IMG/VR virus record: IMGVR_UViG_3300014205_000174
Length of the DNA stretch: 64,000 nt
Strand: one strand, 5' to 3'
DNA from: a virus
Lineage: Duplodnaviria > Caudoviricetes
Shown here: positions 1 through 64,000 of the stretch, in pieces
Layout of the letters: the number at the start of each line of letters is the position of its first letter
How positions within the stretch are numbered: position 1 is the stretch's first letter
The notes under the pieces: model-generated
Told to the model about the DNA's origin: nothing
The model's input: the letters and a program-made list of their open reading frames with translations, nothing else
Database searches by the model: none
Program-made: the position numbers and the translations under genes

Positions 1-339
1 AAGTCAAAGGCTACCGCGAATAAAGCTGCGCATAAACCGACACCAGCCAAAGCGGATATGCCGTCTCTCGAAAAGAGAGTAGGTGCACTGGAGATGCTGC
101 ACGGGATTCCCCCTCGTGGCAATCCCGGAAACGGCCAAGGCCCTATAGCGGGTGCTTTTTCCGTGCCTTTTATCGGCCCTTTACTCATGAGTGATGATTG
201 TGACGAGTGCAAGGAAGCTGCTTATCGTAAGCAAAAGCTGCAACGCAAAGTGGTTATGAATGTCTTTGTGATGGGTATAGGCGTAGGTATGATACTTTCC
301 TCATTTATTATCTCCTCTCTTATGAGGCGGTACGACTAA
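1..339 (+). CDS. hypothetical membrane protein, probably 5'-truncated by the window edge
   Basis: Frame is open from base 1; C-terminal hydrophobic helix (VVMNVFVMGIGVGMILSSFIISSLM) followed by RR. Confidence 0.6.
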   Translation, partial: KSKATANKAAHKPTPAKADMPSLEKRVGALEMLHGIPPRGNPGNGQGPIAGAFSVPFIGPLLMSDDCDECKEAAYRKQKLQRKVVMNVFVMGIGVGMILSSFIISSLMRRYD

Positions 340-344
340 AATAT

Positions 345-3300
345 ATGGGCGTAACAAAGGCCACTAAAAATAAACCGACCAGTAAAAAGCCTTCTGCCGC
401 GAAGGCCGGTGTTGTATTGCCTGTACCGGCAACGCCAGCTCAATTGCGCCGTCGCTGGAATAAAAAAACTAGCCAGGTGGAAAAGCTGGCAAATAATATC
501 CAAAGCCTGCGGTATAATCTCACTACTGATATGAAGAGTGATGACCAGAAGGTGTTTCTGACGGCTCTTTGTGTAAAGTGCATGGAGCTTACTGGTGAGC
601 GTGTCGGCAATGACGAAAGCGCTGCTAATGGGCATAGGGGTATTACTGGATTGCTTAAATCCCAGGTAAAGGTAGAAGGTAATAAGGTTTCATTCCGGTA
701 TACCGGTAAGTCCGGGGTTAACCAGGATAAATCCGTAACGGATGAAAAACTCGCTGATGGCATACGTCGTGCGAAGGAAATATCCAAAGCGAAGTATCTT
801 TTTTGTACAGATGACGGGTTTAAGATAAAGAATGACCGCGTCAACAGGTATCTGGCTGACTTTGAGATTACGGCAAAGGACTTGAGGGGCTTTTCTGCCA
901 ACCGCTGGCTGATACAGAAGTTAGTGGCCAATGATATCGCTGACGAGGAGAAGGACAGAAAAAAAGACTTCAATGCATTTGCAAAGGTTGTTGCTGCGAA
1001 AGTGGGCCACGGTACCGGCATGCTGAAAAACCAATACCTCATACCGGGGTTGGAAAAGGCGTATGTAGAGGAAGGCAAAATAATAGACATCAAGGATATT
1101 GCCGGATATAAAAAAGGTGGTGGCGTTGAAAAGATGGAAAAGGGTGGTGTTGTGGCTAAAAAAGAATCCACTAAAAAACCAAGTCCCAGTGAACCTGCGG
1201 GAAAGACAATAAAATATTCCGAGTTTAAAGAAGATATCCAAACGTTTATATTTCAGTTCCTAGAGGATAGCGGGGCTCCGGATAAGATTCTCGATAACCT
1301 ATACCGCGCAAGGTTTGTGGTTAAGCCGTATCCTATAAAAAATATTTCTCCGGAAGTAAATGAGGCGTCCCTGGATAAAGACCGGGGTGTACAACATGCG
1401 GCAAAGTTCAAAAAAGACAAGTACCAGCCGGTAATATTTTTCAACAACAAACTGATTGATGGCTTCCACAGGGCCTATTCTGAAAAACAAAAGGGTGCAT
1501 CGGTTCTGTATGGTATCGAGCTGTCTGATGTTTTGCATGAAAAGAAGGCGGAGCTGAAGGCCGGCGGCCAGGTATCCAAGCCCGACCCATTTAACGAATG
1601 GTTTGCCGGCAGTAAAGTTGTCGATAGCAAGGGCCAGCCACTTATTGTTTATCATGGCACCGATGCTGAAAATATTACAACATTCAATATTGATTTAGTT
1701 CGCGATAAATTTGGTTTCTGGTTTTCTGACGATAAGGAGTTCTCGGAAATGTTTGGCACTACAGCCATACCGGTATACCTGTGCATTAAAAACCCGCATG
1801 TAATAAGCAAAGAAAAATGGGACGATATCCGACGTGCGCATGCAAAAGATGCAGTGTGGTTTGCATCATGGCGTGACCAGTTAATATCCAAAGGTAAAGA
1901 TGCGCTGATAATTGAAAGCAGCGATACGACCTTTGCTGGCACGAAAATACGTAATCCAGAAATTTATGCGGTATTCCATCCAACGCAAATAAAGCTTGCT
2001 GACGGCTCCAATACCACATTTGACGGCAACAACCCAGACATTCGATTTGAGAAGGGCGGCCATATATATCGCAGTGTTGGCATGGAAGGTTACCTGGTGG
2101 GTAAAAGCAGGTGTCCATATATCGGCAAAGAAAAAGAAATTGATGCTTACGACACGGATATCCGTTGCTTCGTTTCCGAAACCAACGATACCTACCGGTT
2201 TATTTATGTTGTAAACAAAAAGAATGTTTCCGTTCTTCATATTCAAAAGGAAGGTGCTGACTGGGTAATCCGCAATGCATTTACCTTAGAGCATCACCGC
2301 AGACATGGGTATGGCCGGAGTCTTTACCTTGAGGCGCAGAAACATTTGCGCAGAGTTGTATTTTCGTCCAATTTGAGCCAGGAAGGCAAGGCATTTAAAG
2401 AAAATGTTACTCTAGAAATGCATATTGGTAATAATACGGAAATCGGTAGGATTGACGATGAAACAGATACCCAGTTTCAGATAAAAGGAACGTGGTATGC
2501 AAAATGGATAATAAAGCCAGCGGCGGTCGCTGAAGATAATGAAGGTATACTTGTTCCGGATAAGATAAAGCCGACGATGATTATATCTGCATTTTCAAAT
2601 GAGATGGATTGGGATAAGGTAGAGCGGTATGCTGATATTATGAAGGAAAGTGGTATGGAGCATGGTTTCCCTGCTATATCTGGGTATCCTATTATTATTG
2701 ATGAAAACGAAATTGGAGACCAGTTTCTTACCGGTGAGGAAGTGTCTGAACATCATGTTGGTCAGTTAGCGTGGAAGGTAACCAACGGCCATCATCGTTC
2801 TTTGGGGGCCATAAAGGCAGCTCTGCCATGGATTGACGTTGAGCTTGATTATAGTACGGTAACTAACATGGAGCGCCATAAGCGCACAAACGGCAAGTAC
2901 TACGAATCTGGCGGCATTACCGAAGATGATGAACCGAAGTCGACATTAGACCAGCTAAAAGAAGATGTTTCCGCTTGCAGGAACTTTGACATTTTCAGGG
3001 GCAGAATTGCCCTGCGCGAACCAGATGAGGTTAACGAGATAATGACTGTCCTTGGTCTTGAAAAAGCAACTACCAGGGAAATTGGTGATATTAATCTGAA
3101 AAAGCTGAAGGACTTTTATACTCAGGAAAAGCGCATAGTAAATGAGCGTCGTAAGATAAGGGGCAATGAGGCGGCAGCTATCCGCACTGAAAAAAATGTT
3201 GAGAATATCTTTGACCTTGCTAAAATATTAGGTGACGACATGGATAAGGCTGTACTGGATTACGAAGAAAAGAAAGCCGCTATCAAATACCCGGTACAAT

Positions 3301-4814
3301 TAATTACCGTGGAGCCATCTATTTTAGATGTGCTCAATGGCCTTTCGGATAAAGGATGCAGGGCGCTGATAGTTGGTGGCGCTGTCCGTGACGCTATTCT
3401 GGGCATCACCCCGAAAGATATAGACATAGAGGTTTATAACATAACCTACGCAGACCTGAGCGAATACTTATCGCAGTACGGGAGAGTTAACCTTGTTGGT
3501 AAGAACTTTGGGGTTATTAAGTTTAATCCGGCAGCAGGTGGAATGGAATACGACTTCTCCGTTCCAAGAAGGGAAAACAAGATAGGTGTAGGCCACAAAG
3601 AATTTGAAGTGACCTTTGATACCACCATGACCATAAAGGATGCCGCAATGCGCAGGGACTTTACGTTTAACTCCCTTGCGTATGACCCGGTATCCAATAC
3701 GGTGTATGATTACTTTAATGGCCTGATGGATATCCGGCTCAAAGTAATAAGGCACACGTCTGAAAAGTTTACTGAGGACGCGCTGAGAATACTCAGGGCC
3801 ATGCAGTTCCAAGCCAGATTTGATTTCACCATCGCTGAGGATACCAATACCTTAATGCGGGAAATGCTTACTACCTCTGATGAGTTTGCATCCTTGCCAA
3901 AGGAGCGTGTTTTCGAAGAGTGGTACAAGTGGGCCTCAAAGGGCGTCCGCCACGACCTTATATTCTCGTTCATGCGGGATTGCGGCCTTATCGACTGCTA
4001 CCCGGTATTAAAGGCGCTGGCAGAAACGCCGCAGGACGCTGTGTATCACCCGGAGGGGAATGTGGAGGTGCACACTACCTTATGTCTGACTTATATGGAC
4101 TCTATCTTGTCCCGGATGCCGGATATCCCGGCTGACGAGAAAGTAGTGCTGGTAATGTCCACGCTGCTTCATGATGTCGGTAAGCCTGCAACTACAGAGG
4201 AGCAGCTAAAGAATGGCAGAATGACGATTACAAGCAATGGCCATGAGGCATTGGGCGGTAAGATGTGTCATGATTTTTTACCTTCGCTTGGGTTCCATAA
4301 AGATTTGGTAGACCCTATAGCTAATATTGTAGCTAATCATTTGGCTGGCGTGAATATTACCATGATACCGCATGAGAGTGGCAGGGTAAAGGCAGTAAAG
4401 AAGCTAAGTAAGCGATTGTACCCGGCAACTATCCAGCAATTGCTGCATGTGATGGATGCAGACAGTAATGGGCGTGGCTGGGAAGAATACAAAGAACCTA
4501 CCGGTGCAAAGGAGCTGACGACCATAGCCGCAGACATAAACGTGACGGACAGGCCCTATGAATTTATACTTCTGGGGCGTCACCTTATAGAAGCAGGGCT
4601 AAAGCCGTCTCCTGCATTCGGGGAGATTTTACGTAAAGCAAACGAGGCCCAGTTAAACGGCGAATTTAATGATATTACCGGTGGCAGGCAGTGGCTGAAG
4701 GATAATTTGGATAGCTTTGTCAATGGCGGCATTATTAGTGCACCAGTTGATTTGTTTGCCGACTCGCCTGGTGCACCAGTTGTAAATAGTGCAGTGCCGG
4801 ACTTATTTCAATAA
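345..4814 (+). CDS. polyvalent polyprotein: topoisomerase IB catalytic domain + ParB-like + ART-PolyVal ADP-ribosyltransferase + GNAT + ParB-like + class II CCA-adding nucleotidyltransferase with HD domain
   Basis: TopoIB residues RVGN, GKSG, KDLR, GH, QY. ParB-like LIDGFHR and VTNGHHR. ART: SKVVDSKGQPLIVYHGT..GFWFS..PVYLCIKNP..QIK. GNAT: HRRHGYGRSLY. CCA: VGGAVRD..KDIDIEV, RRDFTFN, EDALRILRAMQF. HD: YHPEG..HT..LLHDVGK. Confidence 0.9.
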   Translation: MGVTKATKNKPTSKKPSAAKAGVVLPVPATPAQLRRRWNKKTSQVEKLANNIQSLRYNLTTDMKSDDQKVFLTALCVKCMELTGERVGNDESAANGHRGITGLLKSQVKVEGNKVSFRYTGKSGVNQDKSVTDEKLADGIRRAKEISKAKYLFCTDDGFKIKNDRVNRYLADFEITAKDLRGFSANRWLIQKLVANDIADEEKDRKKDFNAFAKVVAAKVGHGTGMLKNQYLIPGLEKAYVEEGKIIDIKDIAGYKKGGGVEKMEKGGVVAKKESTKKPSPSEPAGKTIKYSEFKEDIQTFIFQFLEDSGAPDKILDNLYRARFVVKPYPIKNISPEVNEASLDKDRGVQHAAKFKKDKYQPVIFFNNKLIDGFHRAYSEKQKGASVLYGIELSDVLHEKKAELKAGGQVSKPDPFNEWFAGSKVVDSKGQPLIVYHGTDAENITTFNIDLVRDKFGFWFSDDKEFSEMFGTTAIPVYLCIKNPHVISKEKWDDIRRAHAKDAVWFASWRDQLISKGKDALIIESSDTTFAGTKIRNPEIYAVFHPTQIKLADGSNTTFDGNNPDIRFEKGGHIYRSVGMEGYLVGKSRCPYIGKEKEIDAYDTDIRCFVSETNDTYRFIYVVNKKNVSVLHIQKEGADWVIRNAFTLEHHRRHGYGRSLYLEAQKHLRRVVFSSNLSQEGKAFKENVTLEMHIGNNTEIGRIDDETDTQFQIKGTWYAKWIIKPAAVAEDNEGILVPDKIKPTMIISAFSNEMDWDKVERYADIMKESGMEHGFPAISGYPIIIDENEIGDQFLTGEEVSEHHVGQLAWKVTNGHHRSLGAIKAALPWIDVELDYSTVTNMERHKRTNGKYYESGGITEDDEPKSTLDQLKEDVSACRNFDIFRGRIALREPDEVNEIMTVLGLEKATTREIGDINLKKLKDFYTQEKRIVNERRKIRGNEAAAIRTEKNVENIFDLAKILGDDMDKAVLDYEEKKAAIKYPVQLITVEPSILDVLNGLSDKGCRALIVGGAVRDAILGITPKDIDIEVYNITYADLSEYLSQYGRVNLVGKNFGVIKFNPAAGGMEYDFSVPRRENKIGVGHKEFEVTFDTTMTIKDAAMRRDFTFNSLAYDPVSNTVYDYFNGLMDIRLKVIRHTSEKFTEDALRILRAMQFQARFDFTIAEDTNTLMREMLTTSDEFASLPKERVFEEWYKWASKGVRHDLIFSFMRDCGLIDCYPVLKALAETPQDAVYHPEGNVEVHTTLCLTYMDSILSRMPDIPADEKVVLVMSTLLHDVGKPATTEEQLKNGRMTITSNGHEALGGKMCHDFLPSLGFHKDLVDPIANIVANHLAGVNITMIPHESGRVKAVKKLSKRLYPATIQQLLHVMDADSNGRGWEEYKEPTGAKELTTIAADINVTDRPYEFILLGRHLIEAGLKPSPAFGEILRKANEAQLNGEFNDITGGRQWLKDNLDSFVNGGIISAPVDLFADSPGAPVVNSAVPDLFQ

Positions 4815-4834
4815 CACACGCTTAATCACACAAT

Positions 4835-7336
4835 ATGTCAGTAAAAACTTTACCAAAACCAAATAGGGGTACTGGGTACCTGGCTGGCAAGCAGAACGGC
4901 AAGACTGTTATACATACAGATGGCGACCTTGGGGGCGTACTCGTTGGTGCGCGGCACAGCGATGGCGGCATACCTGCTGTCAACGAGAGCACCAATAAGC
5001 CGCTGGAGGTGGAAAAGGGTGAGGTGAGCATTACGTCTAAGGCCGTGACCAATACTGAAGTATATAATTTTGATGGGCAAGAAATGACCGCTAAGGAAGT
5101 GCTTTCGAAAATAAATAGTGACGCCGGCGGGGTTAAGTTTAAAAAGGGCGGTACGGTTGAGCGTACCTATAGCCTGAATGGTCAGCAAATGACCGATAAG
5201 CAGATTGAGCAAAAACTGCATGGGAATAAAATTGAAGACAAAAGGGACGGGAATAAAATTTCCTACTCCGGTGGCGAAATTATAATTACCCGACCCGCTG
5301 TTATGTCTAAGGAGACCCATAATTTCTGCGGTAGTCAGCTTACGAACTTTCAAATCCTATCTAAGATTAATGTGGATAGTGGCGGCATAGCCTTTGCGGA
5401 TGACAATGCAGACGTATCAGTAAAGCCTAATGACCTGGAATATGAATTTGGTGGGAAGGTCATGAAGGGATATGAGATAGTTGAGCAATATGCATGCGGA
5501 TGTAAAATGGAAGATGGTGGTGTGGTGAATGATTATCCAACTGTAAAGTTATCAACCATCAAGAAGCTGCAATGGTATGTGCGTCCTGACGGCAAGACAG
5601 AGTTACAGGCGGAAATTAATGGGGAGCATAAAAAAGCCGTATTTGATGATGCCGATAATAAAATAGGCTATTATGGTTTATGTAATACTGCGGACAATGC
5701 ACTTAAGTTACTTGAAAAGTATTTTAAGATAAAAATAAAACGCGATAAGTATCCTGGGTACTTTGATTCTGGTGGTGAAATAGCAGACACCGACTATGAA
5801 ATAATTCCCGCAGAGAATAGCGGGCGTGGCGTGACAGAAAAAGTTCGTATTACTGATGATAAAGGCAGGGTGGCCGAATATTCTATTTTCGGCGGCGATA
5901 TACCTTATGCCATACAGTGTGCGCGGCAATCATTAAAGTGGCAGCAGGAAATTGACGATATAGTTGGCCCTGAAGGGGATTTATCTGAATATGCACAGTC
6001 TATTTATGACAATGCGCTGACCAGGTATAAAAAAGCGGATGATAGAAAGAAAAAGGAACTATTGCGTAAGCTCAGGTTTAATATATCCATGATTAGGCCC
6101 GTTCTTAATTCAGTACAGGCTGGCAGTATTGAAAACATAGAATTTGTCCGCGCCGGTGAAAAATTCCTCAAAGACCACGCCCCTGATTTCATGAGACATG
6201 GTGGTGTCGCAGAAGGCGGCAGGCAGTCAAACTTTGATTTCCTCAGTGAAAAAATATCCTCTGGTGATTTAATCATTGACCGTAATGGCATAGTGAGAAC
6301 ATACGCATGGCATAGCGGTGATGGCAGGCTCGTCGTTGAATCCGATAATATACCAAGCCGCCATGGGCCAGTTACTATGTACAAAATAAAAGTAGACGGT
6401 GTTGAAAAAGAAACTACCGATGATTACGCCATGGCCCTGAATCATACGCGGGAATATTTCTTAAAGCATCAGGCTGGCTCTCACATGGAAGAAGGGGGCG
6501 TTATAGAAAGCCTTACTCCTCAGCAGCAATATGACATAGGGAATTACCTGCCAGTTAGAATAGGAGGCATAAATAATGGGTGTGCCTGGGCTGACGTATT
6601 TAATGACGAGGGCCTGCTATCTTCGGAGCCGAAGTCGCTGGATTACTATTATCAGATTGCCATTAAAATAAAACCCGGAGCGGCATACCTTGAAAGGGAG
6701 GGGTTCTGGGATGATTTCGCAGACCGCATGGAAGAGTTAGGGCGGCCGTTGTCGTATGAGCAAGGCGGTAGGCTCCAGGGTCGGGAAAATTGCACTTACG
6801 AGCAACTGGTTGCAAAATATCCAATGCGTGACGGCTATAGCATCGGCAATCTCCAGCTCGATAATGCTGCAACGGGTAAGACTACACCCTATTGCGTTGT
6901 AAATAAAAAAACCGGTGTATTAAATAAGCATGGGCGTGATGAAATGGAAGTTGTAGCATATTACCAGCAGATAGGGCAAAATACACTGCAACTATGCGAA
7001 AATCCATATGCTGCACGTAGCCAGGAGAAAGCGTTGGATAAGGACGTTATTGAAGATGTGTCCATAGAAATGGCTGATGTTAGTCAGGATAGTATGGAAG
7101 ATAATATAGCAGAATGCATAAAAAACCAGAATGCTCTTTACAAAAAAGTCAAGGCATCGAACTGGGACAGGCTTGCGAAAGCTACTTTTTATAGCATGAA
7201 ACTTACTGAAGCAAAGGCTAATTTCAGTACGTATCAAAATATAGAAGGGGAATTCATGTCGGAACTAATGAATATGTGCGATTGGTTGATGAACAAGTGG
7301 CAGAATGCGCTTGACGAGGTGCGGGTGCAAAAGTAG
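4835..7336 (+). CDS. modular polyprotein of unknown function with GG-delimited modules
   Basis: 833 aa; duplicated N-terminal unit (GE..IT..AV..E..NF.G..T..ILSKIN.D.GG); separators FKKGG, YEFGG, MEDGG, FDSGG, MRHGG, MEEGG, YEQGG. Confidence 0.75.
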   Translation: MSVKTLPKPNRGTGYLAGKQNGKTVIHTDGDLGGVLVGARHSDGGIPAVNESTNKPLEVEKGEVSITSKAVTNTEVYNFDGQEMTAKEVLSKINSDAGGVKFKKGGTVERTYSLNGQQMTDKQIEQKLHGNKIEDKRDGNKISYSGGEIIITRPAVMSKETHNFCGSQLTNFQILSKINVDSGGIAFADDNADVSVKPNDLEYEFGGKVMKGYEIVEQYACGCKMEDGGVVNDYPTVKLSTIKKLQWYVRPDGKTELQAEINGEHKKAVFDDADNKIGYYGLCNTADNALKLLEKYFKIKIKRDKYPGYFDSGGEIADTDYEIIPAENSGRGVTEKVRITDDKGRVAEYSIFGGDIPYAIQCARQSLKWQQEIDDIVGPEGDLSEYAQSIYDNALTRYKKADDRKKKELLRKLRFNISMIRPVLNSVQAGSIENIEFVRAGEKFLKDHAPDFMRHGGVAEGGRQSNFDFLSEKISSGDLIIDRNGIVRTYAWHSGDGRLVVESDNIPSRHGPVTMYKIKVDGVEKETTDDYAMALNHTREYFLKHQAGSHMEEGGVIESLTPQQQYDIGNYLPVRIGGINNGCAWADVFNDEGLLSSEPKSLDYYYQIAIKIKPGAAYLEREGFWDDFADRMEELGRPLSYEQGGRLQGRENCTYEQLVAKYPMRDGYSIGNLQLDNAATGKTTPYCVVNKKTGVLNKHGRDEMEVVAYYQQIGQNTLQLCENPYAARSQEKALDKDVIEDVSIEMADVSQDSMEDNIAECIKNQNALYKKVKASNWDRLAKATFYSMKLTEAKANFSTYQNIEGEFMSELMNMCDWLMNKWQNALDEVRVQK

Positions 7337-7338
7337 GT

Positions 7339-7779
7339 TTATTGTTCACTGCATGGCGGGTGGCCATATCGGGAAAAGTACCGGAGCGGGCGCATCATTT
7401 TGCCCTTAATCCAAAATCCCCAGTTCCGTAATGGTCGGCCAGTGATTAATATTGTCCAGCATCCACCTTTTTCTACATCTACATAATGTTTATGTAGTGC
7501 GGGCCGGTACCGGATACAGCCACGAGTAAGTTGCTCCTTCACAATTACACCGTCTTTTGATTCGGATACATCAGTATAGCTGCCACTTAAAACCAATGTA
7601 ACAAACCACCAGGCATGGTCGTGAAGATACCTTTTATCGTCACTCCTTAAAAAGTGATGTATGCGAATGGAGAAGCCGAATAATATCAGCACCCAGCGGT
7701 AGGCATATGGGCAGGATTTTTCGCCTAACGGCTCATTCCACCTGAGCTGAATGTTTTTTGTTTTCCAGAAAGGTTTCAT
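7339..7779 (-). CDS. cupin-fold protein
   Basis: IHHFLRSDDKRYLHDHAWWFVTLVLSGSY...HKHYV...WTILITG pattern of phage cupin-like proteins. Confidence 0.7.
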   Translation of the reverse strand: MKPFWKTKNIQLRWNEPLGEKSCPYAYRWVLILFGFSIRIHHFLRSDDKRYLHDHAWWFVTLVLSGSYTDVSESKDGVIVKEQLTRGCIRYRPALHKHYVDVEKGGCWTILITGRPLRNWGFWIKGKMMRPLRYFSRYGHPPCSEQ

Positions 7780-8309
7780 CGTTTATATATTCTAAGCATT
7801 GCAGTAGGTACAGTGCGGTCTTTTTCCATAAAGGTATTGTCTGGCAGCATATGGAGGGAGTATTCTTTGTCAGATAACCACTCCCTGAATTTCACCTGGA
7901 TAGGTTCGTTATTTGTCAGCCAATACGGTGATGTGAGCGTCACCAATAATCCTTTCTTCTTCAGGTGGCTGTACATTTTTTCTATATGCAGCACATCGGT
8001 ATTGCCTTTAAAGGGAGGACATGCAATAATTCTGTCGAACTTGATATCTGTTTTGAATTCAAGAAAGTCGGCGTGGTAGATAGTTCTTGATGGGTTGGTC
8101 ATTGCCCCTAAAGAAAGATAGCGACATTTTTCTTTGTTCAATTCCACCATATGATACTGCATGCCGGTGAAAGAATAGCACCTATCTATAGTGTCAATTA
8201 TTTTACCCATGCCTGCTGATGGTTCAAGTAAGGTCATGTTGTCCGACAAGGCAGCCATGTTTATTAAGCCCTTGCAAACGCTATGGGGCGTTTCTCTTAT
8301 TGTGCTCAT
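7776..8309 (-). CDS. SAM-dependent N6-adenine-type methyltransferase-like protein (motif IV is CPPF)
   Basis: LEPSAGMG motif I, VELN, DFL, FDRIIACPPF. Confidence 0.8.
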   Translation of the reverse strand: MSTIRETPHSVCKGLINMAALSDNMTLLEPSAGMGKIIDTIDRCYSFTGMQYHMVELNKEKCRYLSLGAMTNPSRTIYHADFLEFKTDIKFDRIIACPPFKGNTDVLHIEKMYSHLKKKGLLVTLTSPYWLTNNEPIQVKFREWLSDKEYSLHMLPDNTFMEKDRTVPTAMLRIYKR

Positions 8310-8330
8310 TGAATGTAAGATTTGAAATTA

Positions 8331-8374
8331 AAAAGTGGCAATGAAATAGTAAACTAAACTATCACATTGCCACT
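8331..8374 (-). terminator. intrinsic terminator downstream of the tRNA
   Basis: AGTGGCAATG...CATTGCCACT inverted repeat followed by a T run on the - strand. Confidence 0.65.
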
Positions 8375-8384
8375 CACATCATCG

Positions 8385-8546
8385 TCGCGCTTCATGGGCT
8401 CGAACCACGGGCCTCCACCATTGAAACTCAAAAGCTCCGGCATTATTTACACAAAGGCCAGCTTGCAATCCGGCTCCCATGCTTTAGGGCGTTTACTATT
8501 AAGTTTGCGCATCAGGGTGACGCTCTACCAACTGAGCTAAAGCGCG
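8385..8546 (-). tRNA. tRNA with an about 89-nt insertion in the anticodon loop; identity ambiguous (GAT or TCA); CCA not encoded
   Basis: Acceptor CGCGCTT/AAGCGCG+A; D arm GCTC-AGTTGGTA-GAGC; anticodon stem TCACC/GGTGG enclosing 96 nt (8420-8515); T arm CGTGG-TTCGAGC-CCATG. Confidence 0.8.
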
Positions 8547-8583
8547 ATTTATTTAAAGAACTTGTTTGATTTGAATAGTGTAT

Positions 8584-8600
8584 TGCAAAGTGCGTGCCAA
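8584..8600 (-). promoter_or_regulatory. sigma-54-type -24/-12 promoter upstream of the tRNA
   Basis: TTGGCACGCACTTTGCA matches YTGGCACG-N4-TTGCW. Confidence 0.7.
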
Positions 8601-8627
8601 ACTTTCTACCTGTCGCACAAAGGTTTG

Positions 8628-8978
8628 TTAATACCCATCTGCATCGAAAATCGGAAAGAATAATCTATTATCTTCTGTCCAAAAACCCTCAATTACTCTC
8701 TTGTATAAAGTTGTTACTTCAATCTCTTTGGGTGGTGGTATTTTAGCAGATGGATATATTTCCTGAAAATCACACTCCCACATGCAAGCAGCAATGTTTT
8801 TTTTATTGTCAAGTAAATCAACAAATGAATAAGATTGCCAAGAAGCCCTATTTACTCCATTAACTTTCTTAGTTGGTTTGCTATGGAATATGACTATGCA
8901 GTTATAGTGTCCACCATATGACCCTATCCAAACAGGGCGAGAAGAAATCTTCGGTAATTTCAGTTTTACATGATTCAT
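8628..8978 (-). CDS. hypothetical protein
   Basis: 116-aa ORF co-oriented with its neighbours. Confidence 0.55.
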   Translation of the reverse strand: MNHVKLKLPKISSRPVWIGSYGGHYNCIVIFHSKPTKKVNGVNRASWQSYSFVDLLDNKKNIAACMWECDFQEIYPSAKIPPPKEIEVTTLYKRVIEGFWTEDNRLFFPIFDADGY

Positions 8979-9008
8979 TTTACAATAGCTTTAAGTGCGT
9001 CATTAATG

Positions 9009-9323
9009 TTATGCGGCCACCCGCTTGTAGCTAATAGTATAGATGTCATGTATGGGTACGTCGATAAACCCGCCATTGGTTTCCGGGTCTGTATCTTCGT
9101 CATTTATGTTTTCCTGCCGGTGGTGGTCTACGTTGAACTGGTACCCCTCCGCCTGAAATGAATCTTCGCCCAGGTTGTTCATTACACATTGGATAACTCC
9201 ACCGTTGATATCACCATGGCTAAAATGGAAGTAATAAGCATCTCCGTACTTTTCCAGGATACGCTGTATGGTAGCTTGATGTGTTTCTGCTACAGTATCG
9301 GTATTTGATTGTATCGTTGTCAT
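9009..9323 (-). CDS. hypothetical protein (start revised to ATG at 9323)
   Basis: MTTIQSN... lies just downstream of the sigma-54-type promoter; the longer ORF call runs through the promoter and a terminator. Confidence 0.6.
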   Translation of the reverse strand: MTTIQSNTDTVAETHQATIQRILEKYGDAYYFHFSHGDINGGVIQCVMNNLGEDSFQAEGYQFNVDHHRQENINDEDTDPETNGGFIDVPIHDIYTISYKRVAA

Positions 9324-9348
9324 AAAATAAACGTTGATACTTAGGTAA

Positions 9349-9365
9349 TGCAATTGGCGTGCCAA
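9349..9365 (-). promoter_or_regulatory. sigma-54-type -24/-12 promoter
   Basis: TTGGCACGCCAATTGCA. Confidence 0.7.
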
Positions 9366-9691
9366 ACTTTGGCAATCCCGTAATATTATTGCCAAACTTT
9401 TAAAACACAAAAGCCCCCCGGAATCCGTTGGGCTTTTGCTTTGATTTAGAACTTGTACGCTTGCGGCCATTTCCTGCCATTTCCGCCCGAGCTTGTCCAG
9501 TATGCTCGGTTCGTTTCTTGAAAGCTGCGGTATGTGGCCACCTTCCCGTCGCTTTCCTTTTAATCTTTCTCTTAAATCAGTACTACAAAATATAAATCAA
9601 ATATAACAAATTTCATGCCAAAATATATTATTGTTATAATCCGATTTGTCTCGGTTCCACTTTTTTAATAAATTTACAGGAAAGATTCAAA

Positions 9692-10234
9692 ATGACACCA
9701 GATAAAGTAAAGAAAAGAATTTCCCCATACCTTGAAACCATTACAGAAGCATGTATATTTTATCCTTTATTGGATACTAAAGGATATGGCAGCATTCAAT
9801 ATAGGGTGCCAGGGAAGAAAGTGCATTACAGAGCGCATAGGGTCTCTTTTGAATTAGCAAATAACTGCGAATTACTGCAAGCAGATGTAATATTACACTC
9901 CTGCGATAATCCAGCATGCATTAACCCGCGCCATCTTACTAAGGGTACTCACGAAGATAATCAGCGGGATAAGATGGCTAAGGGCAGGCAGGCCAAGGGT
10001 AAAACCAATGGCAGATACGTGCATGGTTATTATTCAAAGTTTGAGCCTGTGGCAAAACCTGTTCCGGATTTTCAGACTTTATGTAACAGAAGTATTTCTC
10101 TTGAAACTGCAAAAGCGATTAAAAGCAGAATTAAAGTCGGCGGCTGCAAGTTAATAGACCTATCTAAGGAGTTCGGCATACCGTACCAAACTATAAAAGA
10201 TATTAGTGCAGGAAGGGCATATAAAAACGTATAG
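9692..10234 (+). CDS. HNH homing endonuclease
   Basis: GYGSI..AHRVSF..LHSCDNPACINPRHL..GTHEDNQRD plus a C-terminal HTH-like segment. Confidence 0.9.
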   Translation: MTPDKVKKRISPYLETITEACIFYPLLDTKGYGSIQYRVPGKKVHYRAHRVSFELANNCELLQADVILHSCDNPACINPRHLTKGTHEDNQRDKMAKGRQAKGKTNGRYVHGYYSKFEPVAKPVPDFQTLCNRSISLETAKAIKSRIKVGGCKLIDLSKEFGIPYQTIKDISAGRAYKNV

Positions 10235-10253
10235 CTGTCCAAAATTTTGATTT

Positions 10254-10277
10254 TTGGCACGAGTTTTGCTATATTTG
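10254..10277 (+). promoter_or_regulatory. overlapping sigma-54-type promoter and Bacteroidota -7 box upstream of tmRNA
   Basis: TTGGCACGAGTTTTGCT (10254-10270) and TATATTTG (10270-10277). Confidence 0.65.
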
Positions 10278-10283
10278 TGTTGC

Positions 10284-10690
10284 ACGTTTGTTGAGGCTTT
10301 TTGAGAATCTGTAAGACCCGAGTTCGACTCTCGGCGACTCCTCAAAATTGCGGTTAGTAATATATGTTGGTGTACAACAATTTATATGAAAGGGTGTATC
10401 CATTATTGCAGCTCCTGGAATTCAAACGGTTGAGCGCGAAAAAAATACACGGCGGCAGCCCGCAATGATATTATTAGTCATGAGTAAGTACATGACTCGC
10501 CACCCTATCAACACGGGGTCGACTGGCTATCGATTGCAGAGGATGGAAAGTGGAGAATGTGTAACATTGAACGGCAACACAATTGCTTTTACTCCGGTTT
10601 ACTCTATGAGAAAAACTGCGTAGTACGAAATTAAGCTCCAGCGAAAACGGGGCCAGAAGGAGCAGGCGTAAGTCTGCTCCTTTGCTTTTG
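10284..10690 (+). ncRNA. ssrA: circularly permuted (two-piece) tmRNA; outer ends approximate
   Basis: Acceptor piece first: TCTGTAA-GAC, T arm CCGAG-TTCGACT-CTCGG, CGACTCC (10335-10341). Coding piece later: GGGGTCG (10515-10521) pairs with it including G3-U70; TTGCAGA pairs with TCTGTAA; tag ORF 10573-10623 GNTIAFTPVYSMRKTA*; terminator hairpin near 10656-10690. Confidence 0.8.
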
Positions 10691-10695
10691 CGAAT

Positions 10696-10712
10696 TTGGC
10701 CCGATATTTGCG
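10696..10712 (+). promoter_or_regulatory. sigma-54-type promoter
   Basis: TTGGCCCGATATTTGCG upstream of the ATG at 10747. Confidence 0.55.
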
Positions 10713-10746
10713 AATAAATAAAATACAAAATACAAATAGCACAATC

Positions 10747-10914
10747 ATGACAGCAGAAGATATATCTACAAGCATTGAATCCATCCTGAACGGCGCTTCC
10801 AAAGAGTTAGGCCCTATGGATTATAAGCGTCTCTTGCGCGACATCCGTTCTGAAATTGATATTAGGATTGATTGTTTGGAATTGGATGAGCAGAATGCCC
10901 AGGCTGAGGGCTAA
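10747..10914 (+). CDS. small hypothetical protein
   Basis: MTAEDIST... with an A-rich leader. Confidence 0.55.
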   Translation: MTAEDISTSIESILNGASKELGPMDYKRLLRDIRSEIDIRIDCLELDEQNAQAEG

Positions 10915-11147
10915 GCGGTCATTTTTATTTCCATCGTAATGGCTAATTTAGCTTTTTGCCTTTCTGTTTTAGGGCTAATTACTTTATTTGGCTGGCAAAA
11001 TATGCACGAACATGGCTTTCCATGAGACCGGAATGCGTGGAGGTTACTGGTATCGGATTCCTTCAGACCATAATTTTTAAGACGCTTTTTGTACTTAAGC
11101 ATCTTCTTTTCATGTCGTAGGGCTTTGTTTGCGTTTTTCATTACCAT
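10911..11147 (-). CDS. small basic protein with a CSCxxC motif
   Basis: Lys/Arg-rich; HGKPCSCIFCQP. Confidence 0.6.
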   Translation of the reverse strand: MVMKNANKALRHEKKMLKYKKRLKNYGLKESDTSNLHAFRSHGKPCSCIFCQPNKVISPKTERQKAKLAITMEIKMTA

Positions 11148-11328
11148 CGTTTTTGATATCCAGCATGATAGATGCCGCTGTTAAAGATACACCAATAGTC
11201 ATGGCTGTATTCCACCTGTATGCATCCGGATTGGTTGCCTGTGATATCGCATAAACAAACGCGCCAAGAGCTATAATGGATAAGCACTGCGACAATTCAC
11301 TTTTTTTACCACCCTCAATCGTGTACAT
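11110..11328 (-). CDS. small two-helix membrane protein
   Basis: Two hydrophobic segments. Confidence 0.45.
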   Translation of the reverse strand: MYTIEGGKKSELSQCLSIIALGAFVYAISQATNPDAYRWNTAMTIGVSLTAASIMLDIKNDGNEKRKQSPTT

Positions 11329-11448
11329 AGTAATCTGGCTGCTTAATAAAGAGAAATATTTGTAAATATATGAAATCTACTTTAAAATAGGTCGGCAATA
11401 GTTTTTTTTATCGAATTAAACAACTATTTTTGTAAATATTTTAATTTT

Positions 11449-11928
11449 ATGCTGTTTACTAATAGCCAGATAATCAAGAGTGGAAAGGATTATATGATAG
11501 GCGCTGCTAATACTAAAAGCGAGGTATCGTATAACAACTATATACTTGCGGTGGAAAATCGCATACTAACGCTTGTGGTGCATTCTGTGAAAGAGAATAT
11601 GTCACATGGCGCTACTAAAGAAAAGGCTATTTCGGACATTGTTACGTTTATTTATTCCAAAATATCCATACGTAATAAAACATACCCTGATACAGAAGAG
11701 GGGATTGTGGATGAAATCATGGAGTCTGAGGAATTTCGGAACTGGAGTTATGATATCTGGTATAAGTTCAAAAATACACATCTGGGCGTAGTTGGTAAGG
11801 ATACGCCAATATCGGCACACGGGAAATTGCATCCCGATATTGATGCCGATACTGTGGAGCTGGTAGAAAAGGAAGATTCATTGCAATTGGTTATTGACGG
11901 GCTTGCAGGATTAAATTTTACTGACTAA
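11449..11928 (+). CDS. hypothetical protein
   Basis: First ORF of the long + strand operon. Confidence 0.65.
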   Translation: MLFTNSQIIKSGKDYMIGAANTKSEVSYNNYILAVENRILTLVVHSVKENMSHGATKEKAISDIVTFIYSKISIRNKTYPDTEEGIVDEIMESEEFRNWSYDIWYKFKNTHLGVVGKDTPISAHGKLHPDIDADTVELVEKEDSLQLVIDGLAGLNFTD

Positions 11929-11943
11929 ATAATTAGTTTTCTC

Positions 11944-14900
11944 ATGGCGGATACAACCCTTAAGGAATTAACGGAGATTGTAGAAAATGATGGTAAAAGA
12001 TTAGAAAAAAATCTTTCCATTGTAAGTGATGTTATTGTAAAGGAGGAGACTATCTATGACGGCACCGATGCCGGAGAAGATGAATTTAAAGTGATACCCA
12101 CGCCGAATTTTAGCGATGCAAAATCTGTAGGTACCGTGCTCCCTATCAACATGGTGAGCGAAACGGTAAATAATCTTTCCCAGTTAGCCAACCAGTTTGA
12201 CCTGGTAGACCATGTAAAGGAAAAACTAAATTACGCAAGCAGGATTGAGGTGATACGTATATTCTCCAGTGAGCAGGTGGACGCCATTGTGTTGGCTATC
12301 CGCCAGTTTGAGAAAGGGAATGCCTTTATCCTTGGTGATTCTGCCGGTATAGGTAAGGGCCGCGTTGTTGCGGGCATGCTTCGTTACGCATACCAGAACA
12401 AGCATATCCCTATATTCGTTACACATAAGCCATTCCTGTTTTCGGATATCTATCGCGACATTAAAAAAATAGGTGGTTTTGGCGCTGAGAAAGCTGGCAA
12501 AATCATTGAGCCGGTACCATTTATTTTAAATTCAGGCAATAAAGAAGAATGCATCATCAAGGACTTTGATGGGCGGATAGTGGCGTCGCCACTAAGTAGC
12601 GGCATGACGCTTAAGGTGTGCGAAAGTCTCGAACTGCCGAAAAAAGGGAACCGTAAGTTTGATTTCTGGTTTAACTGCGTGTTCATGACTTATTCGCAGT
12701 TGTCCAATATTCGCACAGATACAAAGCAGCGTTTCTTAGAAGCAATTATTTCTAATTCGGTAATAACTTTCGATGAAAGCCATAATGCCGCAAGCACAAA
12801 TGCCGCTTCGAAAGTGCTTTTGCGCTCACTCCCATTGATAGAACAGGCAAAGGGCGTATTATTCTCATCGGCCACCTATGCCAAGAACCCGGACGTTTTC
12901 CCGCTGTATGTTGCGCGCACATCACTGCGCTCTGCGGTGCCAGACCTCGCGGTTGTTTCTGATGCCTTGAAGGTTGGCGGGGAGAATGTTTCTGAGTATA
13001 TAGCTAGTGGTCTTGTGAAAGAAGGGCAGATGATACGCCGTGAGCGCAGTTTTGGCGACTGCGAAAAAGTTACTTTATACGTTGATGATGCAAACCAGCG
13101 TCCTTTTTACGATGAGGCCATAAGCTATTTTAAAGAGCTCCGTGACTTTTCGAAAAGCCAGTTTGCGCAGAGCGCTATACGGGCGGCTATTTACAGAAAA
13201 TGCGACAGCATTGACAGGGAGATAGCCGACATGGAAGCATATAGGGCCTGTTTTGGTGGTAGCCAGGAAGAGCGTGACATTGCTCGCAGGAACTTCATTG
13301 GTGAAAATCGCGGCAAATACGTTCTGAAATACACTACAGACTCTATTACCCGGTATAAAATGTTCTTCAAGGAGAATTTATTTTATGCCATTAAGGCGAA
13401 ATTTGCCGCAGATAAAATAATAGAGACGCTGAATAGCCCGGTACAATACACCAATGTGGACGGACGTTCCTATACAGCCCCTAAAAAGCCAATTATTGCC
13501 ATCCGCAATACGAATGAGAGCATATTCAACATGCTTGATTTCGAAGAGGGGTCAACAACCAATAATGACTTTTCGGAGTATCTGCGTGCGATATTCAAAA
13601 AAATATTCGCAGGTGCATTTACGCTCAGAAAGGTTGATAATTACGTATTCGAGTCGAGGCCGGCATTGATTGAGCGCGGCATTGATATTGAGGAGTTGTT
13701 TGAAAAGTACGACTATGAAGTGCAGATGTCCGACTTTTCGGATAATGGCACAAGGGTACAGGCTATTCAAAGTCGCCTGAATGCCTATACGTCGCAGCTC
13801 CCCATGTCGTTTATTGATTACTTTAAGGACAGGATTAATACTGCCGAAAGGTCTTCTGTGTATTTCAATGATGACGGTACCGCTAAATATGGCAACGCCA
13901 GCCCGTATTACCGGTTCAATGAGGCGACGGGCCGCAAGTCGATGCTGAAGCGGGAGGGGGATTCGTTCGTGTATACACGAAATGATAAAATGGCAAGCAC
14001 TACCGATGCCTTCAGGGCCTATAATAACGGCACCACGGACGTGCTCATGATTAATGTGAGCGCATCTACCGGTGGTTCGGCCCAGTCGAGCCCGGATGAG
14101 GGCGCTGACACAAGGCCAAGGGATATGTTTATTGTCCAGTTCGAACTGGATATCAATGTGGAGGTGCAGAAACGCGGTCGTATTAATAGGACGGGGCAAT
14201 TAAATAACCCTACCTACACCTATGTAATCTCCAAAATACCGGTAGAATTAAGGACATACCTGATGTTCCGCAGGAAACTGCGTAAGCTTGACGCCAATAC
14301 CAGCGCTAACCAGTCCGCATCATCCGAACTGTCAGAAATACCTGACGCATATGGTAACCCGATACAGGACTTGTTTAATGTGTATGGGTTTGAGGTGTTC
14401 AAGAATGAATTCATCAATGAGCCTGGGTATGCGGATTATAAAGTAATATTCGACGAACTTATAGGCGAAGGCGCTATTGGTTCAGATAAAGAGGCCGAGG
14501 ATTATATCGCCGAGGAAGTAGAGTTCAATATTGAGACATTCAATAAGTTTATCAGGGAACTGGAGTTATATCCTGCGGACTTCCAGGAAACATTCTTTGA
14601 CGTAATGAATGTAAAGTACATTGATTACGTAGAGAAGCTAAAGCAGACCGGCGACTACCAACTGGAATTAGTAGCAAAAAACTACAAGGCCTCTCCGAAA
14701 CAGCGGGTAGTAATCCGCCTTAACAGCGGCAGCACTATCTTCTCTATGCCTTTATTTCTCGAAGATGATTATACGCTGGAGGATACAAGGGCGTGGACTA
14801 AGGAGCGCGTGGAAACAAAAGTAAATGAGCTCGCCGGCGGAAAGCCATTTATGGAATTCCATACGGAACTGCTAAGGGATTATAATGCGCGTTTCCAGCA

Positions 14901-16611
14901 ATATAAAGCAGATACGATAGCCAATATACGCTCCGGCGCTCCGGTAAGAAGTGAATACGAGTCGCAGATTGAATACGATGAGGCTGTGGTGAAATTAGAC
15001 CGCAGGGTGGCAATGACCATACAAGCCCTTGACACCCAGAAGGCGGACATGCTCAGCATGATGATATACTTCACGCCTAAGCGTAAGGTGAGCTATGGCG
15101 GTAACCTCGGCATGTTTGTGGGGTATAAGATAAAAGAGGGTACCAATAAGTTTAAGTATTCCGCTGGCAGCATACAGTTTATATTCTGCTTCCTGAACAA
15201 GTACCCGGTACTGCACCTTAAACTATCTTCCGACCTGGAAGCGTTGACTGAAATACAAAATCAGTCCAACCAGGTATTTGCTGCGGGGGCTCCGAGAGAA
15301 ACATGGGATGCTATTACAAGGTGGCGTCCGAATCCCGACAAGCGAACTGTACGTCGTTTCCTCAGCGGCAATGTGCTCAGTGCGATTGTAGAGGCCAATA
15401 AAAGAAAGCAGAAAAAAACAATCAAGAATTTTTCTCTTGTACGTTATACAAATATAGACAGTAGCATCTCTACGGCTATAGAGCTCAAGTATACGGTTGA
15501 CCTAAGAGAGTCTGACCGTATACCGGAAAGCGCCACGCCTTTATCTGTGGCCTGTACGAACGAAAAGTTTATCGACTACATAAAATTAATGCCGATAACC
15601 TACGAGAATATGGCGGTTATTCCTGTTTGGGATGAAAATTTACGGGTTGTTCTTGTAAAGAAAATGGAGAACGATACCTCCATGCTGTATATCAATGTTA
15701 TCGGGTACATTTATAAGAATGAGCTGGTGAACTCAGCATCAAAAAATTACAACCCGGTATATGTAGACGCTACCCTTGAACGCACATACGCCAGTCATTT
15801 TGTGGATAGTGAGGGTAAGATAAAGGTAAACTACTTTCCCAAGGGGAAGATGGAGGCAATTGAAGGGCAGGGTCTGCAATGGGTTGAGAATACGGAGGGC
15901 AATAAGGGCGTGTACGTGAAGTCCTATGTTTTTGATTTGGAGAACGAAAGACATCTGGAGCGCCTGAAGAACTTCTTTACGGACGTGTATACCCGACACG
16001 AAATGACCTTTAACTTCCGTTCGAGCATCGACGACTATTATTTCATTGAATTGCAGTCTGATACGTATAATCCTAATGACCAGGGCGCTGTAGCGGAGCG
16101 TTTTGAGGTGGGAGAGTATGAGTATAAATTCAGTAAAATGACTCCGGAAAGTGTTGTCAGGAGTATCCCCGGATTTGTACGCTCGGTGTCAAACGGGTTT
16201 AATGGCGGGGTAATCTTAAATAAACCATTGCCGCCTACTATGCTGCCATCATACAATCTTAAGCCATATGGCTTAACTAATGAAATGATGATTAACATGT
16301 TTTTGTCCGAGCTGAATATTACGGACAAGACAGAGTTCAGGCAGAATCTTAGGGAAATTGCTGGAAGGGGTAATGATTTCGAAACGGGGCAATATGCGGA
16401 AAGGTTTATCCGCACAAAATCGGTACCCATCGTATATTTCTTTGGCGACTTGCGCTCTTCCGATTACGGCAAAATACTAAGTAATTATATCCTTGACCAG
16501 GATTATTCGACATTAGCTTTTGAGTCATCTGAGCAAAGAGGGGAGCTAAAGCCATTAAAAACAGCGCCGACATTTGAAGATGCTGAAAACTTTTTGATAT
16601 ATTTGCTGTAA
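11944..16611 (+). CDS. Strawberry-notch-family SF2 helicase/NTPase
   Basis: FILGDSAGIGKGR, TYSQL, FDESHNA, SSATYA, GQMIRRERSF, QKRGRINRTGQLNNPTY, KLRKLDANTS. Confidence 0.88.
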   Translation: MADTTLKELTEIVENDGKRLEKNLSIVSDVIVKEETIYDGTDAGEDEFKVIPTPNFSDAKSVGTVLPINMVSETVNNLSQLANQFDLVDHVKEKLNYASRIEVIRIFSSEQVDAIVLAIRQFEKGNAFILGDSAGIGKGRVVAGMLRYAYQNKHIPIFVTHKPFLFSDIYRDIKKIGGFGAEKAGKIIEPVPFILNSGNKEECIIKDFDGRIVASPLSSGMTLKVCESLELPKKGNRKFDFWFNCVFMTYSQLSNIRTDTKQRFLEAIISNSVITFDESHNAASTNAASKVLLRSLPLIEQAKGVLFSSATYAKNPDVFPLYVARTSLRSAVPDLAVVSDALKVGGENVSEYIASGLVKEGQMIRRERSFGDCEKVTLYVDDANQRPFYDEAISYFKELRDFSKSQFAQSAIRAAIYRKCDSIDREIADMEAYRACFGGSQEERDIARRNFIGENRGKYVLKYTTDSITRYKMFFKENLFYAIKAKFAADKIIETLNSPVQYTNVDGRSYTAPKKPIIAIRNTNESIFNMLDFEEGSTTNNDFSEYLRAIFKKIFAGAFTLRKVDNYVFESRPALIERGIDIEELFEKYDYEVQMSDFSDNGTRVQAIQSRLNAYTSQLPMSFIDYFKDRINTAERSSVYFNDDGTAKYGNASPYYRFNEATGRKSMLKREGDSFVYTRNDKMASTTDAFRAYNNGTTDVLMINVSASTGGSAQSSPDEGADTRPRDMFIVQFELDINVEVQKRGRINRTGQLNNPTYTYVISKIPVELRTYLMFRRKLRKLDANTSANQSASSELSEIPDAYGNPIQDLFNVYGFEVFKNEFINEPGYADYKVIFDELIGEGAIGSDKEAEDYIAEEVEFNIETFNKFIRELELYPADFQETFFDVMNVKYIDYVEKLKQTGDYQLELVAKNYKASPKQRVVIRLNSGSTIFSMPLFLEDDYTLEDTRAWTKERVETKVNELAGGKPFMEFHTELLRDYNARFQQYKADTIANIRSGAPVRSEYESQIEYDEAVVKLDRRVAMTIQALDTQKADMLSMMIYFTPKRKVSYGGNLGMFVGYKIKEGTNKFKYSAGSIQFIFCFLNKYPVLHLKLSSDLEALTEIQNQSNQVFAAGAPRETWDAITRWRPNPDKRTVRRFLSGNVLSAIVEANKRKQKKTIKNFSLVRYTNIDSSISTAIELKYTVDLRESDRIPESATPLSVACTNEKFIDYIKLMPITYENMAVIPVWDENLRVVLVKKMENDTSMLYINVIGYIYKNELVNSASKNYNPVYVDATLERTYASHFVDSEGKIKVNYFPKGKMEAIEGQGLQWVENTEGNKGVYVKSYVFDLENERHLERLKNFFTDVYTRHEMTFNFRSSIDDYYFIELQSDTYNPNDQGAVAERFEVGEYEYKFSKMTPESVVRSIPGFVRSVSNGFNGGVILNKPLPPTMLPSYNLKPYGLTNEMMINMFLSELNITDKTEFRQNLREIAGRGNDFETGQYAERFIRTKSVPIVYFFGDLRSSDYGKILSNYILDQDYSTLAFESSEQRGELKPLKTAPTFEDAENFLIYLL

Positions 16612-16652
16612 GTAATAATAGTAGTTAAAACTAAGTTTTTTATCACTGTCTT

Positions 16653-17165
16653 ATGGAGAACAGCACGAGATTTCTTATTGGTGTAGTTGGCGTAGGGACG
16701 CTCGGGTTCTTTATACACCCTTGGCTATTTCCCCGTACCGGTACTGCTACAAAGGATACGAAGACTAGGCCGAGCGTAAAAAATCTTGTAAATAACATAA
16801 AGCAGGGCATCGGCCCCGACCAGGCGTACATCGATAGCGTAAAAGCGGAAAAACTTCAAATAAAAAAAGAATCCCAGCCGCCAATTACGAATGCCTACCA
16901 GTGGGACGCGCCTGAGAATGTCAAGGACTTGCCTTATTGGGGAGATGTTGCAAGTAAGGCGCTGGACAAAGAAAAAAAAACAGGTGAATTTTTGGCGTCT
17001 ATTGGAGGGTTTAGCGGTAGTCAATACTATTACCCAAATGCAGAGCGAATACTCATGATAAAATATGCTATCGAAAATGGGCTAATGGACAAACCAACAA
17101 CACCTCCGACAGTGCAATACGCTTCGTTTACCGAAGATGAGCGCAGGTGGCAGGAATTTAGGTAA
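16653..17165 (+). CDS. single-TM protein, paralogue of 50057 and 53532
   Basis: N-terminal TM MENSTRFLIGVVGV; C-terminus YASFTEDERRWQEFR. Confidence 0.7.
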   Translation: MENSTRFLIGVVGVGTLGFFIHPWLFPRTGTATKDTKTRPSVKNLVNNIKQGIGPDQAYIDSVKAEKLQIKKESQPPITNAYQWDAPENVKDLPYWGDVASKALDKEKKTGEFLASIGGFSGSQYYYPNAERILMIKYAIENGLMDKPTTPPTVQYASFTEDERRWQEFR

Positions 17166-17199
17166 TGCAGAACGATAAATAACGTAAAACTTTTTCAAT

Positions 17200-19464
17200 A
17201 TGCCTAACGAAAACGAAATCATACAGCAAGCAATAGACCAGGTAAGACGCGATATTCTTGCGAACAAGGATTTTGTGCGCGGTATACTGAAGGATATTAA
17301 GCTCACAAAAGACAACATTGACCCCAATTTAATCTACGCGCTCATGACACAATTTGCTTCAAATCAGCAGCCAAGAAGGCCGCAATCGAATGCGCCAAAA
17401 GAAATTGCAGACGGCGACAAGGCCGTAGCAAAGCCAATTGCCATTTCCGTGGACAGCCTTGAATCAAAGGTTGTGGCGGACTTGCTGTCCGGTAATAACG
17501 TGTATTTATACGGCAAGGCCGGTAGCGGTAAGGCTCAGCCGTTGTATTCGAAGATAGCCACACCCGATGGCTGGAAGGCCATGGGTGACTTGTCAAAAGG
17601 GGATACTGTTTATTCTTCTGACGGTAAGCCAACTAAGGTGACTGGCGTATTTGACAGGGGCGTGAGGGATATTTATCGCATTACCTTTTCTGATGGGTCG
17701 TATACTGATTGTTGCGACGAGCATTTATGGGCTGTGTATAATTATAATTACATGGCTGGTAAAGAAACAAAGGTGATGGCGCTGAGTGCTTTTAAGGATA
17801 ATATTATTAAGAAGCACGGAGGTGGTAAGTATAGAATACCTATAAGCCAGGCTGTTCAATACAAGGCTAAGAAGCATGTAATACACCCATATGTATTGGG
17901 CGTAATATTGGGTGATGGCGGCATGACAAATGAGAATATTACTATCACCACGCCGGATACTTTTATTGTAAAAAAAGTATCCGCATTACTACCGGATACT
18001 TTGGAGCTGAGGCTGTTTAAGCAAGAAGAAGGCAAGTGCCCAACATACGGTATCCGGCTAAAAGATAAAAAGACTAAAATAAATGTTTATCGGCATGAAT
18101 TAATAAGGCTGGGCCTGATGTATAAGAAGTCAATAGATAAATCAATACCGGCAGAATATCTGTTTGATTCTATTGAAAACAGGCAGCAATTATTACTGGG
18201 TCTTAATGATACGGATGGTTCTGCTAGCGTATCAATGGAGTTTAGCACTTCATCTGAGAAATTATCACAGGATTACGTGGAGCTGATTCAGTCCCTTGGC
18301 GGTACATGCAGGGTGAAATCAAGGATACCGAAATTCAAAAACAGTAAAGGGGAAGTTGCTTATGGCCATGTAAGCTTCCGGCTTTATCCAAAAGTGATGA
18401 ATGAGCTGGAGCTGTTTTCGTTGCCGTCTAAAAAGAGTAAAGTTCCCAAGCGTACAAAGTATTTCCCGTCAAGGGTGATTTATAGTGTTGAATTTATAGG
18501 TAAGCTGCCAGCAAGATGTATATCTGTTGCGAATGAAAGTCATTTATATCTTACCGATAGCTACATCGTAACGCATAATACCTACCTCGCCGAAGCCATA
18601 GCAACAACTATCATGGGCCAGAAGAAGTTCCTGATAAATTGTTCGCAATGGACGTCCCCTGTGCAGCTTATTGGCGGCCAGACCATTAAGGGCTACCAGG
18701 AAGGGGAATTGATTAAGGCGTGGGCTCAGGGTGGGATACTTATACTTGATGAGTTGCCCAAGCTTGACCCGAATACGGCCAGTCTGCTTAATGCTGCACT
18801 GGCAGAGACAGCCGCTCAGCCGAAATACGATGATGCGGGAAATGTAATACCCAGCACTATTCCTTCTATCACCAATGGTCGTGGTGATGTTATTTATAAG
18901 GGACAAGACCAGGCCGACCCGGCATTGAAATTCAGGTTTGGGGTAATTGGTACCGGTAACACGGATATGAAGACCGTGGGTAATAAATACGGCGGTAACC
19001 AAAAGCAGGACTATTCACTTGTGGACAGGTTTGCCGGCTCTTATTACCTGCTTGATTATTCACGTGATACGGAGATGCGCCTCACCTACCCTTATGTGTA
19101 CGGTGTATGTGCTGCCATACGTAAATTCCTTGACGCACGTGATTCCGTGGAAAGCATATCGCTTCGTACCATGCTCAACATGAACAGGACATATGAGCAG
19201 GAGATGCTGTATAAGCTGGAGAACAGCCCGTTTGCCGATGAGATTTTCGACAACAACGGGAATGAAATCCCTCCAAAAACTATTGATAATTCCATCGATA
19301 GCTTTTTGTCTATGCTGGACAAGCAAAAGATGAATGACCTGCTCGACGATACCGACTTTAAGAACGCGCGTAACAGCACGGATAATAATGTCGAGACATT
19401 CATCCGGCACTTTAAAGCCAAGTATCATCTTGACCCGATTACCGGAGAAAGAGTCAAGAAGTAG
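17200..19464 (+). CDS. MoxR/CbbQ-like AAA+ ATPase containing an intein
   Basis: Walker A GKAGSGK|T split by the intein; Walker B ILILDE; GTGNT sensor; LVDRF arginine finger; ISLR. Confidence 0.88.
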   Translation: MPNENEIIQQAIDQVRRDILANKDFVRGILKDIKLTKDNIDPNLIYALMTQFASNQQPRRPQSNAPKEIADGDKAVAKPIAISVDSLESKVVADLLSGNNVYLYGKAGSGKAQPLYSKIATPDGWKAMGDLSKGDTVYSSDGKPTKVTGVFDRGVRDIYRITFSDGSYTDCCDEHLWAVYNYNYMAGKETKVMALSAFKDNIIKKHGGGKYRIPISQAVQYKAKKHVIHPYVLGVILGDGGMTNENITITTPDTFIVKKVSALLPDTLELRLFKQEEGKCPTYGIRLKDKKTKINVYRHELIRLGLMYKKSIDKSIPAEYLFDSIENRQQLLLGLNDTDGSASVSMEFSTSSEKLSQDYVELIQSLGGTCRVKSRIPKFKNSKGEVAYGHVSFRLYPKVMNELELFSLPSKKSKVPKRTKYFPSRVIYSVEFIGKLPARCISVANESHLYLTDSYIVTHNTYLAEAIATTIMGQKKFLINCSQWTSPVQLIGGQTIKGYQEGELIKAWAQGGILILDELPKLDPNTASLLNAALAETAAQPKYDDAGNVIPSTIPSITNGRGDVIYKGQDQADPALKFRFGVIGTGNTDMKTVGNKYGGNQKQDYSLVDRFAGSYYLLDYSRDTEMRLTYPYVYGVCAAIRKFLDARDSVESISLRTMLNMNRTYEQEMLYKLENSPFADEIFDNNGNEIPPKTIDNSIDSFLSMLDKQKMNDLLDDTDFKNARNSTDNNVETFIRHFKAKYHLDPITGERVKK
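17533..18579 (+). mobile_element. class 3 intein (349 aa) with a LAGLIDADG homing endonuclease
   Basis: Starts AQPL, ends VTHN before Thr; W in EHLW, C in RCISV, T in VTHN (WCT triad); LGVILGDGG and LLGLNDTDGS motifs. Confidence 0.88.
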
Positions 19465-19493
19465 TTTCATTACCCATTACTAAACAACGATGA

Positions 19494-20816
19494 ATGGCCG
19501 CAGAATTAATTGGCTTTAGAGATAGTCCAAGGGCATATACGGATTATACAATACAGACCTTTCCTGACTGGCGGGCCTTGGATGCGTTTGCAAAGAAGAT
19601 TGATGCGGTATATCCTGATTCTGTTGCCAAAGAAGCGAATGAGAATTATAAAAAAGCAGTAGATAATTTGCTAATTAATGGCCAGAGCGGCACGAGCCGA
19701 TTAAGTCGCGCGAATTTCGGTCTGTTTGGTAAAGCGCCCAATAGCTTTGATGATGGCATGAAGCGAGACCATTTCGTGTATTACGAGGAGTATAAAAAAA
19801 TAAAAGAAGCGGTAGACAAGAAAATACGCGAAGAATTAGCAAAGTCGTCAGTAGCCGAGGCTATGAAGCCAAGATTGGTTTTTAACGACCGTGAACTGGG
19901 TGAGTTTGTTTATGAGCGTGCGGCAATGTCACTGGTGCCCGAACTGTATTATTACTCTCCGTCTCAAAAAAGAGAGATAAACGCCAACGAGGAAAAGGTA
20001 ATTCCCGTCGGTGACAAATACAAGCTGGAGGCCGACGGCAGCGAGGTGGTTTTTGTATTCAAAGTAGATTTGCCGGACGGTGGGATAGAATACGTGGAAG
20101 CTGATGGCGAAGAAAGTTTGCTGAGAGCCAATAGCCTTGGTATTATTAATGTCTCCAGCAATAATAAAAAAGTGTACCTCTATAAGGAAAAGAAACCAAA
20201 GGTACACAATGCGATAAAAATCATAGTGGGCCTTACGGCAGGAGGATTTACCAACTGGGACAATGATTTTTATACCGGTGTGGCCGCTGGGTGTGCACTT
20301 GAAATTTTAGAGAGCCTTGGTTATACAGTCCATATAGAAGTGGTGCTTGGTGGCGGAAGATGCCAGGGTTGCAGGGTAGGCAGTAGCCCAGGGCTTAATT
20401 TTCCAACTAAGTATGGCCGCAGGTTCTTTTCATTTGCCGCTAAAACATTTGACGACCCGGTAGATATGGATGGCCTACTGTATACTATGTGCGACCCATC
20501 CTTTCACCGGATAAAATTTATACCGTATTTAAACTATTTCTATAGCTTGTACGGGGATGCGATAGACACTGCCGCAAATCCAGCCATGACGTGGCACGGA
20601 ATTGCGCAGGAAGACATGACCAACCCTATAGGTATGTATATCAAGCATCGTGACCATAAGGCCGGTAACGATAACCTGATACACTTTTACATACACCAGG
20701 TAAAAACAGAAGCTGACGTTATTGCTCAGATACTCGACCTTGTGCTGACGGCGGAAAATATTAACATGACAGTACTTAAAAAAGCAGGTTCCCATGAGTT
20801 TGAAGAAGATGAATGA
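19494..20816 (+). CDS. probable vWA-like partner of the MoxR ATPase
   Basis: Directly downstream of MoxR; IKIIVGL..GVAAGCALEILESLGYTVHIEV alpha/beta pattern. Confidence 0.55.
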   Translation: MAAELIGFRDSPRAYTDYTIQTFPDWRALDAFAKKIDAVYPDSVAKEANENYKKAVDNLLINGQSGTSRLSRANFGLFGKAPNSFDDGMKRDHFVYYEEYKKIKEAVDKKIREELAKSSVAEAMKPRLVFNDRELGEFVYERAAMSLVPELYYYSPSQKREINANEEKVIPVGDKYKLEADGSEVVFVFKVDLPDGGIEYVEADGEESLLRANSLGIINVSSNNKKVYLYKEKKPKVHNAIKIIVGLTAGGFTNWDNDFYTGVAAGCALEILESLGYTVHIEVVLGGGRCQGCRVGSSPGLNFPTKYGRRFFSFAAKTFDDPVDMDGLLYTMCDPSFHRIKFIPYLNYFYSLYGDAIDTAANPAMTWHGIAQEDMTNPIGMYIKHRDHKAGNDNLIHFYIHQVKTEADVIAQILDLVLTAENINMTVLKKAGSHEFEEDE

Positions 20817-21123
20817 AATTTTAGACAGCATAGAGCATAAGGCAAATATGTTCAGGCTGCAATCGTCATTATCCTATAAAGGAAATGCCGAGGATATGGT
20901 GCCATACAAAGAAAAGATTGTGACCAATGACAAGTACCCGGATTTTTATTTCCTGGTCACGGAGAATATGATTTTTTCCGGCAGCGGTTCGCTAAAAGAC
21001 AGTTCCTACAATGTGTTGTCCTTTAATAAGGATGGCATATTCATCAGGCAGGAAGATGTTGCAGAACTTGGGAAAGAATTTTTCAGAAGTATGAAAATAT
21101 TGAAGGAACTGGAACAAACATAA
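20794..21123 (+). CDS. hypothetical protein
   Basis: Operon-linked ORF. Confidence 0.6.
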   Translation: MSLKKMNEILDSIEHKANMFRLQSSLSYKGNAEDMVPYKEKIVTNDKYPDFYFLVTENMIFSGSGSLKDSSYNVLSFNKDGIFIRQEDVAELGKEFFRSMKILKELEQT

Positions 21124-21135
21124 CAGAACACAAAC

Positions 21136-23271
21136 ATGCGCATAGCAAAAGATGTTTTACAATCTTACAATCTATTCGACAGCTTGCCGCCGGAATTCAA
21201 GTCCCTGTCCGGTGGTGATTACTTTGTTATGTACTATACTACCAATGAAAAAGAACTTAAGCTTAATGTCTTCGACTATGATGTAGTTAAGCAGGTGAAT
21301 GTTTCATTGTACAGGGGGTTGTCCGCCAAGGAAGATAAGAACAATGTGATATCATTAAACATTGCTTACTTTTCGGGAGATACATACGAGACAAGGGACG
21401 GTATTTTCTTCCTGTTCTTAAGGACATATAATTCCGCCGAATCCGTTGAAGCTTTCTACAGGGATATAATGCAGCAGGATACGGCCAGCGATATAAATAT
21501 TTCCATTAACGCAGTAACGGATATATACTCTCCGGATGACTTCCGTAAGTCACTTTCTTATTTCTCGCCAAACAGGATTCAGTCCATCATGTTCGTATAT
21601 GACATGGTAGCTGACGCCTTTAAGCGCCGGCTGTCTACTGATTTATACGGTGGGATGATAAAGAAGGTGGTGAATCTCATTAAGTACGATGGCGGGGTTC
21701 TAAATGAGTTAGGGGGTGAGCTGAGGTACATGGTAATTGGTGAGCACAGCAGGTTGAATAAAAATCAAGCTGTAAAGCTGAATGCTGCAAAAATCCTGCT
21801 TCGCTCCATGCAGTCCCCGGAGGAAATATATAAGAGTACCGGCTGGTACTTCAGTGATAAAGACGGAAAGTGGAGAACGAATATTTCCGACGATGAGGCT
21901 GCAATATCGGAAATATATCTTTCGGACGTGCAGGGCCGGAAATTATACAGGCCCTCTGCCGGTAATTCAACCAACGAGGATGTTTTATCCCTTGTGGGCA
22001 AACCAGAAAGGATATATGCATACAACTACCAGGGTAAATTGTCGGAAGTATTAAAGCACCCGACGCTGTATGAATATTACCCGCAACTAGCAAACCTGCC
22101 AATACTTTATTTTGTATCAGACGACACTACAAGGGATTTCCCGCAGGAATTCTATTATGCGCCTAACGACCGTGGCGGATACATAGTGATAAACGGTTCG
22201 AACCTGTACGGCCCTATACTATCTACGTTGCTGCATGAGACACAGCATGCGGTGCAGCGCATAGAAGATTTTGCTACAGGTGGTAATGAGTTTGTTGCGC
22301 GGTTTGTAGCTTCTATTGGCGGTAAATCAGTGAGAAAAGTATTCTCATCAGTAAACAGACTGGAAAGATTTTTTAAAGAAAACTTACTTTCTGATAGTAG
22401 TCGCATAGAATTACTAGCCAAACTAAATAAAGAAAGACCAAGAAATGATTCTGCGGCATCGGCATTGAATCAGTTGCTGCCATTAATGCAGGACTTTGAG
22501 ACCTACAGCCTTTCGTACAAGAACATAAACTTTCTTCTGGCGATATACATTGCGGAAAATAAAGATTTCGCCAATAATGGAATAGTGATATACCTGAATA
22601 ATATAATTGGGGATATCATTTTTGACCTGATAGGGAATATTTCGTCCGGGTATAATGAAGCGATGGTAGTAATGACCAAGCTGTCCGGCGATGGGTTTAA
22701 GAAGGATGATATACAAACGATACTATTTGCCAGCTATCAGAACCTGTACGGGGAAATGGAAAGCCGCTCGGTACAGGCGTCGAGGTATGTGACCAGTGAG
22801 TATAAGAATTATTTTTGGCTGACGGAATGGGAGCGCTCTCCTATAAAGCAATTGGTAGTCATTGATGGTATAGAGACTGTTATAGATACCAAGAGCATAA
22901 AGGCCGCAGTAGAAAAGAAGGGCGATGAATACGTAATGCACTTTTCTAAGTCAGCCTCCTGTGTTCCCTTCCTGCATGAATTGGGGCACATGGTTCATGA
23001 CGGCATGATTCAGGCGGGGTTTGGGCCAGATATTGAAAAGTGCTACGAGAATAATTATTCATTTGAAGACATTGGGGAGTATTTCGTTAGTCGCTTCCTT
23101 GGGTACATAGGCAAAAACATTGACGACGATAATATTGCCAATGATATGAAAGTGGATTTCTCCATTGACTCGGAGCCCTGCATGAATGAATTGTTTGATT
23201 CTTTTTTTACGGAGTCTGGTTACGATGAGCGACTGGAGTATTTACAAACGTTGTTAGTTTCTATTATATAA
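21136..23271 (+). CDS. polyvalent protein: LPD23-like domain + zincin metallopeptidase (MPTase), with a second HExxH
   Basis: IYKSTGWY..DGKWRTNISD; LLHETQHAVQRIEDFATGGN; YQNLYGEMESR; FLHELGH. Confidence 0.8.
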   Translation: MRIAKDVLQSYNLFDSLPPEFKSLSGGDYFVMYYTTNEKELKLNVFDYDVVKQVNVSLYRGLSAKEDKNNVISLNIAYFSGDTYETRDGIFFLFLRTYNSAESVEAFYRDIMQQDTASDINISINAVTDIYSPDDFRKSLSYFSPNRIQSIMFVYDMVADAFKRRLSTDLYGGMIKKVVNLIKYDGGVLNELGGELRYMVIGEHSRLNKNQAVKLNAAKILLRSMQSPEEIYKSTGWYFSDKDGKWRTNISDDEAAISEIYLSDVQGRKLYRPSAGNSTNEDVLSLVGKPERIYAYNYQGKLSEVLKHPTLYEYYPQLANLPILYFVSDDTTRDFPQEFYYAPNDRGGYIVINGSNLYGPILSTLLHETQHAVQRIEDFATGGNEFVARFVASIGGKSVRKVFSSVNRLERFFKENLLSDSSRIELLAKLNKERPRNDSAASALNQLLPLMQDFETYSLSYKNINFLLAIYIAENKDFANNGIVIYLNNIIGDIIFDLIGNISSGYNEAMVVMTKLSGDGFKKDDIQTILFASYQNLYGEMESRSVQASRYVTSEYKNYFWLTEWERSPIKQLVVIDGIETVIDTKSIKAAVEKKGDEYVMHFSKSASCVPFLHELGHMVHDGMIQAGFGPDIEKCYENNYSFEDIGEYFVSRFLGYIGKNIDDDNIANDMKVDFSIDSEPCMNELFDSFFTESGYDERLEYLQTLLVSII

Positions 23272-25133
23272 TGGCCAAAAACGCGACATTAAATAAAAAA
23301 AATGCAGACATCTCTGCCAGCATCCAGAATGAACTGGGCCTGGAGGAGTTGCCGGTAATCAGGTTATATCATTCCGGCGATGAGCTTATAGATAATTTAT
23401 ACCTCACCACGGATAATAAGGGCATTGCCGCGTCATCTACAGGCGAAATTCGCGACCCGAATAAGCCGGCCGGCCCAGCGCGTGGCGGAGGTTCCGGTAA
23501 AGGCAAACAAGGGCAAGGGCAGGGCCAAGGTGGACAGCAGGGCGGAGATAGTGAGGGTGAGGGCGATAATGGTGCAGATGAGCCGGATACTGACGGCATT
23601 AAGCTGCCTGGTGAAGGTGAAGGTGGCGAACCTGGAGATGAAGAAGGCGAGGGTGAGGGTAGTTCTGGGGATGACAATGAAAATGACGATAATGCCGGAG
23701 GTGAAGATGATAACGAAAATAATGATGGAGATTCCGGCGATAGCAATAAAATAAAAGTAGGTGATAAGGTAAGAATCAAAAGTACTAACCAGGAAGGTGT
23801 CGTTACTTTCATGAATGAGGACGGAACATTTGTTGTGTCGCCAGTGCCAGAAGTATCAACCCCAACCGCCGCCGCAGGCATGTTGGTTCCAGAAGGGGTA
23901 GAGGTGCTGGGTGATTTCCCGGCAGACGACCTTGAAAAAATCACCCCCGAGTCTAAGGGTGGCGGTAAAGGGAATTCTAAGCCAGGTAATAAGGGTGGTG
24001 GTAAAGGCGAAGGTCAGGGTAAGGGTAAGCCTGGAGCGGGGGAGAAAGGGCAGGGCGGCGAGCAAGGCGAAGGTCAGGGCGAGGGTGAACAAGGCGAACA
24101 GGGTGAATCTGAGGGTGGCCAGCAGGGCCAGTCCGGGCAGGGCCAGGGGCCGCAGCAAAATCAGCCTGTTCTTGACAGGGAAAGTTTAATTGCCCGCATG
24201 AATGAATTGCGCACAATTACCTTTAAGCTTCCTGCATTTGCATATGCGTTTTACGGAGAGCGCATGGACATTACCCGTAATGAAATGTTCAGCACTAAAG
24301 GCCGTTTGGCCCTGTTGCAGCGCTATGCAAAAAGTGTGTTCAGTAAAAAGACGCCATTCACGACTAAGCAGGCTACTGATTATACGCAAATGATAGGGCG
24401 TTATGATAATCTCATCAGTTTCTACAAGGGTAATGCGGTATTTAGGGACGGTAGTTTTTATTACAATACAGAGAGCGCTTCCTTCCAGCAAATGGAGGAA
24501 ATTCTTAGCGATGAACTGGCGGATACCGGCTTGGGTATTGTATTCGACTGGTTAAAGCCCATAGATGAACTGATTATCCGCGATGAGGAGTTCTACCGGT
24601 TTATGTCTTTGACTGCGTTTCTGAAACCAGCTTTATTTGGCAGCGACTTTTTGCAGGAGCACATAGATTACATGTTCCGTTATTTAAAGATAAGGCAGAT
24701 ACCGTTTACTAACGCCCCTTCTATATCTGTAGTGCACGAAGCGCTTACGTATGAGAAGATATATACCATGATTACCGGCGGGTCATTGAATGTGTATACG
24801 TTATTCAGAACACAAGACCGTAATGATTTTGCGTTCCTGGAAATAAAAAATGCGATAGATGCCACAAGTGGGAATGGCGGGACACCGGCACCAGTTACAT
24901 ACAGGAACTTACTGCTTAGTGACCTGAAGAATGATGCTTTTGATGACAGCGGCAGTATAAGGGTGTATTTTGCTACGGAAATAAGACATTTCTATTATTC
25001 CGCCTTGAATTTAAGGGATAATTCCGGTTATAAAGATACCATTATGAAAAATATAGAATTTGTGTTAGATTTGCAAAACAGTAAAATGAAAGTGCCTTTA
25101 TCCGAATTTGCCTTAGAGGTGGCGATTTCGTAG
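23271..25133 (+). CDS. hypothetical protein with G/E/Q low-complexity tracts and a KOW/SH3-like module
   Basis: IKVGDKVRIKSTNQEGVV between acidic and Gly-rich linkers. Confidence 0.7.
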   Translation: MAKNATLNKKNADISASIQNELGLEELPVIRLYHSGDELIDNLYLTTDNKGIAASSTGEIRDPNKPAGPARGGGSGKGKQGQGQGQGGQQGGDSEGEGDNGADEPDTDGIKLPGEGEGGEPGDEEGEGEGSSGDDNENDDNAGGEDDNENNDGDSGDSNKIKVGDKVRIKSTNQEGVVTFMNEDGTFVVSPVPEVSTPTAAAGMLVPEGVEVLGDFPADDLEKITPESKGGGKGNSKPGNKGGGKGEGQGKGKPGAGEKGQGGEQGEGQGEGEQGEQGESEGGQQGQSGQGQGPQQNQPVLDRESLIARMNELRTITFKLPAFAYAFYGERMDITRNEMFSTKGRLALLQRYAKSVFSKKTPFTTKQATDYTQMIGRYDNLISFYKGNAVFRDGSFYYNTESASFQQMEEILSDELADTGLGIVFDWLKPIDELIIRDEEFYRFMSLTAFLKPALFGSDFLQEHIDYMFRYLKIRQIPFTNAPSISVVHEALTYEKIYTMITGGSLNVYTLFRTQDRNDFAFLEIKNAIDATSGNGGTPAPVTYRNLLLSDLKNDAFDDSGSIRVYFATEIRHFYYSALNLRDNSGYKDTIMKNIEFVLDLQNSKMKVPLSEFALEVAIS

Positions 25134-25162
25134 TTTGTTATAAATATAAATTATCAAAAAAC

Positions 25163-25840
25163 ATGGCATATAAATTCTTTACTAAGCGACTTTTGCAGGA
25201 TGGGTCTGTAGACCTTGCTTCCGTATTCCCGGAAAAGCAATTGATAGCCAAGCAACAAAATAATACGGCCTATGGCTTTCCGGAAATAGTAGACTATCTG
25301 CGCCGGGCTACTGAAGAATTTAAATTTTCCGACCAGAAGTACATCGATATGGATAATGCCATACGTGCTATTATGGCGAAGTACTATACAAGCCGCAATG
25401 AGCCAAATCCATTTGAAGATAGTGAGGTGATTGTCGAAGAGGGTGATTTCGAAAGGGGCCGTATACCAAGAACGCCCGCTATTGTCGAAGAGGGGCACAT
25501 AAGGGGTAAAGGGAAAGACAAAATAAAGCCTGGTGCACCAGATAATGTGAAGCAGGAGTTCGTTAATCCGGATGTTTCCGCGCCAGTATCCACCGGTACA
25601 GAAAAAGTGCTCGATGATGTAGTCCCGGATTCAATACCGCAGGTAGCGCCTGTTGACGACGCTATATCTGAACCAGCATTACCTCCTGTTGAGCCTGTTG
25701 CTGCGCCAACGGCCACTACGGAAGAAGAGCCGTCAGCTCAGGAAATATTGGATGCCATTGAAGTGCTGCAATTTCTTGTAGATGATGGTGATGAGAGCGC
25801 AAGAGAAGCGCAGGATGCACTGAAGTTATTGTTACCATAG
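25163..25840 (+). CDS. hypothetical protein
   Basis: 225 aa, Pro/acidic linker. Confidence 0.65.
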   Translation: MAYKFFTKRLLQDGSVDLASVFPEKQLIAKQQNNTAYGFPEIVDYLRRATEEFKFSDQKYIDMDNAIRAIMAKYYTSRNEPNPFEDSEVIVEEGDFERGRIPRTPAIVEEGHIRGKGKDKIKPGAPDNVKQEFVNPDVSAPVSTGTEKVLDDVVPDSIPQVAPVDDAISEPALPPVEPVAAPTATTEEEPSAQEILDAIEVLQFLVDDGDESAREAQDALKLLLP

Positions 25841-25891
25841 TAATCACTGCAATTAACTAACTAACTTTTATCCAATATTAAAATCACACTT

Positions 25892-27919
25892 ATGGATATC
25901 GCAAAAATAAATCAAGACATTGCTACGATAGAAAAAGCGCTAGGCAACCCAGCTCTTAATGAGGCTATGAAAAAAGCCCTTGGCAATAAGCTTGCGGCTT
26001 TGAAATCGCAGATTACCACGGCTGCTGAGGCTTCTGAAAAGAAAGAGGAAGCTGTACAGGATAAATCCGATGATGAGGAAAAAAAGCTGAGAGATGTAAT
26101 AATGAAGATATGGAAGGGCCTGGAAAACAAACAGGTTCCGGAAGCTGCCAAGGGCGCACTTCGTAAGAAACTAAAAGACGCGGAGGCTCGTGTAATTGAA
26201 ATTGAAAAAGAAAAGGAAGCTGCGGCTAAAGCTAAGGAGGACGCGGCCAAAGAAGTAAAAGAGGTAGTTAAAACAGTGGATGCCGCAATAGCTGATGTAA
26301 AAAAGGGTAAAACCGTAAAGAAGGGCTCGATAAAAAAAGCAGGGGAAAAGCTAAAGAAAGTAGCTGCCGGTAAAAAGGAAAGGACGCAAGCTGCTACTAC
26401 GCATGAGAAAAAGTACAAAAAAGAAATCGATGAGCTACTAGCTTTCGTGAAGAATAATCCGAAGCTTAAGGTTGCGTATAAGGGCTATAGCAAAGATAGC
26501 CTGGAGCGTGACGCCAAGCGCCATGCTCTTCCTCCGGGCAAGCGCATATCTGAGTCTGGCAATGTGTACTACGAGCGTCGTAGGAACCGTGTTGACCTGA
26601 CTAAGCGTAAAAGATATCCTTTCTTTGAGGATGGTGGGGAGTTGAAGGAGCATACTGCTACTATTCCAAATAACTATGTATTTGCAACTCCGGAAGAGGT
26701 GTGGGACGGGTGGAATCTGAAACAGCGCAAACACTTCATGGATGACCATAATTTAATCTTCGAGATACAAAAATTAGCAAATAAGTCATTTGCTAAAATA
26801 TCAGCAACGGAATTAGCTGAAGGGGAAGGTTTTGTTGATAAGCTTACAGAGCATATAAAAAGAGGCCAGTACAAATCCGGCGGCAAGCTTAAGCAGGGCA
26901 ACCCGCAGGGTGAGCATTACAGCCAGATGGCGGACAAAAAGAAAGACGCAAAGCCCGTTGGTTGGAGGTTTACCGAAGAGTTTATCAATAGCCGTGCAGG
27001 AAAACGCCTGAATCTTACTTCTTCCAGTAAGCCAACTGATGAGCAGATAGAAAAATACAAGGATAAGGCCTGTGGCGATGGTCGTTGTGTTTACCAGGAA
27101 AAGAGGGCCGACCATAGCGATAAGAATGCGAAGCGTTATTTAGCAGATGGTGGTGTTGTTGGCGACGGGAAATGCACGTACAAAGCATTTTATAAGGGGA
27201 AAGAGATTGATGTAAAAGCAGATACCCAGTACGCTGCTCAGAAAACTGCTGCCACTCACTTTAAGGCTAAAAAAAGTTACGATGTGAATGTTGTAATAAT
27301 GCACGATGGTGATAAAGAGGTGGTGCACTCTACTGCCGGGTTTAAAAAAGGCGGCAAGCTTAAGCAGGGCAACCCCCAGGGCGAGCACTACAGTCAACAG
27401 GCGGACAAAAAGAAAGACGCCAAGCCAGTTGGCTGGAGATTTACCGAAGAGTTTATCAATAGCCGTGCAGGAAAACGCCTGAATCTTACTTCTTCCAGTA
27501 AGCCCACCGAAGAACAGGTAGATAAATACAAGGATAAAGCTTGCGGTGACGGGCGTTGCGTTTACCAGGAAGCAAGAGCTGACCATAGTGACAAAAATGC
27601 GAAGCGTCATTTAGCAGATGGTGGCGATATAGAACATGGTTATAAAAAAGGCGGTAAAATCAAGCAGGGTAGCCCGCAGGGTGAGCATTACACAGAAGGA
27701 GCTGATGCCGTTAAGCATTCAAAGCCTGTGGGCTGGCGCTTTACAAATAAGTTCCTGAAGACACCTGCCGCAAAGCTAAGAAACCTTACTGCCCGCAGTG
27801 CGCCAACGAAGGCGGATATTGCAAAGTACAAGGACAGGACGTTTAAGGATGGGGCGCGTTATCTTTACCAGGAAGCACGTGCCGACCATAGTGACAAACA
27901 AAAGAAGTCTGGGTTATAA
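25892..27919 (+). CDS. Lys-rich coiled-coil polyprotein with three copies of a basic module of about 90 aa
   Basis: K[LI]KQG.PQGEHY..KPVGWRFT..YQE.RADHSDK x3; separators FEDGG, YKSGG, LADGG, FKKGG, LADGG, YKKGG. Confidence 0.8.
   Translation: MDIAKINQDIATIEKALGNPALNEAMKKALGNKLAALKSQITTAAEASEKKEEAVQDKSDDEEKKLRDVIMKIWKGLENKQVPEAAKGALRKKLKDAEARVIEIEKEKEAAAKAKEDAAKEVKEVVKTVDAAIADVKKGKTVKKGSIKKAGEKLKKVAAGKKERTQAATTHEKKYKKEIDELLAFVKNNPKLKVAYKGYSKDSLERDAKRHALPPGKRISESGNVYYERRRNRVDLTKRKRYPFFEDGGELKEHTATIPNNYVFATPEEVWDGWNLKQRKHFMDDHNLIFEIQKLANKSFAKISATELAEGEGFVDKLTEHIKRGQYKSGGKLKQGNPQGEHYSQMADKKKDAKPVGWRFTEEFINSRAGKRLNLTSSSKPTDEQIEKYKDKACGDGRCVYQEKRADHSDKNAKRYLADGGVVGDGKCTYKAFYKGKEIDVKADTQYAAQKTAATHFKAKKSYDVNVVIMHDGDKEVVHSTAGFKKGGKLKQGNPQGEHYSQQADKKKDAKPVGWRFTEEFINSRAGKRLNLTSSSKPTEEQVDKYKDKACGDGRCVYQEARADHSDKNAKRHLADGGDIEHGYKKGGKIKQGSPQGEHYTEGADAVKHSKPVGWRFTNKFLKTPAAKLRNLTARSAPTKADIAKYKDRTFKDGARYLYQEARADHSDKQKKSGL
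26870..27610 (+). repeat. 270-nt intragenic direct repeat (26870-27139 and 27341-27610)
   Basis: Near-identical DNA copies, each starting at a GG motif. Confidence 0.85.
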
Positions 27920-27961
27920 TTGTAGTTTCTGAGTTTAAGAATAAAAACAAACCAAAAAAAT

Positions 27962-28387
27962 ATGAAAAAGATTGAAGCGATTTTCAAAAAATACAGCGCA
28001 AAGCCATCTGACTTATCCGATGGCTTGTTGGCTGAATTTAATGAGCTCCAGGAGGTCATTAAGAAGTACAATAATGCCGTGGATACTTATGAGGCCTCTG
28101 GGGAGAAAGATGCCGATACTGACGATAGCCTTGATGCAATGGAAGATTTGATTGAGGCAAATGAAACCAGTATCGCTGAAAAAATAACCGCAGAGCTGGA
28201 GGCGAAAAAAATCGCAGCAGCAACTCCGGAACCAACCCCAACTCCGGAACCAACCCCAACCCCGGAGCCAGTAGTAACCCCCGAACCGGTTGCCGGCGCA
28301 GAAGAAAGTAAAGATGGGTGGGGATGGTTGATTGCCGGTGCCTTGGGCCTTGTTGGCTTAGGATGGCTGTATAAAAAAAGCAGGTAG
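27962..28387 (+). CDS. acidic helical protein with a PT linker and C-terminal TM anchor
   Basis: TPEPTP repeats (18-nt units from 28221); GWGWLIAGALGLVGLGWLYKK. Confidence 0.75.
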   Translation: MKKIEAIFKKYSAKPSDLSDGLLAEFNELQEVIKKYNNAVDTYEASGEKDADTDDSLDAMEDLIEANETSIAEKITAELEAKKIAAATPEPTPTPEPTPTPEPVVTPEPVAGAEESKDGWGWLIAGALGLVGLGWLYKKSR

Positions 28388-28408
28388 AAATTTTAAATTA
28401 TCTATAAC

Positions 28409-31400
28409 ATGACCACAACTATACGTACATATACCATAGCGGATTATCATAGCAACAACAGCGGACAACATTATGGTTGTTTTGATGTTGAATTGTCGTG
28501 GGATAAGAACGAGAAGTGGTGTGTGCGTGCCGGTGGGGACTTGGATAAGTATGCTCCTCTTTATAAAAATACCCATAATAGGTCTATCAAAGACGCTCTG
28601 GCGATATATAAGCGCCAGGTGGCAAAGGCAAAAAAAGATTCGGGTAAAGAAGGTGAAGAGTGGATGACGTCTCGCTATGATGAGTATGTCGAAGCTGATG
28701 CAAAAGATAATGCATCGTTAGCTGAAGGTGGTCAGGTAGGGCCTGCACCAGAGATGACCGAAGACCAGCGCATAGCATCTATTATTATTCAGCAATTGGG
28801 TGGTCGCAACAGGCTGAATATAATGACAGGTGCATATAATTTCTATGCAGTAAAAAAAGGCGTTGCTTTCAGGATTAAAAACCAGAAGGCCAACTATATA
28901 AAAATAGTATTGGAGCCCACCGACCTATATGCCATTGAGATTGGCCGCATCAGGGGCAATACATACAAGATAGTGTATGAACATAGCGGTATTTACAATG
29001 ACCAGTTAAAAGGCATCATTGAGAAGTATACCGGTATGTACCTTTCTTTGAAGGATGGGGGCAGGATAGATGTAAATGACGATGACCATAATCAGGACTT
29101 GGAGCATTTGAAAAAAGAGGCTATTGCCAATGCAAAAAGGTACGGTCGCAATAAGGCATTTGCATATCTTGTTCTTGTAGAAAAAGAATACGATGGGGTA
29201 AAGCCAACCCGTGTGGATATACAGTTAAAATCCGGGTTTGAATTAATGCCGCAATCTTATCGTGATGCTTTTGATATAATTTACGATACATCGGCTGAAA
29301 ATGAAGAAAAAAAATCGGCACCAGCGGCACCATCTTCGTCAGAATCATTTAAGCCAACGGTTGGCCAGGTATTCCACAGTAATTCAAGTGGCAAGGATTT
29401 TGAAATTACCGACATTGATGAAGATGGCTGGATAACTACTTACCAGGTAGGGAAACCACACCAGATTCAGTACATGGATAAATCAAATACACCATCCTTC
29501 CTTATGTACATGAGAAGGGGCGCGTTTGAGTTGATTAATAAAGATGCAACCCCTATCAGCGACAGTGACTACATTTGCCGCATAGGCAGTGAGATAGTAA
29601 TTAAAAAGTTAGAATACGACAGGAATGTGAAAATGAAGCTTATGCAAATAATTCCTTTGAAAGAGGGGGGCATTGAGGCTGGCATGGGTAAATACACGTA
29701 TAAATTTGTTGGTAGTAAGGACAGGGTGAAATACATTACTGAATCTGCATTGAGAGGGATGATATATGCTAATCAAATTGTTTTTATTAAACAATTAGAA
29801 GATGGCGGCCCTGTTGATATGACGGAGCGGGAGTTCCTTGATAAATATTTTGGGGTTAACGTTTTCCCCAAGGAGATTACCGACATGTTTGAAATTGAAA
29901 ATAAATCCTCATCAAATAAAGATAAAGTAGCAGCGTACATTGATGACCTAAAGCAAAGGGGTTTTACGGTAAAAAAGAAATCGTACAGTGATTTTGTTTC
30001 TATCATGGGCGCAAAAAAGAAGATGGCTGCCGGCGGCCCTGTGTCTTCCATGGACGATGAGATTTTAGATTACATCTTCCGTAATTACCCTGACAAGGAG
30101 TTTAATGACAAGGAATTCATTTCCATGATTCACGCTATATTCTCAACTAAAATAGAGAACAGCACTATTTCTGATAAAGACATTCAGGCTGCAATGAACA
30201 GGTCTCTGGTTAGTAAGGCTAAGCAATATAAAACTGAGTTCGGGAAAACCGTGCTCGGGTTTGAGTCTATTAGCGCCAAGGGCTTTGAACAATACCAAGG
30301 CTGTCCGATTATTTATTTCTCTGAGCTGGTAGATATTTCAGATAGCTTTATGACCTGCTCAGGTATCTTATTTGAAGGCGAAATCGTAAATGGCAGCGAA
30401 TGCTTTGATGATTGGTTTGCAAATGAAGAGGACGCATTAGATGTAGCCTATAAGATGGCCAATGATGTACCGGTGTACGAGGGAGGCAATGAGCCGTATG
30501 CTGATGGCGGAGAATTGGAAAGGAAAGCTGCCGCTGTAAGAAAAGCAGTAGAAATTGCAGGAATTGCTAATAGCAACAATATCCGCGCATCTAATCTGAC
30601 ATTGAAGCAGTATTCAGAAAAAATATTTGATGCGACTAAGATTGCATACCCCGTATCTGACCTTGCGCTTGCTTACGAGGCTATGAAGAGTACTGGCTAT
30701 GCGGACGGCGGCCAGGTAACTGGTGCGGCTAAGGTTTTAGTGCAGGGGTATCCGTATTTCCTTAAAAAAATAGACAGCACGCATCTGTACGTGACCAACA
30801 CGGAAAATGCTCCGGGTATGGCCTCTCATGTTGGCCAGTTCAAAGATGCAAAGGGTGACCAGGCTTTCTACAATGATATCAAGGATTGGCTTCAAGGTAA
30901 AATTGATATAGAGGGCCGGGAGTATGCGGATTTCTATGCTGATGGCGGCCAGGTTGATGGTGCCATTAAGGTTAGTATAGAAGGATATCCCTACTACCTT
31001 AAGAAAATAGACGTTACGCACCTGTTTGTATCTAATAACGAGCGCATGGAAGGCACTTGTTATCATATAGGTCAGTTCAGGACGCAAAATGGTGACCAGA
31101 CTTTCTATAATGATATCAAGGACTGGCTTAAAGGTAAAATCGATATAGCAGGAAGGGTATATGAGAAATTTTATGCTGATGGCGGTGAATTAGAAAGAAA
31201 GGCCGCCGCTATAAAAACTGCAATAGAAATAGCTGAAATTGCCAACAAAAATAATATCCGTGCATCGCACCTTACATTGAAACAGTATTCGGAGAAAATA
31301 TTTGATGCGACTAAGATTGCATACCCCATAGCAGACCTTGCGCTTGCTTATGAGGCTATGAAGAGTACGGGGTATAAGAATGGCGGAGAGCTTCCTGCCG

Positions 31401-34400
31401 GGGAATTTAAGAAAGCAGAAAAGGAGACGTTTGAAATATATGACGAAGAAAGTAAATTCGTAAGGGGCGAGAGTTTTTGGTTCGCATATAAAGAGCTTAA
31501 TGACGGGAAAGATATTCTTTGTGTTAGTTACGGTAAGAATCTACCGGATGATTCACTTCCTCCATATAGCTGTTCGGTTGATATTTGCCCACTACAGAAT
31601 ATCCTTAGTTACCAGAATGACGAAATTAAGACATTAGCTGACGCAGTTCGCCAGTTCTGGATAGAAATGATACCAACCGACAGGTTTACTATTTCTTATT
31701 TTAAAACACTGCAAGAAGCAAAGGAGTTTGCTGAAGACAAGATAAATATTAGCGAGGCGGTGGTATTAAGTAAGGAAGTAAAATGGATGAAGCCCGACAG
31801 CCTCGATTATATACTGTTTATACTCAATAATGGCTGGCTTATCAAAGGGGATTGCCAGGGTGGCGATAGTTTGTTGTTTAAGGTATACGAGCCGACTACC
31901 GGGCTTGACCAGCACGAGTCTGTTTCTGAGTTTATAATAGACGAAAAGAATACAATGATGGGCCTGGTTATCTCAAGAAAGAGTATGACAAGGCTTGAAT
32001 CTATTCCGGAAGCCTATAAGTGCATATACTCTGCTCTTCCTGAATTGAAAGAAGTGGGCAATCAAACGCCATTTGGATTATTTGTTGAGCTGAAAGATAT
32101 GTCGCCAGCTATGTTTGATGAGGCGGTAATTAATCAATACATGCTTGGCACAAAAGAGTCGTTAGACGCGAACTTCTGGTCTGATTTGGCTCATTTGTGG
32201 AAGACTAATAATCTTCGTTTTGAAAATAATAAATGGGTAAATACCGGCTTGTGGAGGACGGGTGCTTTTAAGGAAAGTAACACTAATCCTAAGACCGGTC
32301 ATGAGTTAACCGATGTTGATGTAACTGTGATATGTAGTTTAGCAAATAGCTATAACGTCACAGTGGCTGATATCAAAACAAATAATCCTGATTTCACCAC
32401 CTTTGAAATATATAACCAGAGAGGGAATAATTTCAAGGCGGGCGGGCAGATACCGGGACACTTTGCTTCCGGTAAAAATATGGAGGTGTTTGGGTATCAG
32501 ACGCAAAATTTCGATATCAGCAAGGCGCTTTGTAATCTGTTTACAGATATAATAAACAACAGCTCTCATACTGAGCAGTGGTGTATTAAGCATGCTGCCA
32601 TTGAATTTGATGATGTGCTGAGTATGGAGAAATATGTGGTTCGTACCGGTGAGGCTATACCTGGGGGCTTTAAGGAGGCTACAAAAGCTGCGCTTCTCGG
32701 CTGTAAATTATTACAAAAAGGAGGGTATGATGAAGTAGCTTCCACGACCATCATGTCCGACCATCTGCTTGAAATTGCCCGTCGCCTTCCTAAACAATAC
32801 CGTGACGGTGGGGTGGTAAAACAACATATTCTACAGATAGGCAATGATGCCGTTGCCCTTGATGCCCTGATACATGGCGATAGCCAATTGGAAGACTGGG
32901 TACAGTCAAGGATAGCCCGCGCTGCTACAGATATGGGTGATGTGGTTAACTACCTCAACTATGAGCTTGACGGTGACGGCATCGGTGGTGATGGGAAAGA
33001 ACCACATGTGGTCAAGTATATCGACCTTGATGGCTCCGATGACCAGGAGCCGAAAGAAATTATCGTTGAGGCCGTAACGCCGCATGAGGCAAGGGAGATT
33101 GTGCAGGAAGAGCTTGGCGATGACGGTATTGTTACGGGGGCGGTTCTTATCGATGATGATTACAAGGCCCCGGAAGCCGATATCCCGGCGGTAGCGGTAT
33201 CGGAGCCTGCGCCACAGGAAATGATGGCCCGTGGTGGCCTGATTGAAAAGGAAACCGACTATGCACCGTATGTCATAGCAGAAGGCGTTGCCTTTACGCT
33301 GATGGATAAGCATTTTCCAGAAAGCAGAGACCAGCAGGCTGCGGAGTATGCGGAAGAAATGGCTGATTACCTGTATAAAACGGCCCAGAAGCAGTACAAA
33401 GATTCTAATGCAACGTTAAAGCATAGTATAGGCAAGGGGTCAAACATAGGCCGTGACCGTTTTTACGGTATAATGGAGGGCTGGGGTGAGCTGTATATGC
33501 TCAAGCACCCATTCACTCCCGTTAAGGCATCTGCATCCATGGCCCGTGGCGGAATGATTGAGAAGGAGACCGGATATTTCCCGGACGCATTGGCGTCATT
33601 AGTTGCCGATGAAATTGTTGACGATAAATTCCCGGATAGCGACCCAGGGGATGCGACTGCTTATGCCGATGAAATGGCCGAACATCTTGTGACCACTGCG
33701 GAACTAATGTATAAAAACTCTAATTCTTCATTACGCAAGGCTATAGGTAGCGGTTCTGAAGAAGGCAGGGATAAGTTTGCCGCACTCATGAAGGTGTGGG
33801 CGGAGCTTTGGATGGTTGACCACCCGTTCGAGGAAACGGCGCTGGCGTATGCAAAGGGTGGCGAAGTACGCAATCTTAAGTTTGGCCGCGTGATGCATGA
33901 GTTTAAAGAAGGGAAACTAACTGACCGCTGGGGCAACAAGGTTACTGACCGTGGACAGGCCCTGGCTATTGCATATAGCTCTTCGTCTCCCAAGATGAAA
34001 GATGGCGGTGAAGTTAATGGTTGGGTCAAACAAAAGGAATGGCACGGCAATCCTTCATTAGGGTATGAAAGCTGGAAGAAGAATTTCAAAACGCCAGGCG
34101 GAAGAGCAGTGCCTGTTTATCTGTTTGGCAAAGAGGGTAAAGGCAAGAATACTATAATATATACTCAAGATGAGCAAGGTAAAACAATTCCTAGCGGGAA
34201 TACGTTTGATGCGCCCGACTGGAGTTATTGCGTATCTGCTGGGCCTAATAGCGACTATACTCATTCCGGTGGGTTTTATCCTGAGACGCCTTCATTGCAG
34301 GAGGCTATGGATAAAATAGATGCGCTGGATAAAATAAAAAGGTTAATATACGAAAGCGGCGGCACAATCGAGTTGGTGGAAAACACTTACGCTGACGGCA

Positions 34401-35224
34401 CAAGGTCATACAAGCTTGGTGACAAATACAGCGAAGACTTCGATTATGATGGGCTTATGGCCACTGGTTTATCCGCAGATGCAACATGGAGTATTGAAGA
34501 TTTAAAACTCCTGCAAAATAGTTTTACCGATGTAAATTATCATAAGGAGGCAGCATTGGTTGGTTCGGTTATAAAGGCATTGGGAAGAGGAGGGAAGCCT
34601 GCGGCAAAAGCACATATTAAATATCTTCACGAAAAGCTGATAGATAATATTACTGACGGCGCTGACGACCAATTACAGGATGGTGATGAGGTTTACGAAG
34701 TGTCATTGGAAGCTGTCCCAAATCACGACTTTGGCCCGGAAGCTCACGAGAGTTCTGTGCGTATTGCTAAGCATATGGTACCTGCAAAGAGCATAGATGA
34801 CGCTGTGCGCATAGTTCATGCGTTTTGCGTGGACAATGACCTGGGCGGCGGCAATTTTATCAATGCTAAGCTATATGTTGCTGGTGTTGAAATCGGACAT
34901 ATTTCATACAATGGGCGCGTGTGTGGCCTGAATGGTAAGCCTATGGTTTATGAAAAAGGTGGCGTATTGTCAGTAAGCAGTCTTCGTAGTAAAACAAAGG
35001 AGGAGCTTGCCCAGATGTACCAGGATAAGTTTGGACTTCCGGCTCTTCACCAAGATATAGGGACGCTGATTGCGGCATTGCACTTTGAAAAGCGCATAAA
35101 GAACCTGACTGACGCGGAGCGTGAATTTGCTGCCGATATTGAAGAAAAAATTCAGGATGCGGAGGATGCTATTGTGAAAGAGAATGGCGGGACAGTTGGC
35201 AAAACAGACAGCATCGCTACATAA
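28409..35224 (+). CDS. giant modular polyprotein (2271 aa) with at least 17 GG separators; includes a DUF6496-like module
   Basis: YADGG x4, MARGG x2, LAEGG, LKDGG, MAAGG and others; KFGRVMHEFKEGKL..KVTDRGQALAIAYS. Confidence 0.8.
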   Translation: MTTTIRTYTIADYHSNNSGQHYGCFDVELSWDKNEKWCVRAGGDLDKYAPLYKNTHNRSIKDALAIYKRQVAKAKKDSGKEGEEWMTSRYDEYVEADAKDNASLAEGGQVGPAPEMTEDQRIASIIIQQLGGRNRLNIMTGAYNFYAVKKGVAFRIKNQKANYIKIVLEPTDLYAIEIGRIRGNTYKIVYEHSGIYNDQLKGIIEKYTGMYLSLKDGGRIDVNDDDHNQDLEHLKKEAIANAKRYGRNKAFAYLVLVEKEYDGVKPTRVDIQLKSGFELMPQSYRDAFDIIYDTSAENEEKKSAPAAPSSSESFKPTVGQVFHSNSSGKDFEITDIDEDGWITTYQVGKPHQIQYMDKSNTPSFLMYMRRGAFELINKDATPISDSDYICRIGSEIVIKKLEYDRNVKMKLMQIIPLKEGGIEAGMGKYTYKFVGSKDRVKYITESALRGMIYANQIVFIKQLEDGGPVDMTEREFLDKYFGVNVFPKEITDMFEIENKSSSNKDKVAAYIDDLKQRGFTVKKKSYSDFVSIMGAKKKMAAGGPVSSMDDEILDYIFRNYPDKEFNDKEFISMIHAIFSTKIENSTISDKDIQAAMNRSLVSKAKQYKTEFGKTVLGFESISAKGFEQYQGCPIIYFSELVDISDSFMTCSGILFEGEIVNGSECFDDWFANEEDALDVAYKMANDVPVYEGGNEPYADGGELERKAAAVRKAVEIAGIANSNNIRASNLTLKQYSEKIFDATKIAYPVSDLALAYEAMKSTGYADGGQVTGAAKVLVQGYPYFLKKIDSTHLYVTNTENAPGMASHVGQFKDAKGDQAFYNDIKDWLQGKIDIEGREYADFYADGGQVDGAIKVSIEGYPYYLKKIDVTHLFVSNNERMEGTCYHIGQFRTQNGDQTFYNDIKDWLKGKIDIAGRVYEKFYADGGELERKAAAIKTAIEIAEIANKNNIRASHLTLKQYSEKIFDATKIAYPIADLALAYEAMKSTGYKNGGELPAGEFKKAEKETFEIYDEESKFVRGESFWFAYKELNDGKDILCVSYGKNLPDDSLPPYSCSVDICPLQNILSYQNDEIKTLADAVRQFWIEMIPTDRFTISYFKTLQEAKEFAEDKINISEAVVLSKEVKWMKPDSLDYILFILNNGWLIKGDCQGGDSLLFKVYEPTTGLDQHESVSEFIIDEKNTMMGLVISRKSMTRLESIPEAYKCIYSALPELKEVGNQTPFGLFVELKDMSPAMFDEAVINQYMLGTKESLDANFWSDLAHLWKTNNLRFENNKWVNTGLWRTGAFKESNTNPKTGHELTDVDVTVICSLANSYNVTVADIKTNNPDFTTFEIYNQRGNNFKAGGQIPGHFASGKNMEVFGYQTQNFDISKALCNLFTDIINNSSHTEQWCIKHAAIEFDDVLSMEKYVVRTGEAIPGGFKEATKAALLGCKLLQKGGYDEVASTTIMSDHLLEIARRLPKQYRDGGVVKQHILQIGNDAVALDALIHGDSQLEDWVQSRIARAATDMGDVVNYLNYELDGDGIGGDGKEPHVVKYIDLDGSDDQEPKEIIVEAVTPHEAREIVQEELGDDGIVTGAVLIDDDYKAPEADIPAVAVSEPAPQEMMARGGLIEKETDYAPYVIAEGVAFTLMDKHFPESRDQQAAEYAEEMADYLYKTAQKQYKDSNATLKHSIGKGSNIGRDRFYGIMEGWGELYMLKHPFTPVKASASMARGGMIEKETGYFPDALASLVADEIVDDKFPDSDPGDATAYADEMAEHLVTTAELMYKNSNSSLRKAIGSGSEEGRDKFAALMKVWAELWMVDHPFEETALAYAKGGEVRNLKFGRVMHEFKEGKLTDRWGNKVTDRGQALAIAYSSSSPKMKDGGEVNGWVKQKEWHGNPSLGYESWKKNFKTPGGRAVPVYLFGKEGKGKNTIIYTQDEQGKTIPSGNTFDAPDWSYCVSAGPNSDYTHSGGFYPETPSLQEAMDKIDALDKIKRLIYESGGTIELVENTYADGTRSYKLGDKYSEDFDYDGLMATGLSADATWSIEDLKLLQNSFTDVNYHKEAALVGSVIKALGRGGKPAAKAHIKYLHEKLIDNITDGADDQLQDGDEVYEVSLEAVPNHDFGPEAHESSVRIAKHMVPAKSIDDAVRIVHAFCVDNDLGGGNFINAKLYVAGVEIGHISYNGRVCGLNGKPMVYEKGGVLSVSSLRSKTKEELAQMYQDKFGLPALHQDIGTLIAALHFEKRIKNLTDAEREFAADIEEKIQDAEDAIVKENGGTVGKTDSIAT
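30497..31372 (+). repeat. A-B-B-A module duplication (201, 237, 237, 201 nt)
   Basis: Each unit starts at YADGG (30497, 30698, 30935, 31172); the last ends before YKNGG at 31373. Confidence 0.85.
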
Positions 35225-35294
35225 AACCTAACTAAATGTATTTATCTTTACTCAAACAATTGTATTTTTAATTCAAATAGATAAGATTCACAGA

Positions 35295-36635
35295 ATGCCA
35301 CTTTATAAGTCCAGAAAAATACGATTAGAGCCGAACAACAAGCAGCTTACGCTACTCCGTAAGCATGCAGGTTGTGCGCGGTATGCGTATAACTGGGCCA
35401 TTGCAATAAGCGAGCGGATATACGAAGAATATAAAATAACCATCACAGCCATAGACCTAAACAAAATGTTTGTGAAGATGGAGAAGTCGCAGCATAACTG
35501 GCTGTATGAAGTCAGCAAGTGCGCTACACAGCAGGCCATACGCAACTACGAGACAGCGAGAAAGAACTTCCACAGGATACAGAAAGACAGTGGGTACACT
35601 AAGAAGCGTCTGCTAAATAAACGCTCCGAAGACGGAAAGAAAGTATACATCCTTGAGGGTCTGCCGCAGAAAAAGAAAAAAAACAAGAGCCGCGATAGTT
35701 TTTACCTTGAGAATGATGGCGTAAAACCAATACAAACAAAAAAGGGGTATATTAAACTGCCAAAGATAGGTTGGGTGAGAACGTCCGAGGATATTTCACC
35801 GGAAGTGTCATTCCTTAGCTGCACCATAAGTAGGCGTGCTGATGACTGGTACGTAAGCTACAAGTACGAGTTTGAGCCTACGGAGCACAGAAACATAAGA
35901 ACTGTTGGCGTAGACCTTGGCATAAAGACACTAGCTACACTGAGCACCGGTATAACCTTTGATACCCCCAAAAGGTACAAAGAGCTTAATCGCAGACTGC
36001 GCCGCGAGCAGAAAAGCCTGTCTCGTAAGTATGAATCTTGGAAGCTGCACAAAAACGACCAGCGTCCACAGAGCCAAAATTACAAGAAGCAAAAAACCAA
36101 AATAGCAAAGTTGCATAAACGCATTGTAGACCATCGCTTAGATGGCCTGCATAAGCTCACTACCCACCTCACCAAAAACCACAGTGAGATAGTTATTGAG
36201 GATTTGAATATAAAGGGCATGTTGAGCAACCACAATCTGGCCAGAAGTATTGCCAATGGGAGTTTCCGTGAGCTGCGCCGCCAGTTGAAATACAAAGGCG
36301 ACTGGTATGGCTGTAGAATTACCGTAGCTAACAGGTTCTTCCCGAGCAGTAAGATGTGCAGTGTCTGCGAAGCAATCAACAAGACCCTTAAGTTAAAAGA
36401 CCGGGAGTGGGACTGCGAGGGTTGCGGCACCCATCACGACCGTGATAATAATGCATGCCAGACACTGGAGCAGTACCCAACTATGCATGCATATAAATAT
36501 TTGCCGGTTAGCCAAACCGGATATGCGGAGAGTTCCACCGTGAAAGCCTGTGGAGCCGGGAGTTCTGCGAGAGTTTCGCATAGCCTGGCTATTAGTACGA
36601 AGCAGGAAGTAAACACTAAAAACCCGCGTGAGTAG
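35295..36635 (+). CDS. tnpB: TnpB RNA-guided nuclease (IS607/IS605-type), no TnpA
   Basis: N-terminal RLEPNNKQ..HAGCARYAYN; RuvC GVDLGIK, IVIEDL, DRDNNA; Zn finger CSVC/CEGC. Confidence 0.92.
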   Translation: MPLYKSRKIRLEPNNKQLTLLRKHAGCARYAYNWAIAISERIYEEYKITITAIDLNKMFVKMEKSQHNWLYEVSKCATQQAIRNYETARKNFHRIQKDSGYTKKRLLNKRSEDGKKVYILEGLPQKKKKNKSRDSFYLENDGVKPIQTKKGYIKLPKIGWVRTSEDISPEVSFLSCTISRRADDWYVSYKYEFEPTEHRNIRTVGVDLGIKTLATLSTGITFDTPKRYKELNRRLRREQKSLSRKYESWKLHKNDQRPQSQNYKKQKTKIAKLHKRIVDHRLDGLHKLTTHLTKNHSEIVIEDLNIKGMLSNHNLARSIANGSFRELRRQLKYKGDWYGCRITVANRFFPSSKMCSVCEAINKTLKLKDREWDCEGCGTHHDRDNNACQTLEQYPTMHAYKYLPVSQTGYAESSTVKACGAGSSARVSHSLAISTKQEVNTKNPRE

Positions 36636-36657
36636 GTTTAGGTAAGTTTTACAGAAC

Positions 36658-36797
36658 GGCAAGAAAGCAATACTTGTTGCTTCAGGCTTATTGTTCGGGG
36701 CCATAGGCCTTGTGCTATTACTGATGTGGAGCGTGAATTAGCGGAGCATGTTGAAGGTGAGATTCAGAAATCTGAAGATGCGTGTATAGGCAGTTGA
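36658..36797 (+). pseudogene. two diverged gene fragments at the TnpB guide position
   Basis: 36658-36720 matches 36886-36948 (20/21 aa, 48/63 nt); 36720-36782 matches 35108-35170 (12/21 aa). Confidence 0.85.
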
Positions 36798-36834
36798 TAA
36801 AAAATATTAGTTACGCAAAACTGAAAAATAATTT

Positions 36835-37023
36835 ATGCAACCAGAACTAATCGAAAAGATAAAAGACATAGACCTTAGTAAGGTAGGCAAAAAAGCAATA
36901 CTTGTCGTTTCTGGGCTGCTCTTTGGCGCGATAGGCCTTGTGCTGCTGAATAAATTCGTAGAGGATAACTTTGATTTCCGAGTGGACAGAATTTCCAACA
37001 AGCCACCAAACGATAAGAAATAA
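36835..37023 (+). CDS. small single-TM protein
   Basis: KKAILVVSGLLFGAIGLVLLNK. Confidence 0.7.
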   Translation: MQPELIEKIKDIDLSKVGKKAILVVSGLLFGAIGLVLLNKFVEDNFDFRVDRISNKPPNDKK

Positions 37024-37065
37024 AACTTAGTTTTTAATTTTATAAACAAACCAAAAACAAACCAC

Positions 37066-37686
37066 ATGTACAAGTACGAACTAAAATTACAAGAAGTGGG
37101 CATGCAGGTTACAGACCTTAGTAAGGGCATGCAGGATAAGATAAAGAAATTCCTTAAGGGGGTTGCCGCCGCTGATAAGATGAGGGAAAGGCTGAAAGGA
37201 AATATTACCCAGGCGACCAGGGAAAGTATTGAAGCGGAGTTGGCTGATATGGACATTGATGCTGGCGATATGAAGCTGGTAAAGGGCATTGAAGACGGTA
37301 TAAAAAATAAAGACAAGTACGATGCCCTTGCTGCTAATTTGCAGAAGAAAAGGCTAGAGAAAGGGATGTCTGGCTCAAAGCCGCCGGCAGCGACACCAAT
37401 ACCTATTCCGCCAGCAACAAATCCAGCACCACAACCAATACCTATTCCGCCAGCAACGAGTCCAGCACCACAACCAACGCCAGCCTCGGTTGCTCCGGCT
37501 CCCGTTGCTCAAGTACCAACCACGCCACCCGCCTCAACTCCTTCTCCTGCTCCGGCAGATAAAGGCAAGGAAGAAGAGGTAGCTAAAGATGGGAGTAGTA
37601 ATGTCAGTGGCTGGGCCTTTGCAGGAATAGTGGTATTGTCGCTACTTGGGCTTGGGGCCTGGGCAAAAAAAACGGGCAGGATATAG
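37066..37686 (+). CDS. helical protein with a Pro-rich linker and C-terminal TM anchor
   Basis: 39-nt tandem duplication at 37395-37472; GWAFAGIVVLSLLGLGAWAKK. Confidence 0.75.
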   Translation: MYKYELKLQEVGMQVTDLSKGMQDKIKKFLKGVAAADKMRERLKGNITQATRESIEAELADMDIDAGDMKLVKGIEDGIKNKDKYDALAANLQKKRLEKGMSGSKPPAATPIPIPPATNPAPQPIPIPPATSPAPQPTPASVAPAPVAQVPTTPPASTPSPAPADKGKEEEVAKDGSSNVSGWAFAGIVVLSLLGLGAWAKKTGRI

Positions 37687-37723
37687 GGCATTGTATTTTT
37701 TAAATCGTAAATTTGATTAAGCA

Positions 37724-37936
37724 ATGAGTTACTTGAAGTATAAAAAAGAAAAGCAGCAGAAAGAGAGTAAAAAACTCGCTACCGTCGGGTTTGTAGTAGG
37801 AGCTGCCTTGGCGCTCGATGATAGCGACAGTAATTACGAAGATGTTGTAGCTGGCGGTGTGGTCGGGGTTTTGGTAGTGGGACTATTCGAATACTTATTC
37901 CCGAAAGCAAGCAGTAAAATTGCGCAAATGATATAA
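37724..37936 (+). CDS. small membrane protein
   Basis: Two Gly-rich hydrophobic segments. Confidence 0.6.
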   Translation: MSYLKYKKEKQQKESKKLATVGFVVGAALALDDSDSNYEDVVAGGVVGVLVVGLFEYLFPKASSKIAQMI

Positions 37937-37938
37937 AC

Positions 37939-38526
37939 ATGGCTAGTAAATACACAGAATCTCTGATAAGAACGTTTGTAAACCAGTACGGTGTGTCTAT
38001 AGCAAGGGCTATAGCACAGACCAACTTGTTTTTTCCTGCGGTTGTAGCCCAACTATCTGTGGAAAGCGCAAATGGTACATCTGGTCTCTCTGTGCGTGCA
38101 AATAATTTCGGTGGGATTAAGGGCAACCAGGATAATGGTATACTTATGGATACCACTGAGACGGATAAGCATATTGCGTCAAGGGCCTATTTTAGGAAAT
38201 ATGCAAACTTCGATGAGTTTATAGACCATTACGTGAGTATTCTGCGAACACCAAGGTATATAAATGGGGGAGTATTTGAAGCCACTTCCCCTGAAGACCA
38301 GATTAAGGCTATGGTTAAAGCTGGATACTCTACCATGACCCCGAACGCATATTTAAAGCAAGGAGTAAAAGACAGAATAGATGCAACCAGGGATATATAT
38401 AAAATCGGAAAAATAGGCAACATATCATCCGCCTATGCTGCTCTAGGGTTCGCCCCGCAACAGGAGGCAAATCCCGGAGCTGCCGCAGTGCCGAACTTTT
38501 TGTGGGATAATATTTTGCGTTTGTAA
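37939..38526 (+). CDS. GH73 glucosaminidase / FlgJ-like peptidoglycan hydrolase
   Basis: AQLSVESANG..NNFGGIKG..FRKYAN..PRY..AGYST. Confidence 0.85.
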   Translation: MASKYTESLIRTFVNQYGVSIARAIAQTNLFFPAVVAQLSVESANGTSGLSVRANNFGGIKGNQDNGILMDTTETDKHIASRAYFRKYANFDEFIDHYVSILRTPRYINGGVFEATSPEDQIKAMVKAGYSTMTPNAYLKQGVKDRIDATRDIYKIGKIGNISSAYAALGFAPQQEANPGAAAVPNFLWDNILRL

Positions 38527-38538
38527 AACTATCATCAA

Positions 38539-38715
38539 ATGAGCGACAACAGAACGAGGAATTTGCATATATTGTTATTTTGTGTAACTTTGGCTGGTGT
38601 AGGCACTGGTATTTACACTATTTATGAGTACCAGCGCGTTAAGAAAATAAATGAAACAGTGGTTACATTGCAGGATGCGGAGCAAATCATCAGGATGAAC
38701 GCTGCTGCAAATTAA
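38539..38715 (+). CDS. small single-TM protein (58 aa, not in the ORF track)
   Basis: MSDNRTRNLHILLFCVTLAGVGTGIYTIY... Confidence 0.6.
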   Translation: MSDNRTRNLHILLFCVTLAGVGTGIYTIYEYQRVKKINETVVTLQDAEQIIRMNAAAN

Positions 38716-38760
38716 GTTTACGACATTACAAAGCTTTATTCATTTTTAATTTCATAAACC

Positions 38761-39495
38761 ATGCAGACCCGGATAATCATAAATAATATAGAAAAAAATT
38801 TCCAGGATAATTTCAGGCCCAGGGTTCTTCGTGGGCGGAAAGACGCTTTTGTAAATTCGGGAGGCGGCCTTGAGGGCGCGCCTACTGGCGGTATGATTGG
38901 TACCGGAGGCCCAACCCCGCCAGCGCCGAAGCCAAAGTACGATAAGTACGCAGCAAGGGTAATACCAAAACCCGGAATCGAAAGCCTTCCGCCTGTAATA
39001 AATGCTACGCCAACAACTGTTTTACCACCACCACCACCTACGCCACCACCAGTAGTGCATCCTGCTGCCGGTACGATACTGGAGACTTATTGTGCCGGTA
39101 CGAATAGAATGCGTGCATATGCGGATGGTCGTGGCGGAGCAACTACATCTGTATTGGAGACAAACAGCACTAGTTGCGGGTATACTCCTGCGCCACCACC
39201 ACCGCCGGATACAACGACAACTACTACAGTTGTAACCCAGCCTGCGCCTATACCGGATTACGGCAGTAGTGGGCCAGTTAGCGGTGGAAGTATAGGTGGT
39301 GGAGGCGGTGGCGGAAGTGAAGCGCCAATGTCTCCGGGTGGCGGTGCCGGTATGGGCATGCCGGAACCAGAGGCCCCTGTATTGCCGGAAAGCATTCTGA
39401 AAAAAGAAGTAATCAACTGGCCGTTAATTATAGGTGTAGTTGGTTGTTTTGGTGGAGTGTATTGGTACTTAGGCAGGAAGCAGGCAGCAGCGTAG
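38761..39495 (+). CDS. Pro-rich protein with a C-terminal TM and a small Cys-pair module
   Basis: FVNSGG motif; GTILETYC..YADGRGG..ETNSTSCGY; paralogue of 39520. Confidence 0.75.
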   Translation: MQTRIIINNIEKNFQDNFRPRVLRGRKDAFVNSGGGLEGAPTGGMIGTGGPTPPAPKPKYDKYAARVIPKPGIESLPPVINATPTTVLPPPPPTPPPVVHPAAGTILETYCAGTNRMRAYADGRGGATTSVLETNSTSCGYTPAPPPPPDTTTTTTVVTQPAPIPDYGSSGPVSGGSIGGGGGGGSEAPMSPGGGAGMGMPEPEAPVLPESILKKEVINWPLIIGVVGCFGGVYWYLGRKQAAA

Positions 39496-39519
39496 TCACC
39501 AGCAAAATCAGAAACCGAA

Positions 39520-39999
39520 ATGCGAAAAATCATAAATGACATAGACGCTAAATTTAGCAATGCCAATGGAGGTAGTGCTAAGGTGTTATACAATGGAGGT
39601 GGTGCTCAGACATTAGCTCCATTGGAGCCGTCATTTATCGGGATAGGAAATGTTACGCCATCCCAAAGACCGAAGTATGATAAGTATGCACCAAGGGATG
39701 TTGGCAATCCCAATTCAATCGAGTCTGTAGTTCCGGGTATGGGTGGCCCTCCGCCTCCGTCAGATAATCCGGTAGACAATGACATCGATACTGGCGACAA
39801 TACTGGCGACAACTATCCTGGCGGCAATAACAACCAGGGAGACCCGGAATACAACAACAACGACGTTATAACAAATAAGGATGTTAGTTCTTCGGTAGAA
39901 GAAAGCAAGGATAATAAGTCTCTGTTCATTTTTGCAGGGGTTGGCGTAGTTGGTTTATTGGCCGGCATATATTTTTACTTAAAAGGCAAAGAACAATGA
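39520..39999 (+). CDS. C-terminal TM protein
   Basis: FSNANG motif; PKYDKYA shared with 38761. Confidence 0.75.
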   Translation: MRKIINDIDAKFSNANGGSAKVLYNGGGAQTLAPLEPSFIGIGNVTPSQRPKYDKYAPRDVGNPNSIESVVPGMGGPPPPSDNPVDNDIDTGDNTGDNYPGGNNNQGDPEYNNNDVITNKDVSSSVEESKDNKSLFIFAGVGVVGLLAGIYFYLKGKEQ

Positions 40000-40469
40000 A
40001 TGAACAACAAAAGAAATTAGCGGGACAAATTCTTCTTGGGCTTACTGTAGTTGGCGGTATATACCTTTTATATCGCAACAACAGGAAGAATAAGGCAGCC
40101 GTCAGCAATACGGTTATGGATATGCCTCAGCCGCCTGTGATGCCGGTTGTGAATCCAATTAGCCAGGTAGAGAACACTACGCCTATAGATAACTTTGACG
40201 TGGTGAAAGATGTGGTGCCGCCAGTGCCAGATATCCCTATAGTGCCAGTTAATACTGTGGTGCCGCCAGTCACTACACCGGTTAAGCGCGAAGATGTGTT
40301 AATCGGTAATCTCATGAAGGCAATAAATATTCTACCAGGTGGTACTAATCTTGATAAAGCAAAAAGATTCCTTGACGCAAACGGCGTAGACATAAGTACG
40401 CTGGCGGATTCAACCGACCAGGGTATTGTTAATTTTGCAGTAGCTAATGGGTGGAACCCAGCGGCATAA
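39996..40469 (+). CDS. N-terminal TM protein
   Basis: TM followed by a basic cluster and a Pro/Val linker. Confidence 0.7.
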   Translation: MNEQQKKLAGQILLGLTVVGGIYLLYRNNRKNKAAVSNTVMDMPQPPVMPVVNPISQVENTTPIDNFDVVKDVVPPVPDIPIVPVNTVVPPVTTPVKREDVLIGNLMKAINILPGGTNLDKAKRFLDANGVDISTLADSTDQGIVNFAVANGWNPAA

Positions 40470-40480
40470 ATACAGGAACA

Positions 40481-40861
40481 ATGGATAACATACAACTAGG
40501 AAATAATCCGGCTCCAGCGTTGGAAATGCCAAGTCCGGCATTAAGCGCGCCTATGGCCCCACCCGCACCAACCCCAACACCAGCTCCGGTATTGGCCCCA
40601 ACTCCGCCAATGCCTATGCAGTCGCCTGCTATGGGAATTGGGGGTAGTGGGAAGTTTGATTGGCTGCGCGATATCAACTGGATGGAAACAATCATTTGCG
40701 GCTTAGCAGTTGGTGCGCTTAGCTATGTTATTGCCTACTACCGGTTTAAGCTGAAAGAGGATAAGCTCATTGGTGCAGATACACAGCGCCAGTTGGATAA
40801 TCTTGGGTTGAGGCTAGGAAAGACCGAGTCCTCTTTGATACAGGCCGGCATTGCTGTTTAA
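40481..40861 (+). CDS. Pro-rich single-TM protein
   Basis: Likely start at ATG 40481; central TM. Confidence 0.65.
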   Translation: MDNIQLGNNPAPALEMPSPALSAPMAPPAPTPTPAPVLAPTPPMPMQSPAMGIGGSGKFDWLRDINWMETIICGLAVGALSYVIAYYRFKLKEDKLIGADTQRQLDNLGLRLGKTESSLIQAGIAV

Positions 40862-40890
40862 ATCATTAATCACACATAGTTTATAAAAGA

Positions 40891-40917
40891 CGAAAGCCCC
40901 CAAATTGGGGGCTTTCG
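40891..40917. terminator. intrinsic terminator hairpin
   Basis: CGAAAGCCCCCAA-A-TTGGGGGCTTTCG perfect inverted repeat. Confidence 0.75.
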
Positions 40918-41071
40918 CTTACGTGGCAATAGTAAAGAAAAAAACAAACCGAAGTAAAGATAATCAAAATAATTTATTTTTAAAATCAAGGCATTGCGTT
41001 TTTATTTTTCATATTCCTTTATTATCTTTGAAAATCTTTCCAAGTTAGTTTCAAAGCAAACCAATTTAATT

Positions 41072-41515
41072 GTGGCAAATAGGCAACGCACTGACACACA
41101 TAAGCTATTGCATGAGGTTACGCGAACGGTCGAGGAGATAGGAGCAAAGGAGACTTGTGATATACTCATTGAGGCAAGAGCAAAGAATAAGGCCATTGAT
41201 TTTATGGACTTTGTTATTAAGGTGGTCTGTGAAAAATACAATGTTTCTCCCGACGATGTGATTAAAAGTCATAGTGCAGAAAACAAACGGGTTTCTGCAC
41301 TGCGCTTTATTTGTTTTTATTGCTATAATCACGGCATTAAGGGATTGAAAATTAACCAGGAAGAAATTGGTAGTAAACTGAATCGGCGTCAACCACTGAT
41401 TAATAGGTATTCTCAGGAAATGAAGGCGAAAAGGCTGGAGAAGAATACGCAACTGCAAAAGTATTTTACATACTTCGATGTTCAGATAAAGTCATACGGT
41501 AAGAAAACTAAATAA
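41072..41515 (+). CDS. DnaA C-terminal-like HTH DNA-binding protein
   Basis: VIKVVCEKYNVSPDDV..RVSALRFICFY..QEEIGSKLNR; GTG start downstream of a TATCTTTG box (41023-41030). Confidence 0.6.
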   Translation: MANRQRTDTHKLLHEVTRTVEEIGAKETCDILIEARAKNKAIDFMDFVIKVVCEKYNVSPDDVIKSHSAENKRVSALRFICFYCYNHGIKGLKINQEEIGSKLNRRQPLINRYSQEMKAKRLEKNTQLQKYFTYFDVQIKSYGKKTK

Positions 41516-41546
41516 TTAAATCGTTTTATTTAAAATCACACACATC

Positions 41547-42662
41547 ATGCGTAGAGCAAGAAACAACCAGGACGAATTTGAGAATGAAATAACAGAAGGT
41601 GGAGAAAGTAGCTCACAGGTTATAAATGCGGAATCTGTTGAGATAAAGGACGAAAAGAAAAGCGAGTCCATTGCACAAGAGCCATCTAATCCTTACATGA
41701 CTGGTGTGCTCGATGAAAAGACGTATACGCAGGGCGCTCCCATAGACCCTAATTTGGCAAATATGCCGATAGAGGAGCCTGTGTTTATTCCACCCCCTCC
41801 GCCTCCACCGGTATCGGAGCCGGCAGGGCCACCCCCTCCGCCAGTTAACCCGGCACTTAAAGACCTGAATCCCAAGGATAAAAATGTTGCTGCAAAAAGA
41901 GCCGCTGAAATGGCTTTGCAGATGTATGAATACATTCATGAGCTCGGCAATAAGGCGATAACTATCCCCGAGAGCAAATTAAATAAACTTCAGAAGCAGG
42001 CGCTGATAGATTTGGAGACGCCTATGATGTTTAATGGTCAGCAAATAACTATGAAGCAATTCATAGAAGTTTTCAACCAGCAGGCCGAAGGTACGTTTAA
42101 GGTAAGCCAGAAGTTCAAGGATGAAGTGATGCCGCTTCTTATTGAGATATTTGAGAAGAAGGGTATTGGCATGACTACTGAGCAGCAGTTAATGTTCCTT
42201 GTTGGTAAAGACATTGCTGGCAAACTTTCCCTTGCATGGGTTGCTATTCAGCAGCGTAAGGAGATGATTGAAGTAATGAAGGAGCAGACGGAAGCATTCA
42301 AGGCTCAGGCGGAACAGTATAAAGCATGGATGCATGCTCAGCAATCTACCCCGCCGCCACCACCGCCACCACCACCTGCGGCGGAGCAGCCAGTCCCAGT
42401 TCCACCACCACCGCCACCACCTACTCCTAATTTCCCTGGTTCTTACCAGGATTCACAACCTGTTGTTCATTTTAATCAGGACGATGTAATGCTCCCTGAC
42501 CCTGAAGAGCATCGTGGAGTGCCTGGGGAGTTGAATGCACAAGGGTTTGTTGAGAATATGATTAATCCCGGTAAGGCTAAAAGGAATACGGTTAAGCTGC
42601 CGGATAACTCAACTGTGCTAACTGGAAAATCAAGAGGTAAAAATAAATTAAAAGTAAAATAA
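41547..42662 (+). CDS. Pro-rich protein directly upstream of the packaging ATPase
   Basis: 371 aa, poly-Pro tracts flanking a helical core. Confidence 0.75.
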   Translation: MRRARNNQDEFENEITEGGESSSQVINAESVEIKDEKKSESIAQEPSNPYMTGVLDEKTYTQGAPIDPNLANMPIEEPVFIPPPPPPPVSEPAGPPPPPVNPALKDLNPKDKNVAAKRAAEMALQMYEYIHELGNKAITIPESKLNKLQKQALIDLETPMMFNGQQITMKQFIEVFNQQAEGTFKVSQKFKDEVMPLLIEIFEKKGIGMTTEQQLMFLVGKDIAGKLSLAWVAIQQRKEMIEVMKEQTEAFKAQAEQYKAWMHAQQSTPPPPPPPPPAAEQPVPVPPPPPPPTPNFPGSYQDSQPVVHFNQDDVMLPDPEEHRGVPGELNAQGFVENMINPGKAKRNTVKLPDNSTVLTGKSRGKNKLKVK

Positions 42663-42664
42663 TC

Positions 42665-43552
42665 ATGCCTGGTACAAGGGATTGTTTAGTTACGTTAGTG
42701 GTTGGTAAAAAAAAGGTAGGTAAAACACACACTACAATTCAGATGCTTGATGATATCGTCCGTGGCGATATTGCCAATGGCATTAAGCCAAGGAAGGCGC
42801 TGATATTTGATGTGAACAATGAGTTTTCCGACTTTAAGTTTAAGGGCCAGCAGCGAGCTATAAAAGCGTTGTACATAAGGGATATCGCAAGGTTTAGCTC
42901 CAGCAATATTATCGAGATAAGGCGAATACGGCCCTACTTTGACGATGGAAGCCGCATGTCTACTGAGGATATGTCGAAGGTGCTGGCCATCATTATGGAT
43001 AATTACCGGCGCGGGGTGCTACTCGTAGAGGATATAAATAAATATGTTACCGACTCAATCAATGGAGATTTGATAGGCAACCTCGCCACTGCTCGACATA
43101 TAGGATTAGATGTTATATGCCACTATCAGCAGATTTCTCGTGCCGGAAATCCTAAATTATTCGGTAACGCTAACTTTATTCGTTTTCATAAAACCAATGA
43201 TACGGTAGCGCGTCATGAACTGAAGTTCCAGGAGAAGACGGAGCTGTTGCAGTTGGCCGAGAATATAGTTAACTACTACTATAACGTCAAGGGGTATGAG
43301 GAAGACGAAAAGTATAAGTACTTCTTTCTTTGGGTTGATGTAGATGAATCTAAAATAAAGGCTGGCAATTTCAAAATAACGGACGAGGATATTGAGCGTA
43401 GCATTAATGAATATGTATCAGGCAATACCACCAGGCTATTAAAGCCACTCATGCAGCGTCTGGATTTAACAACAAACAAGAAAGTGTTTGCTTCAGAGTC
43501 AGAAGGTATCCGGTATATTATTAAGCAACTCAAGAGAACATACTTTGAATAA
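42665..43552 (+). CDS. A32/P9-like genome-packaging ATPase (FtsK-HerA superfamily)
   Basis: Walker A GKKKVGKT near the N-terminus; Walker B VLLVED; ARHIGLDVICHYQ signature; 295 aa. Confidence 0.8.
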   Translation: MPGTRDCLVTLVVGKKKVGKTHTTIQMLDDIVRGDIANGIKPRKALIFDVNNEFSDFKFKGQQRAIKALYIRDIARFSSSNIIEIRRIRPYFDDGSRMSTEDMSKVLAIIMDNYRRGVLLVEDINKYVTDSINGDLIGNLATARHIGLDVICHYQQISRAGNPKLFGNANFIRFHKTNDTVARHELKFQEKTELLQLAENIVNYYYNVKGYEEDEKYKYFFLWVDVDESKIKAGNFKITDEDIERSINEYVSGNTTRLLKPLMQRLDLTTNKKVFASESEGIRYIIKQLKRTYFE

Positions 43553-43571
43553 TAGTAAGCACTAAGAAACC

Positions 43572-43763
43572 ATGCAAAAAATACTCTCCGACTCTACGCT
43601 GAAAAGATACATCCGCGAAGACAGCAAACTTTCCGACCTACAAAAGACCGCACTCCAGCGCCATAACCACGAAGCACCCGAGTCGTTCGATGCTTGGTTC
43701 TACAATATTCTGGATGACGATGAGCGCGAGGACGTTCGCGAGTTCTTGAATATCAAACACTAA
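43572..43763 (+). CDS. small hypothetical protein
   Basis: 63-aa ORF after the ATPase. Confidence 0.55.
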   Translation: MQKILSDSTLKRYIREDSKLSDLQKTALQRHNHEAPESFDAWFYNILDDDEREDVREFLNIKH

Positions 43764-43847
43764 AAAAGTATTCAAATAATTTTGTTATTCTGGAAACTAT
43801 ATTTACATTTATGCTTTATATATTTTTCAACTAAAATTTTAATTACA

Positions 43848-44039
43848 ATGCAAGAGGGCACAGTTAAGTTTTTTAATGACTCCAAAGGATTTGGATTCAT
43901 TACGCCATCCACAGGTGGCAAAGATATTTTCGTTCATGTATCCGGCACAAAGGATGAAATCCGGGAGAACGACAGGGTATCCTACGAAGTAGAAAATGGT
44001 AAGAAGGGCTTAAATGCCATAAACGTAAGAGTAATCTAG
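43848..44039 (+). CDS. cspA: cold-shock protein
   Basis: MQEGTVKFFNDSKGFGFIT..DIFVHVSG (RNP1/RNP2); ATG at 43848. Confidence 0.95.
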   Translation: MQEGTVKFFNDSKGFGFITPSTGGKDIFVHVSGTKDEIRENDRVSYEVENGKKGLNAINVRVI

Positions 44040-44063
44040 CGCACACACACCACTTTCATTCAG

Positions 44064-44093
44064 AAAAAACCACGCCACCAGCGTGGTTTTTTT
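44064..44093 (+). terminator. intrinsic terminator after csp
   Basis: AAAAAACCACGC-CACCA-GCGTGGTTTTTT. Confidence 0.8.
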
Positions 44094-44409
44094 ATTTTTA
44101 AATATTCCCACAATCTTCATGTCGCTGAAATCCGCTCTACAAGCCACACACAGGCTATTCCACTTTGATAATTATTGTTAATAAAAGGTAAGTGTATTTA
44201 TAAAAAAAGTACAATATTGATAGTATTTCAATAACAGCAAATTACGTAAAAATTAGATTTGTTTACTATTGTTTGTAGATTTGTTTTCCGAAAGGCTATT
44301 TGCATAGCTGATTAAACAAAAAGCATACCAGTACTAATATTCGCTATTTGTATAGCAAAACAATAAATCATTTTTAACTCATTAATCAAACAACTTAAAA
44401 CTAACTTTT

Positions 44410-44538
44410 ATGATGGAGCAAGTTAAGAAACACCTCGGTTTAGGCATTACAGTTGTTGTTGCGGTATTGGTAACAACTAATCTGATTCAGCCAATGATTA
44501 ACAAAGCGAAAATAAGTTCTCCTTCAGTTTCCCAGTAA
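44410..44538 (+). CDS. 42-aa single-TM protein preceding the capsid candidate (not in the ORF track)
   Basis: MMEQVKKHLGLGITVVVAVLVTTNLIQPMINK. Confidence 0.6.
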   Translation: MMEQVKKHLGLGITVVVAVLVTTNLIQPMINKAKISSPSVSQ

Positions 44539-44606
44539 TTCTGGTCTGATGAGTTCAAGGCATTATTAATTGAAATCATTTTGTTTAACTCAAAAAAAAT
44601 CATAAA

Positions 44607-45353
44607 ATGAACAACCGTATTCAAAAGTATTTAAGCCGTAGCCACCGCGAGGCTAATGAAACATATAGCAACTTCGGTGGCGCACAGGGCTTTCAAAGTT
44701 TTGCCGGTGGCCAGGAGCGTTATTTTAACGCTGACGGCGCTGGCGCGGTAATGGCGGATGCGAGCGAATCGCAGCCATATATCCTGCAAATATCAAACTC
44801 TGCGGCTTCTGCTGTATCGAGCTTTGACGTTCTGGGTGCGAGCACCTATTTGCAGAATGTGAGCAACGGTACCTGGTCTTCTGGCAGCCTTACTGTGAGT
44901 GGCGTAACTATCAGTTCGCTGATAACCAACGTAACTTACCAGGACTTCCTGTCACAGTCAAACATCAACCCATTCACCATCGGCCTTACTTACGTACAGG
45001 CAGTTGTGAATAACGCGCAGCCATTCCAGCCGTACACGATAAACACCAAGGACTCAAACGGTAACCAGGCGTTACGTACCATCTCTCCTTTCCTTGACCC
45101 TTACCAGTTCCAGGCAGGTGTGAGCGTGAACAAAACTCCTTACCGCATCGACGGCCTGACAAAGATTACCTTTGCGGCTGTTCTGCCTTCTGCTGTGTTC
45201 TATCTGTTCTTATTCCCTGCTGCAAACGTAAACCCTGCAAGGGCGCTGGGCGACGGCAGCCAGGTTCGCGGCTACGGAAACCCGGATGTAATCCGCAGCA
45301 ACGTTGCCGTAATCAACGGCGGTGGTGCAGTTGCGAAACGCATCGGCGGATAA
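44607..45353 (+). CDS. candidate major capsid protein (beta-rich, possibly single jelly-roll)
   Basis: Strong AAC/TTC/TAC/ATC codon bias; own AT-rich leader and terminator; about 170-aa beta-strand-like core; close to the packaging ATPase. Confidence 0.55.
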   Translation: MNNRIQKYLSRSHREANETYSNFGGAQGFQSFAGGQERYFNADGAGAVMADASESQPYILQISNSAASAVSSFDVLGASTYLQNVSNGTWSSGSLTVSGVTISSLITNVTYQDFLSQSNINPFTIGLTYVQAVVNNAQPFQPYTINTKDSNGNQALRTISPFLDPYQFQAGVSVNKTPYRIDGLTKITFAAVLPSAVFYLFLFPAANVNPARALGDGSQVRGYGNPDVIRSNVAVINGGGAVAKRIGG

Positions 45354-45373
45354 GCAAAATATATTTACCTTTT

Positions 45374-45421
45374 AAAACGGGTGAGGATGGAAGACACATT
45401 CCACCTTCACCCGTTTCTTTT
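45374..45421 (+). terminator. intrinsic terminator after the capsid candidate
   Basis: AAACGGGTGAGG..TGGAA/TTCCA..CCTTCACCCGTTT followed by a T-rich run. Confidence 0.75.
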
Positions 45422-45438
45422 GTATTTAAACTTATTTT

Positions 45439-45807
45439 ATGAATACTACACAATATATAGCTAATACAGCATCTGATGCGGCTGTTGATGTGCTGGGTAA
45501 ATATGGTTTGCAGCCGACCGATAATTCGGAGACATCAATTTCCCGCGCTCTGGATATTATGATAGCAGAAAACGGGGAGCCTGCGCTGAAAGATATGCTG
45601 AATATCCATCCTGATAAGGACGATATTCTTCATTATTTTCAGGCGACAGCCCAGCCACCCGCTATGCAAGGGAATAATAATCACAACGATTACCTCCGTG
45701 ATTCCCGCAATAGCGGGATGAACAATATGTTTGAGGGGGTTTCCAATAAGACAGTGGTGGTAGTTGGTGCAATCCTGATGGCTGCGCTTATTTTACGTAA
45801 TAATTAA
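45439..45807 (+). CDS. C-terminal TM protein
   Basis: IHPDKD motif; C-terminal hydrophobic helix. Confidence 0.7.
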   Translation: MNTTQYIANTASDAAVDVLGKYGLQPTDNSETSISRALDIMIAENGEPALKDMLNIHPDKDDILHYFQATAQPPAMQGNNNHNDYLRDSRNSGMNNMFEGVSNKTVVVVGAILMAALILRNN

Positions 45808-45814
45808 TACTCCT

Positions 45815-46519
45815 ATGGGGCACGAAATGAACGACACAGGGTATAGCGGGTTTGCAGATGCAAGCCAGGACGCGCTGGGTAACTACGGCAGGGATATGAT
45901 ATATTATTCCGTGGTTAACAGGCCCGCTGACGTCGTGACGATATTAAACAGTAACGGAGTTGTGGTGCAAAAGAATGTAGATACTAAAAAACTACACTTC
46001 ATTGCATTAAAGTCAATGACCGAAAGCACAAACATAAAGAATGAGATGGCGGATTTGCTGTATCACGTAGCGACAGGCAATAAGGGGCCGTTTTCGGCAA
46101 CAAAACGAAAGAGCCAGTCACCACGCTACCATGCCACCACGGTCATTAGCACCACTACGACCCGGCATCGTGCAAGTAATTCCTTTGACGGCATTTCCAG
46201 TGATTTGGACTGCGGGGTAAAAGGAGATGCGCCATACAGCTCATTTGCTGACGGGACTACCGACAGCACCAAGGAGGCCGACACGCTTACGTTTAAGGAC
46301 TTATTGGGCAAGAGTTTAGACCTTGCCATCGTGTATATGGCTACACAGGGGAATAAGGGGGTAAGCAAGGAGGTGAATAATGCTGAAGCTGTAGCGAAAG
46401 CAAAAGCTGCCGCCGAGGAAAAGTCAAGACAGCAAAGAAGAAGCTTCCAGATATTTGCCGGGGTACTGATACTTGGCGCATTAGGCTTCGCGGCCTATAA
46501 GTACAGTCAGAAGAAGTAA
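45815..46519 (+). CDS. C-terminal TM protein
   Basis: YSGFAD and YSSFADG motifs; TM followed by KK. Confidence 0.7.
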   Translation: MGHEMNDTGYSGFADASQDALGNYGRDMIYYSVVNRPADVVTILNSNGVVVQKNVDTKKLHFIALKSMTESTNIKNEMADLLYHVATGNKGPFSATKRKSQSPRYHATTVISTTTTRHRASNSFDGISSDLDCGVKGDAPYSSFADGTTDSTKEADTLTFKDLLGKSLDLAIVYMATQGNKGVSKEVNNAEAVAKAKAAAEEKSRQQRRSFQIFAGVLILGALGFAAYKYSQKK

Positions 46520-46566
46520 AAAAAAACTAAGTTTTTTCATCCATTTTATCACATAAAAATTATTGT

Positions 46567-46740
46567 ATGAGTAAAAATCAAAAGTACTTGTTAATCGGGG
46601 TTGCAATAGTCGGCGTGGTTTTGTATTTGAACCACAGCAAAAAAGAAAAAGCAACTGCCGGTGCTGCGCCAGCGCCACCAGATGCAGCCACGACAAATTT
46701 TGCCGGTAATGAGCGAATGTTCTCAAGAATTATTGCATAA
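46567..46740 (+). CDS. 57-aa single-TM protein (not in the ORF track)
   Basis: MSKNQKYLLIGVAIVGVVLYL...TNFAGNERMFSRIIA. Confidence 0.7.
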   Translation: MSKNQKYLLIGVAIVGVVLYLNHSKKEKATAGAAPAPPDAATTNFAGNERMFSRIIA

Positions 46741-46970
46741 TGGCGGAAAATAAGGCACAATCCATAATGGATAAGGTAAAGGCGCTTCAAAACGCTGACC
46801 AAGACCAGCTCCTCCTTGAAAAAAGTAGAGGGACGATTACCTCTACTCTTATAGGCGCAGGAGCTGGCCTGGTCATCGCCTACAACCGTAAATGGAGCAT
46901 GATAATGGGCGCTATAGTTGGGGCCACAATAGCCGGACTTGTAAGTAATATTATTATCAATAAAAAGTAA
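46740..46970 (+). CDS. glycine-zipper membrane protein
   Basis: GAGAGL / GAIVGATIAG. Confidence 0.65.
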   Translation: MAENKAQSIMDKVKALQNADQDQLLLEKSRGTITSTLIGAGAGLVIAYNRKWSMIMGAIVGATIAGLVSNIIINKK

Positions 46971-46974
46971 TTTT

Positions 46975-47205
46975 ATGCAGGAGCAGGATATCGCCAAAGA
47001 CAATGCTGACTTGAAAGACGAAATTGCTCGTCTTCATAAGCCATCAATGTCTAATGGTCTGGCTGCAATAGGTAGCGGGATAGGGCTTATTTACGGCATC
47101 GCCAACCAGAAACGCTGGTGGTTTGTTATACTGCTTATGGTGGCCGGAGGTGGTATTGGCCGTGGGGCTGGTTACGTTATTGAAAGTAACAAAAAGTGTA
47201 AGTAA
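46975..47205 (+). CDS. glycine-zipper membrane protein
   Basis: GSGIGLIYG / GGGIGRGAG. Confidence 0.65.
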   Translation: MQEQDIAKDNADLKDEIARLHKPSMSNGLAAIGSGIGLIYGIANQKRWWFVILLMVAGGGIGRGAGYVIESNKKCK

Positions 47206-47232
47206 TATTATAAATAACAGCTTCATAAAATA

Positions 47233-47271
47233 GTATAGTTTGTATTATTAACGTATAGTTTGTATATTTAA
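47233..47271 (+). repeat. 19-bp direct repeat immediately upstream of the TnpB-like gene
   Basis: GTATAGTTTGTATATTTAA at 47233-47251 and 47253-47271. Confidence 0.85.
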
Positions 47272-47280
47272 GAAGCAATT

Positions 47281-48894
47281 ATGACGACCATCTTATTAAA
47301 AATAAGCAACAGCAAGGACGTAGGCCGGAGCATACTGGATATGCAGCGGAACTACTCCGGCATGTTCCGGCATATGTACAGACATGCGGAGTTGCTTAAA
47401 GATAAGGGGTTTGAGATGGAGTGCCGCAATCGTTTTGGCCTGGATAGCTGGATGTACCGGAGCTGCCTGGTAGACGTCCTTACCAAGCTGCAACAGATAA
47501 AGACCATCAACAAAAATAAGTCAGACCTGCTGGAATCGCTTGAGCAGGAATTAACCGAACTTAATGCGGCTACAGAAAAAGGCATAAAGTACCGCCGTCA
47601 CAAGTTCAGCGTTATGCGCAAGATTGCACACCTGCGGCAATCAATAGACCGGGAAGTTACCTTTGGCGGACGCCAGACACTGCGTAAGATATCTTATCTG
47701 CACAATACAACCACGCGCACAAGGAAAGAAAAAGATAAAAAGCAGCGGGACATAACCGCGTGGACTGAAAAGTATCATCAAACCAGATTGCAGCCTATAA
47801 CTATTATTGGCGAGGCCCCACAGCGCTCAAACCGAAAGTTTGACTTCGATTTCACGAACAAGCGCGTAATATACAAGCCATGCATGGGCATAAAGATACC
47901 GGTACTCTTCTACTGCTCGCAGGGCCAGTCCAGGCAACTGGAGCAACTTCAGGGCCTTATTGGCAATCTGGCAATAACCGTTCAACTTGCCGGCGATAAG
48001 CTTTACATCGTCTATGACGAAGAGAGTGTCGCGGGCTACGCCTTCAATGATAATGCCTGCTCCCGAGAAATGAGGCTGATACCAAAAGGAAGCGATAAGC
48101 AGGTGTTCAGGGACTGTAAGAAGAAGTGGCACAAAGAGCGCGAGGAGCGCATGTTATCGGGCAAGAAAGAGAGCAGGGTCATATCCTTTGACCTGAATCC
48201 GGAATATATAGGCGTGGCGGTACTGGAAAAGATAAGCGGCACCAACTACCGCATCCTCCATAAGATAGTATATAACCTTACCGGCCTAAATACCCGCATG
48301 GGGCTATCATCATCAAACCCTACGCAGGTCTACCAGAATAACAGGCGCGACCATGAGATTAAGGAAATATGGAAACAGATATTCAACATTGCCAAACACT
48401 ATAATGTAAGCGGCTGTGCATATGAAGACCTTGAATTTAAGAGCAAAGGCGTGAATGACGCCCCGAAGCAGGCCAATAGGAAAACAAAGAATATCTGGCA
48501 CAGGGAGCTTACATTAAAACTGATTACTAAACACTGCTCTGTACTGGGCATAAAAAAGATTGCGGTGAACGCATGTTACACTACGTTCATCGGTAATATC
48601 AAGCATCCTTACTTCGACCCATTAAATGCCGCTATAGAAACCGGCAGGCGGGGAATGATGCAATTTGAAGGTGGATTCTACCCATCGTTGGAGAGAACAG
48701 ACCTTGACACCATGTCCCGTTTGTTCGGGTTGGATGTTCAGGGTAAAACTATTTCTACGTGGTTGGATGCACACAAAGCTTTCAAAACTGCGCAATTGAG
48801 ATACCGCAGGGACTTGCAGCAATGTAAGTTCGAAGAAACAAATCTGTTAACTCATAAAAATCCAGTCAAACAACTGAATTTTTATACAAACTAA
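47281..48894 (+). CDS. divergent TnpB/Cas12f-like RuvC nuclease without a Zn finger
   Basis: ISFDLNPEYIG (RuvC-I), AYEDLEF (II), VNACYTTFIG, DPLNAAIETGRRG (III). Confidence 0.75.
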   Translation: MTTILLKISNSKDVGRSILDMQRNYSGMFRHMYRHAELLKDKGFEMECRNRFGLDSWMYRSCLVDVLTKLQQIKTINKNKSDLLESLEQELTELNAATEKGIKYRRHKFSVMRKIAHLRQSIDREVTFGGRQTLRKISYLHNTTTRTRKEKDKKQRDITAWTEKYHQTRLQPITIIGEAPQRSNRKFDFDFTNKRVIYKPCMGIKIPVLFYCSQGQSRQLEQLQGLIGNLAITVQLAGDKLYIVYDEESVAGYAFNDNACSREMRLIPKGSDKQVFRDCKKKWHKEREERMLSGKKESRVISFDLNPEYIGVAVLEKISGTNYRILHKIVYNLTGLNTRMGLSSSNPTQVYQNNRRDHEIKEIWKQIFNIAKHYNVSGCAYEDLEFKSKGVNDAPKQANRKTKNIWHRELTLKLITKHCSVLGIKKIAVNACYTTFIGNIKHPYFDPLNAAIETGRRGMMQFEGGFYPSLERTDLDTMSRLFGLDVQGKTISTWLDAHKAFKTAQLRYRRDLQQCKFEETNLLTHKNPVKQLNFYTN

Positions 48895-49009
48895 TACATT
48901 TGGTTTATCTTAGTAATACAAGAAACGAAAAACATTTTTTAGTTGTGCTGGGGTTTGCTGTATTGGTGGCTATTTCGGCAATTACTTTTTTTGTACAAAA
49001 TGCGGCGTA

Positions 49010-49216
49010 ATGGAAAATACCGAAGTGAAAGCGAAAGACAGAACTATTAATTACGGTGAAATGTTCGCCGGTGTTGCTGTGCTGTGCGGTATTTTTTACG
49101 GCATGAAAAGGAAGAAAGATTTCATAGGGACTGGTGTATACGCAATAGCGTTTGGAATTGCCGGTGGTTTTATCGGTAACGCCATAAATAAATATCAAAC
49201 ATTAAATAGCAATTAA
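49010..49216 (+). CDS. small two-helix membrane protein
   Basis: Two Gly-rich hydrophobic segments. Confidence 0.65.
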   Translation: MENTEVKAKDRTINYGEMFAGVAVLCGIFYGMKRKKDFIGTGVYAIAFGIAGGFIGNAINKYQTLNSN

Positions 49217-49228
49217 AAAATATCCTGT

Positions 49229-50029
49229 ATGTATAGAGCGATTAATAACCTGGATAATTTTGGCCGTGTTCTTACGGGAGCGGAAAATTTCTTTAACCAG
49301 GACGGGCAGGGTGATGGCGGCCTTAGTCTCGATGGCCTGGATTGCATGGCTCTGTCTCAATTGCATGAACAGGCGCGAAACAGCTATGACGCAGCCATGG
49401 CTCATGCTGCGGCTAACCCTGATATTCAGTATATTATGGCTCCGGGGACTGCCGAAAAAGCCACCATGAATACTATTATGAGCAAGATGGTGAATATGGG
49501 GTGCCAGATAAATGTTCAAAATAAACCAAGCATAGTCTCTATGCCGCCAGTTTACGCTACTTCCGGCCCTGATGTAATGCCGGAAAGCACGACTACAGGC
49601 CAGACACTTCCGACTGGAGCTGGAGCGCCGGGTTCAACCGGTAATAATGCGCCATGTGGTTGTGGTTGCAAGGATTGCGGCGGCAAGACAAATGAAATAT
49701 TAAACGACGTTGGTAGCGCCGGTAAAGGGCTGGGCAATGCGGTATTCAATACGGGTAAAGATGTCATGGATGCTATCTCCGGTATTTTGCGTGATATAGG
49801 CCAGGCTGTAGGTATTATAGGGCCGGATAAGACAGCGGCAAAGATGCCCGCGCAGTCCGTTAATTATGCTAATGCTTCTGGTAATGGAGGTGCATCAAGA
49901 GGCGGGAGCGCTATGCGCACTGTTGGGGGTGATTCCCAGGTGTCGACAGATGCAAGGGCTGCGTCCATAAGAAACAATCATCACGTTGGTTACCACAATG
50001 GAGACCGTGGGACTATGGGTATCAGGTAA
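49229..50029 (+). CDS. hypothetical virion-region protein
   Basis: FFNQDG and YANASG motifs; CGCGCKDC. Confidence 0.7.
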   Translation: MYRAINNLDNFGRVLTGAENFFNQDGQGDGGLSLDGLDCMALSQLHEQARNSYDAAMAHAAANPDIQYIMAPGTAEKATMNTIMSKMVNMGCQINVQNKPSIVSMPPVYATSGPDVMPESTTTGQTLPTGAGAPGSTGNNAPCGCGCKDCGGKTNEILNDVGSAGKGLGNAVFNTGKDVMDAISGILRDIGQAVGIIGPDKTAAKMPAQSVNYANASGNGGASRGGSAMRTVGGDSQVSTDARAASIRNNHHVGYHNGDRGTMGIR

Positions 50030-50056
50030 TTTAATTGCGTGGAATAAAAATCGACT

Positions 50057-50599
50057 ATGGAGAATAAAAATTTGATAATTTTTGGTTTACTGGCTGTAAG
50101 CGGCATTTCATTCTATTTATATAAGAAGGAAGCTGACAAGGTGGCTGTACCTAAAAGTTCTTCAAATAAAAAGGCGGTTTTAGAGAATAAAGTACTCACT
50201 CAAAAAGTGAATTATGTATCAAATACAGATTCTGCGCCATTGAACGCCGAAGCGGCCCTGTCAGTCGATGGGCTCCAAAGAGTACCCAACCCTAGTAAAT
50301 ATATATTTCTTAAAGACGTTAGTGTTGAAGGTCAATATTGTGATTTTAAAATTGATGAAATAACAAGAGAAGGCGCTAGTGTATGTACGAAAGGTATAAA
50401 ATCTTACAAAAAAGGAGATTCTATATTAGGTCACTTTTCAGAGTCAACAACCGGCGCATTAATGCCACCAACTATCTCCTGGATAGAAGATGATAGGAGG
50501 GCATATGCGATTGTCGGAGATGACGCCAAGGCTATGGCAGACGCAGCAGGAAGTACATCATTTTCGGGTAACGAACAATATTGGCAGGCATTCAGATAA
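50057..50599 (+). CDS. single-TM protein, paralogue of 53532
   Basis: KYIF.KD..YKKG.SI.G.F; ends FSGNEQYWQAFR. Confidence 0.75.
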   Translation: MENKNLIIFGLLAVSGISFYLYKKEADKVAVPKSSSNKKAVLENKVLTQKVNYVSNTDSAPLNAEAALSVDGLQRVPNPSKYIFLKDVSVEGQYCDFKIDEITREGASVCTKGIKSYKKGDSILGHFSESTTGALMPPTISWIEDDRRAYAIVGDDAKAMADAAGSTSFSGNEQYWQAFR

Positions 50600-50627
50600 A
50601 AATTATTATTTTTAAACGCACACAACT

Positions 50628-50831
50628 ATGGAAAATAGTCAAAAAAATTTACTGATATTTGGTGGTATAGCGCTACTGGTTTGGTGCGGATACCGGACAA
50701 CAAGTAAATTACCGCTGCTCCCTATGAAGCCAGCTCCGGAAGAATCAGGGGCCGCTACTGGTAGTAGTAGCTTTACTGGTTATGCCGAGATGAACGGCGA
50801 TAATTCAATGCCTACTATAGTCAGTATGTAA
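50628..50831 (+). CDS. small single-TM protein
   Basis: MENSQKNLLIFGG; SSFTG motif. Confidence 0.65.
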   Translation: MENSQKNLLIFGGIALLVWCGYRTTSKLPLLPMKPAPEESGAATGSSSFTGYAEMNGDNSMPTIVSM

Positions 50832-50872
50832 GGGTGAGCGATAATATTTATTATCTTAAATTAACGCAAAGT

Positions 50873-51142
50873 ATGAAAAACGTTTTTAAAATTGGAATAG
50901 GACTAGTTGCGACCGCTGCCGTCTATTATGGCTTGAAAGAGTATTATGTTGACAAGCTAGCGAAACTGTATGCTGCTAACGGGCCGATATCCGATGGGTC
51001 GAGGATGATTACCAGAGAAGAGCAGATAAAATCTGAGAAAAAAGGACTTAGAAAGTATAATTTATTCAAACTTATCAAAGATGTCCCATCGGCTAAAAGT
51101 TTTGCTGAAGCAGAGCTGAATAGAGGAGACGCTATAAGTTAA
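50873..51142 (+). CDS. single-TM protein, paralogue of 54132
   Basis: KEYY..K.A..EQI...KK.LRK; ATG at 50873. Confidence 0.65.
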   Translation: MKNVFKIGIGLVATAAVYYGLKEYYVDKLAKLYAANGPISDGSRMITREEQIKSEKKGLRKYNLFKLIKDVPSAKSFAEAELNRGDAIS

Positions 51143-51172
51143 TTGTAGCGCAGTAACCATAAAACATAACCA

Positions 51173-51478
51173 ATGAATACTGTAAAATCAAGAAATCAAC
51201 TATACCGGGAAAGCGGCAGTTTGCTGCCATTTAAGGCGTGGCTACAGCAGCACATGAATAACGTGGTGCATCAGGCGCTGGTAGAATCTGAGTACCTGAA
51301 CTATGACGGACAGGCTGCCTCGGATAGTTTGGCAACCGAACCTAACCTGCCATTCAAGCCGGTACTTGAAAAGACTTCTATTCTCGGGATACCGAAGAAT
51401 TATCTTTATGCTGGTCTTATGGGCCTGGTACTTTATTCTGCTTACAAACTAAGCGAAAGCACGCTTTTCAATAAATAA
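51173..51478 (+). CDS. C-terminal TM protein
   Basis: NQLYRESG..FKAW; YLNYDG motif. Confidence 0.7.
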   Translation: MNTVKSRNQLYRESGSLLPFKAWLQQHMNNVVHQALVESEYLNYDGQAASDSLATEPNLPFKPVLEKTSILGIPKNYLYAGLMGLVLYSAYKLSESTLFNK

Positions 51479-51486
51479 ACATCCAA

Positions 51487-51831
51487 ATGGAAATAAGCAC
51501 AGAAGGTAAATACGGATTTTTCGCCACTCTTATTGGGATTGGATGGATATCTTATGTGATTTATAATAACCATAAGAACAGCAAGGACATAGCTGCTATC
51601 AAAAGCCGCCAGGATAAGCTGGATGCCAATATCTCAATGACTAATAAGAGTCAGTCACAGCCTATTGGTATGTCTTTCTCTGGCTTTGCCGGGCAGCCGG
51701 ATAGTATGAAGTCCTATGGGCCGGCAGAAGGGTCTATTCAGGATTTCGACACCCGTCAACCAATTACTTATCCAAAGCTGGTTGTGAAGAAAGTTTTTGG
51801 CCGGGATGTTATTGAAACAATGTGCGGGTAA
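51487..51831 (+). CDS. N-terminal TM protein
   Basis: FSGFAG motif. Confidence 0.7.
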   Translation: MEISTEGKYGFFATLIGIGWISYVIYNNHKNSKDIAAIKSRQDKLDANISMTNKSQSQPIGMSFSGFAGQPDSMKSYGPAEGSIQDFDTRQPITYPKLVVKKVFGRDVIETMCG

Positions 51832-51852
51832 TAACTAAAAGCAGATAGAATA

Positions 51853-52650
51853 ATGATATACACTATACCTACAAGATTCGAAGAATTTACACTGGCCGTC
51901 AAGGTGGCTACCGCGTCGCCGCAGGTAATTCGGATAATTTTGAAAGATGTAGACCTCCCAAACACTGAATTTACAAACAGGTATAAGACGGTGAACGGCG
52001 AATTTACCTTCTTTATCCGCGTTCCGGTGTCAGGCAGAGAGGCGAAGCTGATTATTTATAATGAAGACATAGGCAATATTCCGAGTGCAAGCGATAGGAC
52101 ATTCCAGGTGCTGAATATAGAAAAACAGCCACTGGAAAAGAGGCTGGATATGATTGACTTCAGCATTAATCCGCTGCTTAAATCGTTCGTTAAATTCGCG
52201 ACGAGGTTTTGTTATAATGCCGGGGCGTTAAGGCCTGATAATTATACATCCGCTGACCGGCGCTTTATTATTCAGTACCTGCCCACAATTATCAATGAAC
52301 GTGGGCAAGTAGTGAATACATCGGCTCGAATCAGCAAGCAGACCGGTATAATACAGGTTTCGCAGGATAAGTTCATTCCCATGACGTTCCCTATGCGCAT
52401 GGCTATTTTGTTTCATGAGTTTTCGCATTTTTATCTAAATGACGAAATCAATGACGAGGTAGAAGCCGATATCAATGCGCTGATTATTTATCTTGGCCTT
52501 GGATATCCGCGAATAGAAGCCCATGACGCATGGTTAGTGGCATTTATGGGAGCGCCCACAGAGGAGAATGAACATAGGTATAAGATACTGAAGGAGTTTA
52601 TTGAAGACTTTGATAATACAAAAACATTAATTAATATTCCGTACCCATGA
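51853..52650 (+). CDS. zincin-like metallopeptidase
   Basis: ILFHEFSHFY...EVEAD (HExxH plus downstream E). Confidence 0.75.
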   Translation: MIYTIPTRFEEFTLAVKVATASPQVIRIILKDVDLPNTEFTNRYKTVNGEFTFFIRVPVSGREAKLIIYNEDIGNIPSASDRTFQVLNIEKQPLEKRLDMIDFSINPLLKSFVKFATRFCYNAGALRPDNYTSADRRFIIQYLPTIINERGQVVNTSARISKQTGIIQVSQDKFIPMTFPMRMAILFHEFSHFYLNDEINDEVEADINALIIYLGLGYPRIEAHDAWLVAFMGAPTEENEHRYKILKEFIEDFDNTKTLINIPYP

Positions 52651-52943
52651 TGAGCGAAAACAAGAAGACTTTGATATTTGTGGCCATATTTGCCGCATTA
52701 ATTACAGGTGCGTACTTTGTATCGAAGAAATTGTCAGAAAAAAAGAAAGACGATAATATCGGCAAGGAGGCAAAGGTGCTTTTTATTTTAAAAAATAGCG
52801 GCGGCTCCGGGGATGTGAATTTTTTGATTACGCTTCATGACGATTATATAGACGCATGGTATGATGCAGTAAAAAACAAGGCCGCTTATTTTAATTCCGG
52901 CGGCGGGAAGTTTGATGCGGTTACGGGGAAGGCAAGGGCATAA
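52647..52943 (+). CDS. N-terminal TM protein
   Basis: TM followed by a Lys cluster. Confidence 0.7.
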   Translation: MMSENKKTLIFVAIFAALITGAYFVSKKLSEKKKDDNIGKEAKVLFILKNSGGSGDVNFLITLHDDYIDAWYDAVKNKAAYFNSGGGKFDAVTGKARA

Positions 52944-53004
52944 CGCATAATATTCTTTTTGTGACGAAATATTTTAGTGCAATTACAGGTAAACATGTTT
53001 AATT

Positions 53005-53523
53005 ATGAGTGACGGTAATGTAATGAGGATTTATGATGGACTGCCTTCTTACGGCAGGGCTCTTGTTATTGTCGGTGGCTTAGGCGTTATCGCCTGGACT
53101 GGGTTTATGGTGTATAATGGGATAGACAGACGAATAAAAAACAAGAAGGCCACTGAAAAAGCGAACGAAACCTTAAGGGCAACAGGCGGCGCTCTTGCGG
53201 ACTTATCGGCAAAGGGCGTTCATCCATCATTTTCTGATGCGCAGTATAAAGTATGGGCAGACCAGCTTGAGGCTTGTTTTCAGGGATGGGGTACATGCTA
53301 TGTTTATAAAGATGTTTTTGAATCATTAAAAAATGATGCGGATGTTGTTCGGCTGATACAGGCATACGGTGTAAGGACTATCAGCTCTGGCAAGTGGAAC
53401 CCGACCCCAGATTATGTAGGTGGTCTATCAGGTATATTAACCGAGGAACTAAATTCGCTGGAAGTAATAGGTCTTATGAATCGAATGGAGGAAAGGGGTA
53501 TCAAGTTTAAAATATTAGGATAA
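53005..53523 (+). CDS. TM protein with an annexin-repeat-like segment
   Basis: ADQLEACFQGWGT..DVFESLKNDAD..LIQAYG. Confidence 0.6.
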   Translation: MSDGNVMRIYDGLPSYGRALVIVGGLGVIAWTGFMVYNGIDRRIKNKKATEKANETLRATGGALADLSAKGVHPSFSDAQYKVWADQLEACFQGWGTCYVYKDVFESLKNDADVVRLIQAYGVRTISSGKWNPTPDYVGGLSGILTEELNSLEVIGLMNRMEERGIKFKILG

Positions 53524-53531
53524 TATTTATT

Positions 53532-54113
53532 ATGGAGAACAGCACAAAAATATTGCTTGGTGTAGGCGCAGGTGCAGGTATAGCACTTGTGTTGCTATAC
53601 AATAAATATGGCCGGACTAGCTCAGGGAATAGTAAAACTAAATCTGGCTCAATTTCGGCAGGTGCAGGCGTAGCGACGGTGGTAAAGGGACAAATAATGG
53701 GTGTATCGAGTAATGGTATGAGGGATAATAACGTTCCATTACCAAATTGTCAAAAATACATTTTTCATAAAGACATGACTATAGGTGCCGATGGCCCTTT
53801 GCATATGCCTTGTTCGTTATCGGAAGGTCAGAAATACCCTAAGTGCGAGACTCCGACTAAAACTTACAAAAAAGGAGAAAGTATTTGCGGTGTGTTTCGC
53901 CAAGGGTCAGACCCAGGGTCAAGAGCCGGCGGCGGAACTGGGCCGCAACCTGGTGCTGCTTCAGAATCACCAAATCTTAGGTGGGTAGATGGAGGCGCGC
54001 AATACTCTGTGATTGGACAAGATGCCGTCGATATGCACAAATTTAGTACTGATACAACTCACATGTATGCAGGTTTTGCAGGTAATGAACGTAGGTGGCA
54101 GAATTTCAGATAA
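53532..54113 (+). CDS. single-TM protein, paralogue of 50057 and 16653
   Basis: Ends YAGFAGNERRWQNFR. Confidence 0.75.
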   Translation: MENSTKILLGVGAGAGIALVLLYNKYGRTSSGNSKTKSGSISAGAGVATVVKGQIMGVSSNGMRDNNVPLPNCQKYIFHKDMTIGADGPLHMPCSLSEGQKYPKCETPTKTYKKGESICGVFRQGSDPGSRAGGGTGPQPGAASESPNLRWVDGGAQYSVIGQDAVDMHKFSTDTTHMYAGFAGNERRWQNFR

Positions 54114-54131
54114 CGCTTAAAAACTTAAAGC

Positions 54132-54395
54132 ATGAAAAAAAGTATAGTAGTAGCGCTTGGCGCAGCAGTGGTCGTGGCTGTTGGATATTATGCAGGTAAG
54201 GAGTATTATATTAGTAAGATAGCCGAAAAGTGGAATGAAATTCCTGTAACAAATGGGTTAACTAACGTAACCGCAATTGACACGGAGCAGATACAGAGAG
54301 ATAAAAAAAAGCTTAGAAAACAGCCTCTTTGGGGATTAATGAAAGAATGGAAGTTAGCGCAGTCTATGCCAACAGCGGTCGGTGCGTATGATTAA
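54132..54395 (+). CDS. single-TM protein, paralogue of 50873
   Basis: KEYYISKIAE..EQIQRDKKKLRK. Confidence 0.7.
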   Translation: MKKSIVVALGAAVVVAVGYYAGKEYYISKIAEKWNEIPVTNGLTNVTAIDTEQIQRDKKKLRKQPLWGLMKEWKLAQSMPTAVGAYD

Positions 54396-54431
54396 TTTAT
54401 TTTGAATTATCAGTTTTAAATTTCAGGCATA

Positions 54432-54698
54432 ATGAACATGAATATATTTAAGAGCATAAATAAAAAACACATCTTGTATGCGTCGGTAATAACGGGAGTT
54501 ATTGTTGCCGGGTTGGTGTACCGTAGCTGGAAGAAAAAAAACACATCAACACCAGCCGTTGCTCAAAAACAAAATGATGTTGGTTATATTCTTGCTTACC
54601 AGTATGCTGTAGATAAACAAAATGGCGACTTAAAGAAGTTCGGGCGGTCGGATATTAATCTGGCAAATCCGGACACGTGGCCATCATTGGTTAGTTAG
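54432..54698 (+). CDS. N-terminal TM protein
   Basis: TM followed by WKKK. Confidence 0.65.
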   Translation: MNMNIFKSINKKHILYASVITGVIVAGLVYRSWKKKNTSTPAVAQKQNDVGYILAYQYAVDKQNGDLKKFGRSDINLANPDTWPSLVS

Positions 54699-54724
54699 TT
54701 AATTAGTATTAAAAATATTTTATA

Positions 54725-55234
54725 ATGGTGAAACCAATAAATCTTCGTCCGGATGAACAGGGGTATAGCAATATGAACGGCATAGAGCGCGTCGCTAATA
54801 ATGTTATAGATACGCTACGCGCTCCATTTGTTGCGAAGAAAAATAAAAAGTCGAAGCCTGAAGCGGACTCTGGAGAGTCTGTTTCTACCGGAGATTCTAT
54901 GGCGACTAAAAAGATTACACCAGTTATTGCTCCGACTACAGTAACGGAGCCGGAGGATAGTTGGCCGGAGGGGTGGTCATTGCCTGTATATCCGTATAAG
55001 GACGAAGAAGTTATTGCTCCGTCACCGAATAAAATGAATGAAGTTGACAGAGTGAGCACGATGATTTTTGGTAAGCCGGCGAATGAAGTCGGAGATTATT
55101 ATACTTCAAATATTTCCGGTAAGGGGAGTGGAAAAAAACCAAATAATGCATGGATTGGCTGGGTTATATTGGCGGTGGTTGTTGGGGCGGGAGGATTTTA
55201 TGCTTACAAAAAGTTTCATAAAAAAGACGCGTAA
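54725..55234 (+). CDS. C-terminal TM protein
   Basis: YSNMNG motif; TM followed by KK. Confidence 0.7.
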   Translation: MVKPINLRPDEQGYSNMNGIERVANNVIDTLRAPFVAKKNKKSKPEADSGESVSTGDSMATKKITPVIAPTTVTEPEDSWPEGWSLPVYPYKDEEVIAPSPNKMNEVDRVSTMIFGKPANEVGDYYTSNISGKGSGKKPNNAWIGWVILAVVVGAGGFYAYKKFHKKDA

Positions 55235-55608
55235 TGATTAAAAAAGAAATTTTCGGAGCGGGTATGACAACCCCATTTTTAAATGCATCTGGCGATAGTA
55301 CCAATGGATTTAGAATGGACTTGTATCCATTAGGCACTGAGCCGCCATATACTAATCCGTATCTACCACCACTACCTACTGAAGGGACTGCGGTAGATGC
55401 TGATAAACAACATAATGAAGCGGCTGACGTGCACATTGCAATTCAGGACTTTCTTCTCGGTAAGCCAGATGTTGATATGGATGCGCCGAGGTCAAAAAAT
55501 AAAAATAGCAGTACTCCAAATAAAAAACCTAATAATACGCCGTATATTGTAGCGGGTGTGGCGGTAGTCGTGATAATTATTGGAATTGTTGTTATTGTAA
55601 AAAAATAA
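55234..55608 (+). CDS. C-terminal TM protein
   Basis: FLNASG motif. Confidence 0.7.
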   Translation: MIKKEIFGAGMTTPFLNASGDSTNGFRMDLYPLGTEPPYTNPYLPPLPTEGTAVDADKQHNEAADVHIAIQDFLLGKPDVDMDAPRSKNKNSSTPNKKPNNTPYIVAGVAVVVIIIGIVVIVKK

Positions 55609-55611
55609 ATA

Positions 55612-55959
55612 ATGCCAGATTTTTTAAACCAGGATGGTACATCGTTTAATTGGGGGGCAATTGGCGGCGGCTTAAATGCCCTTGGCGGCGTTGCCGGACA
55701 ATACTTTTCGGCACAAGCTAATGCGGATGCAATGAAAGCTATTGAGGGTGGTAGAAATGCAGCATCGAAAGAAATAGCAGAAATAAATGCACAGGCGGCA
55801 ATTGAAATTGCAAGAAATCAAACTAATGCTGCTCTTGCGGCGGCAAGAGCTCAATCGGGGTCTGGGGCAGGAATGGGAATAAGCGGTACGACTTTAATAA
55901 TAGGCGGTGTAGTAGCACTAATAGCCACAATCGCTATTACTGTAGCTTTAATGAGATAA
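55612..55959 (+). CDS. Ala/Gly-rich C-terminal TM protein, paralogue of 62366
   Basis: FLNQDG motif. Confidence 0.7.
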   Translation: MPDFLNQDGTSFNWGAIGGGLNALGGVAGQYFSAQANADAMKAIEGGRNAASKEIAEINAQAAIEIARNQTNAALAAARAQSGSGAGMGISGTTLIIGGVVALIATIAITVALMR

Positions 55960-55968
55960 ATTTAACAG

Positions 55969-56730
55969 ATGAAAAAATCAATCATTTCCGATTTAGACGC
56001 ATTAAATATAACAGGGGCTAAAGATAGCCAATGGTTATATTCTCCTGGCAAAAAGGGAGTAAGGAGTGATATTGACTTTTTGAATGCAGATGGTGATGGT
56101 ACTTTCCGTTTTGATATGTACCCGAATCAGGAATCAGTAAAGGTTCACCCATTAGACATGACGCCAGGAGGCGAAGGTACTTTTCGCTTCGATTACGATA
56201 GCACCCCGGAACTTTATGACCAACATCGCGATACTGGTGGCTTTAATTTAATGGACTGGGGTAGCGAATTATTGCGTGGGAGTGACAGTAATAGCACGTC
56301 AGGTGGCGGTGGTGATTTTAATTTAATGGACTGGAGTAGCAGTTTGCTTAAGCCAGATAGTCAGCCAGGCGGATGGACTAAGCCGCCAAATGAGACAATA
56401 AATAAATTAGAGCCAGCGCCTTTAGAGAAGATGAATACCACGCCCAAGGCGCAGGGTAAAGTAGCTACATTACCTAAAACATGGATAACTGACCTGTTTA
56501 AATCAGTTGGCAATGCTGCCAGTCAGGCACTTTCGGCGGCGGCAAAAAATAGTGGTCAGTCTGCTCAAAAGCAAACACCGCAGAAGCAACAGCAAACTGC
56601 TGGTACCGCCGGTGCATCTGCGGGTGAAGCAACAAAGCCAAATACGTCGCTTATAATAGCGGTTGTGATTGGATTAGGTGTAGTAACTACCGTTGGAGTT
56701 GTGTTGTTTACTGGTTCAAAAAAGAAATAG
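55969..56730 (+). CDS. C-terminal TM protein with internal repeats
   Basis: FLNADG; GTFRFD x2; FNLMDW x2. Confidence 0.75.
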   Translation: MKKSIISDLDALNITGAKDSQWLYSPGKKGVRSDIDFLNADGDGTFRFDMYPNQESVKVHPLDMTPGGEGTFRFDYDSTPELYDQHRDTGGFNLMDWGSELLRGSDSNSTSGGGGDFNLMDWSSSLLKPDSQPGGWTKPPNETINKLEPAPLEKMNTTPKAQGKVATLPKTWITDLFKSVGNAASQALSAAAKNSGQSAQKQTPQKQQQTAGTAGASAGEATKPNTSLIIAVVIGLGVVTTVGVVLFTGSKKK

Positions 56731-56779
56731 TGAGTAACGTCATAGACGCGTAAAAAAACATTAATTTAGCTAAGCAAAA

Positions 56780-58069
56780 ATGTTAAAATCGTTCAAATAC
56801 AGGTTAGATTTAAATGAGGAACAGAAAACGTTCTTCAATAAATCATTTGGCTGCGCAAGGGTGGTGTACAACCGCTGTCTTGACCGCCGAAAGGAACTGT
56901 ATGCGGACAACAAACAGACAATAAGCGCCTACGATTTAATTAATGAAATTACGTTACTAAAAAATACAGAAACGTATTATTGGCTTTCGGAAGTTGTTGC
57001 TCAAACACTACAGTGCGCTGTAATGAATCTCGACACCGCCTATAAGCAATTCTTTAATGGTGGTTTTGGTTTTCCAAAATACAAAAGTAAGTATGCTCGT
57101 CAGAGTTGCCAGTTCCCACAAAATGTAAGAATTAATTTTGATAACAACAAGGTGTGGTTCCCGAAACTCGGCTGGACACGAACACATATCAGCCGCCAGT
57201 TTACCGGCAAGATAAAAACCACTACCGTCAGTAAAAATGCTTCCGGCTATTACTACGTGAGTATCCTTGTTGACAATTCAAAGCCATTACCCGAGAAATC
57301 ACCGGTAGCGGCAGATACGGCCATAGGTATAGATGTAGGTGTGAAAACCCTTGCTACCTTCAGCGATGGCACAAAGATGGAGAATCCCAAGTACTACGCC
57401 AAGTCGCAACAGAGACTGGCAATATTGCAAGAACGTTTAAGCCGTAAGGATAAGAACCGGTATCCAACGTCAACAACGGACAAAAGCAGTAAACGGAGAG
57501 TGAAAGCTAAAAAAGCGGTTGCGAAACAGCACCAAAAAATCGTAAATCAGCGAACCGACTACTTACATAAACAGTCCACGAGAATAATCCGTGAGAACCA
57601 AACGATTATAATCGAGGACTTGAATATAGCTGGCATGACCAGCAGGGTGAAAACAAAGAAGCAGGACGAGAATGGCGCGTATCTACCAAACGGCCAGGCT
57701 GCGAAGTCCGGACTGAACAAAGCAATACTTGACGTAGGTATAGGTCAGTTCTTTGACATGCTGGAATACAAAGCAGAATGGTACGGTAGGAACTTAATCC
57801 GTATCGGACGCTTTGAGCCCAGTAGCAAGACCTGCTCAAACTGCGGTTACGTCAATCAAGCCCTTACACTTAAAGGCAGAGAGTGGATGTGCCCTGTGTG
57901 TGGAGTAAACCACGACCGGGACATAAACGCTGCTGTCAACGTTAAGGACATGGGGCTAAAACAATACTACTCAGAAATGAGAAAGGAATTTAAATTAAAG
58001 ACAGGGGAGGGCATCCCCAGTGTGGACAGTTCGGCTATAGATGTAAAATCTGGGGCCAAAGCTGTCTAG
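56780..58069 (+). CDS. tnpB: TnpB RNA-guided nuclease (IS200/IS605 family), no TnpA
   Basis: FKYRL..FGCARVVYN; GIDVGVK, IIIEDL, DRDINAA; CSNC/CPVC. Confidence 0.93.
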   Translation: MLKSFKYRLDLNEEQKTFFNKSFGCARVVYNRCLDRRKELYADNKQTISAYDLINEITLLKNTETYYWLSEVVAQTLQCAVMNLDTAYKQFFNGGFGFPKYKSKYARQSCQFPQNVRINFDNNKVWFPKLGWTRTHISRQFTGKIKTTTVSKNASGYYYVSILVDNSKPLPEKSPVAADTAIGIDVGVKTLATFSDGTKMENPKYYAKSQQRLAILQERLSRKDKNRYPTSTTDKSSKRRVKAKKAVAKQHQKIVNQRTDYLHKQSTRIIRENQTIIIEDLNIAGMTSRVKTKKQDENGAYLPNGQAAKSGLNKAILDVGIGQFFDMLEYKAEWYGRNLIRIGRFEPSSKTCSNCGYVNQALTLKGREWMCPVCGVNHDRDINAAVNVKDMGLKQYYSEMRKEFKLKTGEGIPSVDSSAIDVKSGAKAV

Positions 58070-58142
58070 TCAGAAACAAGCGTAGGCAACTACCTTAAAG
58101 TATGACATGCCACGGCTCTGATGCGTCGCAGGCGGTATAAGA

Positions 58143-58202
58143 CTTGGCTTAGGAATACTTACTACCGTTGGTGTTGTTTTGTTTACCCGTAAAAAGAAAT
58201 AA
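58143..58202 (+). pseudogene. diverged duplicate of the 3' end of gene 55969-56730 at the TnpB guide position
   Basis: LGLGILTTVGVVLFTRKKK* versus IGLGVVTTVGVVLFTGSKKK* (56668-56730). Confidence 0.85.
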
Positions 58203-58207
58203 TTGCG

Positions 58208-58453
58208 ATGTCTCTATTGCCTAAAAACTGGTTCAATGATTTAGTGAAATCCGTTAGCGATTCGGCCTCAAAGGCAATTGAAAAAGCCGCAAACGGAAAT
58301 GAAAATCCTGAGAAGGAAGAAAAAGAAGAAACAAAAGTAGTTGTGGTAGAGAAGGAAGTAATATCAACTCCAGTAATTATTTGTACATTAGTTGGCGTTG
58401 CAATAATTGCAGGCGTAGTAGTTCACTTATTCAAGAACAAAAAAAATAATTAA
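58208..58453 (+). CDS. C-terminal TM protein
   Basis: LPKNWFNDLVKSV resembles LPKTWITDLFKSV of 55969. Confidence 0.7.
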   Translation: MSLLPKNWFNDLVKSVSDSASKAIEKAANGNENPEKEEKEETKVVVVEKEVISTPVIICTLVGVAIIAGVVVHLFKNKKNN

Positions 58454-58454
58454 A

Positions 58455-59279
58455 ATGGAGACATCAACCAAAGTAATAATAGGGTCTGTAGTTTTCCTTT
58501 CTTTAGCCGGCGTGGCGTACTTCGCGTTTGGAAGAAAGAAAAACCAGTCTTCGGATGGTACAATCTATCCGGAGCCCGGCGGCACAGGTGGCTTTAATCA
58601 GCCGCCTGGAAAAACTACACCTATTGCCGACCCGACCACGGACGCTCCTTATGTGAACACTAAGGCCAGCCCCCAAAACCAGGCTGTTATCGTAGTGAAT
58701 AAAAATGCACCGGTAGCATACGTTGATTTCGGTAATATTATGTCGGCAAATGCGCAGCAGGTAGTAGAAGAAAAACCACCTAAAAAGGAAGTCGGAATCC
58801 CTTTTGAGCAACGTAGTTTTGATTGGGCCGACAAGAATGATTTTCCGGCGGCCACATTGATGTTAATTGACGGCATTACAAGTAAGCTGTCTTGGCAGAA
58901 GACATTTATGAATGATTACGAATATAAGGTGAAGAATGAAAAAGACAAGTATATGGGTGGCTTGTTCTACAAGGTACTAGACAGGATGTTTGATGAAGGG
59001 TGGAAGCATCGCACCTGTAGCAGAAGTAGGAATGCGGGAGATTTTTTAAATAGAACAAGTACGCAAATAAAAGCAATACTAAATTTACCAGAGTCGGATA
59101 TCCCAACAAGAAATCTTGTCTGCGGGCAGCCTACCATAGATTTCTTACAGGCATATGCGAACTGTAAGGATTGGGAGGCCATTGATACTGCTAACAGAGA
59201 CCCGTATGCCCCACAACATGCGGTATCGTTGGCAATGCGGTTTGTAGCGCAATACAAAAGAATGATGGGGTTTAGTTAG
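58455..59279 (+). CDS. N-terminal TM protein
   Basis: METSTKVIIG..FGRKK. Confidence 0.7.
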   Translation: METSTKVIIGSVVFLSLAGVAYFAFGRKKNQSSDGTIYPEPGGTGGFNQPPGKTTPIADPTTDAPYVNTKASPQNQAVIVVNKNAPVAYVDFGNIMSANAQQVVEEKPPKKEVGIPFEQRSFDWADKNDFPAATLMLIDGITSKLSWQKTFMNDYEYKVKNEKDKYMGGLFYKVLDRMFDEGWKHRTCSRSRNAGDFLNRTSTQIKAILNLPESDIPTRNLVCGQPTIDFLQAYANCKDWEAIDTANRDPYAPQHAVSLAMRFVAQYKRMMGFS

Positions 59280-59338
59280 TACTGTATTGCATTTTAAAAA
59301 CTGTAAAATACTTTTTATATATTTAAATAAACATCGCA

Positions 59339-59632
59339 ATGGAAAAAAGAACGAAAATCATAATCGGAGTTGTTAGTACGCTATTGGTATCAATAGTTGT
59401 GTACGCTATTGTCAAAGCGCAATCTGGCTCAGGCGCAGTGACGTCATCCGTACCGGAATTTGATGCGGATACGCAAATAGACACAGGTGCGATAGACACT
59501 AGCACGATAGTGAATACCAATGCGCCTATACAGAAGATAAACCCGTATGCACCTACGCCAGCGTCCGAGAACCCACCACCAATACCTGGAGGTATAGGGT
59601 ACTATAAAAATAAGCCACGCATGGGAGCATAA
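59339..59632 (+). CDS. N-terminal TM protein
   Basis: MEKRTKIIIGVV. Confidence 0.65.
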   Translation: MEKRTKIIIGVVSTLLVSIVVYAIVKAQSGSGAVTSSVPEFDADTQIDTGAIDTSTIVNTNAPIQKINPYAPTPASENPPPIPGGIGYYKNKPRMGA

Positions 59633-59645
59633 AACATACTTCAAC

Positions 59646-60287
59646 ATGAGCAAACATATAATAGGAGATAGTGACGTAGCTAATAGGGCAATCATTGGCG
59701 GTGCCGATGACCAGTGGGCTAATAGCTTTGGTGATGTTCTGCTCAATGTACTGAGCGGCGGCGTTACCGGGGCTATAACGGTTCATAATAATGGTGGAGA
59801 TGCCGACAGTGTGATGCGGCATGTTCTTACCGGAGGCATGTCATTTACGGCAGATGAAACCGGTATAAGTAAAGGGTTCAAAACTAAAACACAAAGAGAA
59901 TCGGATGCGTGGAATCAAAAAAACCCATACACGCTTTTCCCTCTTCCAGCTAACCCTACATGCCGGAACATGACCGACTTAAAAAACAGGCTCATTTTAG
60001 AACAGGCTTCAGCGCAATATACGTATACCGGGAAAATTATAAAGTATATACAGGAGATAGATAAAGCGCTATCTGATAACAATTGCAAAAAAGCACTTGA
60101 GGATGAGACTGCGGCCAACCAGCAGAATCGTTTATTAAGTGCTGCACAAGCGGCGCTGGGTGTAAACACCAAGTCGTCCGCCTCATCTGGTTCCGGGATG
60201 GGGTTGTCGCCGCTGTCTATTGCATTAATAGTGGGTGGCGTTATGATGACCGCAGTCCTGATAGTTGCATTAAAGCCTGCGAGCTAA
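59646..60287 (+). CDS. C-terminal TM protein
   Basis: Ser/Gly linker followed by a TM. Confidence 0.7.
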   Translation: MSKHIIGDSDVANRAIIGGADDQWANSFGDVLLNVLSGGVTGAITVHNNGGDADSVMRHVLTGGMSFTADETGISKGFKTKTQRESDAWNQKNPYTLFPLPANPTCRNMTDLKNRLILEQASAQYTYTGKIIKYIQEIDKALSDNNCKKALEDETAANQQNRLLSAAQAALGVNTKSSASSGSGMGLSPLSIALIVGGVMMTAVLIVALKPAS

Positions 60288-60323
60288 AACAATATTTATT
60301 TCATTTTTAAAATAATAAGCAAA

Positions 60324-60719
60324 ATGGATGCAAAAAGAATCGGAGTATCGGCAGTAGGTGGTGTGGTAGGATATTGGGCCGGAGGTAGAATTGCTAAAAT
60401 GATGCCGGGAAATAAATACGGCAAGTATTTTGGGCCGGTATTAGGTGTGGCCGCCACGGTAGTTTTATACAATGCTTACGGTGAGGGTATAAAGATTCAG
60501 GCCGGTAATGGTTTCAGCAATGCATCTGGAACTAATCGTGCGCAATATTCGCAACGAGACAGTAATGGTAACGTTGTCATGGCAGCGGCTCCCGGTAAAG
60601 CTGCATTAACCAGTGCTGCGGTTAATAAAACACGGCGGCAACCAGCAAACCCTGGACTCTCTTTTAAAGAGCGCTACGATAAATTCATGAAACAATATTT
60701 TGGCATCGGCAGAGCATAA
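60324..60719 (+). CDS. glycine-zipper membrane protein, paralogue of 60754
   Basis: FSNASG motif. Confidence 0.7.
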   Translation: MDAKRIGVSAVGGVVGYWAGGRIAKMMPGNKYGKYFGPVLGVAATVVLYNAYGEGIKIQAGNGFSNASGTNRAQYSQRDSNGNVVMAAAPGKAALTSAAVNKTRRQPANPGLSFKERYDKFMKQYFGIGRA

Positions 60720-60753
60720 TATACCAATATCAAAAATCCTTAAACAATAGCAG

Positions 60754-61134
60754 ATGGACGGTAAAAAAATAGGTGCGACAATAGTAGGCGGGGTGATAGG
60801 CTCGGTGGTCGGATTCGGCATCGCCAGTTTACTTGCAGACAATAAATATGCTAAATTAATGGGGCCTGCATTCGGGCTTACTGTGGCATTGGCTGTTTAT
60901 ACAAGGTACAAGCCAAGTGTAGCTGGTAGCGACACTGATGCTGGATATAGCAATGCTATAGGTAAAGGAGGATGGGCGACAGGCGGCAGTTATCTTCCAT
61001 CGTTCCCTGCCAGCTCCAGCGGCTCTTCTGCTAAAACAGAGCGCAAGAAATTATGGCCAAAGTACAGCAAGGTGCAAAAATCAGATAGTAAGGAGCGCAA
61101 GGATATAAGCCTGGATACTAGAATATTATATTAA
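60754..61134 (+). CDS. glycine-zipper membrane protein, paralogue of 60324
   Basis: YSNAIG motif. Confidence 0.7.
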   Translation: MDGKKIGATIVGGVIGSVVGFGIASLLADNKYAKLMGPAFGLTVALAVYTRYKPSVAGSDTDAGYSNAIGKGGWATGGSYLPSFPASSSGSSAKTERKKLWPKYSKVQKSDSKERKDISLDTRILY

Positions 61135-61140
61135 AATTAT

Positions 61141-61148
61141 TACCTTTG
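61141..61148 (+). promoter_or_regulatory. Bacteroidota-type -7 promoter box
   Basis: TACCTTTG (TAnnTTTG) 16 nt upstream of the ATG at 61165. Confidence 0.55.
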
Positions 61149-61164
61149 TCGGAAACAAACCGGC

Positions 61165-61602
61165 ATGACAAAGACAATAATTACCGACGAGGAGAGAATA
61201 AAATCAATTATAAGGGAGACATTCGAGGGGGACGTAAACCAAAGACAATATTTTATCTGGAAAACCCACGAAGACTCTATAAAAGATACGTTCGAGAAAA
61301 ATAAAGAAGCGCGTGATTTGTATAGCTCTCATTTTTATGAGTTGACAGCGGAAGATGGCAGATTACTTGGTTTTATAAACATCATCCCATCGCTTAATAT
61401 GCTGTTCAGCTTTGGGCTAAAGCAGGAGGAGCGTACAGAAGAGAATAAGCGTTATTTTATACAGGCTATAGAAGAGGCAATACCAAATGGAGACATAGCT
61501 TGTAGTCTTTATAGTAAAAATACAAGGGGCATACGGTTCCTGGAGAACAATGGGTTTAGCAGGCAGGAGAATACAATAACTTTAGTTAAAAAACGAGAAT
61601 AG
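61165..61602 (+). CDS. GNAT-family acetyltransferase-like protein
   Basis: LLGFINI..SLYSKNTRGIRFLENNGF. Confidence 0.7.
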   Translation: MTKTIITDEERIKSIIRETFEGDVNQRQYFIWKTHEDSIKDTFEKNKEARDLYSSHFYELTAEDGRLLGFINIIPSLNMLFSFGLKQEERTEENKRYFIQAIEEAIPNGDIACSLYSKNTRGIRFLENNGFSRQENTITLVKKRE

Positions 61603-61604
61603 AA

Positions 61605-61970
61605 ATGGCTGTATTGTTAATAGTTGGTGTTGTTGGTGCTGTTGTTGGTCTTACCGGTACCGCAGTTGGTGCCGGGCAGAAGAGTAAGGCCATGAAGCTG
61701 AGCAAGCAAATGGCTATAACGCAGAACCAGCAGAATGCATTACTAAGTGACAGGCAGAACAATACGCAGATAGAAATAGGTATTAACCATGACGTAGGTT
61801 CTGTCATTAGCTCTGTGATTAAAACAAGGCTTGATAACGAGGCGACCATAACGGCAGCGGCCCGGGCCGCAACAATGAGCAAGCAGGGAGACCTGCTTAT
61901 TATGGTTGGCGCTGGAATCACAGTACTCTCTTTGGCGGTTTTGGTTTTCAGGCGAAAAAAGCAAACATAA
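61605..61970 (+). CDS. membrane protein
   Basis: N- and C-terminal hydrophobic helices, RRKK tail. Confidence 0.7.
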   Translation: MAVLLIVGVVGAVVGLTGTAVGAGQKSKAMKLSKQMAITQNQQNALLSDRQNNTQIEIGINHDVGSVISSVIKTRLDNEATITAAARAATMSKQGDLLIMVGAGITVLSLAVLVFRRKKQT

Positions 61971-61999
61971 TTTATTCTTAAGCGCATAAAACACATATT

Positions 62000-62359
62000 A
62001 TGAACAGAGAGATATCGTACCAAAACTGGAATAACTCAAACACGGCATTTGTCAATGCTTCCGGTGATGATGAAAAGACCGGTGCCGGCCAATTTATCAG
62101 CGGACTAGGAAACTGGTTCGGGGATAACTCGGATAATATTTTCAAGCTGGCCGAAACCAAGATTAAGGCAGATACGCAAAAGGCCATAGCCAATGGCAGT
62201 AACATCGATACTACCGGCAATGTAGGTAATGTCGGTGCGTCAACATATGTGCCGGAGCCACCCAGCAACACTGGGTTTTATATTATGGCTACTGTTGGTG
62301 TCCTGGTTGTTGTCGGCGGCATTACTTATTTTGCAATGAAGAAAAAAACCGGGGCGTAA
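62000..62359 (+). CDS. C-terminal TM protein
   Basis: FVNASG motif; TM followed by KKK. Confidence 0.7.
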   Translation: MNREISYQNWNNSNTAFVNASGDDEKTGAGQFISGLGNWFGDNSDNIFKLAETKIKADTQKAIANGSNIDTTGNVGNVGASTYVPEPPSNTGFYIMATVGVLVVVGGITYFAMKKKTGA

Positions 62360-62365
62360 TAAAAC

Positions 62366-62746
62366 ATGGACTATCTCAATGACGTAGGCACCCAACCAAG
62401 TTTCTGGTCATCCAATGGTTCATGGATATCCCAGGGGGTTTCTGCTGTCGGAGGTATAGCGGCAGGTTATCTTTCAGCAAAAGAGCAGGCCAAAACCAAC
62501 AGAGACATAGCGTCAATGGATGTGCGGGGTAAGACCGAGGTGGCTAAATCGCAACTTGACGCGGAGCGGTATATACAGGAGCACCATGATTTGACGGCCA
62601 TAGAGATTGAAAAGATAAGGGCTATGGCCGCGATAAACGCTCCGCAAGCGCCAGCTAAAAGCAACGTAGTGATGATTGGTATTTTTGGTTTTTTAATAGT
62701 AGCAACGGTGGGTATTTTTTATATTGGAAGTATGCAACCTAAATAA
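62366..62746 (+). CDS. C-terminal TM protein, paralogue of 55612
   Basis: YLNDVG; GGIAAGYLSA. Confidence 0.7.
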   Translation: MDYLNDVGTQPSFWSSNGSWISQGVSAVGGIAAGYLSAKEQAKTNRDIASMDVRGKTEVAKSQLDAERYIQEHHDLTAIEIEKIRAMAAINAPQAPAKSNVVMIGIFGFLIVATVGIFYIGSMQPK

Positions 62747-62771
62747 TAATTTTCTCACTTAAATCGCAGTC

Positions 62772-62936
62772 ATGAAAAAGAATAAAATACTTTTTATTTC
62801 ATCGTTTATTTTGGTGTTGTTTTTTATTGCAGACCTGATATATCCCAGTAAAGCAAACAAATCGAATATCAACACCAATACCGACATGAATACGCAGGAA
62901 TACACAAGGCCAATTCAGTCAATAACAAGCAGATAA
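62772..62936 (+). CDS. 54-aa single-TM protein (not in the ORF track)
   Basis: MKKNKILFISSFILVLFFIADLIYP. Confidence 0.5.
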   Translation: MKKNKILFISSFILVLFFIADLIYPSKANKSNINTNTDMNTQEYTRPIQSITSR

Positions 62937-62960
62937 GGTTCATGGTTTAAACCAAGTAAA

Positions 62961-63443
62961 TTGAAAAGAGTTTTTATTTTATTATTGCTTGCAGGGGCCA
63001 TTGGTGGCGGGTTATGGTATTATAAAAGGGAGACCGACCTGTTGAAGAAATTCAAGGTAGACATTGCAGGGTATAAGGTGACGGATTATACCATTGCCAA
63101 CATGAACCTGGTAGTTACGTTTATGATTACATCCTACAATTCCATAGAGGGAGAGATTACGGGGTCTAATCTGGATATCTATATAAATGGTAGTTATGTA
63201 GGCAATGCATTTAATAATGAATCGCAGATAATACCAGCTCACGGATATAATTACGTGAACGTAAATCTAAAGTTGAATAATGCGCAGTTGGTGCAGAGTG
63301 CATTGAATATAATTGCCGCAGATAAAAACAAGGCAATCAGTATCCGCACTGTAGGTACTGTAAAAGTGAAGACCGGATTTATTGCAATGAATATTCCTGT
63401 TGACGACACGCAGACCACATCGTTAACAAAATTGTTGAAATAG
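62961..63443 (+). CDS. LEA_2/WHy-like beta-sandwich membrane protein
   Basis: N-terminal TM; LDIYINGSYVG..QIIPAHG..V.L. Confidence 0.65.
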   Translation: MKRVFILLLLAGAIGGGLWYYKRETDLLKKFKVDIAGYKVTDYTIANMNLVVTFMITSYNSIEGEITGSNLDIYINGSYVGNAFNNESQIIPAHGYNYVNVNLKLNNAQLVQSALNIIAADKNKAISIRTVGTVKVKTGFIAMNIPVDDTQTTSLTKLLK

Positions 63444-63493
63444 TTTTGAGAATAGACATTAAATTATTAAATTTACCAAACACACATACTTAA

Positions 63494-63805
63494 ATGTTCG
63501 GAGGTAATTACGGTTTCTTTGGAGGGGGTGTTGGTGGGTCGTCGGCTGCTATCGTAGATATACAGCAGTATACGGTTAGCCAGTCGGTGGGTGTCCCGCA
63601 GCCGGGAGCGACCAGCTTTACTTTTCCTACTGGCCTGGTGGGGACGAACGTGACTGTTTTTGTGAATGGATATGGGTACCTTGTACCGACTGTTCAGTTC
63701 TCATATACTACAAGCGCAAGTGGCGTAACAGGGATAACATTACTCACCGGATTGCAATTTCAGGAGGGGGAATTTTGGACATTTACTGGATTTGTGGAGC
63801 CGTAG
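63494..63805 (+). CDS. beta-rich hypothetical protein, possibly structural
   Basis: Gly-rich N-terminus; VTVFVNG. Confidence 0.65.
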   Translation: MFGGNYGFFGGGVGGSSAAIVDIQQYTVSQSVGVPQPGATSFTFPTGLVGTNVTVFVNGYGYLVPTVQFSYTTSASGVTGITLLTGLQFQEGEFWTFTGFVEP

Positions 63806-63823
63806 TTTTTTAAAAGTTATTTT

Positions 63824-64000
63824 ATGAAGAGACTTTTTTTAATTTGTTTATTATTTTTGAGTATTAAGGCGTTAGGCCAGGCTCAGCCGTATTATACGAT
63901 ATACAACTATGGCAATGCATTTCAGCGATTAGCGGCATATACGTCGTTACTGATGCCATTGCGGGATACTACGCTACTTACGGACAGTACCAGGGCTGGC
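63824..64000 (+). CDS. signal-peptide protein, 3'-truncated by the window edge
   Basis: MKRLFLICLLFLSIKALG|Q: signal peptide with Gln at +1. Confidence 0.6.
   Translation, partial: MKRLFLICLLFLSIKALGQAQPYYTIYNYGNAFQRLAAYTSLLMPLRDTTLLTDSTRAG

Follow-up and report, generated by a model that had tools for sequence, protein, structure and literature searches.

The stretch of phage DNA analyzed here, called the window, is 64 kb long. In it, a giant open reading frame (ORF A) is followed by a tnpB gene with a predicted omegaRNA scaffold, by two short noncoding fragments of the neighboring genes, C′ and A″, and by the small gene C, all on one strand (Table 1). Only 70 nt separate the ORF A stop codon from the tnpB start. 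ORF A had been called a polyprotein; it gave no Pfam match and a single PHROG match, the function of that PHROG being unknown. Its homologs (1771 to 1942 aa) are conserved through a KRIKNLTD motif and are divergent beyond it, and the variable C-terminal tail of ORF A (allele 1), which starts with LTD at 35105, forms the left flank of the element.

Table 1. Features of the tnpB locus in the 64-kb window
Feature	Position	Strand	Basis
Giant ORF A, 2271 aa	28409..35224	+	ORF list
Element left end (LE), IS607-derived	35200..35294	+	motif shared with relatives and LE profile
tnpB, 446 aa, intact, without tnpA	35295..36635	+	Pfam, phmmer, catalytic-motif alignment
OmegaRNA scaffold, predicted	36490..36659	+	7-locus alignment; overlaps tnpB 3′ end, ends AACGG
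Predicted guide, first 16-20 nt past the scaffold: CAAGAAAGCAATACTTGTTG	36660..36679	+	conserved scaffold end
C′ fragment, probable foreign gene C allele, codons 18-38	36658..36720	+	translation, tblastx
C′/A″ junction, CTATTA/CTGATG	36715..36722	+	sequence reading
A″ fragment, probable orphan tail of another ORF A allele, ITDVERELAEHVEGEIQKSEDACIGS and two stops	36717..36797	+	translation, tblastx
Ancestral A-C intergenic spacer, 37 nt	36798..36834	+	comparison with TnpB-free relatives
Resident gene C, 62 aa, one TM helix	36835..37023	+	conserved at this place, next to A, in all relatives
Resident counterpart of the guide: CAAAAAAGCAATACTTGTCG	36888..36907	+	GTAGG just 5′ at 36883-36887

The TnpB protein matched PF12323 (HTH_OrfB_IS605), PF01385 (OrfB_IS605), and PF07282 (Cas12f1-like TNB), all above the Pfam cutoffs, and phmmer related it to ISDra2 TnpB (E=4e-54) and to 8IAZ (E=2.5e-47). 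Its motifs GVDLGIK, IEDL, and HDRDNNA align with the catalytic residues D191, E278, and D361 of ISDra2, indicating an intact RuvC triad, and the G+C content of tnpB plus scaffold resembles that of the genome. The closest homologs are 55 to 69% identical, every one of them in a phage-like contig. A serine recombinase gene lies upstream of tnpB in two of the homolog loci fetched, P0003 (L002) and P0010 (L013). In the window, no serine recombinase TnpA (MerR-type HTH plus Resolvase) was found just upstream of tnpB, and the gene likewise stands alone in L003, L011, and L015. Since two relatives carry the recombinase, we regard the window element as a solo cassette of the IS607 lineage.

At the right end of the element, conservation among seven aligned loci stops at AAC(G/A)G, corresponding to window position 36659; the end reads AACGG in six of the seven and AACAG in L002. 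Divergence also begins right after GAACGG in a related element that is present in three copies in one 184-kb phage contig. Together, the alignment and the three-copy element confirmed the element end presumed in an earlier note on this DNA. The final GG of the scaffold (36658-36659) is the IS607 core dinucleotide. From the alignment, 42 consensus pairs were predicted for the omegaRNA scaffold, 17 of which show compensatory changes, and Rfam at E≤1 returned no match over 34500-37500, so the scaffold is without a RAGATH-18 match. The left boundary is uncertain within 35192-35200 (GTTGG followed by CAAAACAGACAGC), and the LE contains two degenerate subterminal repeats, AAATGTATTTAT and AATTGTATTTTT. 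In relatives, (A/T)(A/G/T)GGG directly precedes CT.CCAACAG at this boundary, with TTTAAAAGTGT.TAAA repeats, about 95 nt ahead of tnpB or tnpA. An LE profile built from five relatives had its top match in the window at 35219-35270 (envelope 35199-35290), which is weak taken alone because its window-wide E value is 0.53. The last 7 to 10 codons of ORF A and its stop codon appear to be supplied by the LE. Left flanks end in GG or GGG in all relatives (AAGGG, GAGGG, AAGGG, TAGGG, TTGGG, and AAAGG) and in the window (GTTGG or GCGGG); the TAM comparison used a G-rich AGGAG or GAGGG 5′ of the target. No inverted repeats were found at the element.

Sequence 36658-36720 translates to GKKAILVASGLLFGAIGLVLL, and gene C at 36886-36948 translates to GKKAILVVSGLLFGAIGLVLL. 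C′ has no start codon and is out of frame with everything upstream, 61 nt of it lie past the scaffold GG, and its tblastx match against the whole window has an E value of 4.8e-8. The similarity reported in the earlier note was recomputed and stands in full: 20 of 21 residues are shared, and the 15 nucleotide differences, one of them near the guide start, consist of 14 synonymous changes and one Ala/Val replacement. The chance of at least 14 synonymous changes among 15 under random change is 7e-7, and thus C′ and gene C probably evolved as working genes in separate lineages. The comparison therefore supports a foreign, formerly functional allele of the neighboring gene C at the guide position.

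It is established that the TnpB guide adjoins the right end of the element (PMC8612924, PMC11061315). When up to three mismatches were allowed, the predicted guide 20-mer matched only itself and resident gene C (two matches versus 0.01 expected). The resident site differs at guide position 4 (AAG/AAA) and at position 19. For the IS607 TnpB of ISFba1, one mismatch within guide positions 1-13 is enough to abolish cleavage or impair it strongly (PMC11061315). By analogy with these data, the resident allele, which differs at seed position 4 as well as at position 19, should be resistant and therefore spared. Self-cutting may nonetheless be conceivable, because resident gene C matches the guide at 18 of 20 positions and has the GG-ending GTAGG upstream. 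It had been suggested earlier that the guide targets a related virus's allele from which the resident gene escapes by recoding. The first half of that suggestion agrees with the foreign origin of the allele and with the differences at positions 4 and 19. Escape by recoding found no support, since the differences are sparser in the guide (2/20) than in the remaining nucleotides (13/41; Fisher p=0.11). Judged by this distribution, which shows no clustering in the guide, the differences are the synonymous changes that two diverging alleles ordinarily accumulate.

Directly fused to C′, 36717-36788 translates to ITDVERELAEHVEGEIQKSEDACI, and the ORF A tail at 35105-35176 translates to LTDAEREFAADIEEKIQDAEDAIV. 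The two agree at 12 of 24 residues and 48 of 72 nt (E=1.5e-4 to 4.8e-4), which upholds the fusion of C′ to a diverged 3′ end of the upstream ORF that the earlier note described. A″ starts at the point where conservation among ORF A homologs ends, and two stop codons follow it (36792-36797). In the TnpB-free relatives L004, L005, and L006, an A homolog is followed after 25 to 27 nt by a small gene, with the same gene order downstream, and the nuclease gene is absent from the A/C junction. Given this arrangement of A, about 26 nt, and C, the segment 36717-37023 most likely represents the displaced ancestral junction. A″ is collinear with the ancestral A-intergenic-C junction and would thus be the original 3′ terminus of ORF A, now displaced.

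The layout is not confined to this locus. A second tnpB in the window, at 56780-58069, has a diverged copy of the last 19 codons of its upstream gene directly past the conserved 3′ region, and among 26 intergenic gaps, noncoding orphan gene fragments were found only at the two tnpB loci. In the public phage contigs L041 and L049, the sequence next to a TnpB scaffold comes from the middle of a 108-aa gene, in one of its alleles, and a different intact allele lies 1 kb downstream, with 4 mismatches in the 20-nt guide. The guide of these two contigs matches exactly the intact genes in L048, L051, L053, L060, and L070. No orphan fragments were found in six other members of the clade of the window TnpB, all in phage contigs, and the layout therefore does not characterize the clade as such; other clade members lie 0 to 25 nt upstream of gene starts, without orphans.

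A phage carrying the C′ allele was looked for as well. The earlier note had expected exact C′ matches in TnpB-free relatives, and no such relative turned up. No relatives of C, A, or the next gene at ≥90% identity were present in a 15-billion-protein collection, and peptide-coded pattern and exact 20-mer searches returned no homologous site. One 20-mer match in metagenome contigs fell in an unrelated, nonhomologous sequence. Since none of the collections searched yielded a C′ carrier, the C′-type target is hypothetical.

We propose, at a probability of about 0.5, that the locus is an RNA-guided, homing-type cassette situated in a hetero-allelic duplication, with a guide taken from a foreign gene C allele. 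In this large phage, a transposase-less IS607-lineage cassette (LE at about 35200, tnpB, and omegaRNA to 36659) would occupy the 3′ end of ORF A, and around it the ancestral A-tail/intergenic/gene-C junction would be partially duplicated, the two copies stemming from different alleles. Its left flank would be the A tail of one lineage, and its right flank would start at an IS607-type GG in codon 18 of that lineage's gene C; 61 nt farther on, illegitimate recombination would have attached sequence of a second lineage, comprising its A tail, its spacer, and its intact gene C. Such a structure would take at least two events, a junction at the GG on the right-end side and an unequal crossover between diverged coinfecting genomes. 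The omegaRNA guide (36660 to about 36679) would then be templated by the foreign allele of a conserved neighboring gene, and the intact, guide-loaded TnpB would cut C′-type alleles of related phages and spare the resident one. Repair of the cut rival from the cassette genome would convert the rival's A-C region and, upon long resection, copy the cassette. The outcome would equal the behavior of free-standing homing endonucleases (intronless homing and marker exclusion) with RNA as the source of specificity. The cassette is poorly placed for homing: the cut would fall 230 nt to its right, and because resident homology separates the two, most repair events would convert gene C and leave tnpB uncopied.

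The structural part of this proposal (anatomy, ends, allelic origins, empty arrangement, and recurrence of the layout) is very probably correct, and the functional part falls just short of an even chance. From the sequence we infer omegaRNA expression, cleavage, resident immunity, and homing. We thus read the locus as a counterpart of intronless homing or allele exclusion that is guided by RNA, well supported in structure and inferential in activity. TnpB is known to cut the site that its transposon has just left, which protects the transposon. If the cassette is active, the TnpB machinery would serve as a programmable homing endonuclease between virus genomes, and retargeting would amount to a recombination that places a new allele fragment beside the scaffold. 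It would also account for the persistence of solo tnpB genes in large phages and would tie the guide RNAs of transposons to phage homing endonucleases and to CRISPR-like conflict between viruses. In nature it would parallel the engineered gene drives of the rescue type. Synthetic cleave-and-rescue and home-and-rescue drives combine a guide against the common allele with a linked, resistant, respelled copy of a needed gene. Unlike these, the window locus is natural, would stem from inter-lineage recombination, and has a putative function, and its presumed resistant copy differs at only 2 of 20 guide positions. More generally, and rather doubtfully, phages may harbor natural transposase-less TnpB-omegaRNA elements that cut the rival allele and keep a resistant copy. 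In these, the guide would derive from a fragment captured from a conserved neighboring gene in its sensitive form, the resident allele linked to it would be spelled differently, and the elements would spread or exclude competitors in coinfection. The present genome would hold two of them, belonging to different TnpB lineages, and the stacked fragments would have been left behind when a cassette moved between diverged lineages.

Known systems resemble the locus in different respects. IS607 TnpBs with a right-end omegaRNA/reRNA (ISFba1, PDB 8IAZ, PMC11061315; the Clostridium botulinum IStron, bioRxiv 10.1101/2023.11.20.567912) share with it the domain set, the RuvC triad, a scaffold over the tnpB 3′ end, a GG element end after which the flank starts, a guide from the right flank, and close homologs paired with a MerR-HTH serine recombinase. 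In contrast to them, the window cassette has no tnpA and no RAGATH-18 or other Rfam match, and it resides in a phage replicon. Its left and right flanks were not contiguous ancestrally; hence, the guide would describe the neighboring gene of another lineage and not the element's own empty site. In the T-even free-standing homing endonucleases SegF, SegB, SegG, and MobE, which act in intronless homing and localized marker exclusion (PMC13565253), relatives likewise lack the nuclease gene, whose insertion site is flanked by two conserved genes, the presumed target is in the adjacent conserved gene with the resident allele a few substitutions apart, and conversion of the rival's flanking markers is expected with or without transfer of the nuclease gene. 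Those enzymes are of the GIY-YIG or HNH type, whereas the window nuclease is a RuvC-type TnpB with presumptive cleavage and exclusion, and its putative specificity lies not in protein but in RNA templated by a captured allele fragment. A further parallel is restorative homing at the empty donor joint by the IS200/IS605 TnpBs of ISDra2 and GstIS (PMC8612924; bioRxiv 10.1101/2023.03.14.532601), which has in common a TAM-adjacent, RNA-guided double-strand break, a flank-derived guide, and copying from the element-bearing template. There, the sister copy from which the element has just been lost is hit, whereas here the presumed target is the allele of another genome. A 2026 review terms such targeting of a different allele "non-restorative homing" and gives no phage example.

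The same anatomy could be a biologically useless rearrangement scar, with TnpB idle or merely maintaining its own insertion, and this explanation has an appreciable chance of being right. An IS607-type element would have inserted where ORF A ends, in a benign position of intergenic type as in relatives; unequal crossover of two phage lineages would have left a harmless partial duplication, and a serine recombinase acting in trans would have caused a right-end deletion to the next GG, in which the dead copy lost its spacer and first 17 codons. The likeness of the guide to gene C would then be a by-product. Each of these steps is neutral and known IS behavior, the C′/A″ joint is a plain microhomology junction, and mismatches are not enriched in the guide; the orphan-free positions of other clade members, the poor homing geometry, and the failure to find a target-bearing relative in the collections searched also favor a scar. 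Against it stand the intact tnpB and scaffold with their genome-like G+C content, the confinement of orphan allele fragments, among 26 intergenic gaps, to those at the window's two tnpB genes, and the reappearance of this arrangement in phages of an unrelated group, whose guide exactly matches intact genes of relatives. Moreover, C′ shows no decay after coding ceased, with 14 of its 15 differences synonymous.

That TnpB is really aimed at gene C of its own phage (18/20, GG motif), which it would nick, cut, or bind for instance to start recombination-dependent replication or to tune expression of the downstream structural and lysis block, is highly unlikely. The resident site is indeed the sole near match in the window, and nuclease-dead TnpB relatives (TldR) are reported as RNA-guided repressors in phages (PMC13418256). 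The RuvC triad is, however, intact in contrast to TldR, a seed mismatch at position 4 would be expected to prevent R-loops from forming in a close structural relative, and the allelic origin of the fragment can be explained without such a role.

Equally improbable is the earlier proposal that the two fragments are successive guides in a minimal spacer array, ORF A having been targeted before gene C, although two foreign-allele fragments do lie head to tail past the scaffold. The C′/A″ joint has microhomology of at most 4 nt, without a GG or a repeat. No direct or inverted repeats flank the C′ and A″ fragments, the only direct repeats within 36400-36850 being a 14-nt pair inside tnpB, and no scaffold or repeat copy lies between them, which argues against a spacer array. 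TnpB guides are 16 to 20 nt long, with cleavage at 16/22 nt (PMC11061315). Only the 16 to 20 nt or so beside the scaffold can guide, and A″, at 61 nt from it, lies past any known TnpB guide length. Neither the start of A″ nor the homologous point in ORF A is preceded by a GG, and A″, spacer, and gene C together reproduce the ancestral junction of the TnpB-free relatives. On these features, the stack is a recombination scar in which A″ is no guide. Serial guide cassettes do exist, each with a scaffold of its own: another phage group has separate, protein-free copies of a scaffold, and the allele fragment that comes after each of them is a different one.

The first tnpB gene and its surroundings are best read as a solo IS607-lineage TnpB cassette lying inside a hetero-allelic partial duplication, the guide of which is a captured allele fragment of a conserved neighbor gene; we put the probability of this reading at roughly 85%. 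The locus belongs to a 211-kb phage-like contig. Nearly all genes are on the plus strand, and PHROG matches and an endolysin-type glucosaminidase lie just downstream of it. The encoded TnpB matched ISDra2 TnpB at an E value of 4e-54 and 8IAZ at 2.5e-47, and all three RuvC motifs were found intact in the alignment. Its closest homologs are 55 to 69% identical, every one of them in a phage-like neighborhood on the contigs fetched. A MerR-HTH/Resolvase serine recombinase is encoded immediately 5' of the homologs P0003 (contig L002) and P0010 (L013), and what by eye looks like a remnant of a serine recombinase is found on L001; solo forms with no recombinase are present on L003, L011, and L015 and in the window. 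IS607 hallmarks include a terminal GG and insertion after GG (PMC13565253). A blastn query with 33500-38500 matched none of 50,697 phage records, and IMG/VR queries with the single proteins TnpB, the C terminus of ORF A, and the 206-aa neighbor found no relatives, while an alignment query of IMG/VR yielded 43 loci with distant TnpB relatives. No sigma-70 promoter or terminator was found on the plus strand of 35000-37200.

Positions of the features discussed, in the window unless a public contig is named
Feature	Position	Strand	Description
ORF A	28409-35224	+	2271 aa; stop 70 nt before tnpB
tnpB	35295-36635	+	Complete; HTH_OrfB_IS605, OrfB_IS605, and Cas12f1-like TNB (Pfam)
Fragment C'	36658-36720		Foreign-allele piece of gene C
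Fragment A''	36717-36797		Orphan tail of another ORF A allele
Gene C	36835-37023	+	62-aa membrane protein; start 199 nt past tnpB
RuvC-like ORF	47281-48894		537 aa
Resident gene end, second locus	56668-56730		Last 19-20 codons of the gene upstream of the second tnpB
Second tnpB	56780-58069		429 aa; all three Pfam domains; different lineage from the first tnpB
Orphan, second locus	58143-58202		After the second tnpB
L049 layout	6239-6425 and 7178-7504		IMG/VR; group comprises L049, L041, L060, L070, and L047, several from sample 3300045988
Scaffold copies without tnpB, L050	6103-6240, 6963-7099, 7922-8058		137 nt; 94-98% identical
Scaffold copy without tnpB, L070	7413-7549		
Scaffold copy without tnpB, L046	10203-10339		
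Scaffold copy without tnpB, L047	5779-5915		

The tnpB stop codon is followed by 24 nt ending ACAGAACGG. Among seven loci, conservation of the 3' region extends as far as AAC(G/A)G, which corresponds to position 36659 in the window, and the sequences are unrelated from the following base. Three copies of a more distant element in one 184-kb IMG/VR phage contig also part right after GAACGG. These copies (L032, L033, and L035) are of a solo TnpB element with sharp ends, running from AAAGG, outside, into CT..CAGCAG and closing with GAACGG, and their presence in one phage genome indicates that the element family has moved within it. The conserved 3' region adopts a common fold of 42 pairs, 17 of which show compensatory changes. 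Together, the stop in conservation, the divergence of the three copies, and the covarying fold indicated that the omegaRNA scaffold ends where an earlier note, made from the sequence alone, had presumed the element to end, and that the guide position starts at 36660. When 36480-36700 was folded as a single sequence, its stability was no better than that of shuffles (z = -1.1), and no Rfam family matched the scaffold region at an E value of ≤1; covariation is thus the one line of structural support for the predicted scaffold.

The left end (LE) of the relatives, about 95 nt long, reads (A/T)(A/G/T)GGG outside the boundary and CT.CCAACAG inside it, followed by two TTTAAAAGTGT.TAAA repeats, and the version in the window is degenerate. 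With a profile built from five relatives, the best match in the whole window fell at 35219-35270 (envelope, 35199-35290), with a window-wide E value of only 0.53, and the LE boundary is weakly placed between GTTGG and CAAAAC (35199/35200), give or take about 8 nt. If this placement is right, the element supplies the last 7 to 10 codons and the stop of ORF A. At 35192-35224 the insertion would appear to have replaced the extreme C terminus of the ORF A protein. The 70 nt upstream of tnpB were also considered as a decayed copy of the spacer and the beginning of gene C; they align collinearly with these but only weakly (z = 2.1; 21 of 500 shuffles did as well), and we preferred the LE reading, which is also weak.

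Beyond the scaffold lie two gene fragments, and here the observation in the earlier note was correct in every checkable detail. Fragment C' encodes GKKAILVASGLLFGAIGLVLL, for which the counterpart in gene C is GKKAILVVSGLLFGAIGLVLL, and 14 of the 15 nucleotide differences between them are synonymous, in line with the mostly synonymous resemblance that had been described. Random single changes in this stretch are synonymous in 31% of cases, giving a chance of 7e-7 for 14 of 15, and this indicates that C' and C were both functional, in two separate lineages, as they diverged. Since losing its coding role, C' has changed little. Fragment A'', in another frame, encodes ITDVERELAEHVEGEIQKSEDACIGS plus two stops and is a 50%-identical version of the ORF A tail LTDAEREFAADIEEKIQDAEDAIV..., bearing out the claim that C' is fused directly to a diverged copy of the 3' end of the upstream ORF.

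The predicted 20-nt guide, CAAGAAAGCAATACTTGTTG, has itself as its sole exact match in the window. The counterpart in resident gene C, at 36888-36907 (CAAAAAAGCAATACTTGTCG), departs from it at two positions, 4 and 19, and at up to three mismatches the window holds 2 matches versus 0.01 expected. This resident site is preceded by GTAGG, which ends in GG, and the left flanks of the relatives end in AAGGG, GAGGG, TAGGG, TTGGG, or AAAGG, with G, A, or T at position -3 of these flanks, and GTAGG is accordingly only a candidate for the motif required 5' of the target (TAM). In the TnpB of ISFba1, an IS607 enzyme of solved structure, cutting is abolished or strongly impaired by any one mismatch within positions 1 to 13 (PMC11061315); if the window TnpB behaves alike, it would cut the C' spelling and spare the resident allele. 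The earlier note had gone further and supposed that the resident gene escapes by recoding. This is not indicated, since the guide shows no enrichment of differences: 2 of its 20 positions differ versus 13 of the 41 in the rest of C' (P = 0.11), sparser in the guide and opposite to the escape prediction. Protection of the resident allele, if real, would be a by-product of allelic divergence.

Exact C' matches had been expected in TnpB-free relatives, and none was found in the collections searched. The exact guide 20-mer had no viral match and one match in metagenome contigs (L075), where the surroundings show neither similarity to gene C nor a GG; as 1 to 2 chance matches are expected for a 20-mer in so large a collection, this hit was taken as chance. 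A degenerate pattern for the C' peptide retrieved nothing from IMG/VR and JGI metagenome contigs, a large protein collection contained no protein at least 90% identical to C, A, or the next gene, and the C family consists of only about ten 50% clusters. The phage is a singleton in these collections, and the absence of C' carriers from them therefore says little about nature.

A related arrangement was found at the second tnpB, the closest homolog of which is 65% identical (L031). The gene upstream of it ends ...IGLGVVTTVGVVLFTGSKKK and a stop, and the orphan after tnpB, LGLGILTTVGVVLFTRKKK and a stop, is a diverged copy of that gene end; over 15 codons, 5 changes are synonymous and 3 are conservative. 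Similarity to the L031 homolog breaks off within about 10 nt of the start of the orphan, and GTGAT stands in front of the resident copy. This locus (55969-58260) has a cleaner geometry than the first, with the orphan directly after the scaffold. Across the whole window, non-coding orphan copies of neighboring genes occur at the two tnpB loci only, and the remaining local duplications consist of paralogous genes or of repeats within a gene. The 537-aa RuvC-like ORF had no Pfam match at an E value of ≤0.01, and no diverged copy of the 334 nt that follow it was found in the rest of the window. As side observations, the gene after the second tnpB (58208-58261) starts MSLLPKNWFNDLVKSVSD, which resembles VATLPKTWITDLFKSVGN inside the preceding gene (56461-56514), and the genes on either side, both ending in a TM anchor and a lysine run, look like paralogous small membrane proteins.

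The same layout is shown by one phage group among the 43 IMG/VR loci, with a 406-aa TnpB and a 137-nt scaffold that adjoin various points in alternative alleles of a single 108-aa gene. In L049 and L041 the scaffold ends ...GGATATAAACGCC, next to which lies a piece from the middle of this gene in one allelic form; 1 kb downstream there is an intact copy in another allelic form, which differs at 4 of 20 guide positions. The L049 guide 20-mer exactly matches intact genes in the related contigs L048, L051, L053, L060, and L070. In L060, L070, and L047 the same scaffold adjoins other points of the 108-aa gene, with a protein-free copy in L070 and L047. Scaffold copies without tnpB are listed in the table and are 94 to 98% identical in all four contigs; the three in L050 lie within 2 kb, each followed by a different sequence. 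It is possible that such copies are protein-free guide cassettes served in trans.

The best functional reading, which we hold tentatively and at slightly less than even odds, is that the cassette targets related phages much as a free-standing homing endonuclease would, but with RNA guidance. Its main rival, an inert rearrangement scar, strikes us as somewhat less likely. Recurrence at other loci raised our estimate of a real function, while the six closer TnpB relatives (L001, L002, L003, L011, L013, and L015) have no orphan fragment nearby, which counts against the generality of the layout. In the literature searched, restorative homing by TnpB is described, non-restorative homing between co-infecting phages appears as a concept only, and no phage case was found.

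As for the origin of the arrangement, homologs of the C-terminal part of A show 51% identity, and the gene order on their contigs is A, 25 to 27 nt, a 68-aa C homolog, a 204- to 213-aa gene, a 69-aa gene, and the glucosaminidase, with no tnpB. The order downstream of gene C in the window is the same, and so is that in L006. The A homologs are conserved to ...KRIKNLTD and variable beyond, and A'' begins at that TD. Start point and gene order together indicate that one lineage's ancestral junction survives as 36717-37023 (A'' tail, 37-nt spacer, and C) and that 35105-36720, from the A' tail that forms the left flank of the element to C', has been placed in front of it. The right junction lies at a GG present in gene C, the resident copy of which reads GTAGG followed by CAAAAAAGC, a position suggestive of a recombinase-type event there. 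Where C' meets A'' (CTATTA to CTGATG), microhomology does not exceed 4 nt and neither a GG nor a repeat is present, which points to illegitimate recombination. We propose a three-step path that would avoid defective intermediates, the first two steps being possible in either order. The element would insert at the end of A, a benign site (the elements of relatives sit 0 to 25 nt before gene starts); an unequal crossover between two diverged co-infecting genomes would create a partial tandem duplication; and the stretch between the right end and the GG of the dead C copy would then be lost by deletion. The three-step path is not distinguishable from a break-repair event that carried the cassette into a second lineage through one homologous joint and one microhomology joint. 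Simple insertion offers no explanation, since the A' tail and codon 18 of C' on the right flank were not ancestral neighbors.

TnpB guides are 16 to 20 nt long, and ISFba1 TnpB cuts 16 and 22 nt from the TAM (PMC11061315). The proposal that the stacked fragments form a minimal spacer array was therefore abandoned, as A'' lies too far past the guide start, at 57 nt, has neither scaffold nor repeat in front of it, and is fully explained as a displaced gene end.

Finally, L001 (8001-9329) and L031 (4739-5971) look like related phages, with dCMP deaminase, DUF5131, and Glyco_transf_25 as common neighbors. At what appears to be a divergent gene-block junction common to both, L001 has a homolog of the first TnpB of the window and L031 one of the second, in opposite orientations.

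Follow-up and report, generated by a model that had tools for sequence, protein, structure and literature searches.

The 64,000-nt stretch of DNA analysed here (the window) is quite likely part of a jumbo (at least 211 kb) dsDNA, tailless and membrane-containing virus of Bacteroidota that belongs to an undescribed single-jelly-roll lineage. A first-pass annotation of positions 36,835–64,000 had proposed a very large virus of this kind, and our comparisons support that proposal, with a packaging ATPase structurally closest to B204 and no Caudoviricetes hallmarks found in the window or in 30 relative records; its size, given there as at least 64 kb, is indeed large, although the figure is corrected to the 211,455 bp of the whole contig. 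The 36,835–64,000 region holds 53 complete genes and one cut gene at 63,824, with all named parts on the + strand, including the ATPase, capsid candidate, GH73 hydrolase, LEA-like protein and ~50 small genes previously listed. From its sequence, this region seems to be the particle-building (morphogenesis) region of a large bacterial virus. On balance, we would also place it in an undescribed high-rank lineage whose jumbo (>200 kb) members combine jelly roll, membrane and an A32/FtsK-type pump as a bacterial parallel to eukaryotic giant viruses, ranging from ~20–25-kb proviruses to 272 kb and with a particle of ~150 nm, an estimate obtained by cube-root scaling from the diameters of PRD1 and SH1.

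Central to this reading is a predicted genome-packaging ATPase of the FtsK/HerA superfamily (A32/P9/B204-like; 295 aa, 42665..43552, + strand; genes are named below by their start positions), assigned by structural modelling, Foldseek and motifs. Pfam and PDB sequence searches with this protein were uninformative. Using its AF2 model (pLDDT 88), the top Foldseek matches were all STIV/STIV2 B204 (E 4e-8), and VIA likewise ranked STIV2 B204 first (Z 16.3, rmsd 2.9, 188 aligned), followed by HerA, VirB4 and TrwB at Z 12–14.5 (VirB4 13.7, TrwB 12.0), with Zot at Z 10.1. As modelled, 42665 is thus structurally closest to the packaging ATPase of a tailless virus, and the grouping with conjugative or Zot ATPases that the first-pass annotation had named as grounds for abandoning its proposal did not appear at the structural level. 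The Walker A, RH.G and Q motifs are invariant across 43 homologs, the RH.G..Q motif aligns with that of B204, and the Walker B of the family is an unusual, invariant E-D; when six reference viruses were compared with a profile of the ATPase family, B204 again scored highest (E 0.002). In an ATPase tree, 42665 and the ATPases of two other very large contigs (174 and 272 kb) formed a clade with support 99/99. The tree resolves this family, whereas its reference branches (3–8 changes per column, no VirB4/TrwB rows) leave deep nodes unreliable, and it is with this reservation that an inovirus Zot-like sequence, whose branch is very long, falls inside the family.

The same structural matches bear on a reading in which the DNA is a plasmid-like or integrative element without a capsid of its own, spread by membrane vesicles or conjugation and using the ATPase in DNA transfer or partition. 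The presence of HerA, VirB4 and TrwB directly behind B204 would suit such an element, as would the integration of small relatives at tRNA genes and the occurrence of polyvalent proteins and SNO-type helicases in conjugative elements (PMC5512222). We nonetheless consider it improbable. Unlike conjugative VirB4/TrwB or inoviral Zot/pI, 42665 is short, has no hydrophobic segment or membrane anchor and no large extra domains, and matches B204 first; scans of large proteins turned up no relaxase or T4SS family (among the best 25 of 32 PHROG families); and lysins, fibres and holin-like small genes, together with a jelly roll expressed at a high level, are virus traits, and 74 loci come from IMG/VR.

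The candidate for the main capsid protein is 44607 (248 aa, 44607..45353, + strand), proposed from fold class, codon bias and gene order. Its model contains one confidently modelled beta-sandwich (residues 58–204, ~147 residues), preceded by an N-terminal helix and flexible arm and followed by C-terminal helices. Structural matches included many jelly rolls at Z 5–7, none specific; the best score (Z 6.8–6.9) belonged to a carbohydrate-binding module, the PR772 vertex protein, FLiP capsid protein and a phiCjT23 chain matched weakly (Z 5.4–5.7), and all scores lay in the unspecific range. Foldseek searches against PDB and BFVD returned nothing specific, with the flexible ends drawing collagen-type matches. 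Halopanivirales capsid chains were absent among the structural matches listed, and a broad profile of the family had no match in six-frame translations of SSIP-1, P23-77, SH1, STIV2, PRD1 and PM2, both of which are still compatible with a remote relationship. 44607 shows the strongest codon bias in the window (optimal-codon fraction 0.74 vs ~0.35 typical), as a main shell protein should, and its ortholog ranked first in four, second in one and third in two of seven whole relatives. Furthermore, the ATPase gene lies 0.3–3.1 kb upstream of the capsid-candidate gene on the same strand in all 61 viral loci that could be tested, and the reverse linkage test held in 39 of 42. The 44607 family comprises 1226 clusters at 50% identity, and a few of its members carry two tandem copies of the domain; 44607 itself does not, and the window contains one jelly-roll gene only. 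All seven whole relatives encode a second, ~150-aa jelly-roll paralog that is non-adjacent and 10–38 kb away.

Around these two genes extends an array of small, mostly single-span membrane proteins (36835..62936, + strand). A hydrophobicity test flagged 40 of the 53 genes; the flags on 44607 (a beta-strand) and on the acetyltransferase-like 61165 were false, leaving ~38 with a predicted membrane anchor, mostly single-span, N- or C-anchored and with basic flanks. PRD1, PM2 and SH1 have far fewer, and the count bears out the unusually large membrane proteome noted earlier. In a control that was not size-matched, only 2 of 16 + strand ORFs of at least 100 aa from the left part of the window were flagged, and across seven whole relatives 52–67% of small module genes carried the flag vs 10–27% of small genes elsewhere. 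The array includes a 42-aa protein directly before the capsid-candidate gene (44410..44538, + strand, from the hydrophobicity test; its homolog is kept in the 174-kb relative, and the 272-kb relative has a comparable small TM gene ahead of its capsid gene) and a C-anchored core protein after it (45439..45807, + strand, TM, 7/7 whole relatives); an N-anchored core LEA_2 protein (62961..63443, + strand, PF03168) is likewise present in 7/7 whole relatives. Several array proteins have in common with the capsid arm of 44607 a short motif, F/Y-x-N/S/G-A/F-x-G, which was counted 12 times, against an expectation of 1.3 from 500 shuffles, none of which exceeded 6.

So many membrane proteins also invite a reading in which the same genes build an outer envelope or pleomorphic particle, with the membrane proteins as envelope and fusion apparatus and the jelly roll as a transient scaffold or inner matrix; in poxviruses, D13 is such a transient jelly-roll scaffold. 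The number of jelly-roll paralogs, which varies among relatives and reaches four in the 272-kb contig, would fit this idea, as would the signal-peptide-like N-terminus of the fibre/spike-like gene that begins at 63824 and is cut by the contig end (63824..64000, + strand). This gene was identified by homology (58% identity over 45 aa) to a 447-aa gene of the 174-kb relative, which matches PHROG fibre repeats and has a similar start. The fibre genes of smaller relatives lack such a leader, however; the jelly-roll gene is the most codon-biased, as for a main shell protein; and in described prokaryotic cases an A32/P9-type ATPase together with a jelly-roll protein marks icosahedral internal-membrane viruses (PMC5332951). 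An enveloped or pleomorphic particle is therefore unlikely.

Further genes were assigned in and before the region. Directly upstream of the ATPase lies a core protein with Pro-rich ends (41547..42662, + strand; in 7/7 whole relatives and proviruses), a candidate packaging-vertex or scaffold partner, and before it a core DnaA-C-like HTH protein (41081..41515, + strand, 7/7 relatives; its start may lie at 40994) with an NCBIfam DnaA C-terminal stretch (E 2e-6). The GH73 peptidoglycan hydrolase (37939..38526, + strand) matches a PHROG endolysin family (E 2e-19), and its syntenic homologs match PF01832. A core zincin metallopeptidase (51853..52650, + strand), recognized by motif and by its 44–52% identity to whole relatives, has HExxH at 188, kept in 11 of 11 homologs checked, proviruses included; its ESM Atlas neighbours carry peptidase families, and it is a candidate maturation protease. 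The ESM Atlas labels the zincin clusters of relatives Uroviricota, most likely an automatic label. A small core protein with a weakly hydrophobic C-terminus (51173..51478, + strand) is present in 7/7 relatives, and a small beta-rich protein before the fibre gene (63494..63805, + strand) has a syntenic homolog in the 174-kb relative (43% identity). Upstream of the region, a block identified by Pfam (345..35224, + strand) encodes Gly-Gly-jointed polyvalent proteins at 345, 4835, 25892 and 28409 (Pfam, motif counts), a SNO-type helicase at 11944 and a MoxR AAA+ protein with a homing-endonuclease insert at 17200. MoxR and polyprotein modules occupy the same position in 7/7 whole relatives, and the block likely represents virion cargo and chaperone genes.

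The first-pass annotation had recognized no terminase, portal, HK97 capsid or tail gene and had held that finding such genes would count against it; profile scans agree with it over the 64-kb window and 30 relative records, 15 of them rated at least 90% complete. In the relatives, neither terminase (four Pfam models) nor portal and HK97 capsid (one model each) scored over the cut-off, and positive controls worked. A scan of 47 large proteins that had no explanation, taken from five ITR-ended genomes and from the window, found no terminase, portal or HK97 either (again among the best 25 of 32 PHROG families), and window proteins scanned gave no match to these or to sheath/tube families. A single sub-threshold Terminase_6C match was rejected (13 bits, stop inside), as was the sole tail-type match in the window, a weak tape-measure hit (E 2e-6) on low-complexity 49229, a protein of 266 aa set against a 1853-position profile. 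These results speak to a reading of the 211-kb contig as a tailed jumbo phage or chimera with its hallmarks outside the sequence examined, the jelly-roll module being an inserted smaller virus or mis-join. The sequence examined covers the 64-kb window and 9.7 kb upstream (via a Logan copy) of the 211,455 bp, so that ~65% of the contig lies outside it; the 49229 and fibre matches could be read this way, and terminase was universal among the jumbo phages surveyed by Iyer et al. in 2021 (PMC7824862). On the other side, the window and the gene upstream keep the whole-genome order of terminase-free relatives (glycosyltransferase, polyproteins, MoxR, module), neither GC nor skew shifts along the window, two assemblies, which may share their reads, come out at 211,455 and 211,437 bp, a third matches two stretches of the contig at 100%, and two more very large contigs of the same clade carry the same module. 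We regard a tailed phage or chimera as very unlikely.

The particle module recurs on the 174- and 272-kb contigs (JGI Ga0620987_00712 and JAWVHA010000112.1, examined over ~41 and ~28 kb, respectively), where its gene order is kept, in 50–102-kb IMG/VR genomes and in ~20–25-kb Flavobacteriales proviruses, which occur in Fluviicola, a Fluviicola-like genome and Parvicellaceae and sit at tRNA genes. Fluviicola chungangensis MAH-3 and strain THG-3.7 (CP034120) are among the provirus carriers. By sequence comparison, the 174-, 211- and 272-kb contigs appear to form a clade within a lineage that also spans the proviruses and 68–102-kb free genomes, which suggests that gigantism arose on a jelly-roll/A32 core. 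Four of five relatives' ITRs measure 123–127 bp, the size of assembly k-mers, and the completeness of those records is therefore uncertain. Searches by tblastn with the ATPase and capsid candidate found no match in 50,697 GenBank phage records, and a literature search (without subscription papers) found no description of the lineage.

Among known systems, the Halopanivirales have proviruses at tRNA genes, a single jelly-roll capsid and an FtsK/HerA-type ATPase near the capsid gene (PMC5332951, PMC12714852). Like these Singelaviria (SH1, HCIV-1, SNJ1, P23-77, IN93), the virus proposed here has dsDNA, an FtsK/HerA-type (A32/P9) ATPase near a putative capsid gene of single jelly-roll fold (its capsid role proposed from codon bias and linkage), small membrane proteins, lytic enzymes and proviruses at tRNA genes. 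It differs in size (P23-77 17.0 kb and SH1 30.9 kb vs 211 kb), in having one capsid gene in the window where they have two adjacent ones, in its far more numerous membrane proteins and in its zincin, MoxR and polyvalent cargo. The double jelly-roll fold of Tectiviridae, Corticoviridae and Turriviridae was not found in 44607, which has one domain. STIV/STIV2 (Turriviridae) provide the closest solved structure to 42665 and have the RH.G..Q motif in common with it, but STIV2 has a 345-aa double jelly-roll capsid protein, a 16.6-kb genome and an archaeal host. PRD1 and PM2 combine an internal-membrane tailless build, such as is predicted here, and a P9-type ATPase with double jelly-roll capsids and 10–15-kb genomes; FLiP and phiCjT23 are also tailless with an internal membrane, but are ssDNA viruses with double jelly-roll capsids. 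SSIP-1, the largest described bacterial virus of such build that we found (43,788 bp), raises the 10–35 kb range first given for known genomes to 43.8 kb. It has the tailless, membrane-containing build predicted here, with a host classed broadly in Bacteroidetes and two capsid protein types; it is one fifth the size, has a hypersaline host and shows no sequence-level family relationship. Size, polyvalent ART/TopoIB/CCA proteins, MoxR, TnpB insertions and accessory genes recall tailed jumbo phages (Caudoviricetes >180–200 kb) and polyvalent-protein phages, from which the terminase-portal-HK97 set (PMC7824862), not found in the window or 30 relatives, separates it.

For the internal-membrane virus favoured here, highly expressed 44607 would build an icosahedral lattice around a vesicle derived from host membrane and packed with the ~38 single-span proteins, the short motif possibly serving as a site of docking or cleavage. 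With its conserved neighbour 41547, the B204/P9-like ATPase would pump the genome into a shell formed beforehand, the zincin would mature the particle, fibres would bind the host, GH73 would open the wall at entry or exit, and Gly-Gly-jointed polyvalent proteins would travel as cargo. If true, the virus is ~5x larger than any described bacterial virus of such build and reaches jumbo size without terminase, and a single jelly-roll shell with an A32-type pump scales ~tenfold within one family. As of 2021, prokaryotic viruses with an internal membrane and an A32/FtsK/HerA ATPase were not known to have become large, unlike the eukaryotic NCLDVs (Iyer et al. 2021, PMC7824862); the 211-kb member and its 174- and 272-kb relatives would remove this size asymmetry. 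The family is large, as its capsid-protein clusters indicate, and its members apparently receive an automatic label of tailed phage; since cultured Fluviicola strains carry proviruses, the particle is open to direct testing.

The proviruses, translation and promoter signals and a cold-shock gene point to Bacteroidota as hosts, in agreement with the initial assignment. Shine-Dalgarno-like motifs precede only 3 of 62 genes, with A peaking at −13, −12 and −3, and the coding strand shows an enrichment of TAnnTTTG between genes (p 0.003). The peptidoglycan hydrolase, TnpB, the operon layout and the proviruses in bacteria led us to reject a eukaryotic host. The cold-shock gene (43848..44039, + strand), whose best match is from Spirosoma (71%), is Bacteroidota-like and was classed as accessory and rejected as a virion gene. 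Two TnpB-type insertions were likewise rejected as virion genes and treated as passengers: an IS605 TnpB at 56780..58069 (+ strand; Pfam), with a duplicated flank at 56669/58144, and a divergent TnpB-like insertion at 47281..48894 (+ strand), recognized by motif reading only, with no family match, and absent from the syntenic 174-kb relative.

The gene set at 36835-64000 is real: 53 complete genes, all on the plus strand, with one further cut gene. As the first-pass annotation had proposed, an ATPase gene lies at 42665 (295 aa), a beta-rich protein occupies the capsid candidate's place at 44607 (248 aa), a GH73 hydrolase lies at 37939, and the LEA-like protein is a LEA_2 protein at 62961. The claimed abundance of small transmembrane genes was also borne out, a membrane anchor being predicted in about 38 of the 53, nearly always as a single span, flanked by basic residues, close to one of the two termini. 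Seven relatives searched as complete genomes showed this enrichment too (52–67% inside the module vs 10–27% outside). The genome had been put at 64 kb or more, and the contig carrying the window measures 211,455 bp (211,437 bp in the JGI assembly); two stretches were reproduced at 100% in the Logan assembly of SRR6484325. The window seems to end with the contig, within a fibre-like gene, so that 211 kb is a minimum or the genome a permuted circle. A cold-shock gene is a passenger, as are two TnpB-type insertions; insertions of this type lie at three places (35295-36635, 47281-48894 and 56780-58069), beside duplicated remnants of adjacent genes (36658/36886, 35108/36720 and 56669/58144). Just upstream of the window, locus L230 carries an acyl-carrier-protein-like gene (PF00550, L230:4983-5234) and the core glycosyltransferase.

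The ATPase at 42665 has no membrane anchor, and its Walker A, RH.G and Q motifs are invariant among 43 homologs, as is a Walker B (residues 118-123) reading E-D rather than the usual D-E. Its structural model (pLDDT 88) was matched best in both programs by the STIV2 packaging ATPase B204 (Foldseek E 4e-8; Z 16.3, rmsd 2.9 over 188 residues in the second comparison), ahead of DndH (Z 14.7), HerA (14.5), VirB4 (13.7), TrwB (12.0) and Zot (10.1). B204 was also the top match, albeit a weak one (E 0.002), when the family profile was run against six reference tailless viruses. The ATPase tree resolved the family, but outside branches were too long to place outer relatives, and an inovirus Zot-like sequence landed inside the family through a long-branch effect; the assignment of 42665 as a putative packaging ATPase therefore leans on structure and size and on the surrounding genes rather than on phylogeny. 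A non-viral vesicle or conjugative element, for which the HerA, VirB4 and TrwB similarities could be read, is quite improbable beside the higher B204 scores.

The 44607 model contains one jelly-roll domain (residues 58-204) with flexible ends. Its structural matches are numerous and weak (Z under 7), and viral jelly rolls stand among them alongside carbohydrate-binding modules, so that the fold class is shown and the lineage is not. Three independent signs support 44607 as the major capsid protein. Its codon bias is the strongest in the window (0.74 vs about 0.35), and in none of the seven whole relatives does its ortholog rank below third. In 61/61 testable viral loci the ATPase gene precedes it on the same strand, at a distance of 0.3-3.1 kb, and the jelly roll follows the ATPase in 39 of 42 ATPase loci. 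The gene is core in all genomes examined, within a family of 1226 clusters (50% identity). A further paralog, shorter and encoded farther downstream in the whole relatives, is a candidate for a minor capsid or vertex protein; the window has none. Extra paralogs occur in large relatives (L077:6812-8538, 17760-18458 and 20472; L078:8307-8852; G011 genes 6650, 14648 and 17225), four are found in the 272-kb contig JAWVHA010000112.1, and a tandem form of 397 aa, encoded by a 102-kb genome, is possibly a single-to-double jelly-roll fusion.

On the model of PRD1 and SH1, the shell would form together with the membrane, the ATPase would fill the empty particle, the zincin protease would mature it, fibres would attach, GH73 would open the wall and polyvalent proteins would be delivered as cargo. 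This tailless, membrane-type scheme as a whole is probable. The zincin HExxH is conserved, and a short motif common to the capsid arm and the membrane proteins occurs in 12 copies (1.3 expected). An enveloped or pleomorphic particle, to which so many anchored proteins might belong, appears rather unlikely given a jelly-roll gene of such strong codon bias.

A tailed jumbo phage or chimera, its hallmarks lying in the contig's 138 kb outside the part read, is very improbable. IMG/VR yielded 74 loci on contigs of up to 102 kb, and 30 relatives, with records 50-102 kb long, were searched over their full length, with positive controls; four terminase models, a portal model and an HK97 capsid model gave nothing above cut-off in them. 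Inverted repeats end five of the 30 (four of 123-127 bp, which may be assembly effects, and one of 653 bp). From these five genomes plus the window, 47 large unexplained proteins were scanned with Pfam and PHROG; fibres, RecT, nucleases and methyltransferases were recognised, and no tailed-phage head or packaging gene. The five (G005, G026, G001, G013 and G018; L079-L099) encode RecT, an exonuclease and two replication-initiator-like genes, with no DNA polymerase or helicase recognised among their conserved or large proteins. The shared core runs glycosyltransferase, Gly-Gly-jointed polyvalent proteins, MoxR, HTH, 41547, ATPase, jelly roll, 45439, 51173, zincin and LEA_2.

The 174-kb JGI contig Ga0620987_00712 matches the window module gene for gene and, beyond the point where the window contig ends, continues with fibre, lysin and holin-like genes; ten proteins scanned there gave no sheath, tube or baseplate match. 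The 272-kb contig carries the same module, and the three ATPases form one clade (support 99/99). The fibre-like gene has a signal-peptide-like start in both jumbo genomes (window 63824-64000; L240:10344-11687), and the smaller relatives' fibre genes do not; an 84-kb relative has a 5338-aa adhesin-like protein in the fibre position (L086:961-16977). ESM Atlas clusters of the zincin (51853-52650) bear a Uroviricota label, which suggests that this virus family has been filed automatically as tailed phage.

The virus would work like Halopanivirales and SSIP-1, and its membership of Halopanivirales is tentative at most: the structural matches of 44607 (Z under 7) are too unspecific to show capsid homology, and where Halopanivirales encode two capsid proteins side by side, the window has one jelly-roll gene and the seven whole relatives have their second paralog 10-38 kb away. 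44607 has one jelly-roll domain, not the double jelly roll of Tectiviridae, Corticoviridae and Turriviridae, and no Caudoviricetes hallmark was found in the window or the 30 relatives. Among described bacterial viruses of this build, SSIP-1 is the largest that we found (43,788 bp), compared with 211 kb here, a size past the jumbo threshold, with the 174- and 272-kb contigs as two further very large relatives; the smaller relatives include proviruses in cultured strains. According to Iyer et al. 2021 (PMC7824862), all jumbo phages have a terminase, and large size was not known in any prokaryotic virus that combines an internal membrane with an A32/FtsK/HerA-type ATPase. The ATPase and the capsid candidate had no match in 50,697 GenBank phage records, and a literature search outside subscription papers found no description of the lineage, which is probably new and of high rank.

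The host phylum is likely Bacteroidota, as first suggested; proviruses, translation and promoter signals and the cold-shock protein agree. Scarce Shine-Dalgarno motifs with upstream A peaks, and TAnnTTTG, are Bacteroidota traits. Here a Shine-Dalgarno-like motif precedes 3/62 genes, peaks of A fall at -13, -12 and -3, and the coding strand is enriched in TAnnTTTG between genes (10/43, p 0.003). Spirosoma supplies the best match to the cold-shock protein (71%), and Bacteroidota account for four of the top five. Elements of ~20-25 kb with jelly roll, membrane array, zincin, lysin and, in most, the ATPase (only 33-36% identical to 42665) adjoin tRNA and recombinase-like genes in Flavobacteriales genomes (Fluviicola, Parvicellaceae, Crocinitomicaceae and one labelled Glaciecola). 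The last, CP034120 (Glaciecola amylolytica), has a provirus of ~20-25 kb beside three tRNA genes and a 16S nearly identical to that of Fluviicola, so the record is probably mislabelled. A more distant, 190-aa ATPase homolog in Fibrella musci (L124) neighbours a Pro-rich gene, small membrane genes and lysins, with no match there to the 44607 profile. In two Flavobacteriales genomes (L114, L117) the ATPase block is inverted and apart from the capsid block; the second G031 element (contig 2, L219-L221), with no ATPase block alongside, may be defective.

Follow-up and report, generated by a model that had tools for sequence, protein, structure and literature searches.

A short linear motif with the core aromatic-x-Asn-x-x-Gly is under selection in one lineage of uncultured viruses, represented by contigs of 40–211 kb. 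In the window (the whole 64,000-nucleotide stretch of DNA analysed here, from an uncultured large bacterial virus) the motif is enriched between 38.7 and 62.7 kb, is restricted to one gene class, is conserved in orthologues and shows a distinct pattern of substitution. As it recurs on unrelated proteins and is kept by relatives, it is probably an assembly signal for one common partner, and we tentatively favour, at slightly less than an even chance, a turn-shaped tag that docks onto this partner as the particle assembles.

All 17 peptides named in the first-pass annotation lie in plus-strand open reading frames (ORFs), where it had placed them. The strict form, [FY]x[NSG][AF]xG, was found 13 times against 1.3 expected at 38.7–62.7 kb (hereafter the block; 7,446 aa, 46 ORFs), and not once against 1.7 expected at 1–38.7 kb (12,038 aa). 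For the core form, [FY]xNxxG, 17 copies were present in plus-strand ORFs of the block against 2.9 expected, with none of 2000 whole-protein shuffles reaching 17. Shuffling inside blocks of 12, 20 or 30 residues gave 17 against 3.0, again with 0/2000 reaching the count, hence local composition does not explain the motif. Same-composition controls of the core form were flat, whether the pattern was reversed (3 against 2.9 expected in the window), the Asn shifted or exchanged for Asp or Gln, the Gly replaced by Ala or Ser, or the aromatic replaced by an aliphatic residue. When every gapped triplet was scanned without bias in a reduced alphabet (13,469 patterns), aromatic-x-N-x-x-G ranked top in the block (18 against 3.3, Poisson p = 1.5e-8), and the Gly-Gly motif ranked top over the first 38.7 kb.

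The annotation had called the motif proteome-wide, which is too strong, as approximately 16 of the 46 block ORFs possess a canonical or variant copy. The consensus of 357 distinct copies is [ED]-x-[FY]-x-N-A(43%)-[SDT]-G; the motif proposed earlier is real, but its residue classes [NSG] and [AF] are both looser than this consensus. The excess over other genes, on which that proposal had been staked, is present (17 against ~3 in the block), as is conservation in orthologues, at fixed alignment columns. Carriers of the motif other than the putative capsid protein, with one member of a carrier family at 45439, are as follows.

38761..39495, plus strand: 244-aa Pro/Gly-rich protein, FVNSGG at residue 30 (nt 38848-38865), paralogue of 39520.
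39520..39999, plus strand: 159-aa tail-anchored protein, FSNANG at residue 12 (nt 39553-39570).
45439..45807, plus strand: 122-aa tail-anchored protein with YLRDSR at the motif column, from a family that usually has the motif.
45815..46519, plus strand: 234-aa tail-anchored protein, YSSFADG, a variant longer by one residue (nt 46235-46255).
49229..50029, plus strand: 266-aa Gly-rich protein, FFNQDG at residue 21 (nt 49289-49306) and YANASG at residue 213 (nt 49865-49882).
51173..51478, plus strand: 101-aa protein, YLNYDG at residue 41 (nt 51293-51310).
51487..51831, plus strand: 114-aa protein, Gly variant FSGFAG (nt 51676-51693).
52647..52943, plus strand: 98-aa protein with N-terminal transmembrane segment (TM), YFNSGG close to the C-terminal end (nt 52887-52904).
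53532..54113, plus strand: 193-aa N-terminal-TM protein, Gly variant YAGFAG close to the C-terminal end (nt 54066-54083), paralogue of 50057.
54725..55234, plus strand: 169-aa tail-anchored protein, YSNMNG at residue 14 (nt 54764-54781).
55234..55608, plus strand: 124-aa tail-anchored protein, FLNASG at residue 15 (nt 55276-55293).
55612..55959, plus strand: 115-aa tail-anchored protein, FLNQDG from residue 4 (nt 55621-55638), paralogue of 62366.
55969..56730, plus strand: 253-aa tail-anchored protein, FLNADG at residue 37 (nt 56077-56094).
59646..60287, plus strand: 213-aa tail-anchored protein, Trp variant WANSFG at residue 24 (nt 59715-59732).
60324..60719, plus strand: 131-aa membrane protein, FSNASG at residue 64 (nt 60513-60530), paralogue of 60754.
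60754..61134, plus strand: 126-aa membrane protein, YSNAIG at residue 65 (nt 60946-60963).
62000..62359, plus strand: 119-aa tail-anchored protein, FVNASG at residue 17 (nt 62048-62065).
62366..62746, plus strand: 126-aa tail-anchored protein, YLNDVG from residue 3 (nt 62372-62389), paralogue of 55612.

By eye, 38761..39495 has a hydrophobic C-terminal segment with a basic tail and 51487..51831 a hydrophobic N-terminal stretch; a Kyte-Doolittle scan called no TM in either. With the motif masked, BLAST linked the carriers in only three paralogue pairs (38761/39520, 55612/62366 and 60324/60754), therefore at least 12 carrier families are unrelated at the BLAST level. Synonymous codons vary from copy to copy, hence the signal lies in the protein and not in the DNA. 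The motif was also claimed to be distinct from a Gly-Gly joint motif, [FYML]xxGGx[VIL], which belongs to polyvalent giant proteins encoded in the same genome, and the two do separate by gene class. Both are short with a hydrophobic or aromatic first residue, but spacing and fixed residues differ and they are mutually exclusive: the Gly-Gly motif occurred 36 times in the giant proteins (2.4 expected) and, at a chance level, three times in the block (1.9 expected), where the same comparison gave 17 against 2.7 for [FY]xNxxG. The annotation took the two motifs for address codes, one of membrane or capsid-lattice proteins and one of internal cargo, acting as cleavage sites or capsid-binding tags; this proposal is partly supported, in that the motifs are distinct and differ in gene class.

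The putative capsid protein and an ATPase encoded upstream of it are located as follows.

42665..43552, plus strand: conserved P-loop ATPase of 295 aa, lacking the canonical motif.
44607..45353, plus strand: 248-aa jelly-roll protein, putative major capsid protein, with motif copies in its disordered N-terminal arm.
44664-44681, 44691-44708 and 44721-44738, plus strand: YSNFGG, FQSFAG and YFNADG, respectively, in that arm.

In the 248-aa protein, two to three motif copies sit between an N-terminal helix and the beta-barrel. Its model is mostly above pLDDT 85 in the core (residues 54–207) and below 50 in the arm (residues 12–53), with the motif arm at ~29. Jelly-roll matches at Z 5–6.3 include the capsid proteins of PBCV-1, PR772, phiCjT23 and FLiP, and TNF-like and spike jelly rolls match at similar scores. 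The jelly-roll fold (Z ~6), the neighbouring HerA-like ATPase and the many tail-anchored proteins together suggest that this is the capsid protein of a virion with an internal membrane. The ATPase, which provides context for taking the block as a virion module, is 38% identical to its orthologue in the related genome G001, and this orthologue has a weak match to DUF87/HerA that falls short of the Pfam cut-off (E 4e-4). A YYNVKG at residue 205 of the ATPase, in its folded part, is probably due to chance.

The motif is present in the N-terminal arm of the jelly-roll protein in all 67 IMG/VR loci encoding it, and likewise in eight MAG contigs. In both sets, neighbouring tail-anchored proteins also possess it, and in the jelly-roll arm as in these neighbours it stands at fixed columns with variable flanks. 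Among 40 homologues of the 248-aa protein, the arm pattern YxNADG...F(A/T)G...FFNADG was kept down to 35% identity. Related loci contained 474 copies against 159 expected, and the independent set of eight MAG contigs 38 against 10.9. Conserved soluble core families (the 371-aa protein, ATPase, 147-aa family, zinc peptidase and 75-aa family; 60–67 members each) had only 0–2 copies per family, and, in the same genomes, stretches remote from the jelly-roll gene (L068–L075) showed no enrichment. A functionless product of chance, composition or paralogue ancestry could draw on the compositional bias of the arms and on the three paralogous carrier pairs, but the shuffles never reached the count, even in 12-residue blocks, the reversed pattern amounted to 94 against 385 forward in non-redundant proteins of related loci, and fixed columns are kept across 67 loci. 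We give such an origin almost no credence; at the level of shuffles, reversed control and fixed columns it is refuted.

Conservation differs between carrier families. The best-conserved is that of 45439, in which 56/65 members have the motif at a single fixed column 20–30 residues before the TM, and its unforced positions reach 2.3–3.0 bits against ~1.1 bits in the flanks; the window's own member lacks the canonical motif. The motif was detected in 19/62 members of the 51173..51478 family from related loci and in 70/211 members of the large tail-anchored cluster that includes 55234..55608, and the L018 orthologue (11273-12040) of 45815..46519 has four canonical copies in tandem. For 55612..55959, a large protein database yielded only the protein itself. 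In N-terminal-TM proteins the motif is found, by 38 to 8, on the side of the TM that is rich in Lys/Arg and presumably cytoplasmic, and in tail-anchored proteins it lies on the N-terminal side of the TM, which would put all copies on one side of the membrane. The topology argument is not clean, because the basic C-terminal tails of the tail-anchored proteins contradict the positive-inside rule (115 to 19). We infer that the arms face the capsid and that the motif binds a partner.

The motif typically lies in flexible, low-complexity arms and is often preceded by an acidic residue. It starts at residues 3–8 in at least nine unrelated families, and up to four copies occur in tandem, with acidic spacers between them. 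The Asn column is swapped almost only for Gly (10/10 and 10/11), with both forms found within one genome, and in the third jelly-roll copy Asn is replaced by Ser, Gln, Arg or Ala. Both Asn and Gly favour turn conformations, but they have no chemistry in common. The Asn/Gly exchange, the near-N-terminal starts and the tandem copies favour a docking tag over Asn chemistry or propeptide cleavage. The aromatic residue would then be the anchor of the peptide, the Asn/Gly...Gly residues would form a tight turn fitting one common binding site during assembly, and the membrane proteins and the capsid protein would be tied into a single lattice through the tag. Further points against docking are the middling Z of the jelly-roll match behind the capsid role of the 248-aa protein and the possibility that, with one site per subunit and two to three motifs of its own, its own arms saturate the sites.

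Chemistry at the Asn could take the form of self-cleavage at Asn-Ala or Asn-Phe, a Lys-Asn isopeptide cross-link or N-glycosylation at N-x-S/T. Capsid proteins of nodaviruses and tetraviruses undergo assembly-dependent self-cleavage at Asn-Ala or Asn-Phe, and the residue after the motif Asn is Ala in 43% of copies and Phe in 9%, with Ser/Thr at +2 in ~32%. However, most copies do not match N-x-S/T, and Gly stands for Asn in whole clades and in both capsid-protein copies, in addition to the four other residues at the third; a chemistry needing the Asn side chain is therefore untenable, and we consider this family of explanations very improbable.

The same interchangeability of Asn, Gly and Ser would suit weak, multivalent arm-arm contacts, without a dedicated receptor, through which the capsid protein would condense on membrane patches where viral proteins abound, in keeping with the LARKS concept (PMC10477902). 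The arms are disordered and rich in Gly, Ser, Asn, Asp and aromatics, the capsid-like protein and the membrane proteins bear the same motif in one to four copies, and no motif-free reader has been identified. Many carriers, however, have a single copy, and the strict spacing and strongly conserved unforced positions (Ala at +3 in 43%, acidic at −2) suggest a defined pocket more than generic stickiness. We think condensation of this kind decidedly unlikely.

One motif-free protein of the block is a candidate reader or cutter of the motif.

51853..52650, plus strand: soluble 265-aa protein with an N-terminal beta-sandwich and a C-terminal M48/minigluzincin-like zinc peptidase domain.

Its family has an invariant HExxH...ExEAD signature (invariant H188, E189, H192, E202 and E204), and in its model (pLDDT 85) the C-terminal domain matches BepA (6sar; Z 8.0 over 121 residues), 3c37 (Z 6.6) and abylysin (4jiu; Z 6.2). 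The peptidase was found in 63/67 loci, with no motif copy within it in any. The motif could be a recognition or cleavage site at which this enzyme trims the arms of capsid and membrane proteins after assembly, and it is the presence of a conserved M48-like peptidase in the block that keeps the idea alive. M48 enzymes act on membrane proteins, zincins often favour a bulky hydrophobic residue right after the cut, where the motif has its Phe/Tyr, and the disordered arms are accessible. Comparable processing is known from T4, where gp21 removes targeting peptides, and from vaccinia, where I7 cuts A17 and frees the D13 scaffold. On the other hand, starts at residues 3–8 in at least nine families mean that a cut would free only 2–7 residues, two to four tandem copies are uncommon in processing sites, and a cut in the 45439 family would separate its best-conserved domain from the anchor. 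The fold match of the peptidase is also of middling quality, and the enzyme may act on host or peptidoglycan-associated proteins. On the sequence evidence, a tag for docking or recognition is the better reading than propeptide cleavage, and trimming seems to us unlikely but not remote.

The reader might also come from the host, for example a chaperone, a protease or a factor for membrane targeting or insertion. In favour of this, no reader of viral origin has been identified, and most carriers are tail-anchored proteins, which require post-translational targeting. Against this, the most conserved copies are on the soluble jelly-roll protein, and the motif is not enriched in PRD1, PM2 and FLiP (membrane-containing phages of other hosts and of Flavobacterium). 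The MAG bins with relatives are also taxonomically inconsistent, hence no single host group can be named, and we rate a host reader as improbable.

Several known systems resemble the proposed docking tag. Encapsulin cargo-loading peptides likewise use a short conserved peptide on a flexible linker to bring unrelated cargo to the inner face of a shell. They are C-terminal, however, and bind an HK97-fold shell whose protein lacks the peptide, with no membrane involved. In eukaryotic coated vesicles, [FY]xNPx[YF] and related sorting signals are read by coat adaptors; these too have an aromatic two residues before a turn-making Asn, in the cytosolic tail of membrane proteins, and select cargo for a coat. 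This likeness may concern how the motif works and implies no homology, as the motif here lacks Pro at +3 and an aromatic at +5, and both organisms and readers differ.

In vaccinia, the A17 tail MSYLRYYN and the N-terminus of D13 itself both bind to the D13 F-ring (PMC13672803). There the binding is demonstrated, whereas docking in our viruses is proposed; A17 is one tagged membrane protein against a dozen in the block, its tail has no sequence likeness to aromatic-x-N-A-x-G, and D13 is a double jelly roll against the single barrel of the 248-aa protein. The arrangement would nonetheless be alike, in that a short aromatic-bearing peptide at the free end of a membrane protein meets the membrane-facing base of a jelly-roll lattice, the flexible N-terminus of D13 uses the same pocket, and a viral protease later acts on the tail (PMC13672803). 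Tailed-phage head proteins offer another parallel in their capsid targeting sequences and protease sites, as known for the T4 internal proteins and gp21 (reviewed in PMC3012670), where a short peptide common to otherwise unrelated virion proteins leads them into the forming particle. The T4 tag is strictly N-terminal, takes soluble internal proteins to the scaffold core and is removed by the prohead protease (PMC3012670), whereas the motif described here marks membrane proteins as well as the putative shell protein, anywhere in the arm and sometimes in tandem.

All genes of the window run in one direction. The first 36 kb encode giant multi-domain 'polyvalent' proteins with topoisomerase IB, ART-PolyVal, Strawberry-notch helicase, MoxR-like AAA+ and LPD23 domains, and from about 36.8 kb on some 50 small + strand ORFs are packed together, the majority with one transmembrane (TM) segment. 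Three TnpB-like genes interrupt this structural block: 35295-36635, with Pfam matches to OrfB_IS605 and Cas12f1-like_TNB, 47281-48894 (537 aa, no Pfam match) and 56780-58069, assigned by reading of its sequence only. The third is followed by a small ORF (58208-58453) that duplicates the C-terminal end of 55969-56730 in diverged form (28% identity).

The first-pass annotation had noticed a short motif shared by more than a dozen mostly unrelated small membrane proteins of the block, and every peptide listed there was found in ORFs of the window. Enrichment, controls and an unbiased scan all confirmed this observation. In the + strand ORFs between 38.7 and 62.7 kb, the strict form [FY]x[NSG][AF]xG was seen 13 times against 1.3 expected, with none in the 12,038 residues upstream. 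The core [FY]-x-N-x-x-G was seen 17 times against 2.9 expected, a count matched by 0 of 2000 shuffles, and against 3.0 where shuffling was confined to blocks of 12 to 30 residues. Controls of the same composition (order reversed, Asn moved, Asn changed to Asp or Gln, Gly changed to Ala or Ser) remained at chance in the block. In a scan of every gapped triplet over a reduced alphabet (13,469 patterns), aromatic-x-N-x-x-G was the top pattern of the block (p 1.5e-8), followed by aromatic-x-x-A-x-G and N-A-x-G, both fragments of this motif. Applied to the upstream 38.7 kb, the scan placed the Gly-Gly motif of the giant proteins, [FYML]xxGGx[VIL], on top, and the gene classes carrying the two motifs are mutually exclusive.

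Paralogy was rejected as the source of the motif, as only three pairs of carriers were joined by BLAST once it had been masked, and a DNA-level origin was rejected because codons vary from copy to copy. Taken together, the enrichment, the flat controls, the few BLAST links and the varied codons show that the motif is real and belongs to the protein level; at least 12 unrelated proteins acquired or retained it independently. Two canonical-looking copies lie outside the block in giant or soluble proteins, YFNDDG at residue 640 of 11944-16611 and FMNEDG at residue 180 of 23271-25133. We regard these as borderline, since the upstream total (9 copies against 3.9 expected) was reached by 10 of 500 shuffles, and they may be due to chance.

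Among the carriers is a putative capsid protein, the 248-aa product of 44607-45353, predicted to begin with a helix, followed by a disordered arm at residues 12-53 (pLDDT about 29) and by a core that is a beta-sandwich, mostly above pLDDT 85. The core matches the jelly rolls of PBCV-1, PR772, phiCjT23, FLiP and PRD1 at Z 5-6.3 only, and TNF-like and carbohydrate-binding (CBM) sandwiches match it equally well. A P-loop ATPase is encoded approximately 1 kb upstream with two small ORFs between, and its orthologue in a related contig (G001, IMGVR_UViG_3300043539_001475) gave weak HerA/DUF87 matches. One small ORF in this interval, 43782-44039, has a cold-shock-domain signature (GTVKFFNDSKGFGFI), and we take its FFNDSKG to be the known RNP1 region and no copy of the motif. 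The jelly-roll protein, a 371-aa protein and a 265-aa putative peptidase (51853-52650) had no match in Pfam or PHROGs at E 0.01 or better, and the ESM Atlas gave only sub-threshold leads for the jelly-roll protein. A search of five related contigs, of which CheckV rates four about 100% complete, turned up no Terminase_6N, and a PHROGs search with 10 further G001 proteins returned weak fibre matches and no other tailed-phage hallmark. This absence of terminase and tail hallmarks would fit a tailless virus, short of proof. A reasonable reading is that the 248-aa protein is probably the capsid protein of a tailless, membrane-containing virus.

The related contig G001 (101,210 bp, rated complete) is laid out alike: giant proteins (1933 and 2575 aa) precede the ATPase, the jelly-roll gene and a block of genes for small membrane proteins. 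It also encodes seven N-terminal-TM proteins in a row at 63.1-66.9 kb (110-308 aa) and three large fibre-like proteins with UspA1 repeats at 70.9-80.1 kb. Other barrel forms occur in the relatives, including a 397-aa tandem double barrel with PYIV...DPYQQQ...DGFT in both halves (IMGVR_UViG_3300002835_000070, L069:9851-11044), minis of 146-153 aa without an N-arm, and a second paralogue of 193-220 aa (further forms at L068:605-1267, near 9.9-10.4 kb in L070-L074 and at L016:19974-20417). These may be shell proteins of a single family with hexon-like, penton-like and accessory members. The motif is absent from the double-barrel, mini and second-paralogue forms.

In the 40 homologues of the jelly-roll protein found in a large protein database, the N-arm varies elsewhere and retains, at identities as low as 35%, the series YxNADG, F-(A/T)-G, FFNADG. 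Searching IMG/VR with a profile recovered 75 loci, on contigs that span about 7-100 kb and in most cases 40-100 kb. The jelly-roll proteins of the closest relatives are 72-75% identical; conservation was assessed on relatives at 33-55% identity. The motif occurred at roughly three times expectation in the 67 loci centred on an orthologue, and was not above expectation in eight loci elsewhere in the relatives' genomes. All 67 orthologues carry two to three copies in the jelly-roll N-arm. Clustering of the 2,638 proteins of the related loci for per-family counts showed the motif to be strictly family-specific, as listed below.

Motif occurrence by protein family in the related loci; families are named by their + strand genes in the window.
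44607-45353, + strand, jelly-roll protein family: motif in 68/72 members
45439-45807, + strand, downstream tail-anchored family: motif in 56/65 members
Genes at 55234 and 62000, + strand, large tail-anchored cluster: motif in 70/211 members
Gene at 51173, + strand, its family: motif in 19/62 members
Soluble core families (371-aa protein, ATPase, 147-aa protein, 265-aa peptidase, 75-aa protein): motif in 0-2 of 60-67 members each

The four jelly-roll family members without the motif are all minis or second paralogues, with no orthologue among them. Across 357 distinct copies the consensus is [ED]-x-[FY]-x-N-A-[SDT]-G. As an independent check, eight contigs from GTDB metagenome-assembled genomes (MAGs) contained 38 copies where 10.9 were expected; their bins disagree in taxonomy, hence they look like contigs of free virus that were binned. 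No enrichment was seen in PRD1, PM2 and FLiP, so the motif is specific to the lineage of this virus. The ATPase and the jelly-roll protein had no tblastn match among 50,697 phage records, protein 55612 matched only itself in the large protein database, and we found neither a cultured relative nor a description of the virus group or the motif in the literature. The first-pass annotation had read the motif as an address code for membrane and capsid-lattice proteins, acting as a cleavage site or a capsid-binding tag; this reading is supported in part, as a class-specific, selected signal, with cleavage or capsid binding as candidate mechanisms.

In the family of 45439-45807 the motif occupies a single alignment column, 20-30 residues ahead of the C-terminal TM segment, with a conserved helical domain on one side and a variable linker on the other. 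Its non-anchor positions carry 2.3-3.0 bits, compared with about 1.1 bits in the flanks. Many members (L001-L067) have CGCxxC or CxCxxC shortly before the motif and TM segment, which may form a small metal site; the window's own 45439-45807 lacks both the Cys-rich element and the canonical motif.

Most of the remaining carriers are tail-anchored and have basic C-tails, and the motif lies in the low-complexity arms of its carriers, at 2.4 per 1000 residues in the tail-anchored class against 0.26 in multi-span proteins. On predicted topology, proteins with an N-terminal TM segment have it on the Lys/Arg-rich side in 38 cases against 8, and tail-anchored proteins have it N-terminal of the TM segment, with basic C-tails that contradict the positive-inside rule. 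This sidedness would be compatible with all copies facing the cytoplasm, and so the shell in a PRD1-like assembly. Two paralogues with an N-terminal TM segment (50057-50599 and 53532-54113, 28% identity) share the C-end F-[SA]-G-N-E-x-x-W-Q-x-F-R, the start of which overlaps a Gly variant of the motif (YAGFAGNE, TSFSGNE), and a similar NFAGNE ends the 57-aa ORF 46567-46740. The 103-aa ORF 63494-63805 begins MFGGNYGFFGGGVGGSS, a Gly/aromatic-rich N-terminus of a different kind, and has FVNGYG within an apparent folded beta region.

Substitutions in the motif bear on how it may work. Replacements of the Asn are nearly always Gly (FIGVDG, FxGADG; 10/10 and 10/11), and in the third jelly-roll copy Ser, Gln, Arg or Ala are also found. 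Asn and Gly forms occur together in one genome, and co-variation of the two forms across the proteins of a genome, looked for as a sign of co-evolution with a reader, was not seen. Asn and Gly have only a preference for turn conformations in common; their exchange argues against self-cleavage, cross-linking or glycosylation at the Asn and for a recognised shape.

Several known motif types were disfavoured. Asn-dependent autoproteolysis of the nodavirus (N|A) or tetravirus (N|F) type does not fit a position at which orthologues can have Gly, Ser, Gln, Arg or Ala. A DxDxDG or EF-hand-like calcium loop needs Asp (or Asn/Ser) first and an oxygen ligand third; it was discarded, as position 1 is always Phe, Tyr or Trp and position 3 can be Gly. 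The bacterial N-glycosylation sequon N-x-S/T was dismissed, since about 32% of copies have Ser/Thr at +2 and 18% have Asp there, and Asn swaps with Gly.

A virus-encoded maturation protease might instead cut at the motif, whose position in the capsid-protein arm and the 45439-family linker would suit removal of a propeptide or linker. The candidate is the 265-aa protein, which is motif-free and highly conserved with an invariant HExxH...ExEAD, and whose model (pLDDT 85) combines a beta-sandwich with a domain similar to BepA (an M48 peptidase, Z 8.0), 3c37 and abylysin, a minigluzincin. However, the motif begins within residues 1-8 in at least nine unrelated families (MPDFLNQDG, MDYLNDVG, MKMTWANADG, MSSFLGADG), where a cut would remove almost nothing, and starts at residues 3-8 (at least nine families) or tandem copies fit propeptide removal poorly; we consider a protease site unlikely. 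The beta-sandwich of the 265-aa protein is CBM/GOLD-like (Z 8.3 to 7kwc), and at 44% identity to its G001 orthologue the protein is as well conserved as the jelly-roll protein. Its profile found nothing meaningful among PDB sequences, and family members searched singly against Pfam gave weak zincin hints only (E 0.02-0.14).

The number of copies per protein ranges from one to four, with four in tandem in a relative's 11273-12040 (L018); variable, tandem copy number is typical of avidity-based binding motifs. The Asn/Gly exchange, early starts and tandem copies together favour a docking tag, a reading to which, on sequence patterns, we would give nearly an even chance. The aromatic residue would act as the anchor, and all tags would be read by one common site. 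Co-folding of the jelly-roll core (residues 50-248), the 265-aa peptidase and the 55969 arm (residues 18-62) gave a score of 0.00 in both runs, a result without weight either way. Arms of this composition (low-complexity, aromatic, rich in Gly, Ser and Asn) also have the make-up of LARKS (PMC10477902), and receptor-free self-association of this kind, reversible and through kinked beta-sheets, would explain a tag common to shell and membrane proteins; we judge it rather improbable. There is a slim chance that the motif is read by a host factor.

Extending the docking-tag reading, the jelly-roll coat of these 40-211 kb uncultured bacterial viruses could use one aromatic-x-N-A-x-G 'sorting signal' both to pick its membrane cargo and to join its subunits to one another, with Gly-Gly as a second code for the internal giant proteins; this fuller scheme is tentative and somewhat doubtful. 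The two motifs together suggest that one virus marks two classes of virion protein with a peptide code each. To our knowledge, the selection of membrane proteins and the coupling of shell to vesicle in internal-membrane viruses are poorly understood even for PRD1 and PM2. A six-residue tag on a shell-like protein and many unrelated membrane proteins, kept across a broad uncultured virus group, offers a testable handle. If the tag docks to the shell, the virion membrane proteins of the lineage would become predictable from sequence, proteins could be loaded into such particles with a portable tag, and the poxvirus A17-D13 tether would have an independent parallel; should it instead be a protease site, it would define what a new M48-like viral peptidase recognises.

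Tags that load or tether proteins are known from encapsulin cargo peptides. The T4 capsid targeting sequence is a peptide tag of the same kind for virion proteins (PMC3012670). The nearest documented case to the docking-tag reading is vaccinia A17-D13, in which the tail of a membrane protein docks to a jelly-roll scaffold (PMC13672803) and the lattice protein's own N-terminus occupies the same pocket, much as the jelly-roll N-arm here carries the same motif, a likeness at the sequence level. The tag described here differs from all three in sequence, in being common to a shell-like protein and a dozen membrane proteins, and in coexisting with a second, mutually exclusive motif in one virus. The sorting-signal reading, if true, would be a bacterial-virus counterpart of cargo selection by coat adaptors, and would widen the poxvirus A17-D13 tether to a dozen membrane proteins.
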